Positions 1-64,000 of a DNA stretch of 64,000 bases are shown piece by piece. Under the pieces are notes generated by a model. That model was not told the origin of the DNA. It ran no database searches and was given only the letters and a program-made list of their open reading frames with translations. The stretch covers positions 67,084,001 to 67,148,000 of the forward strand of contig JBITNC010000001.1 of NCBI GenBank assembly GCA_050084985.1. The letters run 5' to 3'. The number at the start of each line of letters is the position of its first letter. Position 1 is the stretch's first letter. The DNA is from Nageia nagi. Its lineage: Eukaryota > Plantae > Pinophyta. The position numbers and the translations under genes are program-made.

Positions 1-1823
1 AGATCTTCTGAAAGGATTGCCTCTTATTTAACCCTCCATTAGCCTTTGTGAAAATTACATCCTGATATTTCACACTTAAGGGTCTTTGGATATGAAGCAT
101 TTTCTTTCATAGTTTCTAAGAAAATGAAGAAGTTGGATAATAAGTTAGAAAAATGCATTTTTATGGGATATGACAGTCAACATAGAGAGTATAGGCTCTA
201 CTCTCCTTTAACAAAAGAAGTTTTTATTTTAAAGGACGTCAAATTCAGTGAGGTTCCTATTTGCTTTTCTTCAAGTAATGTCCTTGAAGACTCTTAAAAA
301 ATTCCTAAGTGGTTGGGTATCTTCAGATAATTCTCCTTAAGAAAAAAATTCTCCAACTTGGAGTATATCTAGAAGCATGACTTTGAATAAATCTTTTCTT
401 TGCTAAAATAAAAAATCATAATGAGCCTTCACCATTTAAGGAGGCAGCTAAACATGCTTGTTGGATGGATGCTATGAAGTTTGAATATGAGACGCTTATA
501 AATAATAGAACTTGGAACTTAGTTTCATACTCATCATCAAAGAATGTAATTGAGAATATGTGGATTTATAAGATCAAGTACAATTCAAAGGGTGAAATTG
601 AGAAATAGAAGACAAGGTTGGTTATTAAGCATTTCGCTCAAAAATATGGAATTGATTATGAGAAAACCTTTGCACTAGTAGCAAAGAAGGCTACGATCAG
701 ATTAATCCTTGCTCTTTCTGCAGCTCAAGGTTGGAAGATGCTTCAGCTTGACGTAAAACATTCATTTATCAATGGTGACTTAGATGTTGAAATCTTCATG
801 AGTCATCCAAAAGAGTTTTTTATGCAAGGAAATGAATCCCATGTATGCAAGCTAAAGAAGTCTTTGTATGGAATTAAGCAAGCACCCAGAGCATGATAAA
901 ACAAAATTTCAGGGTATTTTAAGATTCTTGAATTCTGCAAATACTACTCATATTCAGATCTTTATGTGCTCAATGAAGGAAAATACTTGATCTTAATTCT
1001 TCTATATGCAGATGATCTTTTGATCATGAGGAATAATTTGGTGATCATAAATGAATGCATAACCAAACTTAAGGAAAAATATAAAATGATTGATCTGATC
1101 TCTTGCACTACTACCTTGGTATGCAAGTGTATCAATGTAATGAATTTAGCTACCTTAGTCAGTCCAAATATATCTCAAATAATTTACAGAAGCTTGGAAT
1201 GGAAGAGTGTAAGCTTGTGGCTATTCCTGTTGCTCTTGGAATCAAGATGGAGACTAGTTCAAACTCTCAGTTGGTAGATGCTACGAAGTACACGAAGCTT
1301 ATTGATAGTCTTTTTTATTTAACTATCTCTAGTCTAGATATCGCCTATCCGGTAAATATGATGACAACATTTATGCACAAGCCTTATTTTGATCATTTGT
1401 TTACTGCTAAAAAATTTTGAGGTATATTACAAGAAAAAAGGATCTTTCCCTCAAGTTTACCAAGTTGCCTTTTTTTGTACTCTCAAGGTTCTCTAATTCT
1501 ATATATGGGGGTGATAGAGATAATAGAAAATCCACTTCAATGTATGTGTTTATATTGGATCAGGTGCTATCTCTTGATCTTCAAAGAAATAGCCTACTAC
1601 CACTTTGTGAACCACAGAAGTAGAATACAGAGCTATGACTGTTGCAGCTAAGGAAGCGATTTAGCCAAGGCATATTCTAATAGAAATTAGATATGAGCAA
1701 TGTTGATTAAGATTGTGTAATATATGCGTCGTGAGCAATCTTAACCAAAGTAAATCACGAACAGACTATATTGACAGTCTGATCTCCGAGAAGGTCGGTT
1801 CCTTATCTATTGGGCGTAGAAAA

Positions 1824-2071
1824 AGTAACAGGAAAGGAAATAAAAGAGTAGAGTGCGAGGAATTCAAGCAAAAGGGTTAGGGTAACAGGAAAGAAATAAA
1901 AAGAGTAGGGTGCGAGGAATTTAAGCAAAAGGCTTAGGGTAACAAGAGAGAAAATAAAAAGGAGTAGAGTGCGAGGAATTTAAGCAAAAGGCTTAGGGTA
2001 ACAAGAGAGAAAATAAAAAGGAGTAGAGTGCGAGGAATTTAAGCAAAAGGCTTAGGGTAACAAGAGAGAAA
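1824..2071. repeat. Tandem repeat, ~57-59 bp unit x ~4
   Basis: Unit GAGTAGAGTGCGAGGAATTTAAGCAAAAGGCTTAGGGTAACAAGAGAGAAAATAAAAAG; the last copies are near-identical with period 59. Confidence 0.95.
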
Positions 2072-2594
2072 GCAAAGGTGGATCACTAGTTCAGCGCGGG
2101 CTTTCACAGTGTGTGAAACCTTGGCTTGAATCTAGTGTAGCAACTATGGTACAAGCTCTCACTTTCTAATAGTTTCCCAGCTTTACTCTACCATGTAGCA
2201 GACACAGTTATACTAGCAACCCGTAATTATCATTCAGGAAACAAGCCAAACTGCCACGATGTAACCAAATTAAGAATGACAATTACGAGTGCTAGACAAG
2301 AAAGGTCAAGATGGTATCATATTACTGATGAAAACTACAGGTCTTCGAGAAAAAATGTAAAGAGCAATACTAGGCTTCCGACCCTTCTTTCACTTTATTT
2401 TCATATACTTATACTGCAGTGACAACAGTTACAAGAATTGCAGAACAGAAACGTTTACAAAAACGGCTTCAAGATTCTAGCCTTCTTTTAACTGATACTA
2501 CCTACATACGCCACTTGGCAGAATATTACAAAAACGGGGTAGATTGCAGATGATACGGCTTCTTGATAACTGTGATATGACCTCTTACTGGCCT

Positions 2595-3365
2595 CGTCTC
2601 TACATTTCAGAATGCTCTACTCACTAGCTCTGGCTATTTGATCGCTCCTTGCTGACCTCATCACTTCCGGGCTCCGATTTTGGGTTAAGGCCTGGAATCG
2701 CTGACCTCATCACTTACCTCCAGAATGTTTTGCTCACTAGCTCTGGCTTCTCAATTCCCCTTGCTGACCTCATCATCTCCGGGGCTCCATTTTGATTCAA
2801 AAATGTGAACATCGTTCTCCTTGGTGATGTCATCTCTACATTCCGGAATGCTCTACTCACTGGCTCCGGCTATTTGATCGCTCCTCGCTGACCTCATCAC
2901 TTCCGGGACCCGGTTTCATTCAAAAATGCGAACATCGTTCTCCCCGATGACATCATCTCTACATTCCGGAATGCTCTACTCACTAGCTCCGGCTATTTGA
3001 TCGCTCCTTGCTGACCTCATCACTTCCGGGCTCCGGTATTGGGTTAAGGCCCGGAATCACTGACATCATCTCTTCCGGAACGCTTTATTTACTGACCCCG
3101 GCTTCTCAATTCCCCTTGCTGACCTCATCATCTCCGGAAACCCGATCTTTACCAAAACGTGACTGTCTTATCCTCCGCGATGTCATCATTTTATTCCGGA
3201 ACGCTTTACTTTCGAAACACTTAATTTACAGGCTCCGGCTTCTTTTATTATCTCTTGCTGACCTCACCTCCTCCAGGACCCGGCTTTTCCACAACTAAGC
3301 TTCATCCTTTCTTCTGTGACGTCATCATTTCATTCTGGAACGCTTTATCTACTAACTCCGGCCTA
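2595..3365. repeat. Degenerate ~60/120-bp tandem array with a TGACCTCATCA core inside the solo LTR
   Basis: GCTGACCTCATCA(C)TTCCGG or TGAYRTCATC recurs about every 60 bp (~2651, 2700, 2763, 2823, 2887, 2946, 3010, 3060, 3118, 3178, 3257, 3316). Confidence 0.9.
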
Positions 3366-3722
3366 TTTTGTTTGCTCCCAAAAAAACTCCCGGGGATCTT
3401 AAAATGAACTCATGATTGCAAGTAAGGTACACCGGGGCTTTAATAAAGAATTTATTATGTATGAATATACAAGCAGGTTGGCCCATCCTTGATATCTTCA
3501 GATAATCAGTCTACCATTGCTTTGGCCAAAAATCATGTGTTCCATCTAAGAACAAAGCACAAAGAAATCCAAGCGCATTTCATTAGGGAGAAATTTTTGG
3601 ATGGCACCTTGCAGCTTAAGTAGTGTCCATCGAATAACAAGTCTATTGATTTGTTCACCAAACCCCTTTTTAAGACTCAATTCTGCAACTTTTGAAGGTA
3701 TCTCGGTTTGGTAAAGTTGCCC

Positions 3723-4022
3723 TAAAGGGGTAGTGGAGTTTGAATTCTTATTGAATTAATTTTTTATGATGATAAATTCACTTCTACGAAGATCTTTTGG
3801 CTATATAGTGTTGATCTTTGTGTACATATTTTTTTATTTTCCATGTGTGAGTAACTAGTATGTGCATGTTGGCATTATTTAGTTATCCACATGAGATGAA
3901 CTTGTTTGTACACTTCTTGCACTATTTAGTTATCCATGTGTAAGGAACTTGTATGTGCATGATTGGATGTATATCCTATATTTTTTATAATAATGATCAA
4001 AACATGTGTTTCTTATACAACA
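3723..4022 (+). mobile_element. Probable PPT and 3' LTR of the first Copia
   Basis: AAAGGGGTAG followed by TG directly after the RNase H end. Candidate end CAACA at 4022. No second LTR in the window to confirm. Confidence 0.4.
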
Positions 4023-4420
4023 GGTGACTAAGTTTGCTTAACATATTTATGATGAATTATAGTGGACCATTTGATTAGTTTATGGATAATATTGTTTGAT
4101 GCATCTAATCGATTTTGTGTATGAGTTGCTTGTAGCTTGCATATTTCTTATTAAAATTATAGGTTAGTTAATTCAGGTATGCAGGCTTATCATATTAACA
4201 TATTATTCAATGACTACTACATGTACATTGAAACCATTTATGATTAATTATTAATGTATTATAAACTATTTGTTCAAATAGTTATGTAGATGAGCCTTAA
4301 TCAGATTATATTACTTCTCAAGATGTCAAGTTCTCATCTCCAATTGTATATCTTTTGGAGGAGAACTCTTTAATACTCTTTTTCTCTCTATTTCTCTTCT
4401 CTATACTCCAATATTACATT

Positions 4421-4945
4421 AAAGGGGAGTGTTAGAATAAATAATGCACTATTATAAATTTTATTCTTTAGAAGGTATCTAAAGAATAATAAATCTTCTC
4501 CTAATGTAACTCTAATTAAATACACTTAAATACTTAAAAGTATCCTAAATAATTTTTAAGTATTTAATGAATTTAATATTCTCCTCCACTCAACCTTATG
4601 GCCATCTCATGGGCATAAAGATGAACATCCTAGGTGCATAGATATTCTCCTATAAATAGAAGGTCTTCCTTAAGCCTCCTACATTTGATTTTGAATGATT
4701 GTTATGCTTTTAGAGTGTAGGTTGATAGAAGGAGACAATTGTAATTTTGTAATAGGATTTTATGATTCTTGACAAGTAATAGATTCCTTCTTAGAGTGGA
4801 GTACTCTCTTGATAGAGAGGAACCACTATACATGATTATTTCACTTGTATGTGATTGAGTGATTATCTCTTATGTTATTACTTGAAGTAGAAGAACACTT
4901 CAGGGTGATCTAGGGTATAAGAGTTTCATCCCTTTCAAAGACATA
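4421..4945 (+). mobile_element. PPT and Copia-type LTR fragment
   Basis: AAAGGGGAG|TGTTAGAAT at 4421-4438; CTATAAATAG at ~4650. 3' end uncertain. Confidence 0.6.
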
Positions 4946-5049
4946 TGAGAATGATATGCAAAGGAGGAATATACTTAATGAGAAAGGTGGAATGCTTAAT
5001 CAACTATTTGGCCAAGTAATGCAAAGCAATGTATGAGCAAAACTTGTAC

Positions 5050-6185
5050 ATTTAGTAACTACTTTCAAAATTCTACAAATAGGTAAACCAATTTCAAATT
5101 ATCTTTAATAGAAATATTATTTACAATTTATAGACGTGTATCATTTCCTTCATTCACATAGATTAGAGCCTAGTGCGTGGGAAATTGTAAAATATGAAAA
5201 GATTTGCAAGGGAAGCAAATCAAGTCCAAGAATACAAAAAATGCACATCACATATGTGAAAGAACCTTAATCAAAACTGATCATATTGAAATGAGAATGG
5301 AGCCCACATAAATAGGAAAAAATACAAGCTAGTGTACAAAAGCATGTCAACTATGCATGAATGGGAAAATCTACAAAGTGAACAAAAATATTGTTATCAC
5401 CACAAAAATCTAGCTAGAAATAATAAGATTTAGGAAAATAATAAAATACTCTTAATTGAACTTAATACTCTAACACCCCCCTTTAAGTGAGAAAGGAGGT
5501 AATGTAACTGGAACATCCACATAAATCAATCTCGAAAATCAGGCCTGATCAGGTACTCATGTGCAATATGTGCAAAGAATCTACTGAAAGATGATGAAAA
5601 AACCACATGGGGAAAAATCATCTCACAAGAAGAGGATGGAGAGGAATATGTATTCATCAAAACTCCCGAAGCACAACTTACTACACCTCAAGAAAGCCAC
5701 ACAACTCAAGGAAACGAGTTAAGGATTTGATGAATATATCCACATTCTGCTACTCTGTAGGAATGTACTCCAAGATGAAAGTGCAACCTTGGATGTATTG
5801 ATGGATGAAGTGCATGTGGACCTCAATATATTTGGTACGTTGATGCCTAATAGGATTGCACAATATGTGGATCACGATATGATTTTCACATCAAAGAATT
5901 ATGGTTTGAGATTGGGGAAAACCAAACTCCTCTAATAACTATTGAAGAAAAAGTTCCTCCTGAATCGCATAAATAGCTTCCCTATACTCTATCTTAATCG
6001 ATGATAGTGCAATAGCCTTTTGCTTTTTGCATGACCAAACAATGAGAGAAGTACCTAGATAAAACACATAGAAACAAGCGGAACAACGATTATCTGAAGA
6101 ACCATTCGAATCAAAATCTGTATATTCAATAAACACAAGATCACCTCTCATGTAATTCAGATCGAAGTGGGTAGTGCAACTATCC
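5050..6185 (-). mobile_element. Copia 3' fragment: RNase H, PPT and start of 3' LTR
   Basis: Minus frames YTDFD..WSCKKQKAIALSSIKIEY (5939-6151) and NPIRHQRTKYIEVHMHFI (~5800-5870). PPT AAAGGGGGG (5484-5476) is followed by TGTTAG at 5475. Left boundary approximate. Confidence 0.85.
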
Positions 6186-6190
6186 TCTCA

Positions 6191-7700
6191 TGTTTGAGGA
6201 TTGTAAGAGAGTTGTATTTGTGATTGAAGTAAAGATCTAGTTAGTGTTATCTTTGTGAGATTGCTTTGTGTGATAGTTAGATGTGAATTGAGAGCTTTCA
6301 TATGATCTTGGTTGCTTAAGAATTATCTTGTTGGTGTTAGTTCCTTCACAAATCTATGAAAGACTTTAATATTCCTTAACTTGAGGTTATAGCAAATTGA
6401 TATGGTGTTATACAAAAGGAAATGTTGGCATATTTAATAAGTATGATAAATGCTTATTTCTAAGGCCTATATATTATAGATATAAACTTGTTAGAGAAGT
6501 GCACTATTGTACAAAAGTTGATTGAACCCTAAAGAAGTTTAGTGAGCTAAGTGTATAACTTAAGACTACTATCCTCCCTTAGATAGTAATCCATTAAGAA
6601 TCACCTAAAAACCTAGAGTATGTGTTAGGTTTACAGGGTAAAACATAAATAAAGTTAAAACCAAAAATCTATATGCAAGGTATATGTATTCCATTTCTTA
6701 AGGACCACAAACGCATAGGAGATTGTATTATGCATAAAGTATAATTCTATGTGTCTCTTGGTAAGGAATGTCATGTGATGCATTTTCTTAAGAGAGTGTA
6801 CTGTTTGAAGTGCATTTGTATCCTCATGCACAACTTTGAACACATTACTCTTAGGGAGTTATGGATTGAATCTCAGTAAGGGAAATGTCTAACTCGTGAA
6901 CCCTTCAATGAGTTATCAGTTCAAGAAATGCACTCGTCATTGAAAGAGTATTAGTTTGCATTTTGCATATATTTGTGTGTATAACACCTAGGTGGATAAA
7001 TGTATCCTTAAGATATTTTATATTGTTCTCAATATTTTTGTGTGCTTTTCTAGCCACTATACTAACCAACATACCAATATTTTAACTTGATATTAAAAAT
7101 ACCCCCTATATCCACTCACATGGTATTTATCATTTCCTAATAGTTAACCCCTATGTTTGAACTCAAGTCAATGATGATTTGTTCATCTCTATTATAGAGC
7201 TCAAAGCTCTTAAGCAAGGCATTCTCGATGTGGTTAAGCTAGGAACAAAGTTGCATTTGATTGAAAGAAATGATGCAACAATAAAAACCATAACCAAAGT
7301 CGGGAAATCATTATAATATTATCCTAAATTATATCCCATGGTTGATAGTTCACACACTGGTTGGTAAAATTATACACCCTGAAACTATTGCTACCTTGGT
7401 GGATTGAATGAAACTATTGCTTTAAAATGTAAATTAATTAAAAGAATTAATGATAAAAAAGCTCTTGTAGAGACAACCATTCTTCAGGTTGGCCTACAAC
7501 CAATAGACTTAAAAATAAATGTTCATATTGTGAACCTGGACACTATTTGAAATTAAGGTTTCGAGGTGATGCAGTCCATGTATAGAACCTTTTTTCAAAA
7601 TTGTTCTTCACCAAACATGGCTCTTCCTTTCCCAGAAACTACTCTAAATGCTTTGTTCTCCCACTTTCATGGCTTCGCTCAAACTTCAAAACTTCTCCAT
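6191..7700 (+). mobile_element. LTR-like segment, PBS-like TGGTAT and possible Gypsy protease remnant
   Basis: Non-coding LTR-like composition ending ...CTCACA (7120), then TGGTAT (partial tRNA-iMet PBS). Weak protease-like frame TTILQVGLQPIDLKINVHIVNLD at ~7470-7545. Confidence 0.35.
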
Positions 7701-7949
7701 TATGGCATTATCAAACATGGTAGTTCAACACATTGAATGCACCTTACCTTAAAACTTTGATGTTTCTCTTGATGATATTTACTAATTTCTAAATTTGAAG
7801 GGGTTAATATAAACAATATTTATTAAATTTTGGTGAGTTTTACAACATAAAATGTGTAATTATAATACTTAGGCGAATAATTATGATCAATCATTTTTAA
7901 TTATAAATTTTTCGTGATTTTAACTTTTACGTTCTTGGAGATGGCTATT

Positions 7950-10100
7950 TCAATTTCATTTCTACAAATCATTTTACACTTTTGGCTCTTTAATCATGCA
8001 AAACAATTTCCTATTATAAAATTTTGGCGATTTAGAAAACAATTCTACTCTCAGCTTATTTTAGAAATCCTAACAATAGCCTTCTTCCGAGGAATTGAAC
8101 TTAAAAAAAAACTTGATAGATGATGTCTTCAATACTTTTCAAATAAACATCCAAATATATTTTCTTCAACAAGTTTGAGGAACTAAGTTGTTGCAAAGAG
8201 GACTAATCTATGATTTCAATAATTTCTTTATCTTTGGTCTTTAGCCCATCATGTTCATCTTGCTTTTCCTTATTCATAATTTTATCACCTTCTCCATGAT
8301 ATTCCTTATCATCTTCACCATTTCTTGATTGAGAATTTTGTCTATTAGATGCTCTACTAGAACTTGACTTGTTTTGTGGAGTTGCATCCTTCTTGTTTTC
8401 AAATCTACTCTAAGTTTAATTTTAGATTAAGTGGTCTCTTTCGCCATGTTTAAAATCAGGATGACATGTTCTACATCATCACTTTGTGTTGTATCTTCAT
8501 CCTAAATCAAAGAACTATATGCAACTTGCAATGCTAACCTTGAAGGTGGATCTACAAGAGTAGGAGTTACATTTGCCCTTATTTCTCCTTCTAAATCAAT
8601 AATTTTAGCTTCTTCACTATCAATTCTACTACTATTGTTCTTTCTATCACTTCTTATATTGCTTTATTCTCCACTTGAGGATGAACTCCCATAAGGTGAA
8701 TTAGGATTTTCCTCTTGAACATTAGTCCCAATAGTTTCTATAATGTTCGACTTTGGTATCTTCTCCTTATTCATAGCCTTCTCTTTCTTGAATCTCATCA
8801 TTTTCTTCTTTGATAATTTGGAATGAAATATTTTGAACATGAAGTTTAGAGATATCATTTCAATACCTATTAATAATCCTCAATGAATGGTATTTATAAG
8901 AAGAATGAAATCTCTGGTAGTATTTATCAATGACACTTTCATTACAATGAGTTTTCCTTTCTAATCATCCCAAAGAAAACGATTTCATCTCTTTTGTGAT
9001 TGGTTATGACTCTAACCACTCCTTCCTTATTTTCTTTTATGAATTACTCATGTAAATGAGAAGCTTGTTTGGAAAATTCAAATAACAACTTGTCACAGAC
9101 ATAACAAGGTAACTTTAAAGGTTTTGAATCAACTCCAAAGAATTTGATGTAAGACACATCAAGTTACTCAAAGTAGAAATTTCCATGACCTTTCAATAAA
9201 GTGATGTCACTTGTGTAATCCTTGGAATATTATCTTCTCCTTTGATTTCTTTGCAAATGGCATACTCCTAATTGCCATTCCTCATTCTGACGTAATTCCA
9301 CTTTTCCTCATTGTATAGCTTAGGATGAGCAATGTAGATGGGAACATTGTTCTTAAGAATCATTTTTCAATTCTTGTGAGCATTTGATCTATTTTTTCCC
9401 TTAAGAGATCGACCAAATATGAATTGTAATAGAATTGGTTGATTATTTCATCACTGATGAATTGGCTCCATCTGATCATATTTCCTTCTCCAACAATAAA
9501 AAAAATACTAAAAACATATTTTTCAAACTTCATCTCTATAGATTTACCAACGATTAGGCATAATACAGTAATAGTTTTACTTATCATATCTTCAAACATA
9601 CATCTTTCAGCTTTCATTATAGCTTAATGGTTGAGCCCATGATGTTTTTCTTCAACCACAAATGGACTAAATCGGTTGGTTTTGTTGATGGTTTGACCCT
9701 GGTGAATTCTTTCTCTTAATCTTTTTCTATGTAGATGATTCCTCTATTCGACCATGTCATTGCTACTTTAATACATTTCTTGATTAATACAAAAATAATA
9801 TTCTGTTGAATATCTTTGACTTCCCTAGTTTAAAAGTTTATATAACAAGCAACTTCAAGAACTAAATTTTGGAAATCTTACTAAGAAGGGAATGAAAACA
9901 ACATTGAACAAAATAGAAGAATGCAACAGGTCTTTTTTCTTCTCTTCTTTAGTAAGGTCTACTTGGTCTCTGATTATAGAAACTAGATTTCAATGATTCC
10001 ATAATAGATCTCTCAAATAGAGTTTTGGCTCTAGGATTTGAAAAAGTTGAAATAAAGAAAGCCTATAGCCTAACGATTATAAAATATATTTTATATCAAG
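7950..10100 (-). pseudogene. ORF-X copy 1 (TE-borne protein of unknown function), decayed
   Basis: Minus frames VVFIPFLVRFP..LEVA (~9850-9905), IRWSQFISDEI..FYYNSYLV (9410-9480) and KGHGNFYF..SYIKFFGVDSKPLKLPCYVCDK (9075-9195). Same motifs and order as the other copies. Candidate LTR start TGTATGATCG (minus) at 10645. Confidence 0.8.
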
Positions 10101-10699
10101 TATTTGTGCAATTCTTTATAATATCATTCTTGAAACTTATAAGATGGATTCCAAGTAGAATTCACTTATCTATCTTTTTGCTTCGAGAATCAATGTCCTT
10201 TTAGAATTCTAATAAGGTATGAAAGATAGAATTTTGAAGAACAAGCTAACAACTAAATTTTATTATAGAATAATATATCTCCTACAAGTTGATAACCTAT
10301 GAGCAATCAAATTGTACTAAGTGTTATCCCTAACAAGAATTCATCAACAGAATGTAAACATTTATGGAAACCTTTATATATCATGATTAGGTGGCTTAAG
10401 TTGTAATACACATTCACCTATCAAATTTATGTGAAACAAAGAAAGGAAAAATCATTGAAGGAAATTCGATAAATCGACAATTTAACCAAGTAGTTGAATT
10501 AGGATAAGTGACATCATTAAGGGTTAACTCTTATGATAAAGGAATTATTTATGATGGAAAACATGATTAAAGTTATCCAACCAAACTAGAGAAAAACTTA
10601 TGTTACAATTTGACAACCACCATGTGTAAAAAGGACGATCATACATCCCTTGTTGTCCGCTTTTTCGTTGACAAAAAAAAATGGTTAACAAACTTCTCT

Positions 10700-12400
10700 G
10701 AATTTCTCTTCTTATTGGTGGTGCTACAAGTGGTTTCCAGTAAGGAAGTGTGGTGATCTGATGACTAATCTTTTCAATTTAGTCTACAAATCAATGTTAA
10801 TTCCTTCAAATCACCAAGGCTAGGACTTGATCTCAAGTGCAACCTAGAGTGCATCTATATATAAACAATATATTTTTTCATGGCTCTCTCAATATTTTGT
10901 TTGAGTCTTGATTTAAACCATTCAATCTTTTAGTTTTTAGTCATACGTTCTTATATCTTGCATGATATTGCTTTGAATCTCTTATCAAATTTATGGACCG
11001 TATCTTTTAGTCCTTGGATCATATGTATCATCTTTCTAAAACTTTCCATTTCAACCTTAAGAAAGTAGTATTATTACTCGAAAGCGATTCTAATTTTCTC
11101 ATCTTGTTTTATTTAATTTGTTTACTGCCACTATTTTAAACTTTATTAGCCATTGAAGTATTTCATCTCTCAAAGTTATTGTGAAGTCATTCCTTCATTG
11201 CTAGTCATTTTCTAGAATAACAAGTGTTCTTTGGCATAATTAATGTCTTTTTGAAAAAATGGTAGTCTGAATCTCAAGACAAAATCATTTCGTATCTTTG
11301 TTTTACTTATTGGTTTAAGCATCTAGTGTTCGATTGATGTGCGATGTTCATAACCTTATTTGATGGTGATTATATGCACTTGGTTGATCTTTAGTTAGAT
11401 TTGTATCAAAGAATATTTGTTCTTGAACCACTTTGAATATTTCCTTATGTCACAAGTTATCATTTTCTTCTTCTTCTTTGTGTGATGACGATTTAGTAAT
11501 TCTATTTTATCAAATGGAATGAACGACTAGGAGAGCTTGCAAATTGATGAGGTTTGTGGATGATGTTTTCTTGTTCTTATATGCATCAACATTATATTAG
11601 TAAAGGCATCATCATGTTCCACAGAAAATATTAATGATCGATCAATGGTCCTTTCTATTTCTTCTTTTTCTGATTCATTTAAGGTATTTTCATTATTGGT
11701 AGAGGTAAAATCACCATCTCTTCGAAATAGTTTGTTAATATCCTCACTTTATCCTTCAACGAGAGTCTCTACATTCATCTAGGAAACAACTATTGGGTCA
11801 ATATTATGTGTATAGAGGAATAAATCATTAGAAAAGAACTTCAAGACTTTTCTTTGAGTGGGGGTGTTCACATCACAAAGAGGTGTGTCCTACCACTCTT
11901 CTTGAGTTTCTAACAAATTGCTAATTTTTGGTAATTCTTAAATGTTTGTCGATTCTCATATTTCTCAAAATCCTTCAAGTTTTTGAGAAGTTAAAGTTTG
12001 CTCAACATTATTTATAGGGAGTATGTCCTTATCTTCTTCGCTCATATTTCTATTTGATTCATCTTCTTAATTTAGTGATCAAAGATCTACTTAGCTTAGA
12101 GGAGTAGTATGTTGTTCCTATTTTTGAGTTACACCATCAAGGTTTTCCTTTTCTTATAGAGATATTGTTTCTTCCATAGTATGATTATTATTCTTAGAAG
12201 TTTCCACATAGTTTACTTCCGTTTGTGGTGGTGGCAAATTGTTAGTCAGTATCTCCTCAATATTCTATTTATTTTGAATTATTAAATCCTCTACTAATCC
12301 TTCTAGTCTTTTATTTGTTCCTTTTAATAGTTCATCAAGTTGAGAACTGGAGGAAGTGGAGGCCTAATTATTCATTCTAAGCTTCCCTTGGAAAGCTTGA
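10700..12400 (-). pseudogene. Degenerate charged, Ser-rich reading-frame remnant, possibly the C-terminal part of another ORF-X
   Basis: Minus pieces such as ASTSSSSQLDELLKGTNKRLEGLVEDLII and MIHMIQGLKDTVHKFDKRF. Only weak resemblance to the ORF-X tail. Confidence 0.3.
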
Positions 12401-15400
12401 TCAAGGTCCTCATAGTGTATATTGAAGGCTTCTCAACAAGAGATAAGTAGTGCACATTATGGATAAAAGGAAGGATCTTCAAACTTATTTTTGACTTGTG
12501 GAAACTATGATTAGAATTCGCAAGAGACATGGATATTTGATACGGACTTCTCCAACCACATGACCGATAATGGGGAGTTGCTTTCTACATTGGATAACTC
12601 CTACAAGTGCAGGACTAAGCTTGGAGATGGAAAAACATTGCAATTTGAAGTCATTGGAGCCACGAATATGAATACTAATGAAGATACCAAGAAGGTAAAT
12701 GACATATACTACACTCCATATCTGAAACAAAACTTATTGAGTGTTGGTCATATCATGTAAAAAAAATATAAGTTAGTGTGTGAATATGGTAAATGTGTAA
12801 TTTTTGATAAAAATTACATGACAATAGGTTGGTCACTACAGTTCCAATGAGTAAAAATCGATTGTTTCCTCTAAAATTTGAAGCACAAGGAGCCCAACTT
12901 GCAAATGTAGCCATTGAAAACAGAAGTTGGCTATGGCACTAAAGATATTTTCATTTGAATTTTACTAGTTTGAGATTGTTTGAGATACAGGCTGCCTAAG
13001 GTTCAAGATCATAAAGATGTTTGTGAAGGTTATGCTTAAGGAAAAAACTCAAGTTCAAGTTTTCCAAGAGGAAGAGCTTGGAGAGCACCCTTTCCACTCC
13101 AATTGGAGCATTTCGATATATGTGGGCCATAGCAAACTCAAAATTTGGGTAAGAATCCATACTTTCTTACTTATATAAATGATTATTCAAGAATGTGTTG
13201 GGTCTATTTGTTAAAGACCAAACATGAGGTACTTGATTGTTTTCAAATTTTCAAAAATTATGTTGAAAATCAAAATGGATACCATGTAAAATGCTTAAGG
13301 ATTGGTAAAGGAAGTGTATTTTCTTCAAATCAATTCCTCCAATTTTGTAAAGATTGTGGAATTAAAAAGCAACTCATTCTTTCCTATGCTCCACAATAAA
13401 ATGGTGTGGTTGAACGTAAAAATAAAACCATTATTAAGATGGCTAGGAGCATGCTTCAAAAAAAGAAATTGACCAATATGTATTAGGATGATGCGGTTAA
13501 GACAATAATCTATATTTTGAATAGAAGTCCTACTAGCACCTTCGATGGCATCACTCCATATGAAGCATGGCATTAAAAGAAACCAAAAGTAAATCATTTT
13601 AGAGTTTTTAATTACTAAGCTTATGCACAGAAGAAAACTTGATCTAAAAAGTGAAGCATGAATCTTTATTGGGTATTGTGAAAATACCAAAACCTATAGG
13701 CTTATTGGAAAGAAGCCTAAATTGATTCATTATTGAACATGAAGGGTTTATACAATGTCAGAAAGCATTTCTCTACAATAATGGTATCAAGCATAAACCC
13801 TAATTATTAAATATCATTAACTATTAACTAGGCTATAATTATTAAATGGACTTTACATTATCGTAGATACCTAATGTGTTTAATGTATATTAATGTATTA
13901 TTTCTAATACCCTGCATAATAAATTAGGTCTCTAGCGAAGAGGAGAGGAAGCACCAAAAGTATTTAAACTTTTCATTATTAAGAGATTTGGTGAAGACAT
14001 CTACAATTTACTTCTTCGTGAAAACGTAGTGGAGCTGAATGTTGTGTAATGAAACATGACCTCAAATGAAGTGCACTTCTATCCCAATTTGTTTGGTGCA
14101 CTTGTGAAAACAACGATTTCAAACTAATTTCAATACACCTCGATTGTTGTAATGCAGAATAGTATAAATAGAGAGAAGTAGTTGGGGATGTGTATTCTTC
14201 GGGTAGGGATATAGTAGGGGCATGCTCCTCCACCTCTTCCTCTTCATGTGGGAGAGAAGCGAACCCTACTACTATTGAATGTATAACCCCCATTCATATC
14301 ATTGAAAGGAACCCTATCCATTCCTATTTGGGGAGATGCATGAATAGCCAATCATAGATCAAGCAGATGCTTATTCATACCTACCTAAAAGAGTTGGTTG
14401 TGCTCACTTCCAATTTCGAATCCAATCAGTTGACTCACCAATGGTAATAGTAGTTAGGAGGGGATATAGAGCATTAAGTTAACCACCCCTATTTATTTTG
14501 TATCAGGAAATCAATGGATGGAATGGAATAGAGTACATCTCTAGTAATAGTTGAGTGCCATTTCTCTAGAATTGCCCCTCAAAACAATAGAAGATGTTAT
14601 ATGAAATAAATCACCGCCCTACTATTATGAGGCATGATTAGCCGAGAAGAACCTCATGCATGTTAGGAGAAGAAATACGAACTAAAGCATCCATTTGCCT
14701 TAAATTGTAGGTTGCTTTTGCGAATATCTCTATAAAAATGTGATGTAACCATACTACTTCACAAACAATATCTCCTACAACAAGGTAATTCGACTCTATG
14801 CTAGACTTGGATGTGATGTTTTGCTTCTTGCTACCCCATGAAATAGGTCTAGATACAAGGAAGAATACATATCCCATCGTCGATCTTCAATCATCCAAGG
14901 ATCCTCCATAATCTAAATCCAAACCAAATGAACTTATTGTTCTTCTTGTACTGTAGGACATAATCATCGGTGCCACGAATGTACTTTAAAAAAAAAATTA
15001 TCATGGTCTAATGGGTCTTCTTTGGTTCATGCATAAATATTGAAAGATAGTTGATGACATAGCAAATATTTGGCCTAGTGTATGCAAGCTAAATAAACTC
15101 TCCAATCAACTAACGGTAGAGAGTTGCATTTACCAATGGAGAACAATCATGGTGTGAAAAGTGTAAACTAGGTTCAATTGGCATGGACATTGGGTCACAT
15201 TTTGTCATCCCAAATTTCTCCAATAAAGTCTTAATGTACTTCATTTGTGAAACAAATATATGGTCTTGCATCTTCCATACTTCTAATCAAAGGTAATAGT
15301 GAAGTAAACCAAGGTTGACCATGTCAACTGATTGTTTAATATCATCTTTACAAGATATGATTAAATCCTTAATGCTTCTTGTGATAACCAGATCATCTAC

Positions 15401-16899
15401 ATAAACTACAACTATGACAATCTCCCCCATGTTATCGAAGGTAGAGGTTAGGATCATATAAAATCCTATTCAGATTATGTTGTAGTATGTGGGAATCAAT
15501 TTTCATGTATCAGGCTCATGGAGCTTGTTTCAAGCCATACAAAGACTATTGCAGCTCTTTGGATTATTGCATGTAGACTTCTTCCTCTAAATCTCCATTC
15601 AAGAAGGTGCTCTTCACATCCATCTAGTGCACTTTCCAACCAAATTATGTTGCCATTCCAACATCAATACTAATGGTCTTCGTCTTGGTCATGGGAGCAA
15701 AAGTCTCCTTATAGTTGATACCTTCGTGTTGAGCATAACCTTTAGCAACAAGTTGGGCCTTGTGCTTATTGAGTGTACCATTCGCTTTGTACTTGGTTTT
15801 GAACACCCACTCGCATCCAATGGCCTTTACCACCTTCCATGTACAATTTTTCATCAATGCATCATAACCAACTTGCATGGCTAATTTCCAATACGGTAGC
15901 TCTATAGCTTCACAACCCGTTTCAAGTTCAAGTGTTCACATTTGTGCTCATCAATGCCATATTCACTTCCTCACAAGCCATGCTTCGTATCCTTGGTCTA
16001 GAAGTGGAAGTATCTAGTGCACCACTCATGTTTGAGTCTTCCAATATCTTCTAGTACCACTTAGGTCTTCTGACATTTTGAGGTGGCAAATTCACAACTG
16101 GAGCTACTCTGTCTTCATCTTCATCATCATAATTTATTTTGGGACCATTATCAAGTTCAATTACCTTTCCAACTAGAGTAATTGAATTTTCACCATTCTA
16201 CTCAAAGATTATATCTCTTGTTGATATAAGTCTTTTGAGTAGTAGGATCCATAAGTCTATAGGCTTTGGATTCACTGTCGTAATCGAGAAGAATGCACCT
16301 TTTTTATTTTTCATCAATCTTCTTCCTTTCCACCTTAGAAATGTGCATGTAGGTAGTACAACCAAACACTCGAAGATGTCAGATATCGGGTCGCTCTTGT
16401 GATCATGCTTCTTCAGATGTCATACCAACAAGAGCTTTTGTGGATGCCCTATTGAACAAATATGTGGTAATATTCACTACTTTAGACCAAAAAATCCCAT
16501 CCATTTTCGCATATTTCAATATGATTCTTGCCATTTCCACAATGGTTCAATTTCTCCTTTCACAAACTCCATTTTGTCATCGAGTGTAAGATGTGGTAAA
16601 CTATATGTATCCATGAAAAAATTTTAATAGTAAAGAGCACTTTCCTTAAAATATCTTAGCATTCTGTTACGGGAGCTAGAATTAAGAGAGATGAAGTAAG
16701 AGGCAATCCTAAATGTAGCAGACTAAGATGTGGGTGGAGGGTCGAAGGCACATCCTTCACCTGTAGCAAAGTAAAGCCCAATCATTTCCTTTCATTCATT
16801 CATTACTTAAAATGCACTTAGAATCGCGATTAGGCATGTAAGCGAATGGAGAAACAAAAACTATGAATGAAACTCTTTTGTCACGAAGGGAAAATAGAC

Positions 16900-17913
16900 A
16901 CAAGACCATCGGAAGCTCAAATTGAAAATACCACAGGCAATAACAGACAAAACATTGGTAAGATGACGCTATAGCCTGGTTGACAAAATACAAGTAATGC
17001 GATCAAACATAGATGATATACAGTGATGGGTGAGATTCAAATGGAAGCTTCAAGGAAGCTTAGACATAATAGCAATACCAAATGACTATATACTATTTGC
17101 CTTTGGAAATGAAGAGAATCGTAATGAATTTTTGAGTTCAACATGGTTCATTGGCAACAAAGGACTATTTCTTAAGCGATGGTAGCCAAATTTCATCCAA
17201 CAAAGGCATAGATCATGAAAGCCCTAATTTGCATCACCCCGAGAAATTTTTCAAGGAATTGGTAACTCCTTTGGAAGGTTCATAAAAACTAATGATGTTA
17301 CAAAATCCTGAAACAGAATTATCACAACAAGATTTTGTCTTATGGTAGATTTTGGATTAAAGCTCCTGACATCTATCACGTTGGAAGCAAAGACATGAAA
17401 CTTTTAGCAACAGCTAAAATATGAACCAAACAATTGTCTATGTTCTCTCTGCAATCAAGTTGGCCACATTGCGAGGGCGTGCCTAAGGAGGATGCTACGG
17501 GATAAAAAAGAATGGAGAATGAAACCACCACAGGAAGAACCACACATTGAAGAAGAAGAATGAGATGACCCAGAGGAAGGTTAGATAAACCAAAATGCAA
17601 CAAAGAATGATGAACCAAGGAAGAACAACAAACATGAAAATGAAATCGAGAGCCCCCAGTGTAGAAGATTGATGACCATAGGAGAAGCCCAAAAAGACAA
17701 AATGACCAAGAATGGAAAACAATGACAAATAGAAACAGGAAAAGGCAACAAGAGGGGAAAACCTCCTTTGAAACAATAGTAACAAAAACCCCTTATCACA
17801 GACAAATTTTGACAAGGAGCACATCCAAAGGTAAAAAACCAGCAAGACAATCCCGAAGGAAGGAAATACAAAGGAACACTACGGATGCAAATAAAGGAAC
17901 TCTAAACACTTAA
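16900..17913 (+). pseudogene. LINE ORF1 (DUF4283-like region plus zinc knuckle)
   Basis: WFIGNKGLFLKRW*PNF (~17145-17195); CSLCNQVGHIARAC = CX2CX4HX4C (~17440-17482); basic tail. Start approximate. Confidence 0.75.
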
Positions 17914-17945
17914 GAGGGTAGAGCACCCACCAAAAGGGGTGCCTA

Positions 17946-20900
17946 ATGATAGTCCTCTCATGGAATGTGAGGGGTCTAAGCGACCCCTCAAAAAGAAGGC
18001 TTCTATGGGAAATATGCAGGAAATATGTGGTAGCATATGGCAGAAAATAGAAATGACATGTATACCAGTACAAGGAAACTTTTAGGTAATCATGTCCCTC
18101 TTGAATACTGAACTTTTTGAAGCCACAATAATGGAATTAAATACCAGCTTCATATGGGTTGCACTCAGACATCAAGTTGCCTAGGAAAAATTAAATACAA
18201 TCCATATCTATCCTCCAAATCGAGCAATGGGAAGACAACGGCTTTGGCGAAATTTGGAAAACATCATGAAAAATGGTGAGGAGGAACATAGGATGGTTAC
18301 AAGGGATTTCAACACCTTGTTGAACTCAGATGAAAAATCTGGCTGCAAAACAGATTGGATTCAACTAACAGGAATGGAGGACCTTCGACTACTCATTGGG
18401 ACTAGCGAATTGATGCATCTGAAATTGCATGGCACTAAATTTACTAGGAGAAATAGCCAAACTTGAGGGAAACTCATTATATGTAAACTTGACAAATCTT
18501 AGTCTCCCAAGAATGGATTAGTGAATTCCCTAACTACCAATTATGGGCCCAGCCAAGAATTGGCTCTGATCACAATGCGCTCTTCTGTGAAACAAAAGAT
18601 AGCACTGTTAAAAATGATTCATTTCGCATTTAAAATATATGGCTAAGCCACCCAAGCTTGGAAGAAAGAGTACAACAATGGTGGAACATGCACATCTATG
18701 GGAAGAAAATGTATACGGTTGCTAAAAAGTATCAAACATAAAATAACAAATCAAAATCTAGAACCGTGAAGTGTTTGGTTGAGTTGAAGAGAAGGAAATG
18801 GAAACTACTGGTCTATCTACGAAACTCAACCATGAAGAAAAGATAGTCATATGTGATATGCATAACACGATGGCCTAGGAGGAAACAAAGTGGATGCAGA
18901 AATCAAGAATTACATGGCTACAAGAAGGAGATAGAAATACATGATTCTTCAAAATGAAGACTTTCAAGAATAGAGCACATAACAAGATTGTAGAGATATA
19001 GAATGATCAGGGAGCTCTAGCATAGGATGTCAGGGAAATCAAAGACACAAGGGTAAGATTCTTTCATCATCTGCGTTCCATAAAAGAACTTAATATAGCT
19101 TAGATGGAGGAAATCTTCTGAAATATCCCACCACTAGTAACAAAGGAACAAAACAAAAGGTTGATTGCACCCTTTCACTATAGCATATAACAAAGCCCAA
19201 AGCCTAAATGACTTCCTTGCTAAATTCTTTCAAAGATATTGGTACATAGTGGGGAAGGAGGTTTCACAGGCAATAAGACAGATCCAACTGTCCGAAAAGT
19301 TATTCAAAGCCTGGAATACCACATAGTGGAAGATACAAACAAATTTAAACAATTCCGTTCGATCAGACTGTGGAATGTAGTCTATAAAATATTACCCCAA
19401 ACAATACCCAATAGACTGAAAAATGCTTCTCCTTGACCTTATTTAATCAGAACTGGGTGGATTTGTCCATGGTAGATAGATTGTGGGTGGAATAATAGAA
19501 ATAAATGAAGTACTTCACTTGGCTGAAACAAAAAATAAGGCGAGCTTCCTCCCAAAGTTGGATATGCTAAAAGCATATTATAGAGCACACTAGGCCTTCT
19601 CGAACATGATTTGTGGTAAATACGGCTTCTTAGCTGCCTTGTAGGCACGGATAAATCAATGCATCTTGATGGCAAATTTTTCAACCTTGATTAATGGGGA
19701 AGCTACGAGTATTTTCCATCCTGAAAGGGGACTTAGGCACGGAGACGCAATGTCCCAATACTTATCATTATAATTGCTAAAGCCTTGGGGAGAAGTATGG
19801 GAAATTGAAGAACAACAAGAAAAATCTGAGGATTTAGACCAGGTAATGCAAACATTATCATCACCCATAGTCAATTCGTGGATAATAGATTAATTATGGG
19901 AAAGGCGTTTATGGTAGAAGCCATAAAATTTTTGAAAATTCTACAACTCCATGAAGGAGCCTCCCAACAGAAGATATATTTTGACAAAACAAACTCTTCT
20001 ATCGACACCCTAGTAAGTTGACAAAGCAAGATTGCAGATATTTTAAAATCTAAGATTGATAGCCTCCCAACGACATACTTGGGAATGCCTTTATTTATGG
20101 AGCCCTTAAAAAACAATCTTTGGCTGACACTTGTTGAGAGATTTCTGCACAAACTCGCATATTGGAAATGAGCAATTTTGTCAATAGCCAACAAATGCTT
20201 CCTAGTGAGCACTATTCTCCAAAGCATGCATGTCTACTGTGCTTTTGCCTTCGAAATCGCAATTAGCATATGTGAGCAAATTGACCTAATCTGTAACTGA
20301 TTTCTATGAACCAAAATGGAGAAAAATAAATGAATTTCCCAGGTCAATTCGAACAAAGTGTTCAAACCAAAAGCATAAGGTGGGCTAGGCTTGAGTAACT
20401 TTCCTCGAACATGAGCACAGGTGAGAACAGGAAATGAGTACAAATATGCCAACATAAATAACTTAAAGAAGGCTCAAACTTCATCCAAACAAATCAGATT
20501 AAGTGAGAATCAGATTTCTGGAAAGGTATCTTGAAAACGATGCACTTTCCAAAAGAGTGTCACTTATAGCATTAGGGATGGGAGAGACGTGGAATTCTAG
20601 GAAGATAAGTGGATCAGTGATAAACCCTTTAAACAAAACCTAATCATGAAAGACCTTGCTAGATGGGGAAGGGACAATGTAGGCTGTAAAGCTCAATGTT
20701 ATATAGACAATGATTATGGCCAACGTCAATGGAGAATACTTAAACCTCCTGTCACAACCTTACTAGAGTTGCAAAAGTAGTTAATAATTTGTTAATAACG
20801 ACACCTTTACCTCAACACTACGGACCAAGCATCCTAAGATGGAAACCTAGAAAATGAGGTGTTTATTTGGTAAAATCTAGTTACTTGGCTCATCTTGATG

Positions 20901-22040
20901 CACAGACCAATGATTTCCCTATCAAAAAAGTCTAGGTGAAGGGGGTCACCCCGAAGGATTCTCACTTCCTTAGGTTGGTCTATAGAAAACAGATTTTCAC
21001 AATCGAAAACCTGAGGAAAAGAGGTCAAGTGCTCATCAACAGATGATCCCTATACTATAAACCCAAACAAATTGTACACCACCTTTGCAAATTTTTCATT
21101 GTCACACAGGATGGCTGGAATGGAGTCCTAGCGGATAAGAGATTTGAACCTGTTGTGCATACAACATGGTCAATTTCAAAATGGACCCCTAATGTCCCTA
21201 GAAAAGAAGAGAAACAAAAATGGGCAACGACACTCCCCTACATGCTATGGAAAATTTGAAAAGAATAGAACAAACATATATTCCAAGAAAAATAAATGCC
21301 TATTAAGAAGCTAGTCAGAAAGATCTAGTATATAGTAGATGAAAACCAAAGGGTCTACTGTAAACATGAACAGCAGGACCAAGAAAATGGTAAGGAGGGG
21401 GGGAATGAGTGCTCCACACGTGACTAACATGCGAGAAGGGAGGTTAGCCCAAAGGGAATTATGTGTGGATGGGACATGCAGACCCCCTACAGCTACCACA
21501 TATTAAGAGGAAATGGACCGTAGATTCAGTAGGCAGGTGGAAAGCTTGGATTAGACAATCTTTCAGGCGCTTTGATCACCATCTTCTTAATAGTATCACC
21601 TATAATAAGACTCTTAGTTTGCTGCATGCAGCAAGAATGATAAGGCAAAAGCGCATGGAACCTCCTATGAGGGAATTATTGAGAAGGGACCCAGAAGTAT
21701 GGAGAATTCTTTGTAATGGAGGCATTGATGGTTTTTAGGAAGCCCTAAACAGATACAATCCTAGCTGCTCCAAGCAAGTAGCTACTTCATGGGACAATGG
21801 TAGTTTTATTATGGATGGTAAATATTTTTCCTTTAACATAAAACTTATTGAGGCAACTACAGGCATGGAAAGTTTGAGATGACAATATAGAAAAGATGCA
21901 GTTGTTCTACAGGCTAGGAGTCCCCCTCCTTGAAACATGGAAGTCTGCTTATCACATTTCAACCATTCATTACCTGTGAGACGAGGCGGCAAAGGTGGTT
22001 GTGAAGCTATTCACAATGGAAGCAAGGTATATTGAATTGT
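17946..22040 (+). pseudogene. LINE ORF2 (APE endonuclease, RT, zf-RVT, RNase H-like C-terminus)
   Basis: MIVLSWNVRGLSDP at 17946; GSDH; QKSRITWLQEGDRNT; KLDMLKAY; GLRHGDAMS; QFVD; YLGMPL; GGLGL. Many disruptions; end approximate. Confidence 0.9.
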
Positions 22041-22154
22041 TTAGTGTTCATTTTGTACTATTAAATCACTTTCAAGGAAGTTGCAAAACATATTTTCAAT
22101 ATTTCATGTTCCACTCCCTAGATTCATTAGGCCCCATTGCTAAACCTTGCTCCT

Positions 22155-22988
22155 ATGGGCAATCGGGGTCGTAAAGCCCGTAGAAGCTCCTCCATGCCTA
22201 AGAAGTTAACCAGCCCCCCATTCATATAGCTTTCTTCTAATTCAACGAATCTTGCCTCAGAGGAGAAACTGCTAGAACCAGAATCAAAACCTAAGCCAGA
22301 AATAAAAATCAAGCTGATGGAATACTCAATTGATGAGGAGGAGGGGATAGACTTCAGCAGGAAAGAGTTGCAAGAGGAAAAGAAGCAAGAATCACGAAAT
22401 CCTCTAGTCACAACAGGCAGGGATGATAATACCCTTGTTGAGTTCCCTCTCTGGTCAGAGGTTGAGGATTCAAAGGAATATCGGGCTCCCCCAGAGAAAG
22501 AAGAAAATTGGAGATGACTGCCATCGAACTATGGATATTGGGAGTTAGGCTCCCACATGAGTAGCCACGATCAGTTTGAAGAGATGGAGCAATCACAATA
22601 GCATCATGTACCCCAATCACTACAAGAACAACATCCTCAGTCAGGCCGTAGCACACTCAAAACTCTTATCCTTGAGATGAGGTTTAAAAAGGTGTACAGG
22701 AAATAGAGGCACCTTGCATAATGCAGGCAGATTGCCAAGAGAGGAAACGAATGGCAAAATGTTAAGATGATCAAAAGAGCAATGAAGGCTTCCCAGTTTC
22801 CATGGTATAATAAGCTAAGATTCGAAGGAGAAAGATAGAAGGTTACTCTGGCTTCTCACCTGAAGGAAGTTCCTATACCTATTCCAATAGCAAATTAAAA
22901 AGCACTGATGGATATGGAAATGGAGCTGTTATGGGACTATTTCAACAAGAAGAACTCCAACTTTAAGATTAATCGAAGCCCAAGCTAA
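22155..22988 (+). pseudogene. Putative third ORF inside the LINE, upstream of the poly(A)
   Basis: One frame from ATG 22155 (MGNRGRKARRSS..MEYSIDEEEG..MDMEMELLWDYFNKK) to TAA 22988: 278 codons with 7 internal stops and no frameshift needed. Confidence 0.55.
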
Positions 22989-25236
22989 GCAAGTACATGG
23001 ATGATGTGATCAAGAAAAAATTAGAAACGTTGCAACCCATAGTTCTTTACTCATAGTTCAACTACGGAAAGCACAACTACAAGAAGTTTGTTTTAAATTT
23101 CTTTAACTTCCAAATGATACTCTAATGAATATCTAGACTCTTGTACATATGGGTTTTGGGCCCTATTTTCTTAAAACCCGAATAAACATTTTTTACCATT
23201 AAGAAAAAAAAAATGTTGTCAACTGTAACCAAATTCCATGTTGCTTCAGGAATGGAAAAAACTCAATTGATAAGTATTCCCCACCTTGATCTGAGCAGAG
23301 CACATGGCTATTTGTTTCTCCATAACTGACTTCAATTCCTTGAAGTAAGAAAATGTTTTATCCTTTGTCTTCAAGAAATACACACATATTTTTCTGGAAT
23401 GGTCATCAACAAATAACATGAAGTATCTAAGGCCATAAACACTAGCTCAAATTGGTCCACATAGATTAGTATGGATCACATAAAGAAGTCCTTAAGCATG
23501 ATGTGTGCTATCATCGAATGAAATTCTATGCTATTTTCCTGTTATGCAAATAGAACAAACACTAGTCGAAGTAAAATATTGAAGACCACATACCATATCC
23601 TTCTTTTGCAAAGTGATTAGGTATTTTGTATTGATGTGTCTGAATCTTTCGTGCTGAAGAAAGTTGACATTTGAAGCATGAACATTGAGTGCTTGATAGT
23701 TGGAAGGTACAAAAATAAGAATAAATATTCTCCCAACTCCTTTTCCTTTTGCTACTATTCTACATCTTTTGTACTTGTCACAAATGAAGCAAACCATTTC
23801 TCCTTTTATAGTATCAAACTCCACCTTCATATTGTTGTCCAGCATCTGCTAATTGATAGGAGGTTCTTTACGAAGCTTGGCACATACAAGAACTCTTTGA
23901 TCTGATAGTTATTCTTTCCAAGTCGAACATGAACATCACCTTTACCTTCAATATCATAAATGTGTTGTCACATAATTGACCTTAACCAGCATTTACATTG
24001 TAATCCAAAGAAAAAAACCAATCATTTCAGCCAATCATGTGCTTGCAAACATCAGAATCAATATACCAAGTGGATGAAACTAAGAGTTTTCTTGATCTCA
24101 TCATTGTTTCCACTCACCTTGAATATATCACTAACATCTTCATTCAATTCATTAAAATCAAATACAACATTGCCTTATTGTTGTCATCTTTGTTTCCACT
24201 CACTCTGATTATGAGGGTTTTGCCAGAATTCATTCATTATTGAACACAAAGGGTTTAAATACAATCTCGGGAAGCATTCCTGTATAATAATGGTATCAAC
24301 CATAAACATTAATTATTAAATATCATTAACTATTGACTAGGATATTATTATTCAATACCATTAACATTATTGTAGATACCTAATGTATTATTTCTTAGGG
24401 CTTTATAATCCAAAAAATTAGAAGGTAGTGGAGCTTCCAAACTGGTGAAAAAAATGAAGGCTCTAAATGGGTCTACAAAACTAAGTATAACAATAATGGA
24501 ACCATAGAGAGACACAAAACAAAGCTTGTGGCAAAAGGCTTCACACAAAGATATAACATTGATTATGAGGAAACCTTTGTATCAGTAGCAAGACAAGAAA
24601 CAATCAAATTGGTTCTTTCTTTAGTTTCCCATAAATGTTGGAAGGTACATCATATAGGCGTAAAGAGTGCATTCTTGAATGGCTATTTGGATAAAGAGGT
24701 TTATTTGCAACAACCTCAAGGCTTTGCAATACAAGGTAAAGAGAATCTTGTGTACAGGTTGATGAAAGCCTTATATGACCTTATGTAAGCTCCAGGTGCT
24801 CAATATTCAAGGATTGATGGGTATTTCCATCAATATGGCTTCAAAAGGAGCAAAAGTTAGCCTAACCTATACCACATGAAAGAGAGTATAAATATTCTTC
24901 TTGTTTGTTTATATGTTGATGATTAAATCTATATGGGTAGTTATTCAAAGATGAATAATGATTTCAAAAATGCGATGATGCATGAGTTTGAAATGGCAGA
25001 TCTAGACCTGATACACTATTTCCTTGGTAAGGAGGTGCATCAAAGAGAAGGAGAGATCTTCATATGCCAAACTAAATATTCCAACAATATGTTGACGAAA
25101 TTTGGCATGAAGATATCCAAACTAGTCCCCACACCAATAGCTCATGGTGAATTATAGGATAAAGATATCGAGACTACACAAGTTAATATGACCACATATA
25201 GAAGCATAGTTCGAAGCTTAATATTTATCACAAACT

Positions 25237-28200
25237 TGTCAGGATGGAAACCTTTCCTACCTGCCTATGATCGCTTACACACGATCGAGAAGGGGAAACC
25301 ACCCAACATTTAGATGAGATAACGTAACTTACCTCCTCTTGAAAGAACTGAAACACGAAGGTTTATTCACGTTCTAATTTTTATGTTTTTTTTCACGGAA
25401 AAGGTGTTTTTGTGATGTTTGAAAGTTGTTTTGGTTGTAGAAAAGAAGAATCCAAAAAGATAAAATAAGCAAATAAAACAAAGAAAAATGTGAGAATGAT
25501 CAAATACTTGTTAGATCACAAGGCAAATATCACAACCTTGGTGAGACGCTTTATAATCTAATTTAAAGTGAGTGACTATTGTCTAATGAGCTTTGAATCT
25601 AGAGCATAAAGTGAAACTGATTGTCGGTACTCTACTAATAGGACAAATACAATGAAAGCAACCTAGCGTAAAAAGTGTGCTTTGGAACCAAGTTTGAATG
25701 AAAGCTTCAAATACAATATAGAAAAGAAACAACCTTAGAATACATTTTGTTTAAAAGTGCAATAGGCAAAAGGTGATAAACATAGAGTAATTAAAATATT
25801 TTTTAAAATTTGAACTACTATTTTTTCCTCAAACTCTCAAGTTTTGAAGGAAAGATACAAAAATATTTGAATCATGTAAGAAGAAGGCCACGAAATTAAA
25901 CACATTCACCACTCCCCGTATGACAAATCTCTTGACAAAATAAGTCACCACTTTGTATTACAATGTAAAAGACTTACAAAAAAGTTTCCACAATTTTCTC
26001 CTTTTACAAAAAATTTGAACTTGTTCACAAAATATTCATTCTACATAAAAGTGACCCCATAGGGTCTATTTATAAAATTTCTAGGGTTTCCTAGTGTTAC
26101 CCTAATTCTATAAAGAAAATATTAAAATATTACATAATTTCCTCTTACAACTAGGCTGATTTTTGGTGCTCTCTTGCCCGGTTGATTGATCATGAGAGCA
26201 AGGTTAGTCAAGTTTTGATGCGCAACTTTCCCGACTGGCTGATTTGTTGGTTTGCAGTTTGCATGTGCGATGCAATGATCATCTCGATGTTGCTCCCCAT
26301 GAAGCTTTCAATGTTTTTGAATCCTGTGTTGAGAATTTCCATAACTCCCTCACTCACCAACATATACGTAATCTGCTTGTCAAATTTGACAACATTAATG
26401 TCAAATTCATCTAGCTACACCATACTACCATATCATTACGGTAATAATCAGCTAGATTTCATTTATTATTGTGGCATAGTACTTACTACATCCATCTTGC
26501 TTGATTAGCCATAGATCAAACTGGTAATCTGCTAGTTGTTTCTTCATGTCATCCTTGAAATTTGTTAAGACTTGGATGAAATCCTGAAACTTTGAAATAA
26601 CATATAACAACCAATCATATTGGTAAAAACAATAATGACAACATTCCAATAGTATTGGCATGCCATTAGCCTTTCTTCTTAGATCATGCATCATTTAATA
26701 GCTATTGCCCCAACTGATAATCAATTCATGGATCATGCCTTGTACGACGAACAATCTACCCTCCTCGATAAAGAAATTAGTTATTACTAGGAATAACTCC
26801 TAAATGGTCAACTTTTTATGTTTGACCAATTCTCTTTTAAGCTCCTTGAACTCTATCTTCTATGACGTGTTTTCCTCTATTAGTGCCATAGCATTTGTGA
26901 CCATTACATGTTGCCTACCAAAAGTTCCTATGTTTTTACACAGCTCTTCCCTTGTTTCCACCACTAACGCAAATCCCCCACTGGAAATTTTTTAATTCCT
27001 ACAACAACGATATCAATGATGATGGAGTTATCCTTCATCGAGACATAAGTGGCTATATGTTCAAGTTCAGTATCTGAATTTTGATTGGTTTCAATGACAA
27101 CACAGGCTTCAAATGGGTCGTACGCTCTCAAATTGTTCAAAAATGCCTTCATATCGAAATTGTAACTTGGTTCAAGATTAGCAGTTGTGCCCACTTGTCT
27201 CTCACAATTCCCTTGATCTTAATCCTCCCTCCCTTTCCTTTCATCTTTGTTTTTACCTTCATCCTCCTCATTTCCTTTATCCCCTCTTGATGAGTAAGTT
27301 ATTCCCTTAGATGCTAAGGTCCTTCTTGGAGCAATTGGTGGAGGTTTTCTCTAAGGTGGAGGTGTAAAGGTAGGTCTTGTAGCTTGTACGTGTTCTTCCA
27401 CAGTAGGAGGATCTATGGTCAGTATCTCCTCGACTGATGAATCTGATTCATTATCTGAGATATAAGGTATTTCTAATATTTGCCAATCTTCCAAGGGTTC
27501 TCTTAAGAGTTGTCCTTTTGTCAATCTCATATCCATCCTCGCTTTCACTAGAAGACGGACGAACTGGAGAACTAGGGCCAGAATAACATAATTGTCCATC
27601 TCGAGATGGACCTTTAGGAGGGTCTACCACTAGCTTCATGAAGCATTTGTATGGGTGTGAAGTGTTACCAACCTCTTTAGTGTTCTTTATCTCTTGTGAT
27701 AATCCTTGTATGGTCTGATCAATAGTTTGCTCTGGTTGAACAATGATTGTAACATATTGACGAAACTACCCTTGTTTCAACCTCACATAAGGTGAAATTG
27801 ATGGAGGCACATACAAAATCTAGGGATTCCCTTTAAAGATTATCAAAGGATGTAATCTTGCTATCGCATTCTCCTTTGGCAGACCACTTTTCTACTTCTT
27901 CTTGCTTATTGTCTTTAAAAGCTTTTTTTCGTTGCCAAGTCCTTGTTTACTTCATTGATCTACTTTGTATCATTTACATTTATGTACCTCTCGAGCTTTC
28001 CTAAGGACTGGTGGCACCTTTCATACACCAAAGTTTCTACAAAGTTCATTCAGTATGAATCGATCACTTGCATAAGGAGGAAGTCTGAAAGGTGGCTCAA
28101 TTGACCCGTAGACGCTCATGTATATGGCATCTCATTCTTTTAGATAAAAATCTCCATGCCCTTGAAGACCTTGGTTTGTCACCTCTGATATTATATTCAT

Positions 28201-30969
28201 ATTAACAGTTCCCTTTAGTTGCTTGTATATTCGACACTTAAATCCATTATTCATCATTATGAATTTGTCCCACAATCTTTCTAGCTGAAATCTAGGGTAG
28301 CTCTACCATATTGGCATTTTTGGGTCAAACAGGTACGTAGTATCTGCTATGGCAAATTTTCTATTCTTGCCATCTAGGAGCACAAATACCAAGTAAGAGC
28401 TCATGTAAAACCTTTTGATCTAAACGAGTTGCAACAAATATTCGGTGATGCAATCACTAATCACATTGCTTCATCTGATCTCTTTGCCTCGATTAATCTG
28501 ATGTGTGAAGCCCATGAACTTCATGAAACGTTGGTCATTCTATCGCCTAGTTATTTTAGACAACATGCTAATGATGGTAGAGATTGTCGGATAGAAGTTT
28601 ATTCTCCTTGGTTGGCTTAAGGCCTTTGCCTTGTAGTCTTTGCTTTCATCATCCAATCGATCTCTTATCAAGTTCCTCGGATTTGTCATGTTGTTGAAGA
28701 ATTTAATGGAGTCCACCATACTGAATATGATTCCCTCATTGTCCCAGGCAAAGGCACTCTCTATTACTTCCATCGAGAAATCTAGTATCTTACTACCTTC
28801 ATCGTTGTTGAGGATCCTCTCCTTGCTGTAGTATCTAGCTACTACAAGGTACAATTCTGGGAATGGATCGGTATATGGGATCATACAAGCTTCAAGGATT
28901 CTAACCTGAGCAAGTGTGTTGTTCAGCAAACGTTCATATGGGATCTTGGCCATATTTTCAAATGACTTGACTGGGTAAATGGATGCCCAATTTGTGTATA
29001 TGATATAACAAAGGTCATCTCTTCGATTGCAAGGAAAGCAATCCTCCTTCATTTTTCTAGGGTGATCACGCTAATTTGGCCCATGTATTTGTTTTTTGAA
29101 AGGTTTTGCCAACTTTCAAGCTTGGAAAGATGACGAAGCAAAGTGCGTATTCCAACTTCGTTCGATGGAAGTGAATGATGGAGGTTGCTCTCCTATATGA
29201 GGTCTATCACTTTGGCATTCACTTTAAAGTTTGCATCCTTCAAAATTTTGTATTTTTTGGCCTTGAAAATACATTTTTTTATGTTTTTTAATGTTCTTTT
29301 CGAAAAGCTTGAAAATGACGAAAAGACAGCAGGGTTCAAAATTTGGAAAAAATTTAAAAAGTGGATATGACCTTATGGATGGGTAGAAGATGAGATTCTA
29401 AAATTTTTGAAAAAAATTGAAAAGGTTTGCAGATATCTTTGATCTTGTGAGCAAATTTGAAGTTCTTGATTAAGTCTAGGAGGTTTTGTGAGGACTTTGC
29501 TTAAAAATGGGTGCATGGAGGCTCAAGGAGCAAATGAAAGGCTTAAGGGGGGATTTATAGGGTTTTTGAGCCTTTTGCATTTTCCTTAGTGGTATTTGGA
29601 AACTTTTGGAAAACTTGCTTAATTTTGAAATTTTCAAGATCCAAATGTGTTTGCAATCATGTTTTCCTTGGTCCCAAGCACTTAAACTTGATTTTTGGAA
29701 AAAAAATTCCATTTTGTCATTCTAGGTGCTATTTTTAATGCCAATGGATTTGGAAAACTTTAGAAACTTGTGTCTTACTTTCTGGGGGCTTTACTTGCTC
29801 AAATCCAAAAAAAATTGAGAGCTAATGTGGCTTAGAACCATCATTTCCACTCATTCATGCATTTCTATTTCATTTTTTATGCATTTCAACGTTTCCTCTA
29901 CTATATAGGTGCCAAAATGCACTTCTATGGATTTCTCATAGGCTTTAAAAACTACGCCTAACATTTGAGTTCTTAAGACATGGTCAAAATTGAAAATTTC
30001 AAGTCGTAATTGTGATAGAATTCACCTTGTCTCTTTCAATATGCTCTTAGACTTGAATTCTTATACCATTTACATTTATATATGAGAAATATGCACCATT
30101 TTTTCCTTACTTGGGTCTTCAACACCTTGGAAAAATGCGTTTAGCGACGAGGGTACTGAAACTTTCACTTTCAATCCATTTCGAACTCAATTCGTGCATT
30201 TTATGCCACTCTTGACATTTTCGAGCTCAAAATCGATCAAAACACCCTTTTTGGCACCTCCGATCTCAAACTCTACATTTTCAATAATTTTTGAGCTCAA
30301 ACGATGCAAAAACAACCATTTCTGGCTTTCCAAATTTTCGAGCATTTTTGGCCATTATGGGCTCAACTCATTAGTTTTTGTCATTTCTAAACTTTTGGGA
30401 CACAAATTCTGTAAAAACGCATATTTTTACTAGACTAACCATTTTTGTGCTCAATTATAAAAACACGCTTTTCTAGCATACTTGCCCTTTTCAAGCTTTC
30501 TGAGGTCAACATTGACAAAAACATCCATTTTTGTCATCCTTGTCATTTTTACTGCACCCAAACTAAATTGTGATAAAAATGTGCCTTTTTGTTACCTAGG
30601 GACGTTTATGCTCAAGTTTTGAAAAAATTGCCTTTCTATTGCGCTAGACACTTGTCAACTCAATCTCTACAAAAAGTACCTTTTCCATCATGTTGGTAAC
30701 TTTGTGAAAAACTCCTTTCTTGGTCGTTGTCGTTATCTAAACCTCCATCCTGCTTTATGTTGCTTGAAGCCATGCCATGAATGGCCTTGCTACACACTAA
30801 ACTACCTTGGTGCCTTCAAGATACTTTCATGCACTGCTTCATCACTTGGCCACTTTGATTCTCCATTCTAGACGTCGTCTAGTCATCTTCAGGCAATGTC
30901 GTCTATTGTCTTCAAAAATGTAAGGTCCGCAAAGTGTTGTATCTTAAGGTGTGTTGTGCAGGCACAACA
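25237..30969 (-). mobile_element. Unit A: 5733-bp ORF-X-bearing solo-LTR-like element
   Basis: TGTCAG...ACAACA with perfect TSD AAACT (25232-25236 and 30970-30974), inserted in Copia RT. No terminal direct repeat and no gag/pol motifs. Minus TATAAATA at 26074-26067. Confidence 0.9.
26140..29090 (-). pseudogene. ORF-X copy in unit A (~980 codons, decayed)
   Basis: ACMIPYTDPFPELYLVVARYY..IESAFAW (ORF 28540-29052); VISDCI..FYMSSYLVFVL; GHGDFYL..YMSVYGSIEPPFRLPPYASD; acidic/Pro-rich middle; C-terminal FIEEGRLFVVQGMIHELIISW. Confidence 0.85.
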
Positions 30970-31524
30970 AAACTCTAAAACGAACATTACATATATTATT
31001 TCATTTGTATCAATGTATATATGAGTGCTCCTTTGGAAATTCACAACTAAGTCATGTGAAAGATACAATTGATTTTGGCATTCATTGCTACAAGAATGAT
31101 GAGGTAAAATTGGTTGGCTCTAGTGATTCTAACTAACGAAACAATTTAGATGATAGAAAGTCGACATCCAAAAATTCCTTGTCTTGATTCAGGATTGATA
31201 ACATAAAGCGTTGGAAAAAAGTATAGTTGCTTTATATTCTATAGAAGTTCACTTCAGTTGCTTTATATTCTAGAAACAACCTTGTTTTCTGACAACAAGA
31301 GTGTCATTCAATTAAGAAAGAACCAAATCCACCACAACAAATCCAAACACTTTGATTTGAAGTACATCTTCATTAGGGATATTGTGGAGAAAAACCATCA
31401 TTGAACAAAGGCATTGTAACACCCTTGGAAATATTACCAGTATTTTTATGAAAAAGGTTGTCGAGGCTCAATTTTTGAAGCTGAGGAACTATGTGGTAAT
31501 TCCATTCAATATCAACGGGGAGCA

Positions 31525-32084
31525 TGTTAGAAATTGAGCTAAGGTGACCAGGAAATTCACTTGTTTTCGATATTATGTCCTAGTTACTAACAAAACACAT
31601 TATGTTAGGTTGTTTCATCAAGAAATGTAGGTACATTTTGTACCCAGTACATTTCACTTCTAGAACATGTGGTTGTTTCACAAACGTACATGCATTTCAT
31701 TAGATCAAACAAATCTTTTCATTGTTTTTAATGTTTTCCTAGTATTTGTGTGTTTTGGCATTTTCTTGGCTTGTTTGACCAATGCATGGCTTGTGGGTTG
31801 TAGTTATAACCATCAAGAACTTGTAGGATTATTTTGTAGTAGTTTGTTGTGTGATACATAAGGATTTTACATTATATTATAATTGATTCAGTTGACTTTT
31901 CAAATGATTAGAACTTCATACTCAAAACAATCATATTTGTAATCTAGTTCTTTCATAGAACTATAAATATGTAATCTCTTATTTGTTTAATAGATCAATG
32001 AGCATATTACTCATCCTCGAGATCTAAACCCAATTGATGTATTTTGTTGATTTTCAGTGTATTCAACTAAACCTCACAATAACA
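31525..32084 (+). repeat. 3' LTR of the Copia host
   Basis: PPT GGGGAG (31517-31522), then TGTTA...TAACA inverted termini. CTATAAATA at ~31961. Confidence 0.7.
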
Positions 32085-32089
32085 ATGAG

Positions 32090-32700
32090 GCATTTTTTCT
32101 TTCATCCCACTAGGAAGATCATAACACATTTATTTTTTGCAAGGAAATATTGAGTGTCTTAGTTGCACTAAATCAACATATGTTGTATGTGAAGACCATA
32201 TAGTTGTAATCTCAAAAGATGAAGTTTGTAACAATGTTTTTCAGCAATATATAAAGTGTTTTAAATCATCTTTGACATTCATATTGTGAGTATTTGTTTC
32301 CATTCACTCTATTTATTTGCTTTCATGAGAAACATGTTATCATTTGTTTTTCGTAGTAAAAGCAACAAGCTTTTGGTGGTTATTTTCCTTTTCCTCACAC
32401 CTCTATTTGTTATGAATATTTTACCATTAAAAAGTTATTTTATGAACATTTTTGATAATATATATCATACCATACTTTGTGTGAGATTTACCACCCTTTT
32501 CGTCATATCTTTCACAAACAGTCAACTCAACCGAAAATAGTCTCACAATTTATAAGCCTTAATATTGCTAAGAATCATTAGAGTTTTGTTAATCCATTTG
32601 TATTGAATCATACACCATTGAAAAGCCCTTTTTAGTTGCTTTCCAACCATATATAACACGACCCCGTTTTATCTTAAGTCATCGCCAAATCATCACTCTA
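32090..32700 (-). mobile_element. Possible hAT transposase (DUF659-like) remnant
   Basis: Weak minus fragments MFLMKA and FTYNIC*FSATKTLNISLQKI resembling the hAT W..C..H.LNL.L..I motif. Confidence 0.3.
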
Positions 32701-33099
32701 AACATGACCTTATATTTTGGTGACAAACTATAACATTGGATATCTCTAATTGAGCTCTTTCCTAGCATATATAACAAGGTATACTTTTCTAAATTTTTAT
32801 TTTGGTGAATAGGTCGATATATTTTAGGTTATTTGGAAACCCAAACTTCAAAGGTTGATTATCAAAGCTCTCCAAATTTTTTTGCGATTCATAAGTAACT
32901 CGTTGGAAAGATACTATGTATAAATATTCATGTTTTCTATTCGTTCATCCTAGCAGCCATTTCAATCTTCAGAATCATATATTCTAACGTCGACAACCAA
33001 CATAGGAGTTCACTAAGCCATAGAGCTTCATCATACATCAATGTAGCTTGAGGAGACTCTTACACATCAACAAAAATTAGTTAGCCATGATTCTCTAGT

Positions 33100-36000
33100 A
33101 GGTATTGGAGCTCTTAAAACCCATTAGCTAGTGTTTTGATTATTGGTATCAAAGTTTACTTATGTTCAAGATTATTCTCAAGCATACCCAATGTAGAGAA
33201 ACATAAATCTTCAATTGATATCAAAGCTAGATTCATATTTCACATGGAGAACATTCAAATTGGCGAGTATTAAAACTTTCATTTTCCTTATTAATGTCAG
33301 GCAATGCAAGAATTTGATTAAAAAAATAACATTACTTTTTCCCTTGATGATCAACCCATCAATTATGAAGAAGATAGTTGCTACCATAGTCAACATGCAA
33401 TCCCTACATAAACTGAACCAAATGGGTCTAGTTGTAGTAAAATATAACAATGTCTTCAGGTCACTCACTAAAGTGTCATTTGACTATAAAGTAACTTATT
33501 CAGTCAACTTGGTTCTACCTTGAAAAATGCTTTTATCTACCACAAATCAATTTTAGAAAATGATAAGATCATGAGGCAAATTCAAGAGTTCATTTAAAAG
33601 GTCCGTCTCAAATAAAGTTCTTCACCATGTTGTAGTCTAAATGTCCTAGCCTCAAAGGAATATAAGACATGTAGAGTATTAAGCACTGAACAAGCTCATT
33701 ATGAAGAATTATTATTTGCTCTTAGGTAGATGAGTTGTTAGATAAACTTCATGGGCAACGTTCACCAAAATTGATTTCAAGGTTAGTTATCATCAGGTAC
33801 CCATCGACCACACTATTGTTTGAAAGACCATATTCAAATCCAAAGAGAGTTTATTCAAATATTTGGTTATGCCATTTGACATGACTAATGGACTTGCAAC
33901 TTGCATGAAGATGGTGGATGATATTATATGACCCTTTACCAACACATTTGTGTTTTCTTACTTAAATGATATTGCCATCTATAGTAGAACTTGGAAGCAA
34001 TACTTGAATCATCTTCGAGAGGTGCTCTGAACTATTTAGAACACATTGTATGTAGATTTGTATAAGTACATATTTGCAAAGAAGAAAATTCATTACCTTG
34101 GGGTGCATTTTTAATGAAGTCGTCCATATTGATCCAAAAAATATTTGAATAATTTGACAGTAATCTACCACAAAGATTCTCATAAAGCTTCATAGTATCT
34201 TACATCTTGCCAATTTCTATTGAAGATTTATGTTTGGGTTCTCACATATTACATGGACATTAAACCAAGTAAGAAAAGGAGCTAAACCAAGTTCCAATGG
34301 CGAGATACACAACAAAAAGCATTTAAGAAGCTAAAGGAGTAATTTTCTCAACACCTACTATTACCTTTCGTAATCTGCAACAACTCTTTGAGTTGATGAT
34401 TGATGCATTAGAATATACGAAGGTAGTTGTTCTCACACTATGTGGACACCATGTTGCATATCACAAGGAAACACTCAATGGAGTAATTTGAAAATATCCC
34501 ACATATGACAAGAAGATCTATGCCATTTTTCAACCTTTTAGACAATGGAAACACTATATCTTGGGCAAACACCCTTGAAATTCTTTCAAACATGGTGAGA
34601 AAAGGGAGACGTCCAAAGCAGGCCACAAATCAACAACAATTTCATTTAATAAACAAAAATTAGAAAGGAAATGCTAATTCGATAGCAAATTGTTTGAATT
34701 GACCATCAATTATGTCACAAACCACCATTCTTGATGTATGTACACATGAGACTTCTAATTCATTAACCTTGTATAAAGTTGATTATGATTTTGTTGATAC
34801 ATATTGAGATCTGAAGGCAAGTAAGCATGATTTTAATCCTTTTTTGCATAATGATCTCTTTTATTGCATGGAACACATCTATGTATCATGTGGTGAGCGA
34901 CAAAAGATGATGTGGGAAGCACATACCAATATACTAGCCGGTCTCTTTAATGTGGAGAGGGCATTGCTAGTTCCTCAAAGTACTTTCATTGCCCTAAGAT
35001 GAGTAATGATGTTGAGAAATACATCAAATATTGTACCACCTTGTGTTATTACCAAGCCAATGAACATAAAATAATGATTGTATAAATCATTGTCGGTGCC
35101 CACTAAACATTGGTAATCTATCTCAATGGATTTTCTCTCATTTATTTTTTAGGTTTTCAAAAATGGCTATTATGATTGCTTGTAACAAAATCACTTTAAC
35201 AAAAGAGACTGTCAAGTTTTATTTCAACCACATATGGATTAGATAAGGAAAGCAAATTTTTGAGCATTTTGTAGTGTATTCTTTGGGATATAATATACAC
35301 TAAGTTGATCAAGTCCATAACCTTCAATTATTAGATTGATCGATAAACCAAGGTCATGAATCGACTGACTATACATATGCCTCAAATGTATAACTCAAAG
35401 CATCCAAAAACATCATATTAAAGCCTATTTTGCGTCCAACATGGGTATAGCCACCCTTTTCACAATTTAATCAACAACAACCCATTTCATGTATGCTTCG
35501 GGTTTCATCCTTTAGTACCCATTGATATAGCATTTTCAACACAAATCATAGAGTATACAACACATGGACAAAAAGAACTAAAAGGAGCAACAAAGCTCAT
35601 AGAATAAAATCATCATACTTAACAAGTAGATGATTTATGATAGAATGCGAATGAGAAGCATAAGCACATTGTGAACAACATCGTATTCCAAACAAATTTA
35701 AAATTGGAGAATTACTTTGATTGAGACTTCAAAAGGAGAGACATGCAAGATCACATAGAAAGACCAAACCCCTACATTATGGACATCACACCATCACGAA
35801 GAAAGTGGGAGCAAATGCTTTCATGTTGCATCTACCATACTATCTTGGTCTACATCACATCTTCAACATGGAGACTCTCAATCCCTATCATCCACCTCTA
35901 TTTGGACATTTTAGTAGTAACAGAACAAGTGAGGATTGAAGAAAACAATGACTAAGATCACAAGGAGAGAATTTATTAAGATGCAAAAAGTAATCAATGA

Positions 36001-36850
36001 AAGAATAAACTTGAATTGAAACACTCTAAGATTGTTTATTCAGCAAATTCGAAGTAGAACTTATAGGCCTTCAATGAGTAACTGATCTGAGTTCATTGAG
36101 TTTACAACTTTGACAAAAATGCATGTTGAGAACAGTTACACAAATCCACTAAAACATAATCAAATTAGCTAAATGGAAGTTACATTCATGCTCTGGACCA
36201 CTCTTCCATCATCCTAGACAAGTAACAAATCCTACAAGAACGTGCAATGAGGAAAAACGGATCAAAAACCATTAATAACTCGTAACTGTCCAGGAACTCT
36301 GTCAAAACGCAAGGGGTCTCTAGAAACGCAGTCGCGTTATAGAGAGCAGGCAAAACGCAGTCGCTCGGAATAAAACACGATCGCATTTCAAAATGAGTCA
36401 AAGAATCAAATAAAGCAAGTTCCACGCTTGGTACCAAGTCTTAACACAATGTAGACCATTTCATCTCAAGGGGCGACAACTAATGTAGGTGGATCTCTAC
36501 AAATTAGGTAGTGATACAATAAATAAAATTTGCTATCTAAAAATCGCATATTTTTTACAACCCAAAGTCCATGTGACATTAACTAATGTAATATTCATTT
36601 AATGTTTTCTTGTAACTTGCAAAAAGTGAGCCACGACATTTGATTATGGTGACCTAATACCTTCTGTGAGTTTCTATATAACTAGAGGTATCTCGAATGC
36701 AAAATATTAACAAGAAGCAATAACATAGCCTAGTAACATATAAAACATATCTTGCGAAGTTAGTTTTGCGCTTGGCTTAAAATTGTAGCTACTAATATAT
36801 GTTGATTCACTCTTGTCTTTCAACGTAACACTAATTTCAACGTAACACTA
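33100..36850 (+). mobile_element. Degenerate Ty3/Gypsy pol (RT-RNase H-integrase), PPT and 3' LTR
   Basis: FTKID..SYHQV, YLVMPFDMTN, SYLNDIAIYS (~33770-33990); KYPTYDKKIYAI..QWKHYILG (~34490-34565); SISMDF; integrase tail RLQKER..KPLHYG..VGANAFMLHLP..LHHIFNM (35721-35939). Purine run ~36468 then TGTAGG at 36484. Confidence 0.9.
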
Positions 36851-39047
36851 ATTGTAAAGGGAGAAAATATTAAAATCCAAACACACATCACACAAAGGTT
36901 GTAAGTTTTGGTTTTAGACTTTAGATGTTATGAAACCTTGTTTCATCATTCAAATGGACTTCGATGTTCTACAAATTATTTGCATTCATCAATCCTCATT
37001 AAATCCATCTTATTAAAATTTATAACATGTAAATTGAAAAAGATTACATAACAAAGGCATTGGCAAATTTCACGCAATAAAAGCATTCAACAAATTTATA
37101 TTACAACACATCTCTAAGTAAACTAATAGAAAATTTCAATGATAAGCACAAAAAGCATTAGCTTGCATATGATCTCTTATATTTTGATAGATTATAAACT
37201 CTCATAGTATGAAAACCTGAAAAAAGAAATACCTGCTTGAATCTTTCCTTTGAGGTTGATATGTATAACACCCATTCCAATTAAGATTTGCCATCTTCAA
37301 AAACGTTTTGGACTCCTAATTATGTGAATTAAAATATAACATCCCAACTGGTAAAGGATGGGATAAATTTCTCTGACCATAAATTAAAAATGCAAGTCCT
37401 TTGAAGTATAATTGTAACTAAGGCACTATTTCTTAGAAAAACTGTCAAAACAATATGACAAAGGCTCTAGACATTCTATTTTGCATTGCTTATCTAAAAT
37501 TTTAATTCAGTTGTTAATTACTGTATTGCAAGCAATTCATAACGCAAAATAAATAGGGTGTCTTTATTTTGTTCAGTTTCATAATTATATATCTTATGGC
37601 TGTATTTTTCACAGACTTTCAAGGTGAAAAAATATTCATTCTGCACTTTGTTCCGAGTGGTTCAAGCAAGACAGGATATAAGATCCAAAGAGATCAAGGA
37701 TGAATCACAAGCGTAAAAATCTATATCTTCAAGATCATGAAAGATGGCTCATTTACATATTACAGGATATAGATAATAGATACATCTCAAAAACTGTGTC
37801 TTCCGTCCTAAAAACGTTTATTAGGTTGAATTAATTTCTTAAGAACAATCTCCTCACTGAAAACTAGCCAACTTGCAAAACGTTGTGGGCTTGCATTTAT
37901 TTCCATTCTGGAGGATCACAATAATTCATTTTATACGGAGCAACAAAAGGACCTTCCAATACCCCCAAAGGCTGCGTTCAATTCATTCCACAAATGCCAT
38001 AGAGATATTGATTTATATATACATATTCAAAATCACAATTTGGTCATTATTATATTATATTTAGATGACTTGTTCATTACTTCCAACCTGGCACGTTTTT
38101 ATAGTAGTGTGTAATAAAGGAGGACTTGGGTTTTCATTATCTTACCCTATGTTTAAGATTGAAAATATTCTTACTGAGAAAAAGACCATCAATAATCACA
38201 CAGCACAAACATAAAATTCAACATCAACATAAGTCGTTGCATTTATTTCTTGTCAAATACGTTAATAAAAATCCCTTAATTTTTAGAAGCTGAGATCCTA
38301 GTTACAATCAAGATAGGAATAGAAGCTACTTAGGAGGAGATTGTGTCATCTTTGAATTTATAACTTGTGTTGCTACATGTTTGTGTAGACGGACATCGAC
38401 CCAAAACTTATGTCAATACAAGTTGTGGAAACAATGTTTTACATCTGACATATATTTTACCATGATTTTGCTGTCAGCAACAATTTTGTCCTTTTTGTAT
38501 GTTCAAGCCAATTACAACTAATCTTTGTTTCCTAGTGGAAGCTGACATGAAAAGTCCTTATGGATAAGCATTTTCACATTCCAGTAATCCCACATTTGAA
38601 ATTCCTGGATGTGAAAGATGATTGGATATTGATATTGATATTTTATTTTTCGGTTGCAATATTTATATCATATATGTAGTATTCCGGGCATTTCTGCCAG
38701 CAGTGGTATTGAATTTAGAGATTATTGGATAAATATTTACAACTCCTAACGGAAGTCGAAGTGTTGTAGAAGAACAAAGGGGAATTTCAAGAAGAAACTT
38801 AAATCTCAAAAAGAAGTCCTTTCCTCCATGAAGAACAAATTTGAAGAAGAAAAAGAAGTGCATACCAAAAACAAAGGAAAAAACATTCACTTCACGAGAT
38901 GCAGTGGAAAGTTAAATTCACAATTCAAATGCTAGAAATCATTTAGGTCAAGTTTCAAACATTGAAAATGAAAGAGAAGTCAACATGGTAAGCTCAACAA
39001 AGTCTACTTCTAGTTCCACATAGAGTAATAGTGAATTATTCACAATT

Positions 39048-39150
39048 TTTTTGAAACATAGTAAACATTTTAGCTATGAGATTTTGAAGAAAAGGGGTTT
39101 GATGGCTATGGTCTTGGAACGAATAGCCAAGGAGTATGTGATGATCTCAA
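39048..39150 (+). pseudogene. Frameshifted G-patch-like motif
   Basis: FLKHSKHFSYEILKKR / GFDGYGLGTNSQGVCDDL with one frameshift; matches the G-patch pattern L.K.G...G.GLG...QG. Confidence 0.55.
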
Positions 39151-39228
39151 ACTAATGGATCATGCTCAAACGTGCCCTAGGAGGGGACGTTTGACAAGAA
39201 ATTTCGGATTTAGTCAATTCTACTCAAA

Positions 39229-39568
39229 CCTAAGTTGCATGAAACGTGGAAACGTTTCCGAAACGGACATGGAAATGTGACCACTCTAAAATCAGTACGT
39301 TGGGGGAAATGTGTAATATAAACAATAAAAAATATATATATCTTTGTTTTTTTTTAAAACCACATTAACTTGCAAAAAAAAAAAGAATGATACGCATAAA
39401 TAATATTTTAGAAGGATTGCAATGTCTATATTAACTCCCATAGATGATTACATGATGCAAAATCCAAAATAAGCCTTTATAGATGAGGCTTACAAGTTTA
39501 CAAGTTTCGTCCAATTTTCCAAGTTTCAAGAGGTTTCCAAAATGGAAACGTGACTGTTTTACAACTTT
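39229..39568. mobile_element. Probable MITE (hAT-like)
   Basis: Left CCTAAGTTGCATGAAACG, right TGTTTTACAACTT (imperfect inverted). Subterminal GGAAACG/CGTTTCC motifs at both ends, AT-rich core. No clear TSD. Confidence 0.5.
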
Positions 39569-39989
39569 CCTAAAACTTAGACTCAAAAATGTAAAAATAC
39601 TCCAACATCTAACAAGAATTGACATAATTACGAATTACAAACAAAAATAGCTCAAGCAACCCAACGTAGGAAAAAGAAAGCAATAACAGATTTTATACTA
39701 TGAAAATAGCACTGCAGATCCAACATCCAAGCAATAAGAGATTATGAGATGAAAAAGCACTCATCCTAAAACATGCACCCCCCACCTTAACAAAAATACT
39801 ACACCTCATTTCAGGCCAATCAAAAGGTGACATGTGGCAATGTCCAAAGTTATAAACAGAAAGTCACCGCTTCTATTTAATCACTTCATTTTGTTTAAGG
39901 CTTTCAACTTGCACCATTTCCAGGCATTGCAAAAGAACTACCAGAAAACAGTGCACCCAAGAGAAATAAGGATTTTTTGAAGACATCCA

Positions 39990-40490
39990 AATCATTCAAA
40001 CTATTGCATCCACTACCGATATTAGTGAAGACTTACAAGATGAAATCATCCACTCCTGTGGTTTGTTCAATGCCACTATGATGCTTTTTCTTGTTGCTTT
40101 TCTTGACTTGTGCTATGAAGTGGCCAAGCACTGCAATTTTGATAAGAGAATTCAAATAGATATTTAGGGGAATGTTATTATTGACTTCATTCCAACATGG
40201 ATTGAAGCTGCTTTTGAGTGGAGAAGATATGGAGATGAATACACTGAAGCTCATTCCGTGCACTTCCATGATAGCACTACCAAGGCTGGGGACTGTATTA
40301 GACAGTAGCTTTATGAAGATTACCAATGCATCTAAGGCCAAAGATCAGTCAGTGCCCTCATAGAAGTGTTCATCCCCACAATATCTAAATTGATCACACT
40401 ATTATCTTGGGTCACAGGAGAAGAGAATGACACCAAGTATAGAAAGGAATACGCTGGCTCCATTGCCATGATTAGCTCCGAGATAAAGAA
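39990..40490 (+). pseudogene. ORF-X copy E, N-terminal half, on the + strand
   Basis: EDLQDEIIHSCGLFNATMMLFLVAFLDLCYEVAKHCNFDKRIQIDI*GNVIIDF..IEAAFEWRRY..FHDS..GQR..ITLLS..DTKYRK is colinear with the unit C copy (EDLPDELIHTCGFLNGTVIPFVVPFPDLCYTVAKRCKFDKRVLLDTEGNVIMDF). Confidence 0.9.
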
Positions 40491-40699
40491 TAGAAAAATC
40501 TTCATGCATGCCAACTTCGAGGAAGTCATTAAATAACACATGCAATCTGTAAATCAGCCACCATGATTCTAGTTATTTTCCAAAATTTTAAAAAATTTTG
40601 TGCTCAGTCAGCTAGGACAGTTGCGCACCAAAACTCGACTAAACCTACTATCATCATCAGTCAACCTGGCAAGTAGAGCACCAAATGTCAACTAACTTA

Positions 40700-41418
40700 G
40701 TTGTAATGACAACTTGTAATATTTTAATGTTTTTTTATAGAATTGGATCTTTTGTGGCTCTTTTCTAGTTTGAAAGTTTTCATTTCTTTCATTAAAAACT
40801 TTCAAGGTTTAGGAGAAAATTGTCGTTCAAATAGTCAAAAACACTTCAAATTGCTTCTAGTTTGCTACTTGTTTGCCTCTCACATATGAAACAAATGCTA
40901 AGTTCCTTTGATTGCATTGGTCTATTTCACGGAGTACAATAATCAGCCTTGTATTGCCTTGAGCTCTATACTCAAATATAATTGCACATTAATAGTTTAC
41001 TTTGAGCTAGATTGACTGAATGGAGACTTCATGATTGATTCGGAAAAGAATTATTTTAGACAATGCTTTGTTGTGACAATCATGTTGTGATCTAACCAGT
41101 ATTGAATCATTCTCATTTATTTGTTTTTTTTTTGCTTGCTTTCTTTTTTTAAAAAACCACAACTTTCAACTATTGCATAAACACCTTGTCCCTATAAAAA
41201 AACGTGAGTTAATAAATACTACCTCAATCAAATCAATTGAGTTAATTCCCCAAAACCATAGAAAATTGTGCTCCTACAATGTGAACACAAACAAACCTTG
41301 AGGTTTCAATCCTTTCAAGAGAAGGTAAGTTGCGCTAGCTCACCTAAATGTTGGGTTTCTTTCCCGTCTTGATCATGTAGGCGGTCGAAGAATAAAAGGA
41401 AATATTTCCTTCCAAACA
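40700..41418 (+). repeat. R/U5 end of an LTR related to unit A, in opposite orientation
   Basis: 41283-41418 (CTTTCAAGAGAAGGTAAGTTGCGCTAGCTCACCTAAATGTTGGG...TTCCAAACA) matches the reverse complement of 25237-25375. 40880-41020 matches ~25550-25680. Confidence 0.85.
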
Positions 41419-42811
41419 GAAGGGGAGAAGAGTTTTGATCCTTTTGATGTGCTTCCTTGAGCAAAAAAAATGATTTCCCTAGCTCCTCAATACCCATGTC
41501 CCACTGACATGTCCACAAGCATGCTAGGTGCATGTTTTCTCCTTTTGAGAGGGTAAACATGAAAATCAGCACTTAGCAAGGAGTGGTGGACTTTTGGTGG
41601 AATTTGAAACTTCCAAGAGCAAATAAACTTGATTTTTGATTCTCCCAATACGTATGTCTTAGAATTTTGATGGGACAACTTGGGATTTTGAGGTTTTTCA
41701 TTTGTACAACCATGGTAAGAGCCGATTTTCTCTTTTAAAGGCCTAAAACACCAAAAACCTACACCTAAGAAGGGAATGAGCAATTTTAGAGTAAATTTAA
41801 AACTTCAAAGTTTAAATCTTCTTCTTTTTCCAAGCTCCTCTTCACGCCATCTTTACATTTTGTATCAAATTTTCACAAAAAAGTCCTTTTTTCTTTATTG
41901 GCACAATTCAACTATCCTTGAAGCCATTAACATCGAAAAACTGATTTTAGTCCACCAAGGACCATCTTCAATCATTTTCACAAAGTTCCAAGCCTAAATA
42001 TGCCTTATTTTGAATTGCCTAAAATCTCATGCTATCAAGCCTTGAATTTTGCATGAAATCCCATCTTTTCTGTTCATTAGATGTTTCTCCTTATCCCTTG
42101 ACCATTTTCAAGAGCAAAGTTACCTTATTTCAAATTTTTCTCTTGCCCAATCTTCTAAAACTATGCTCACCACTTAGAAACACCATTCTCTAGAGTTAGG
42201 AATCTTGAAAGCTCCAAAATTTATAGTCTGCATAATTGAATTGTCCTAAACGAATCGTGAATAGCCTTTGTGCACCATCTTAAGCCGTAGGATCTCTTTC
42301 AGAACACTCAGAAGCAGTAGGTCAAACTCCCTTCACTATTCTAATCAAAAAGTGCATCTCCAGATTTGCAAAAATAGGATCACCAAAATCTTGTATTTTT
42401 GGTCAATGTTGCCCTATATACCCTAGTTATGTGGAATATTTAAATAACTCAAATAATTGCCAAATTAACTTTAAAAATATGATGATTCATGCAAGTGCTC
42501 AAAATAAGGAAATTAGGGCAAAATTACTCATTTGTTTAACTCATGCACAAACATTATGAAATTAAGCCAAGCAAATGAGATATAAAAATATATATAAAAA
42601 CCAATAATTTTGAAACACCAAATCGAACCAAGATCAATGTCTAAAGCAACTCCATGTGTCTCCAAAGGGATGACGTCTCACCAAGGAGCTAGGACACCAA
42701 AATGAAGATTCCAAAAATGCACCAAATTGTCTCCTTGATGTCTCCCTTCCTAACGCTTGGATAGATTCTAGGATCCATTCTTAATCTTCAAAAATAGACG
42801 GCTAGGGTACA
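41419..42811 (-). mobile_element. LTR (U3)-like fragment
   Basis: Minus strand starts TGTACCCTAGCC at 42811; non-coding LTR-like composition. No TSD or partner LTR found. Confidence 0.35.
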
Positions 42812-43139
42812 TCATCACGCTCTAGGGCTATCTAACGCTAATTTTTTGAATAAGAGTGGTTCAAGCCTAGTTGCCACCTCGAGAGGTTTCATCTGCAAGA
42901 TGGGCTTTTTATGTACAAGTTTTGTCTTTGAAGAGAGAGAAGCATGTACTCCAAAAAGGGGTGTTTAAAAGATATCATTACATGCTTTCAAGTAGTGTGC
43001 TCATATCCCTTTTATAGTGCTCTTTGGAGAAGAAGTCTTTAATAATTTCTAGTTGGCTCACCCATCCAAGACATAATCATTTCTAACTAATATAGACATT
43101 CCTATATTGGGTGTGCACGTATCGCCGATTGCTAGAAAA

Positions 43140-43560
43140 ATACAATAAAGAGGAGCGTACAACTTCATTTGACATAAGGAAATGGAACCCCTTGAATTTG
43201 GAATGTTGCAAATCTATCCCTTTCAAATTGCTTATCCCCAAGGAATTTGAAGGTAGAGCATAATTCTTTCCACATTCATCTTCATCTTAGAGTGTTGACA
43301 TGAGAAGAATTTTTGAGCATTCTCTTCCGAGACAATGGCTGGTCTTCGCCTTCGTTTCATAAGTATAAATAAAATCTACTAACTCATGTGAGTTACAAAA
43401 TCTCACACTTAGTATTTCAAACTTGTAGGGGTCTTTGTATGCTGATATCACGCACCAATCTTCTATATATTGTTGCCCAAAAATTAATATTTGTTTTTCG
43501 TCCATCCATATGTTTCCAAGCTGTTGATTAGGTAACACTCCCCATAATTTTGTAAAATTA
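43140..43560 (-). pseudogene. Retrotransposon gag-like remnant downstream of unit B
   Basis: VDFIYTYETKAK..CSKILLMSTL*DE / WKELCSTF resembles the Retrotrans_gag pattern F...YE...K..L...L....W.EL...F. Confidence 0.5.
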
Positions 43561-43909
43561 GGGGACCCTCCATCAGGAGAAGAGAAAAAATACTAAGCAA
43601 GGTTTGGGAAGTGAGGGATTTGCTTTAGTGAACATATTTGCATAACATAATGACCAAACAGCCCGAAGAGCAACTTTAATGTCCACCCGAAGAATTCCAA
43701 TACAATACCAAGCCTAAAAGGTGTGGTGTTGACCTTCAAGGAGCAAACTAGGGCATATCTAAAATGTCTCTCACTGCTGGAATGATATTCGGAACCATGG
43801 CACAGTACGCTCCCTCAAAATATGAACCCTCTACACCGAAGGAGCCCTCCTCAGACCCTAGCTAACCACCAAAGTAGAAGATATACCTCGGAATACATCG
43901 AATGGGCAA

Positions 43910-43922
43910 GGGTGTTGCACCA
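43910..43922 (-). promoter_or_regulatory. Putative primer-binding site (tRNA-Gly-GCC-like)
   Basis: Minus strand reads ...GACA-G-TGGTGCAACACCC, 1 nt after the unit B end. By my recollection of plant tRNA-Gly(GCC), the complement of its 3' end is TGGTGCACCAGCC, an 11/13 match. Confidence 0.6.
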
Positions 43923-45919
43923 CTGTCGTAGATGATCAAGATCCCTCAACCTGAAAGCCCTCCTAGAAGCTACACCTAGGAGACATGCTTAGCGCCGCTA
44001 AGTTTTCTTGTCCTCTGGACGATATAAAGTATAATAATAATCATGTATATTCAACAATAACGCTCCAATTTCTCCTTATACACTTGCTTTATCTGGATCT
44101 CACACAAAAGTCATCACTTGCGATTCCCACAATCATGATCGAGATCTCCAAGTACAATAATAACACCTAATCTAAGCTTGGGAAGGAGACGTCCCACTTG
44201 AGGCTCATAGTGGGATCCATTGACCCATTAAGTCTTCTATCCCAAGATACAAATATCAAATTACAATGCATTAATAAAATATATTACAAGAGGAACCTAT
44301 TAGATTCCAAGACTAATCTCTACCATGCAAGGAAGACGTCACAACAAGTTCAACGTTCGAATCGCTTCAAAGAGGAGCGGGAAGGAATTCTAATTGTCAT
44401 TACTCTAAGATAGGACCAATGCAATCAAATAGAGATGGAAGGTTCAATGTGAGTCAAACAAGATTTTGGATGAAGGATCTAGATAAATGTCATCAAATGA
44501 AAAATGAAATAGAATACCCTATCTACTTGTATGTTGAGAATCAAGCAACGAACATACTTTGCTTTCAAACACTTTGTGAAATGGAATAAGGATAATTTCC
44601 CTAAAAGTCATACTGCACAAACCAACTATGAAAGCTCTTAAATATACAATTCACAACACCAATATGAAAAGTTTCAAACTCAAGTCTTTGAGCATAACCA
44701 CTTTGTATTAATTTTGAAGAAGGATGTGCAAAGGTTTACAAATGTGCTCTCCACTTTCTAAAAGTTCTTCAATAATGAAGTTCTTAAATTAATGACACCC
44801 CATGTCTCTTATAGATTTTTGGAAACCCTTAAAGTGAATTTCGAAACCCTAATCCCTAATTACAAAATCAAAAGCTAATTACCAGCTAATTGAATACTAA
44901 TTCAGATTAAATTTTGACTTAGTAGAAATCCAATAAGTAAGCCAAAATTTGGCTAAAATATTAAAATTTGCAAAAATAGACCCCATCTATTCTAGCCATG
45001 GCAAGAAGATTGGTTGCACATGTGTTGCCGTTTTAGCTTTAAAATCTTCTCCCATGAAGGTCACAATATTTTGTATGACGCAATGGATTATCTGAGTGTT
45101 CCTTCATTTGATAGCAATTACTCCAAGATGGCTTTATTTTTCTAACAATTTCGTTGCACTATGCGACGAGTCTAACTCCTTTCATCTGCTTTCCTCTCCA
45201 TGAGCTATGTGGATCCTTTGGACACAACTGTTTCGTAATAGTGGCATGGATTGTTGTCATCACCTTCAAACAAAGGTATGTGGTATTCATATTCCTTTGC
45301 TTGTTCGCTAATAATGGCCTTGAGTTGAGTCTTTATGTCAATGAAATTGGTGGATTTGACTTTGATATAGAACAAGTAATCATAAAGCTGGAATCAGTCA
45401 TGAAAAAATCTAGCAGGATCAAGTGATGTGAAGCCTTTCTCTGTAATCAAACATTATGGAGTATCCCTTCTTCCATCGAATGATTAAATTGTCTAGTCCT
45501 TCCACCAGAGAATGTAAACCCTCCTCCTCAAAGTAAATTATCTCATATGGTGCCTTTGAAGGATATATGAAACTTGTATTTGGTATAAGAGATCTGATTA
45601 GCTTGTGTTTCTTTTTTAAAAGAAATAAAAACAAGTTTTACCTAGTTTTGAAGTGCCTTACTCGATTATGGGGGCACATTCAAAGCTGCATTGTTACCTG
45701 TATACAAAAATATTAAACACCTAAAAAAAAACCAAACTAAAAAAAAACCATTCAAAAAACAAAATAACATAATTTAAAAAATAACTTAAAGATTATACCT
45801 GAAATGTTCACAACACCCTGTTTCTTAAAAAATTTTTTCAAATCCCATACAAATTCAACTCTAAAAAATCTAAAAGCAAAAATGTATTAAACTAATGAAT
45901 GGATAAACTAAAATGAATT

Positions 45920-46362
45920 AAACCCTAAAAATTCTAAACCCTCCAAATTTTAAACCCTAAAAATTTTAAACCCTAAAAATTTTAAACCTTAAAAATTTTA
46001 AAAATTTTAAACCCTAAAAATTTTAAAAATTTTAAACCCTAAAAATTTTAAACCCTAAAAATTTTAAAAATTAAAAATTTTAAACCCTAAAAATTTTAAA
46101 CCCTAAAAATTTTAAAAATTTTAAACCCTAAAAATTTTAAAAATTTTAAACCCTAAAAATTTTAAACCCTAAAAATTTTAAAAATTTTAAACCCTAAAAA
46201 TTTTAAACCCTAAAAATTTTAAACCCTAAAAATTTTAAAAATTTTAAAAATTTTAAAAATTTTAAACCCTAAAAAAATTTTAAACCCTAAAAATTTTAAA
46301 CCTAAAAAAATTTTAAACCTTAAAAATTTTAAACCTTAAAAATTTTAAACCCTAAAAATTTT
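45920..46362. repeat. Minisatellite of AAACCCT alternating with (AAAAATTTT)1-3
   Basis: About 18 perfect and 4 variant AAACCCT units, each separated by 9-bp AAAAATTTT spacers. Confidence 0.97.
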
Positions 46363-48912
46363 ATACCAAAACATGCACACGACTTGGAAAAAACAAAGTT
46401 ACTTGTTCTGCCTGAAAGAACAGGTTACCCCAAGCACTCACATCGAATATGGTCCAGGGCACAATAGTCAAAGATGCATGTTCTTACCCGTATACAAAGG
46501 AAATTCACACCATCGGGGTTCTTCTCCACAATGAAGAAAGACTACAAATGTGAACAAAAGAGAAGAAAGATCATGAATGCAAGGACAAACACAAGGATAA
46601 GTGCATAGGAATATGAAGAAAGATGAACTTATGAAGATATCACCAGTGATGCAGTGTCTCGACAAGTCATCTCCTGTTTCATTAAAAAAGTGTATTCACT
46701 ATCAAATCGGTCAACAAATTGCAATCTATGCTCAAATCGCTACCAGGCGAGAGCAAGAAACTGTAGGGTCTTGGTGGAAAACTCAATGGAGCATGGATAA
46801 ATGAAGGGAGCGCATGAATACATAGGCCTAACCAAATGTCCTAGAGACAAGCTATACTCCCCAGAATACATTCACTTGCATGCAAATCATGCAAAGAATA
46901 GCTTAATCCACTTCAACAAATATTCAATATCCAATTTTAGAAGGAAAAACTATTCAGACTTGCATAATCCCACAAATGCGAATCTCCATAGTATTAACTT
47001 TATAGCACTATTCCCAAAAGAAATAAATTTATAATGATATTCAATGATATAAGCAATAACATTCCTTGCCTGATAGCAGTATCCTCAACATGATATTCAA
47101 AGTATAGCAGAGATGTAATGATACAAAATCATAACAAGCATATTATGTAGCGAACTTCTATGCGGTGGAATGCTGAAATCTTAAATATGCAAATTCACAT
47201 ACATGCAAAATCTTCACAAATAAACAATGATATATACAAATGGCACATATGCTATATATTCTTCAGTTTTTCAAATGTAAAGAAATTCCTTCAATTCTTA
47301 CAAATGCAAAACCTTATGCAATCACTGTTATGCAAAAATACCGAATGCCAAAATCCCCTTCTAAATGGCCTCGATGGAGTACATATAGGCCATCACAAGT
47401 GTTACCCTAAAGGCATCAAATCCGATATGGTGCACACACATGCGACACACATACCGATACAAAATTAGATTGTTCACGTAAAACCATGCAAGTGGCACAT
47501 AAAATTGACATAATAGAAATGCCACTATCAAAAATGAATTTAATCTATGCAGAAACAAATCAATATGCAGTAAATGTCTAACATCTAAACTGGCAAGAGA
47601 AAAATCTCATCCCTGCAACAGTCATAGACATAAATGAGTATGACAGATTTGATCTAGCGACAGCAAAACCTTATCCCTACACCAATGAAATAGGGTAACT
47701 GAAGTCTGAGCATAACAACAACTATCATAAAATATACATTTAACAAAAGAAACATAATCGAGACGGAATCTACGAGTGGATTGGATCTATGCCAAATTTG
47801 ATCTCGTATTTGTAGAGTTCAACTCCTCGTTGGTGGACCGTACGAGTCAATGGTCTCCTCCAAGAAAACCATAGTCTTCCACATGCCCTTGGAGTTCATG
47901 CCAACAATTTTGCCATTTTGCCTAAAATAGTTTTATTGGTATGTTTTTCCTTCCGCACCCAAAACATGCACAACACTTGAAGGAAACAATGTTACTTGTT
48001 TTTGCCTTAAAGGACTTATTACCCCAAGCGCTCACATGGAATATGGTCTTGATGGCTCAGGAGTCAGAGATGCATGTTGTTAACCGTATACAAGGGAAAT
48101 ACATGTCGGAGATCCTTTCCTTAATGAGGAAAGACTGCAAATGTGAACAAAATAGATAAATGCAAGGGAATGCGAGGAAAGGAAAAGACCTATGAGAACG
48201 TCATCAGGTATACATGCCTCGGCAGGTCATCTTCAAATTCATTAAGGTCAATACACTCACAATTAAACATTTAGCAAAGTAGCAAATATGCTCCAATCAC
48301 TACCAGACGAGAGAAGGAAGCTATAGGATCTTTATGGAAGACTCATTGGAAACGGTAAAGATGAAATGAGGGCGTACGTGTAGTAATCTAACCGAATGAT
48401 ATAAAGAAAATTTGTAGGCCTCAAAATATATCCACTTGCATGAAAACTATGCAAAGAAGGATCAAACTGTTTCACAAAATAATGAATATGCAGTTCATAG
48501 AAAGAACCATTTAGATATGAATAATCCCTAGAATGATGTTCTTCACAGTATAACATTATGATTTTATTCCTCTAAACGAACACATTCATGATGATTTTCA
48601 ATAACAGAATATGCAGCAATCTTCTATGCAATGGAATGTGAATCTTATGACATTGAAGGCCGAAAATGATTGTACAAATAAACTCAATAGCCTCAATCTC
48701 AAACTGCAAGAACTTCACTATATAATGCTTTCATCATATCCAAAAGTGCAATGCAAAATAGTACAAAGATCATATGCATAAACTCTTCATGTCAAAATCC
48801 CTCATGCAAAAATCTCGTATGTCACAATCCAAATCTAAATGGTCTGAGTGGGGTATAAATAGGCCACTAGAAGTGATGTCTTAAAAGCATCAAATCTGAT
48901 ATGGTTTGCACA

Positions 48913-49001
48913 AAAACAACACACATACCAATACAAAATCAGATATCTTCATACAAAACAACACACATACCAATACAAAATCAGATATCTTCATACAAAA
49001 C
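48913..49001. repeat. Perfect 42-bp tandem duplication
   Basis: AAAACAACACACATACCAATACAAAATCAGATATCTTCATAC x2. Single copy in the homologous C region (~47440-47480). Confidence 0.95.
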
Positions 49002-49299
49002 TATGTAAGTGGCATTCAAAGATGACAAAATATAAATGCCACCGCCGATATGCATCTACTCTACATTTAATCTATGCAACAAAAAATCAGATATGAAATA
49101 AATAGTTTGAAAAGCTCCAGCATCTAAATCGATGGGAGCAAAACTTCATCCCTGCACTGGTCAGAGTCATAAATGAGTCTAAAGATTTGATCTGGTAGTA
49201 GCAAAACCTCATCCCTACACCACTCCAATCAAAATAAAGTAGAGTTTGACATAACCAACATAACCATATGTATGGAACACAGAAAAAAGTACCACAAAT

Positions 49300-51690
49300 G
49301 AAGTCTACTAGTGAATCACATCTAGGCTACATCTAATTTGGCGCGGACAGAGTTCCACTCCTCACACACCCCTGGAGATCATGCCAACAGTGCTACCATC
49401 CTATCAAAAGTATCCTTCAATATTCTTGGATGTAGCCTACATATAGTCTATCCAGATGACCATTTGCCTCTTGTGGATGATGCTCTGCCTTCAGCAAGTT
49501 GAGATCATCAACTTGAAGATGTTCCTGGACTAGGTTCTCGACCTCAACCAATACCGCTTCCTTTTTATTGACAAATTTATCTTCCCCTTGGAACTTGAGT
49601 TGATAAAGATACTCACTCATTTGTTCCTCAACCTCCTTTCACAAGGGGATAGGACAGCGTTGCACATCTCAATTGCATGGTTAAATCAATCATGGTGATA
49701 AGTGAACTCATGAGAGGGGGCAAACTTTTATGGGTTATTAGCGAAAATATGTTGCAAATGGGAAACGTTGGGAAGTTATCTATCCAATGTACTGAGGTGT
49801 GCTGAAATATACGTTTTCAGATCTCTCATCTCAACACCCTCGGCAAGGAGTTTGTAAACCTTTGAAGGCAATCTTTCAACGGCCTCCATCACTTCATTCT
49901 TAAGCTGCTCCTTCATGAATTCTGATCCCTCATGGAAAGAAGTCTGCTTTTGTAACTGTAAAGGAGTGGTACTAATTTTTTGGAACTCTTATATGATCTT
50001 CCTGCTAGCCGTGAGTTCCTTCTTCAACTTCTTCACTTCCCTTTTGGCTTCATAGCCTTCTTGCTCCATGACTGCAACATTTTGGGAGACAATATGTTTT
50101 CTGGTTGTTAACCCTAGCTTAACCTATTCTTGAATGTCTCAATGACGCAATCCTCTGCTCTCCGAGGTGCTTCTCCTTGAGTAAAAATGGTGATGGAAAT
50201 GTCCTTTCGAGAGGTGGAAACGAAAGTGTCCAACCTTTGAATCTTCTCCCCTCTTGAAAGCACTTCTTCCTCATCATCAGAATGCAAGTCTTGGTCTATA
50301 ACACAGGCATCCAAGTTAAGATTTGGATGTTTGGTCATTGGTCGAGGGGAAACCTTTGAACCAGCAATCTTCCTTTGTCAATTTTCTTGACCTCTTTCAC
50401 TAGAGTGGTCTGCACAACAACCATTTCCTTGCCATGATGTTCCTCCTGCCTTATCTTCTTCTCATCACTCATCTTGGTAGAGGACTTATTGAAAGAAGGG
50501 GACTTCTTCCAATGTTCGATAGGAGAGGACTTGTATGCAACCACCTCTCTAGCCGTTTTTTTCCAATTATCCGGACGTCATCATGATAGGTACCAACGTC
50601 ACTATCCAATCATCAGGGATGGTTTCAATCTCGATTTCATCAAGTGCTAAGCACCTCCAGCTATGTCCTCTTGCTCATGCATATTGGCAGCATTGCCAAC
50701 ATCATCATCTTCTTCTTCTTCCTCACTATGACTCTCCGATTCTAAAGCAGAATACTCCACCGTAAGGTTAGGATCTTCAATCTCTTCATCGGAAGAAGAA
50801 GAGGAATGCTCAAAACCAAAGCTAGAACTTTGTTGCAAAGCGGGAACTTTCATCTAGCAAACTCCTTGGATTAAACTTTGCCATGTACCAACAATACACC
50901 AAATAAGAGTTCATATAGAATCTCTTCGAGGAGCCGAAAAGGACAATTGATAACGCAACGCATCACTAATTACCCCAGCCCATTGGATAGGTCTCCCCAA
51001 ACTCAACAATAAAACCTATGCACTTTCTCCAGTACTTAACATCATTTTATTTACTCGTCACTTTGGACAACAGGGTGATCAATTTTGCTGCAATTGTCAG
51101 GAATTCATCTCTCCGTGCATTGATCAACCTCTGCCCTTGAAGGTTTTGAAACTTTTAAGTAAACAAGGTCAAATATAGTCTCCAGGTCGGGCCATGGATT
51201 CAAGAAATTCTTAAGAATGGGTCAAAGGACAATCGTCCCCATAACTCTTCCAGCCAAAGGTTGCTTCAATTCCAGTAGGAGAAAAGTCCTTCATCATGTT
51301 GGCTTATGATCCTGCAGAACCATTGTGCCATAATCGCATTTCTTGGCCACTTCAGTATCCAGGTTTGGGAAAGGTATTGCAAATGGAATTATGGCGGCAT
51401 TGAACAATTCGAATGTGCAGATGTGCTTCTCGAATAAGACCTCTTTGCTGATGGACAATGTGGAGGCTAGGGTCAGAAAAAGATCAAGGCTTACCCAATT
51501 TGTATCACCAACGAGAAATGTGTTTCCCCTTGAATTTGGCTTCAAGTAGCACTGTTTTTGTCTTCTGTTAAAAGTCTATTAGGCTATCCTTCACAAGCCT
51601 TGTCATATGGCTTTTTGTTACATAACTTTCGAACAACTAGCTCGAACTTTCCAGGCTCTCAATGGAGGTGTTTTGACATTTGAAGCCATG
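49300..51690 (-). pseudogene. ORF-X copy in unit D, internally deleted
   Basis: AIIPFAIPFPNLDTEVAKKC; IQWAGVISDAL..FYMNSYLVY; acidic SSSSDEE..EEEEEDDD; tail YLYQLKFQGED..KKEAVLVE. Lacks blocks present in C (~54810-55435 and ~55450-55750). Confidence 0.88.
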
Positions 51691-51949
51691 AAAGGTATTA
51701 CTCACCTCCTCTTTCAACTCCAGACGTCTGACCAATCTAGGCGCACAGTTCTGTATGAGTGCAAAAGCACAACTTGAAAAGTATGCGCTAGGCCTAGGGA
51801 CACTTTAGTCTTTCAAACACAATTCTTCAATCCAGATTTGGTCTCAAGTACTGCCTTGAAGGTATGCGACTAGCTTCAAGGGTAGATATGAAATGCCTTA
51901 GCCAAAAAAGGCTACCTCAATGTCCAACGTCCCTAAATCCTCCTTTCCT

Positions 51950-53070
51950 CCTTGGTCGCACATTTCAAAGTGAGTGCCTAGCCATGCAAGAGAAATGGTG
52001 CGAGAGAGTTCAAAAATGAATATGCAATGTTTCTCAGTGCTTTTCTTTCCTTGGTCACATGTTTTGAAATGAGTATCCAAGCATGCAAGAGAAATGATCC
52101 GACTAAGAAGAGGGGTGATTCTGGAATGATGTTCGAAATACTAAAAAAGGGGGTGATATTTATACGTTTGTATAATTGCCAAGTGTCACTTCGTTATTAA
52201 GCTGTCTAAGGGTCAAATAGAAGGCCCACAACAAGGTCGCATGTTTCTTGGAGTGTGCAAAAGGACGGGTTGAAAATGACGTGACTGGCAAAGGGGAGTG
52301 ACTTGGCCAAATTTCACATTGATTTTAAAGACTTAGCCCCTAGTCACACCGTTTTGGGTGGGTGCCTAAAGCACATGCTTAAATCTTTGAGCCTGAATCC
52401 TGGCATATTTCCTAAAGCCTTAGCCCCTAGTCACATGCCGAGGAAGGAGTGCTTTTTATCCTATTCTCCAACGCTTTGCTCCTTGTCAAATTTGCACACA
52501 GAAATGAAGGGGTCTGACTTCCCTTTTATAGCTCTCTAGGTGGGACACATGTCACCATGTGATAGACATACAAATAGGTACAATGCACAGGCTCCCACTT
52601 GTCAACGCGGCTCAATATTTAGACAATTTTCCTCTCTTCCCTCTAGTCGCATGGTTTTGGACAAGTGCAAAAGGACTCATATAGATCCTTGCGACAGCCT
52701 TTGAGGCTCCAAAATTTCACTTAGTATCCCCCACATTGGTCGCATGCTTTTTGGTGAGTGCTAAAAGGACTCATCTCAAAACATGTGACAATGAGAAAAA
52801 AATACTAAAGGGACTCCATGAAATGCATGCGACAACAATATGCATTGAAAAAACGCAAAGTGTGAGATGATGTCCAACCTAGTCACACCTTTCCTAGAGG
52901 GTGCAAAAGCACTCCCTCAAAAACATGCCACAAGCTGCAAATGGGGTTCCTACAACATGGAGGCCCTCAAGATGCTTTTGAACCTGATGCAAGTGACAAA
53001 AACGAGGAAGGTTGATTGGTCGCATTGCTTGAGAGTGATGCAAAGCACTCATTGAAAAACATGCGACATA
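51950..53070. repeat. Dispersed ~50-bp palindromic units in the U3 of D
   Basis: GTCGCA..TTTT..GAGTGC-AAAA-G(C/G)ACTC..AAAACATGCGAC variants at ~52235, 52341, 52644, 52738, 52880 and 53018. Confidence 0.75.
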
Positions 53071-53219
53071 CTGAAAAATACAAGATTTCGACTTCAACTA
53101 GAATGAATATGCAGTTTAAACACGTTCCTAGGATTAGACCGAAAGATGTGCATCTTCTTTGATAAATTTTTCTGCAATTCCTCTTTGCTTTCATTGGGAG
53201 GTGTTGTGTACACACAAGA

Positions 53220-56200
53220 AGTCCCCGATCTGCTCGGATATAGCCTACATCTGGTATTTCCAGATGACCATTTGTCTCATGGATGATGGATGTTATGCTT
53301 CAGCAAACTAAGGTCATCGAGGTCTATATGTTCTTGTATTAGGATTTGAGCCTCTACCATTAGCGCCTCTTTCTTCCTCACGTTGTTATCCTCCACTTGG
53401 AACTTGAGTTGATCGACATACTTGCTCGCTTGCTCCTTGACCTCTTTCCTCAAGGGGTTTCTTAGTTTCAATACTACATTACACTTTTCAAGTGCATGCT
53501 TCAGCCAGTCGTGATGGTAAGTGAATTGATGGCAGTAGAACAATTTCCTGGGCCTATTAGCGAGAAGTTGTTGCAAATGGGAGACGATGAGGAGGTAGTT
53601 CTCCAACTTGTTGAGGTGTGCTGTGATTTGTGCTTTAAGATCCCGGATTTCCACACCCTCTTCTAGAAGATGATGATAGTTTCCATCATCTCCTTCTTCA
53701 GCTACCCCTTCATCAACTCCCAACCTTCATGGAAAGAGGTCTGCTTCTTTAGATCAAGAGGGGTGGTACTGATATTTTCAAACTCTTTAACGATTTTCCT
53801 GCTATCCTCGAGCTCCCTTTTCAGTCTCTTAACCTCTTTCTTGGATTCATAGCCCTCCGGTTCCACGACTTTCAACATTTTGGGTTACTATGTGCTTTCG
53901 GGCCGTCAGTCCCAACTTCACAGGCATCTTAAACGTCTCTATCATACATTCTTCTACCCTCTGAGGATATTTCTCTTTTGAATAGCAATGACTGATGGAG
54001 ATCTCCTTTCAGGAGGTCGAAACAAATGTGTCAACCATCCTGATCTTCTCACCATCGAAGGCTCCTCTTCTTCATCTTCACAACACAGATCTTGGTCTAT
54101 CTCCTCATCCTAAGTCGTACTCATGCTGAGGGCTCTAAGGCAAGCATCTAAGTCAAGGTCTGGATGTTCGATTGTTGGCTGAGAAGGAAACCTCTGCACC
54201 AACAATAGACCTTTGCTGACCTTCTCAAACTGTTTGGTCGAAGTGGTCAGAATACGGGCCATCTCCTTACCTTGGTGCTTGTCCTGCTTTCTCTACCTCT
54301 TTTGCTCTTCAATCTCCCCTTCGTCTTCTTTATCTACGCCATTGCCAACTATTGATATGCCTTTGTCCTGTGGTTGAAGGGATCTTTCATGGAAGGTTCT
54401 TTTTACAAGGGGTTTCTAGGAAGACAAAGGTGACCGCATTCTTTGCTCGGCAGGAGAGGGTTTTGGAGACACCCACCTCTTTGCCACACTTTACTCCGAC
54501 GATTTGGACCCTGTCATCATCATAGGTCCCAACGTCCACAATCTCATCAGCATCTGGGACAGTATTAATCTTCGTTTCATCAGGTGTGGAAGACCCTATA
54601 CCTACATTATCTTGTTTGTGGTACTATTCGTCAACAACAGCATCATTATCATCTTCTTCTTCTTCACCATGGCTTTCTTCATCACTGCTCTGGTTCCCTG
54701 ACTCTTCATCAGAGCCTTGTACTATACGGTTGGGTTCCCCATCAGTCTCTTCATTGAAAGAAGTGGAATGCTCAGAAGAACTAGAACTTGGTTGCAATGG
54801 GGAAACCTTTTCTCCACATCCAGGATGACGAATGGGTGTGGAAGGAATGTCCTTTGTGGGTGAACCATCGACATAAGCCTCCTCCAACATATCCAAGGGG
54901 ACACTGCGATAGAAAACATCTCTCAAATCGACCATCACCACACTACATTTACTAGGGCTTGATGTGTGCTCCCTTGAAACTCCTCTCTTCCTGATAGGAA
55001 GTAAGGGCACGCTGCCTTGTGGAGGCGCAGCACTAGCAGGCACGTTTTGATCGTGAGACATCTCTATATTTCACCTTAACAATGTGTTGTCTATGAGGTG
55101 GCCTTTCGGCTAGGAGGGGCTCCTTCTTGCTCAAAAGAGCATCTATTCGTGCAATTTCTTCCTCACTCCGCACATTTCGATACTTCTCCACATACCCTAA
55201 CTATTTATGTTGAAAAGCGATTGGCTTATAGAATGAGATGTTGTAGAAATGGGCAATTACACCTCTAGGCTCATAATTTCTATATGTTGCCACTATCAAG
55301 AAGATATTGTAGCAGCTCCTTTTTCATATTGCTGGCGTCAACCCACAACTAGCAAACATAACTTGCAATGGAAATGGGCAAGTTAATGGTTGCATTCTTC
55401 TATATCCACACTCTTTCCTTCATAAACAACAATTGTCTAGCAAACTCCATGAGAATAAGTCTGTCGTAGCATATTTGGGCTGGAGGAGGGGTTGCTCTTT
55501 GGAAGCATATACCCTGATGAATATATGGACCTCATACTGCAGATAGAACTCTCCATGTACGTTAATGGTCTAAATGGCTGCATCAGAAATCCTCTTAAAT
55601 ACGAACTCCCCTTTAATGTCTTTGTAGATAGAATATGCCCACCTATCATTTCTCTAATAGAATTGGGCAAATTTGTTGTGATACAACTACTTCAGGTATA
55701 CATGCCACACAAGAATGCCTTTCTCTCCCAAGTATATTTTATCTGCAAGCTCTTTGGATCTGAGTTTGCCATGTAACAACTGGTACACCAAATAAGAGTT
55801 CATGTCAAACCTCTTCGACGAACCAAGATAAGCTAGCTGGTGGTGTCGGGCATCACTCATCACCTTAGTCCATCTAAAGGCTCTCCGCGAAATGATTACT
55901 ACAATAAACCTTGTGAACTATTTTCTGTACTTGGAATCACTTTTCCTAACCTATAACTCTGGACAACAAAGTGCTCAACATGGCCACTGTAGGTAGGAAT
56001 TCCTCCCTACAAGCATTGACCAATCTTTGGCCCTGGATGTTCTGATACTCTTCAGATACCCATGGGGAATGTAGTCCCCTTGCCTAGTAATGGAATCATG
56101 AAACTCCTTAGAACTTGCTAGTGTGTAGTCATCCTCATATCTTTTCCAACCAAAGGTTGCTTAAATTCCATCATGGAAGAAATCCATGATCACATTACCT

Positions 56201-56598
56201 TCTGTGTCCAAGAGGACTCTCTTATCAAATTTACATCTCTTGGCTACCGTGTAGCACAAGTCAGGAAATGGTACTACGAAAGGTATCACAGTGCCATTCA
56301 AAAATCCACAAGTGTGGATGAGTTCATCTGGCAAGTCCTCCTTACTATTCCAAGCAATGGAGGCCATGGTTTGGATGGGGTAAAGATTTCTGCTATGTGT
56401 ATCTCCAACGATGTTGTATCTCCCCTTGAACTTGGCTTCAGGGAGCTTTGGTCTTTCCCTTATTCGAAATTCTACATTGCTCTCTGTAAAGAGCCTAATC
56501 ATCTGGTCTTTAGTCACATGTCTCTCAAATAGCTGCCCTTGAACTTTCTTGGCCTTTAGTAGGGGTGGCTTCACTTTGGAAGACATTTGAAAAATCAT
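53220..56598 (-). pseudogene. ORF-X copy in unit C (last codons continue at ~47933-47760)
   Basis: ORFs 56161-56598, 54624-55061 and 53277-53723 are pieces of one frameshifted gene. Motifs IPFVVPFPDL, FRWTKVMSD, FDMNSYLVY, HGEFYLQYE..IFIRVYAS; acidic tract; helical tail. Confidence 0.9.
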
Positions 56599-57569
56599 GG
56601 AGAAAAGGATCCAAAAATTCTGGAAGTGCCTAAAGAATACAACAAGGACTAGTCAGAATACCCTGAAAAATGCAACGAGAAAGAATCAAACATGAAGTTT
56701 TGGGTTGCAAACATCTAGGAACATGAAGTTTTGGCGTCTCACAATCAGCCACTGTCAGCTTGGAACCCTGGTCGCACGGTTTCAGATGAGTCCTTTTTCA
56801 CTGCCTGAAAAGCACCCGACTGGGTCCTAGGTCCCTTAGTCAATTTTAGAGCATCATTTCTTCATGTCACACCTGGGCGCATGGATTTAGGTAAGTGGAA
56901 AACCATGTACTGCAAAGCATGCGCCTTAGATTCCAAGGTTCAAAATGGAATGCCTTAGCCAAAATGACTAACTGGATGTACAAACAACACCCTAACTCCT
57001 TATTCCTCCCTGTAAAACCAATTTGAATGAGTGCAAAATAATGTGCTCGAAATGTTGCAATTAAGGATCTGGATGCAAATCTACAATGAAGCAATGAAAA
57101 TGACCAAGGGGTTGCTTAGTACCGACAGCTTTACGGGTTGGCATGTATCACCTCTTGGTTGGCTGAAATTGAGGTCAAATGATGGGGCTAGGGTGAAGGG
57201 TGCACGGTTTCAGGTGTGTGAAAAAGCACCCTTGCTCGTACCCTTTCAAAGCATACGCCTTGAAACATGCACCTGGCCCTCTCTTCTTGAATTCCAACAC
57301 TTGGTCAATTTTATCCCTAGCCTAAGAGGTTTGGGATTGGGCGCTTGGTTTTGGAGGGGTGGGTTTTAATGTTTCCCAGAATGGTGCAACTGGCCTATGG
57401 CACACCTCCCAAGACCAAAAATTTCAAAAAAAAAAAGATTAAAAAAATGTACTTTGAAACAAGGCACATGTTTTAGAGGACGTGCTTTTTCTCCTTAACT
57501 CCACACAGTTCTCCAAAATTAACCTTCCAAATTGAATAACTAAGGCTGACCTTCCTTTAATAGCCTTCA

Positions 57570-58590
57570 CGGATGGGACAGGTGTCATCTTGTGATTGGC
57601 GCCCGAAGGTGTCAAATGCATGTATCCACACTTGTCAACATCCAGGCCCAACACTAAACCAAATTTTATTCCTCGAACTTGGTCACAACATTTAGGCATG
57701 TCTCTCAAAACGTGCAACTAACTGTTTAGGACATTACTTCAAAAAAGGTTAAGTATAGGACCTCTTCTACCTTGGTCGCACTGTTTTGGGGACATGGAAA
57801 AGCATGTCCCTGAAAACATGCAACTAGCCTTTTCACATGCAAAGATAAGTGACTACAAAACTATTCTAGGTATGCGGCTAGCCTTTTTATAGACTTCTCG
57901 GATTGGACAGGCGTCATCTTGTGATAGGTGCCTGAGGGGGTCAAATGCATGTATCCACACTTGTCAACATCCAGGCCCAACACTTAACCAAATTTTATTG
58001 CTCGAACTTGGTCGCACCATTTAAGCATGTCCCTCAAAAAGTGCAACTAGTTGCTTTGGTACTTTACTTCAAAAAGTTAAGTATAGGACCTCTTCTACCT
58101 TGGTCGCACCGTTTTTGGGACATGGAAAAGCATGTCCCTCAAAAAAAGCGACTAGCCTTTTTACATGCAATGATAATCGACTACAAAAATATTCTAAGCA
58201 TGGGACGTCCACAACCATGGTCGCACCGTTTTGGGGATATGCAAAAGCGTGTCCCTTAAAACATGTGGCTAAGCCTATTCATCATGATTTTGCAAAAATA
58301 TGCTACGTATGAAAGCTCTGAGCCCTGGTGGCACCATTTTGGGTACATGCAAAAAGAATGTTCCTCAAAACATGCGACTTGCTGGAAAACATGATTTTTC
58401 TCGATAATTTGAACATAACGATTCCAGCATGAAGATGCAATGAAATAGGGATGGGTTTTTCAACATGAGGAACCTGAAAATGCAATTTTTAAGTGCTAAA
58501 AATGAAGATATGAGTACAAAAATGTAGCATAAAGTTCGTCCAACCGTTTAGGGGATATGCAAAAGTATGTCCCTCAAAACATGAGACTAA
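57570..58590. repeat. ~329-bp direct duplication plus ~50-bp palindromic units in the U3 of C
   Basis: 57571-~57875 resembles 57900-~58205. GGTCGCACCGTTTTGGGGACATG-(G/C)AAAAG-CATGTCCCTCAAAACATGCGAC variants at ~57773, 58009, 58101, 58218, 58327 and 58540. Confidence 0.9.
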
Positions 58591-61500
58591 GAAAAGATGC
58601 GATTTTCTGATTGGATTTCATAATGTTAGTGCAGATTTAACATGTTTCTTGTAGCTAGACCAATGATACGTGCATTCCCATAGACAAAACTTCGACCAAT
58701 CATTTGTGCTTCATTTTATGAGGGTCCTCAAAATTCAAAAATTTTGGGGGCTATTGTGCAAGAACAAGCAAGTATAATGTTCAAGTCAACCTACTTATTA
58801 ATGTCTTCAACTACCAAGTTAGCAACCTTAACTTCACTAGCAATCATTCCTTGACTAGCCACTTCCTTATTTACGTCCCGGATCTCTAAGTTGAATAAGG
58901 TGCGAGATTATCTCAAAGCCCGTGCATTTATAATGATGTTGTGCTTCATTCTTGATGAACAAACAATCTCGGCTGGGACCTCTTTTGTTTCAACTGTGAC
59001 AACGAATTTTATAGCCTTATTCTTTCTCGAGTAGAGCTTGTCCTTGTAGGTGACTTTGCATATAGTAGTAGTGAGAGTATCAATTTGTCAAAGTTCTTCA
59101 TTTTCAACTTCGAAATCTTCTCCTTGCAGAGATAATTTGAACTCAGGTTTCCCAGCACTACAACCATGTTGAAGCGTTTGGGTTTCTTATGTGGATTTCC
59201 ACACGGGACCATCTCTCCTTCTTCAATGATATAGGTATCATGCTCTACTTGTCTTTTCTTCCTACGTACGTCATCATTTTCTCTGTCTTCTTCCTAATTT
59301 CCATCATCTTCCCTAGAAGATGATGCCATTGTCCTAGATCTTGATGTACACCTTCTAAGGAGCGAATTTTGGGATGCTACTCCTACTGCTTGTTGTACAA
59401 TCATATCAATCACGAGATTGTCTTTATCAAGAATCTCTATTGCTTTACCAACTTCTACTCTATTAAAGGCAATGTCTCAATTCACTTCCATGTCGATGTT
59501 AATGATTGCATTAAGATCCATCTCTTCATCAAACTTTGTCGAGATACTCGATCCATAGTTGTCAGAACTTGATGATGATGTACTAGGATTCGAATTCATG
59601 CGAGCGCCACTTCGATTCAAATCTTGTGCGAGATCTATCGTATTCTCCAAGTGTTTGAACAGTTGAGGGATCCAGCATAACATTAGTTTCAATAGTTTCT
59701 CCGGAGATACTATTGGTAGCATATTGCCCTTTTTGTCCTTGCGTCAGGGTCACTGAGGGTGATATTATAGGGATAACATACCCATGGCATGGGGGTACTA
59801 TGACCTGTGCCTCAGCTTTCAGCCTAGCAACTTTTTTGGCTTCTCTTTGTTTCTCTTCTTTTTTCAATTCCCTCTGAATCTGTTGAACCTACAAGCTATC
59901 TTGAATGTTCTTGTACCTTTCTATATTGCTGACGAACATATGTGGATATGATAAACCCCATCTTTTCTCAAAAAACGCATCAATCACTCCATCAAGATCA
60001 TAGTGATCTACAGCTACCTCAGTTTGGAATTGATAAACTGCCAACTCCTACTCTATCAAGTTGATTTGATGCCAAGTAGTGCATCATACATTCCAATGAT
60101 AATTGGTAATTGGTAAATGGTAAGTTGGTGAAGATTTCTTTGTTGATACCTTATCATGTAGCCTAAGAAAGTGTCTAGAAAATTCCATGAGAATGAGTCG
60201 ATCACTTGCATAGCAAGGCAGCTTGTAGGGAGCTTCTTGGAACCATAGATTCTGATATACAAAAATTCTATGTCTTCCATTTAGAAGTCTGTATGTCCCT
60301 TGATACCAGTAGCAACTTCATTTGATATTCTACATAAGTTGCTTTTGACCATGATCTCTTCATATATTTTTCCATCAAAACCCGTATTCATCATCATCCA
60401 ATTACCGTCATTCCATCTGTTGTGAGAATAGAACCATAGGAAACTCTCCCATACTAGGTGCGTGGGGTCAAATAAGAATTCAATGTCAACAATGGAAGTT
60501 ACCCTCTCCCTACTGTGAAAGAGTAGGAACACTAGGTAAGAGTTCATGTAGATTTCTTTGCCGGCCTGCACGGTTTTCAACTATTGGGCCAAACAATCGC
60601 TAATCACTCTACTCCACCTTATGCCTTTACCGCTACTAATTATATCTATAAACCTTGCAAACTCTGGCCGGAATTTGGTATTGTCTTTTGTTCGATCAAT
60701 ATGGAGTGCAGTCATATAATATTGGAAACTATAGGATAATTTTTTTCTCTTAAATTTCACCAAGGTTTTCCCAATGATGTGCTTACAATCATTAGCTAAC
60801 CAAGCTCTAACCAAATCACTGCATTATTTTTATGCAAGAGTCCATGTCTTCTATTGTCGTAATGCTTTCCCAGTTCATAGCACATCTCTAGGAAGGGTGA
60901 GGCAAATGACACCATCGATATCATTACTAGTAAGGATGATCTCCATGTGTTGTTTACTAGTAAAGCAAGATCCATACATTGTATCTTTGTCAATGTTTTG
61001 ATTGGGTCCAAGAAGTTACAATCCGTATATCCACCTTCATTCAGACGATCAATGATATTTGCTATGGGCACCACCGGCTCTGTAGTATGTTCAAGGGTAA
61101 TGTGGCTTTCCATCATGAGCCTTTTTTGCTTCCAGGCTTTGATCATGTTAAGTGAACAACACATTGTTAGGAAAGCCCTAGCAACTATCTGACACTTTTA
61201 GGCAGAAAGAAAATATTGGAAATTTTCATAAGTGTGCCATCATTGAAAGTGAGTGAAATTGGAATGATACCAAGGTAACTAACTCTAAGGGGGAAGTGCC
61301 TTGGGAAGACTTTGGGAAAATTTGGGATTTTTGGAATATTTTTCGACATTTTTGCTCACAAATGGAGCTTGCTGGAAAACAATAGACTTATCATAATTTT
61401 GCCAATGAAAGAGAGGGCAAATTAGGAAAAATGGTCAAATGATGTTGGAATTGGTTTCTAACACCTTAGGTAGATGGGGAATGAAGGGAGAAGATGTTTT

Positions 61501-61962
61501 GGATTTTGAAACGGTCACTTCCGACTTGAAAAACACATTTTAGTGCACTTTGGAAATTTTCATGGATTTTTTCAAAAAAAAAAATTGAAAAACTTGGATT
61601 TTAGGCACTCTGATCTTGGATATTGGAACTTTTTTGTGTTTTTTTGGCTGAAATTAAAAATGATCCCAAGGGTATTGGGTATCCAAATATGTAATCCAAT
61701 TTGAAATCTGAAAAAATTATTTCTCACGGGTTTGGGATCTTGGAAATTGAAAAACTTGAAAAAATTGGATATAAGTGTGAGAGTGCCCTAGGATCTTTGA
61801 GTTTGGTGATAAAAAGGTGTTTGGCTACGGTCTCAAGACACCAAATATTGCTCCAAGGCTGAAAGTTGGGTTTTCCTCCTTTCTTAGCTCTCCAATTCTT
61901 CAAAAACATGGCAATATGTAGATGCAAATAATAATTGTGAGCAATATGGAGGGGTGACGGTG

Positions 61963-62000
61963 TATTTATAGACTTTAGACTCAATATATGCCACATGTCA
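61963..62000 (-). promoter_or_regulatory. Putative internal ORF-X promoter of unit B
   Basis: Minus TGACATGTGGCA (62000-61989), then CTATAAATA (61971-61963) and TCACCCC. Same arrangement at 52188-52157 (-) and 39828-39856 (+). Confidence 0.6.
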
Positions 62001-62444
62001 ACACCACATTAACCAAAAAAGATGACTTTTTGCATTTTTCATGTTTGCTGAAAATTTAAAAACTTGCCAAATTTGCGCCTATTAATAGGAGGAGGAGGTT
62101 TGGACAAATTTGCATGCTCTTAGAGGCAAAGTTGAAGGATTATGCATGCTCCTTCACATTTGGATTCTAAAACTTGGTATTTTTGAAGAAATATCCATAT
62201 ATTTAATCTTTTTTGCTTTTCAATCATTTTGGAGGATAAATCCATGGTTTGGAGGAGTTTTTCTAGTCCAAATTGCACACTTGGAAGACCAAAATCATGT
62301 AGAATCACAAAACCTAGCTCATAAAGGCCAGAAATTGCAATTTTCGCAAGTTTTGGGCATCAAAAAGCTTGGCATAGGTTTTACAAGGCATACAGAGTTT
62401 TTTCGAAGTTTCAAAAGTTAGATATCTTGGAAAACCAATGACTA

Positions 62445-63300
62445 AGATTTAGGGGGGCAATTATTGCTCATTTTCAATAATTTCAAGAGCAAAGTTGCTC
62501 AATTTGCCATTTTCCACCCTACCTATCTCTCCAATTTTGATTTTAGAAATTTTGAAAATTTGGTAAATTTTTTAAGCTCTCTCATTGGCTGCCCACTTTT
62601 TTCATGATTTTGAAGGAGTAGATAAAATTTTTTTCAAAAAGTTATAACATAAAATTTCTGCAAAATTGGATTTCACATGCTTCTATGATAAAAAATTTCA
62701 AAACTTACAAAAAATTTCAAAACTTGGAAAACCAGGACCTATGATTTTAGGGGCAAATTTTGATCATTTTCACTAGTTCCAAGAGCAAAGTTGCTCAATT
62801 TAGGATTTCCCATTTTATGTCTTTCTCTAATTTTGATTTTACAAATATTTGAATTTTTGGAAAATTTTCGAGTCCTGTCATTGGCTGTCCAGTTTTTCAT
62901 GATTTTAGAGAAGTAGATCTTAGTTTCTTGAAACACGCAAAACATCAATCTTGAGTGGAATTACATATTACAACCCATGAAGCTCAAAAAAATCATTTTT
63001 GACCAATTTTAGGCCTCCATAATGCTAGGCGCAGGTTTGACAAGTTTTGGAATGTTCAAGCCAAGTTTGAAAAGTTCTAAAACTTGGCAAATCCCCCTAG
63101 CAAATTGGAGGGAAAATATTGAGTTTTTTCAAAATTTCCAAGAGCGAAGTACTTATTTTATCATTTGGCATCACACCTTTCTCTTAGATTTTCTATTTGA
63201 CAACTTTGGAATTTTGGGAAAATTCGAAGCATTCCTATTGGCTGCCCTTAACTCCTCTATTATCATTTTTCTGTTTTTTCCACTTTTGAGGGAGCAAAGT
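62445..63300. repeat. Degenerate ~300-bp direct repeats in the U3 of B
   Basis: GATTT(T)AGGGG..CAAGAGCAAAGTTGCTCAATTT..CATTGGCTG..TTTTTCATGATTTT at ~62445 and ~62742; partial copy at ~63100-63250. Confidence 0.8.
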
Positions 63301-64000
63301 TTGTCCAAATTACAAACTTGAAAAACCAATTTGATGTACAATTGCATTCTCCATGCTCTCAAGCTCAAAAATTTCGAAGTGTACTCTCCATAATGCTAGA
63401 CACAAGTTTTCCCTAGTTTGGAATATTTAGGAAAAATTCAAAAACATGGCAAATCCACCTTAGGAATGTTTTCCCTATTTTATCATTTGTCATCACACCT
63501 TTCTCTTAGATTTTCATTCCAACTTCATTCAAAAAAACACATTTTTCTAGGTCTATGCTCAACTCCATACATCTTGGAAGCATCACTTCTATGTATTCAT
63601 CTCGTCCCCTAGGGAGCTCCTCCGACCGGAACTAAAAGATTCGAAGCCAAAATGAGCCTGAAACCGGATTCTTCATCACCTTGTGTCATCAAACTCTCTG
63701 TTATCAAGAATCTACATTGCCTATCCAACACTGGAAGGAAGCATTTGCTTGCTAATTTGATCACTTTGGACAAACACTAGTTTGGTGCCTGGATGCCTTC
63801 AATACTCTAGTGATCCTACGTTGAATAAACTGCTTCATATTATCCATGATAACATTCCTTCAAAATGTTGTAGAACTATCTCTTGGACCATCTCACTTGT
63901 GAGCCTTGTCCATTCTAGTTCGCTATATTTGCAAAACCTAGCTCCCCAAAATGCTGCATCTTGGGGTGTGTTGTCCAGACACAACAACAAATGGGCATGC

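Follow-up and report, generated by a model that had tools for sequence, protein, structure and literature searches.

To our knowledge, sequence-specific anti-silencing has been shown only for VANC, a protein of dicot DNA transposons. VANC proteins bind short motifs that have accumulated as repeats in the non-coding parts of their own element, with motifs that differ from family to family (PMC5735166), and they are described as dicot-specific in another study (PMC13547354). According to two papers, VANC and the plant mobile domain (PMD) form one structural family; the PMD has been surveyed in angiosperms, and its origin, i.e. whether the host gene or the retrotransposon came first, is left fully open in that survey (PMC5418596). 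Ogre, Retand and Athila elements have extra ORFs of the PMD, Transposase_28 and Athila ORF1 types, which lie up- or downstream of the polyprotein (PMC6317226, PMC7264820, PMC11963269), and the Ogre ORFs are classed by these two positions and not as located within the LTRs (PMC6317226). A regulatory DNA-binding role has been proposed for the TRP28-type ORFs, and Retand elements are reported only from eudicots and monocots (PMC11963269).

Here, we describe ORF-X, a protein family that occurs six times in the window, i.e. in the whole 64-kb stretch of DNA that was analysed. The window has a G+C content of ~36%, is depleted in CpG and CHG, lacks long ORFs, and consists of a stack of decayed elements, with Copia, Gypsy and LINE remains. 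The original prediction had reported a single protein family in six decayed copies, and all six have been recovered, with profile i-E values from 6e-13 to 1e-116 and empty controls. The copies are located as follows:

7950..10100, minus strand: copy A, the most decayed, with the N-domain hit at 9020-10019 (outer limits taken from the original prediction)
26139..29090, minus strand: copy B, decayed, with the N-domain hit at 28033-29067, with stops and without frameshifts
39916-40488, plus strand: N-domain hit of copy C
about 49400-51689, minus strand: copy D, inside unit D, with the N-domain hit at 50837-51578
53217-56598, minus strand: copy E, inside the right part of unit E, with the N-domain hit at 55141-56529
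58767..61164, minus strand: N-domain and linker of copy F, interrupted by unit E, with the N-domain hit at 59940-61104
44997..45548, minus strand: displaced helical tail of copy F, located by tblastn

The N-domain hits were obtained with a profile of 56 database relatives, from which the window sequences were excluded, although the relatives had been collected using copy B as the query; the profile gives 15 domain hits that are confined to six places, and no hits in the reversed window or in any of the five codon shuffles. A phmmer search that used copy B as the query (28030-29070, with X in place of the stops) against 1.84 billion proteins returned 55 proteins at E <= 0.001, one of which was removed as false. 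Of the 30 relatives that were looked up, only one carries a species name, a protein of Taxus chinensis that is annotated as hypothetical (KAH9296670); on this basis, the host is probably a gymnosperm. Within the window, the same part of copy B matches copies E (6e-29), F (3e-27), A (2e-13), C (3e-9) and D (7e-7) by tblastn. Five relatives (P0022, P0034, P0045, P0055 and P0060) belong to a branch of the family that is more remote, with ~20-30% identity to the window copies and longer unbroken frames, some of them on 14-35 kb contigs.

The ordered motifs that had been named for ORF-X are present in the expected order, and the region 44990-45605, which had been assigned to the family, matches the tail of copy B (E 1e-5) and is the displaced tail of copy F. 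Copy C had been described as an N-terminal part only; instead, its N-domain joins directly to the end of the C-terminal tail (40441-40674) and the copy continues past the tail into 3' non-coding DNA that is common to copy B, so that copy C is internally deleted. In copy D, ~0.9 kb are missing, including the GHG...PxxLPxY module, and with it the second half of the domain. The acidic linkers are present, with up to 15 D/E per 30 aa. The helical tails are found as well, with the reservation that the tails of copies B and F and those of copies D and E are only weakly alike (i-E 0.046) and that the tail of copy A is unconfirmed.

The suggestion that the family had been under long selection at the protein level before its decay is borne out by pN/pS values of 0.24-0.57 in six of six comparisons. 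The third codon positions of the copies are far more diverged than the first and second, with synonymous sites near saturation, and, together with the low pN/pS, this indicates that selection acted while the lineages diverged and that decay followed insertion.

The predicted fold of ORF-X, for which copy B was folded with X at the stop positions, has VANC21 as its top structural match, over 220-234 residues at 6-8% identity and with a modest Z; DUF1985 is the atlas lead for ORF-X, and Foldseek gives no match. Membership in the PMD, Transposase_28, Transposase_32 or ATHILA ORF1 families, against which the original prediction proposed to check ORF-X, is not seen at the level of the sequence: none of the 61 alignment members has such a Pfam match, the plant mobile domain (PF10536) does not match ORF-X in Pfam, and DUF1985 (PF09331) matches 0 of the 61 members at E <= 10 with the HMMER filters on. 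The PMD-like and anti-silencing-like character that had been put forward holds at the level of the fold, through VANC21 and the DUF1985 lead, and not at the level of the sequence. On these structural matches, we consider it probable that ORF-X has the predicted VANC/plant-mobile-domain fold.

The modest Z and the absent Foldseek and Pfam matches would suit an unrecognised gag, env-like or transposase gene that matches VANC by chance. We consider this very unlikely, since no capsid, integrase or transposase is found among the structural matches listed, and since Pfam detects the reverse transcriptase (RT), integrase and SH3 pieces of the window itself and nothing in ORF-X. The earlier reading of no clear transmembrane motif stands: no transmembrane helix or env-like hydrophobic segment is found in 14 in-frame pieces, which leave parts of the tails uncovered, the 19-residue hydropathy reaching at most 1.47.

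Like VANC21 (DUF1985, PF09331) of the VANDAL Mutator-like transposons, ORF-X is encoded by transposable elements, is found next to non-coding DNA with short repeated motifs, and has a helical, oligomer-like tail that resembles the predicted coiled coil of VANC21 (PMC13547354); it differs from VANC in its extra C-terminal module past the aligned part, and in its carriers, which are LTR-type units with 5-bp duplications and TG..CA ends and not a Mutator DNA transposon, no transposase being seen in the ORF-X units. To the PMD (PF10536; PMD-A of Gypsy/Ogre and the host proteins MAIN/MAIL1), ORF-X is linked through its predicted fold, and indirectly, via VANC, and PMD-A is likewise an accessory ORF of LTR retrotransposons; however, there is no sequence match, and PMD structures are absent among the structural matches of ORF-X. 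The antisense TRP28 (Transposase_28) ORFs of Retand, Athila ORF1 and the Transposase_32 ORFs adjoin family-specific repeat arrays (PMC11963269), as ORF-X does, but they are located between pol and the 3' LTR, and ORF-X has no Pfam match. By prediction, ORF-X acts like VANC and the PMD, yet it is a member of neither by sequence or by carrier.

A feature that goes beyond the original prediction is that the ORF-X copies sit in discrete units of 5.3-6.7 kb, which occupy 46% of the window. All units with mapped ends have one common layout: 0.9-1.5 kb of non-coding DNA, then the ORF of ~3 kb, and then an upstream region of 1.5-2.8 kb with repeats. The units and their surroundings are:

25237..30969: solo-LTR-like unit B of 5,733 bp, with TG...CA ends, inserted into a Copia RT/RNase H gene
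25232..25236: AAACT, the target-site duplication on the left of unit B
30970..30974: AAACT, the target-site duplication on the right of unit B
39704..41418, plus strand: unit C, inverted and internally deleted, with the N-domain (39916-40488) and the tail end; terminus at 41418
41482..42402: F-like right-end remnant without ORF-X, a weak match (E 2e-5 to 0.04)
44109..63986: unit F, ~6.7 kb of its own DNA (44109-45605 and 58767-63986), split by units E and D
44104-44108 and 63987-63991: exact 5-bp duplication of unit F, ACAAA
45918..46367: tandem array of 28 copies of a 16-bp repeat with the word AAACCCTA, at or overlapping the left end of unit E
46366..47930: left remainder of unit E, 3' non-coding DNA, homologous to 47959-49412 of unit D
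47931..53216: unit D, of 5,286 bp, lodged in the tail end of unit E, with a degenerate duplication (AATAG / AGAAG)
53217..58766: right part of unit E, with ORF-X (53217-56598, minus strand) and its upstream region; the end at 58766 is placed by the end motif

At unit B, the Copia RT/RNase H gene breaks off at 25236 and resumes at 30975, and among 961 end pairs near these Copia-defined junctions, unit B is the only one that combines TG..CA with a 5-bp identity, ~0.008 being expected. The right end of unit B is seen again at 63986 (81% over 47 bp), as is its left end, in inverted form, at 41418 (72% over 143 bp); the left part of unit F aligns to the left part of unit B with a score of 78, versus a shuffle maximum of 44, the left end reading AGTCA in unit F and TGTCA in unit B. 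The TG...CA termini are exact in unit B, and the CA end is present in units C, D, E and F, with the left TG lost in D and F; the target-site duplication of 4-6 bp is exact in B and F, degenerate in D, and was not found for A, C and E. Neither end of unit A, only one end of unit C and only the right end of unit E have been found, and profiles of held-out ends weakly indicate the predicted unit ends. Unit E is inserted in the tail of unit F and unit D in the tail end of unit E, the halves of unit E overlapping by 4-5 bp against D. The word AAACCCTA of the 16-bp array at the left end of unit E is telobox- or telomere-like.

These marks agree with the original view of ORF-X as an accessory protein of transposable elements, the units carrying 5-bp duplications, being nested, and in one case being located inside a Copia gene. 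The alternative of clustered host genes or pseudogenes that have decayed would accommodate the purifying selection and the annotated Taxus protein, but it is hardly credible for copies that bear target-site duplications and are nested both in one another and inside a Copia gene, in surroundings of Copia, Gypsy and LINE remains; the duplications by themselves largely refute it. Overall, what the original prediction observed has been confirmed, and its interpretation has held for the accessory role, the selection and the level of the fold, and no sequence match to the Pfam families it named has been found.

No direct or inverted terminal repeats above shuffles are found in units B and F; unit D has one above-shuffle score, which is attributed to its palindrome array. 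Within the units, none of the seven pol queries matches, and Pfam, the one route by which gag was sought, shows none. When the two LTRs of an element recombine, TG..CA ends and a 5-bp duplication with no internal repeat are left behind, and this same combination places ORF-X, in our interpretation, inside a very long LTR. Judging from these sequence features, the units are probably solo LTRs of an LTR retrotransposon, of which a paired-LTR element has not been seen. It is rather unlikely that they are complete non-autonomous elements lacking terminal repeats, or some other transposon of the integrase type, and were mobilised in trans: the LTR integrase is marked by TG..CA together with a 5-bp duplication, terminal inverted repeats are absent, the reverse transcription of LTR elements requires terminal repeats, and Mutator-type elements generate target-site duplications longer than 5 bp; this alternative would, on the other hand, explain the identical layout of every unit with mapped ends, and why the parent element, a PBS and a second LTR have not been found. 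It also gains from size, a gene of ~3 kb being unusual in an LTR and the units exceeding the LTR maximum of ~5 kb (PMC6317226); the 5-bp duplication occurs in most LTR-element lineages (PMC6317226, table). Among gymnosperm elements, TatII and TatIII are large non-chromoviruses with 5-bp duplications, some with extra ORFs (PMC6317226), but at an average of 12.8-14.7 kb they offer scant space for two 6-kb LTRs and pol, and no RT is linked to ORF-X.

Other decayed elements are found in the rest of the window. Nested Copia pol fragments, which include RT and integrase pieces, are located in both orientations (plus strand: 52-1600, 3465-3620, 12515-13396, 24429-25236 and 30975-31380; minus strand: 5942-6187, 13399-16390 and 23249-23848), and the decayed pol of a Gypsy element (33700-35950, plus strand), which includes RT, integrase and a match to SH3_Tf2-1, lies 4 kb upstream of ORF-X copy C and shares its strand, no connection between the two being shown. 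The region 17000-21700 (plus strand), read by eye, is what we take to be a decayed LINE-like element with a zinc-knuckle ORF1, an endonuclease and an RT. Two tandem arrays (1825-2076 and 2589-3378), of 59-bp and ~123-bp repeats, the second richer in GC and CpG, lie between two Copia fragments and are probably part of an inserted element. A 242-codon frame with just four stops and no Pfam match (43074-43799, minus strand) is located between unit F and the F-like remnant; an open antisense frame lies over an acidic/basic coding-like stretch of the plus strand (22130-22528), and self-complementary stretches of 60-120 bp occur at 4515-4577, 39308-39366 and 63004-63121.

The upstream regions of the nested units contain repeats, of one kind in D and E and of another in F:

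51742..53068: imperfect palindromes of ~50 bp (GTCRCA...TGYGAC), in an array upstream of copy D
56769..58589: array of the D-type ~50-bp palindrome, upstream of copy E
61900..63525: different, dispersed repeats, spaced about 300-660 bp, upstream of copy F

Fifteen of the 17 GTCGCA sites of the window are located upstream of D and E, where they form the arms of the ~50-bp imperfect palindrome. A profile trained on the D palindromes finds nine places upstream of E at E <= 0.002 and a weak one near C, with no match near B or F or in the reversed window; the count of ungapped palindromes is barely above shuffles. The parallel with the target motifs of VANC suggests the palindromes as candidate binding sites, and it is suggestive only. 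The 3' non-coding DNA of units E and D (46366-47067 and 47959-48627, respectively) is 73% identical, a figure that is inflated by the gapped alignment; set against the nearly saturated synonymous sites, it hints at constrained cis elements.

Our proposal starts from what is observed, namely six copies, their selection, insertion marks, nesting and shared ends, with neither pol matches nor terminal repeats. A complete element, flanked by two LTRs of great length, would have been inserted by integrase, and ORF-X would have been expressed from the LTR; recombination between the LTRs would then have removed the internal gag-pol and left one LTR with the ORF-X gene. In the protein, the N-terminal ~300 aa may be a DUF1985/PMD-like DNA-binding domain, the acidic linker may recruit factors of chromatin or transcription, and oligomerisation may be the task of the helical tail. 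The subfamily-specific upstream palindromes would be the binding sites, comparable to the short repeated motifs of VANC; ORF-X would bind these repeats, perhaps as a dimer, given the palindromic repeats and the helical tail, and oppose the host silencing of its own subfamily. Each solo LTR would keep the promoter, the binding sites and the factor gene together until its decay, and, as long LTRs would recombine often, gene-bearing solo LTRs would attract further insertions and then decay.

Modelled in this way, ORF-X is likely a self-targeting, DNA-binding factor with an anti-silencing or activating function; because its predicted fold is VANC-like, the element likely used it against being switched off, and, if the solo LTR and the fold are granted, the balance would tilt towards anti-silencing. 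With the same anatomy and fold, ORF-X could instead be a transactivator, an integration-targeting factor or a suppressor of RNA silencing, and not a remover of methylation, a possibility to which we give a distinctly minor share. For the whole chain, a VANC/PMD-fold, self-directed anti-silencing gene in solo LTRs of an LTR retrotransposon that is probably from a gymnosperm, we see about an even chance.

A long gene within the LTR itself would be a layout new for plants, as far as the literature has been searched; the search, which was incomplete, has found neither such a gene nor a PMD/VANC-like protein of gymnosperm transposable elements, and it may already have been described under a different name. 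In retroviruses, genes that lie in the LTR or overlap it are known (MMTV sag, HIV nef and foamy virus bel); as is proposed for ORF-X, these place a regulatory gene in the terminal repeat, but they are far shorter, and no homology is claimed. Annotation that is based on RT would miss the ORF-X units. Tentatively, and as a reading that we hold to be less probable than the chain itself, a high-copy clade of gymnosperm retrotransposons may have moved a ~1000-aa VANC/PMD-fold anti-silencing gene, together with its palindromic sites, into an LTR of 5-8 kb, so that the formation of solo LTRs, the main deletion route of the host, would leave behind a self-contained anti-silencing cassette; the family would then be a deep, retrotransposon-borne branch of PMD/VANC that predates VANC and MAIN of angiosperms, and would be a candidate for the cause of the bloat of conifer genomes. 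A diverse gymnosperm family that has this predicted fold, is carried by LTR-type units and is invisible to Pfam would extend the anti-silencing system to the retrotransposons of giant genomes, and the ancestry question for the PMD/VANC fold would become testable.

Follow-up and report, generated by a model that had tools for sequence, protein, structure and literature searches.

Our study revealed that a window of 64 000 nucleotides from Nageia nagi (the whole stretch of DNA that was analysed) holds decayed copies of a long gene, here termed ORF-X, which lies within units that have TG...CA-type ends and a conserved TATA box. We see about an even chance that these units are solo LTRs of a gymnosperm gypsy lineage, with an ORF-X product that has a VANC/PMD fold and binds the array of its own unit against silencing. 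The gene itself, its position upstream of the TATA box and the recurrent layout of the units are the firmer parts of this reading, whereas no primer binding site (PBS), polypurine tract (PPT) or direct pair of units was seen.

Units and ORF-X copies in the window

The window has a G+C content of 36% and is packed with decayed copia, LINE and gypsy remnants, and no Rfam match was found anywhere in it. A profile search identified six copies of ORF-X (A, B, C, D, E and F), all of them decayed; every copy is broken and the longest open frame spans 176 codons. The initial annotation had listed four copies, A to D, all of which are present, but it had missed copies E and F and the 5' piece G. The features are as follows.

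9020..10016, minus strand: ORF-X copy F, very decayed, ends not found
24429-24785: copia reverse transcriptase remnant (RVT_2, E 2e-34), left flank of A
25237..30969, minus strand: unit A, 5733 bp, complete, with AAACT duplication
26062..26077, minus strand: TATA box of A, lying 837 bp ahead of the unit's 3' end
26130..29090, minus strand: ORF-X of A, ~990 codons, broken by stops and frameshifts
29100..30969, minus strand: repeat-rich upstream region of A, with AT-rich motifs and tandem duplications at chance level
39850..41419, plus strand: unit E, in which a deletion links an N-terminal stretch of ORF-X (39982-40485) with a tail and 3' end of A-like type
41420..42424, minus strand: piece G, probably the opening kb of a further unit
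43620..44343, minus strand: LTR of family Z in the tail of B, chromovirus-type gypsy, unrelated to the units, holding the B end and PBS claimed initially
44344..63986, minus strand: unit B, interrupted by the insertion of C; the part seen amounts to 6478 bp net
about 61150-58775 and 45605-44990, minus strand: ORF-X of B
45918..46367: AT-rich tandem array (16-bp, 28 copies), replacing the last ~20 bases of the family end of C
46366..58770, minus strand: unit C after correction of its ends, ~7.1 kb net, an insertion in ORF-X of B
about 56590-53220 and 47933-47790, minus strand: ORF-X of C
56620..58770, minus strand: array upstream of ORF-X in C, in which four palindromes of ~50 bp (near 58130, 57800, 57470 and 56900) are candidate binding sites
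47934..53219, minus strand: unit D, 5286 bp, inserted in ORF-X of C

The units are nested, as D, which was aligned to both parts of C, interrupts the ORF-X of C, and C in turn interrupts that of B. The ends first given for C were revised: its 5' end fits the family motif better at ~58770 than at 58753, and the family homology stops at ~46366. The 5' end of unit E was not found in the window, and neither was the true 3' end of B, which in a B-type relative (metagenome locus L002) lies ~535 bp further. Piece G is weakly similar to B and A, with scores of 188-211 against shuffle maxima of 143-159. It was considered as a second LTR of B and rejected, being no closer to B than to A or to the relative L001.

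ORF-X as a conserved gene

By comparison with relatives, ORF-X has a length of ~990-1170 codons, and its intact distant relatives measure 1010-1018 aa, in agreement with the initial description of a gene of about 1000 codons. The ORF-X frame of A led to a protein of 758 aa at 65% identity (P0001), which has a cluster mate of 838 aa (P0003); the N-terminal domain of A is 65% identical to these two. At E 0.001, P0001 has 186 relatives among 1.84 billion representatives. The distant clade with the intact members was tied to ORF-X by both hmmsearch and blastp, and its clusters have up to 62 members. The only named relatives of the protein come from Taxus chinensis and Picea glauca. No relative was found in the scanned viral contigs or prokaryotic genomes, where the single pattern match (L008) lay inside an unrelated ORF and was rejected as chance. 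Equal-length contig pairs of relatives were also examined as possible LTR pairs and rejected, as they were halves of split ORFs.

One metagenome scan had 24 pattern matches, seven of which supplied the loci with less decayed relatives that are used here. These loci show 64-78% DNA identity to A, B, C, D and E, and families with the common layout are only 30-40% alike in ORF-X protein. Codon comparison against the open frames of the metagenome loci gave pN/pS values of 0.19-0.46 in all 18 pairs, with the N- and C-terminal parts alike, compared to 0.60-1.02 in nine non-coding control frames, two of which also had intervals just below 1. These values point to purifying selection over the whole length of ORF-X, and it was a functional gene of ~990-1170 codons while the families spread. 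The data support a conserved, selected gene of ~1000 codons upstream of a conserved TATA box and within a TG...CA unit, in agreement with this part of the initial interpretation.

Ends and shared anatomy of the units

Unit A has exact TG...CA ends and is flanked on both sides by AAACT (5/5 letters, chance 0.0014). The ends of D are decayed forms of family ends that are intact in L005, but its flanks match in only 3/5 letters, which at a chance of 0.13 is not above chance alone, and a target-site duplication is not demonstrable for C or for unit Y1 of L005. The duplication proposed for A was therefore borne out, that of D remained partial and that of C was not upheld. A 5' motif and a 3'-terminal block are common to all families, with eight 3' ends aligned, and the conserved unit end is ...CA.

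The layout of repeat region, ORF-X, TATA box and tail, initially described as common to the units, holds. A TATA box just behind ORF-X, marking a putative promoter, was aligned in 9/9 units compared, and in A and L002 the ORF-X stop is only ~60-180 bp before it. The distance from TATA box to unit end was 837-1030 bp in the five units measured, and no long ORF lies behind the TATA box. The tail of ~0.83-0.92 kb assigned to A, B and D was confirmed for A (837 bp) and D (928 bp, in a unit whose ORF-X is missing the central part of the N-terminal domain), but the 0.9 kb of B was coincidental, as the B-type tail measures 1030 bp in L002. Further TATA-like boxes were seen by eye upstream of ORF-X in B, C, D and E.

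The initial annotation had seen no terminal direct repeats in the units, and no internal direct repeat was found in them either: A, B, C, D and Y1 scored 26-37 against shuffle maxima of 34.5-50.5, whereas an LTR pair used as positive control scored 635. Nor do the first 400 bases of a unit recur behind ORF-X (5/5 units), so a hidden short LTR at that place was rejected, and an arrangement of short LTRs with ORF-X in the internal region found no support. There is one ORF per unit, and no Pfam gag or pol match was found in the ORF-X frames of A-D, which covered the ORF-X regions and not the upstream arrays. L005 and L002 contain Y units, relatives that share the ends and promoter of the main units; among them is Y1, which is 2.6 kb long and lacks a long ORF.

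Together, a conserved promoter that faces a non-coding tail and the unit end gives the units an LTR-like anatomy. On this anatomy we consider it fairly probable that the units are LTRs.

The region behind unit B

Unit B had been described as ending at 43924, followed by a PBS-like sequence and a gag-like remnant. Our comparison does not sustain any of the three. Homology to family Z runs unbroken through 43620-44126 (314/405 columns with L004), and B-type homology with L002 stops at 44343, from where the match to Z extends to at least 43620. Since there is no break at 43924, the claimed end is not real, the supposed PBS is a spot inside the LTR of the unrelated family Z, and the supposed gag remnant is a 101-codon frame without a Pfam match. 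In L005, Z forms a direct pair of 1.5 kb (91%) with a tRNA-Met-type PBS, and in L003 an integrase and a chromodomain precede it, features by which Z can be classed as an ordinary chromovirus. With the PBS and gag behind B, the only direct evidence for an LTR in the earlier reading was lost.

Protein fold

ORF-X had no match to Pfam, including PMD and DUF1985, when 18 proteins and 105 alignment members were searched, and no usable match in the ESM Atlas; no solved relative was found by sequence. Foldseek searches against the PDB and viral models likewise gave no match at E 0.001. Two AlphaFold models show a confident N-terminal domain (pTM 0.78 in one), after which come a long helix and an acidic region modelled with low confidence. 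In a wide structural search, VANC21 bound to DNA (PDB 9LNK) ranked first for both models. The first model aligned to VANC21 with a Z score of 7.2 (230 aligned, rmsd 4.4), the other rows being single helices, and the second with a Z score of 6.6 (226 aligned, rmsd 4.6), the next row scoring 3.1. In the search with the second model, VANC21 was the only chain with a Z score ≥5 among 48 161 solved chains. The match has 7-9% identity and ends at residue ~315, which leaves more than half of ORF-X (an acidic linker and predicted long helices) outside it.

A likeness with a Z score <8 at 7-9% identity is a lead and not a proof, and a VANC/PMD fold is likely for the N-terminal domain of the modelled protein. 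The lead is a sensible one, because VANC and MAIN/PMD are described as having a common fold (PMC13547354; bioRxiv 2024.09.27.615353) and PMD-A is reported to be carried by gypsy elements (PMC5418596), including 57% of Ogre (PMC6317226). By analogy, the ORF-X product is probably a DNA-binding, anti-silencing factor. It is unlikely, though worth weighing, that the units are LTRs and ORF-X is some other PMD-fold regulator of chromatin or transcription, or a structural or RNA-handling accessory protein. A fold in common shows no function, over half of ORF-X lies outside the VANC21 match, and host PMD proteins are described as acting in silencing and against Polycomb (PMC5418596; bioRxiv 2024.09.27.615353). 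However, the family-specific motif arrays directly upstream of ORF-X parallel the VANC system as set out in PMC5735166.

Upstream arrays

VANC proteins are reported to bind short motifs that have multiplied into tandem repeats within the elements encoding them (PMC5735166). Palindromes of ~50 bp, upstream of ORF-X or in Y units, numbered four in C, six in Y1, four in Y2 and two in Y3, compared to 0-1 in shuffles. A single palindrome was counted in D, and the numbers in A- and B-type units did not exceed those of shuffles. Repeated 9-mers beat the shuffle maximum in seven of ten upstream regions: they were clear in C, Y1 and Y2, present in B and L001, and only just above the maximum in D and L003, while A, G and Y3 did not rise above chance. 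The repeated 9-mers differ between the A/B and C/D/Y groups. In the relative L001, the region that corresponds to the repeat-rich part of A has clear tandem duplications. The arrays may be the targets of ORF-X.

Solo LTRs or other elements

Under the preferred reading of the units as solo LTRs, a parent gypsy element would have been inserted by its integrase, giving the 5-bp duplication, and recombination between two giant LTRs would leave one. ORF-X would lie in U3 with TATA-like boxes upstream of it, and the encoded protein would bind the array and maintain the LTR promoter in an open state. This order of repeats, extra ORF and promoter is that described between pol and the 3' LTR of Tat/Retand elements (PMC11963269), which suggests that the U3 boundary may have moved upstream and taken in the repeats and the extra ORF. 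A more tentative version of this idea, which we regard as less likely than not, is that an anti-silencing gene of VANC/PMD fold moved, in a gymnosperm retrotransposon lineage, together with its palindromic target array into a U3 of 5-8 kb, forming a self-contained, self-protecting LTR module that would outlive the loss of gag-pol in a great number of copies or might even travel alone.

Across the window and the seven loci, 17 unit ends were seen. Both ends were seen in A, C, D and Y1 (eight ends), only the 3' end in E, L002, the C/D-type unit of L005, Y4 and L007 (five ends), and only the 5' end in B, G, Y2 and Y3 (four ends, with just 14 bases flanking B). Visual inspection and a scan with six PBS motifs showed a PBS or PPT at 0/17 of these ends, and the same sample showed no direct pair of units around gag-pol and no linked pol, although it is too small for this if solos dominate. 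The unrelated Z family shows both a PBS and a direct pair in the same loci. At L007, a TGG is located two bases behind the unit end, but the sequence after it looks, by eye, like the protease region of another element.

Under an LTR model, the 0/17 census has P 0.08 at a solo:intact ratio of 5.5:1, 0.22 at 10:1 and <1e-6 at a Pinaceae-like 0.25:1, and a full element with two LTRs would need a ratio of ~5:1 or more. Published ratios are one solo per 3.7-7.5 complete elements for Pinaceae (PMC5751070), and 5.5:1 in T. wallichiana and ~4:1 in Ginkgo (PMC9364684). Very long, old LTRs should favour solos, a link that PMC5751070 notes for angiosperms and not for P. abies.

We give an appreciable though rather low probability to the reading that the units are whole stand-alone LTR-derived modules without an internal region, with ORF-X as their sole gene, and that the enzymes of a partner retrotransposon copy and integrate them in trans. 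Each of the four units whose two ends were both seen (A, C, D and Y1) lacks an internal region, the nine half-seen units show no PBS or PPT, the ORF-less Y1 keeps the family ends and promoter, and units are often nested in one another. Against this, the outward TATA box and non-coding tail would fit a gag-pol located downstream, and solo ratios outside Pinaceae can be high (PMC9364684). Moreover, reverse transcription as described in PMC7264820 has no known route for regenerating both ends of an element that lacks two LTRs, a PBS and a PPT. Deletion products of Tat/Athila-like elements with ~1-kb LTRs, in which the start of the 5' LTR is fused to the 3' internal region and the 3' LTR, are quite improbable. 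In Tat/Retand elements, the stretch from pol to the 3' LTR is described as containing tandem arrays together with an extra ORF predicted to bind DNA (PMC11963269), and in L002 the ORF-X stop is closely followed by a short purine run and TGTTG. However, this origin is largely refuted by the absence of the first 400 bases of the unit behind ORF-X in 5/5 units; the short distance from ORF-X stop to TATA box in A and L002 and the recurrence of the layout across families that differ so widely in protein also speak against it.

Least probable of all, and very doubtful in our view, are DNA transposons (VANDAL-like or Ginger-like) with a VANC-like gene. TG...CA ends are not exclusive to LTRs, which is a point in their favour. 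VANC is moreover known from Mutator-like VANDAL elements (PMC5735166). However, Pfam showed no transposase or integrase domain in any unit and no MuDR transposase in the ORF-X frames of A-D, and the units have no long terminal inverted repeats. Mutator-like elements also make longer duplications. Apart from LTRs, we know of no class that has such ends without an enzyme of its own.

Significance and comparison with known systems

ORF-X represents a widespread family of gymnosperm proteins that has no annotation, that likely has a VANC/PMD fold and that is encoded beside candidate binding arrays. Sequence-specific anti-silencing is so far known from VANDAL DNA transposons of dicots, and a system of ORF-X and array would allow this process to be tested together with the function of extra ORFs in plant gypsy elements. 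It bears on retrotransposon expansion in heavily methylated giant genomes and on the origin of PMD/VANC. If the unit is an LTR, it exceeds the upper range of ~5 kb given for plant LTRs (PMC6317226) and bears a gene. If the self-protecting U3 module is true, it would represent sequence-specific anti-silencing in a retrotransposon and outside flowering plants, in a unit whose size exceeds what LTR finders accept by default. In plant LTR elements, the internal region is where extra ORFs have been described (PMC7264820; PMC6317226). The literature searched, with Repbase and subscription journals outside its scope, contained no gymnosperm or retrotransposon VANC-like system; with the per-element table of PMC6317226 also outside that scope, it contained no plant LTR with such a gene.

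The VANC/VANDAL system resembles ORF-X in its N-terminal fold (the best and only clear match), in being transposon-encoded and in the tandem motif arrays of the non-coding part of the element (PMC5735166). VANC is described as dicot-specific and as carried by DNA transposons with a transposase (PMC13547354), whereas the ORF-X units are from a gymnosperm, have TG...CA ends and a 5-bp duplication and lack a transposase, and the encoded protein, with its putative function, shows 7-9% identity to VANC21. PMD-A (PF10536) of Ogre/Tat belongs to the same fold family via VANC-MAIN (PMC13547354; bioRxiv 2024.09.27.615353) and is also a gypsy-borne accessory ORF (PMC5418596; PMC6317226), but these extra ORFs are described from angiosperms and outside the LTR, whereas ORF-X has no Pfam PMD match and lies within a TG...CA unit. 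Between pol and the 3' LTR of Retand/Tat (TRP28 ORF), arrays likewise adjoin an extra ORF that is predicted to bind DNA and precedes the 3' promoter; however, that ORF is described as antisense and internal in elements with LTRs of 315-1194 bp (PMC11963269), whereas ORF-X runs in the sense of the TATA box inside a unit of 5-7 kb. Solo LTRs of large-LTR gypsy elements (Ogre-type, to ~5 kb; Retrosat2, 3.2 kb) are similar in their TG...CA ends, 5-bp duplication, length and promoter near the 3' part (PMC6317226, PMC3485330), but these LTRs are described without a gene, and ORF0 of Retrosat2 is placed before gag-pol (PMC3485330).

The position proposed for ORF-X also has a counterpart outside plants. 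MMTV sag and HIV nef have coding sequence in U3, although they belong to vertebrate retroviruses, are much shorter ORFs and encode unrelated proteins.

Unit tails and the 5' flank of B

The tails of the units diverge much less than the synonymous sites of ORF-X, the conserved gene of about 1000 codons that the units carry, and this means that the tails are constrained. An outward-pointing, splice-donor-like word is kept approximately 90 bases ahead of the 3' end in units A and E of the window and at the metagenome locus L007. Y1, a related unit, has the palindrome array, TATA, tail and ends of the family without a long ORF.

Window 25237-25345: 3'-end region of A with the conserved splice-donor-like word
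Window 41305-41419: the same region of E
L007 4065-4179: the same region at L007
L005 13745-16326, minus strand: Y1, 2.6 kb, inserted into an ORF-X unit's tail

Past the 5' end of unit B, five bases are followed by TGG and then by the window edge (window 63987-64000, read on the + strand). If the LTR runs in the direction opposite to ORF-X, this TGG could be a PBS, of which just nine bases are visible.

Chromovirus family Z near ORF-X units

The unrelated chromovirus-type gypsy family Z was found in or beside ORF-X units in the window and at three of the seven metagenome loci, which were themselves selected by ORF-X; two of these cases lie within ORF-X. The association may reflect either a targeting preference or abundance alone.

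Window 43620-44343: family Z stretch
L003 5315-6560: family Z stretch
L004 232-649: family Z stretch
L005 3965-10014 and about 20480-21477: family Z stretches

The Z element at L005 5467-8516 has two 1.5-kb LTRs, a PBS and a purine tract around an interior of just 3 kb, in which neither the 264-aa nor the 165-aa open frame had a Pfam match, and it is likely a non-autonomous derivative. The 1.2 kb separating piece G from the matched part of Z in the window (42425-43620) gave no Pfam match in six frames.

Other repeats and an annotated relative

The window also contains the following features, the LINE-like remnant being a by-eye reading.

1825-2071 and 2594-3378: 59-bp and about 123-bp tandem arrays that follow a copia remnant
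17400-22500, + strand: LINE-like remnant with endonuclease- and RT-like fragments
45606-46367: AT-rich insert at the 3' end of unit C, containing a 16-bp tandem array of 28 copies

The protein P0249 from Picea glauca is a fragment of the ORF-X family; its annotation there is that of a hypothetical gene, and the name follows a mitochondrial style.
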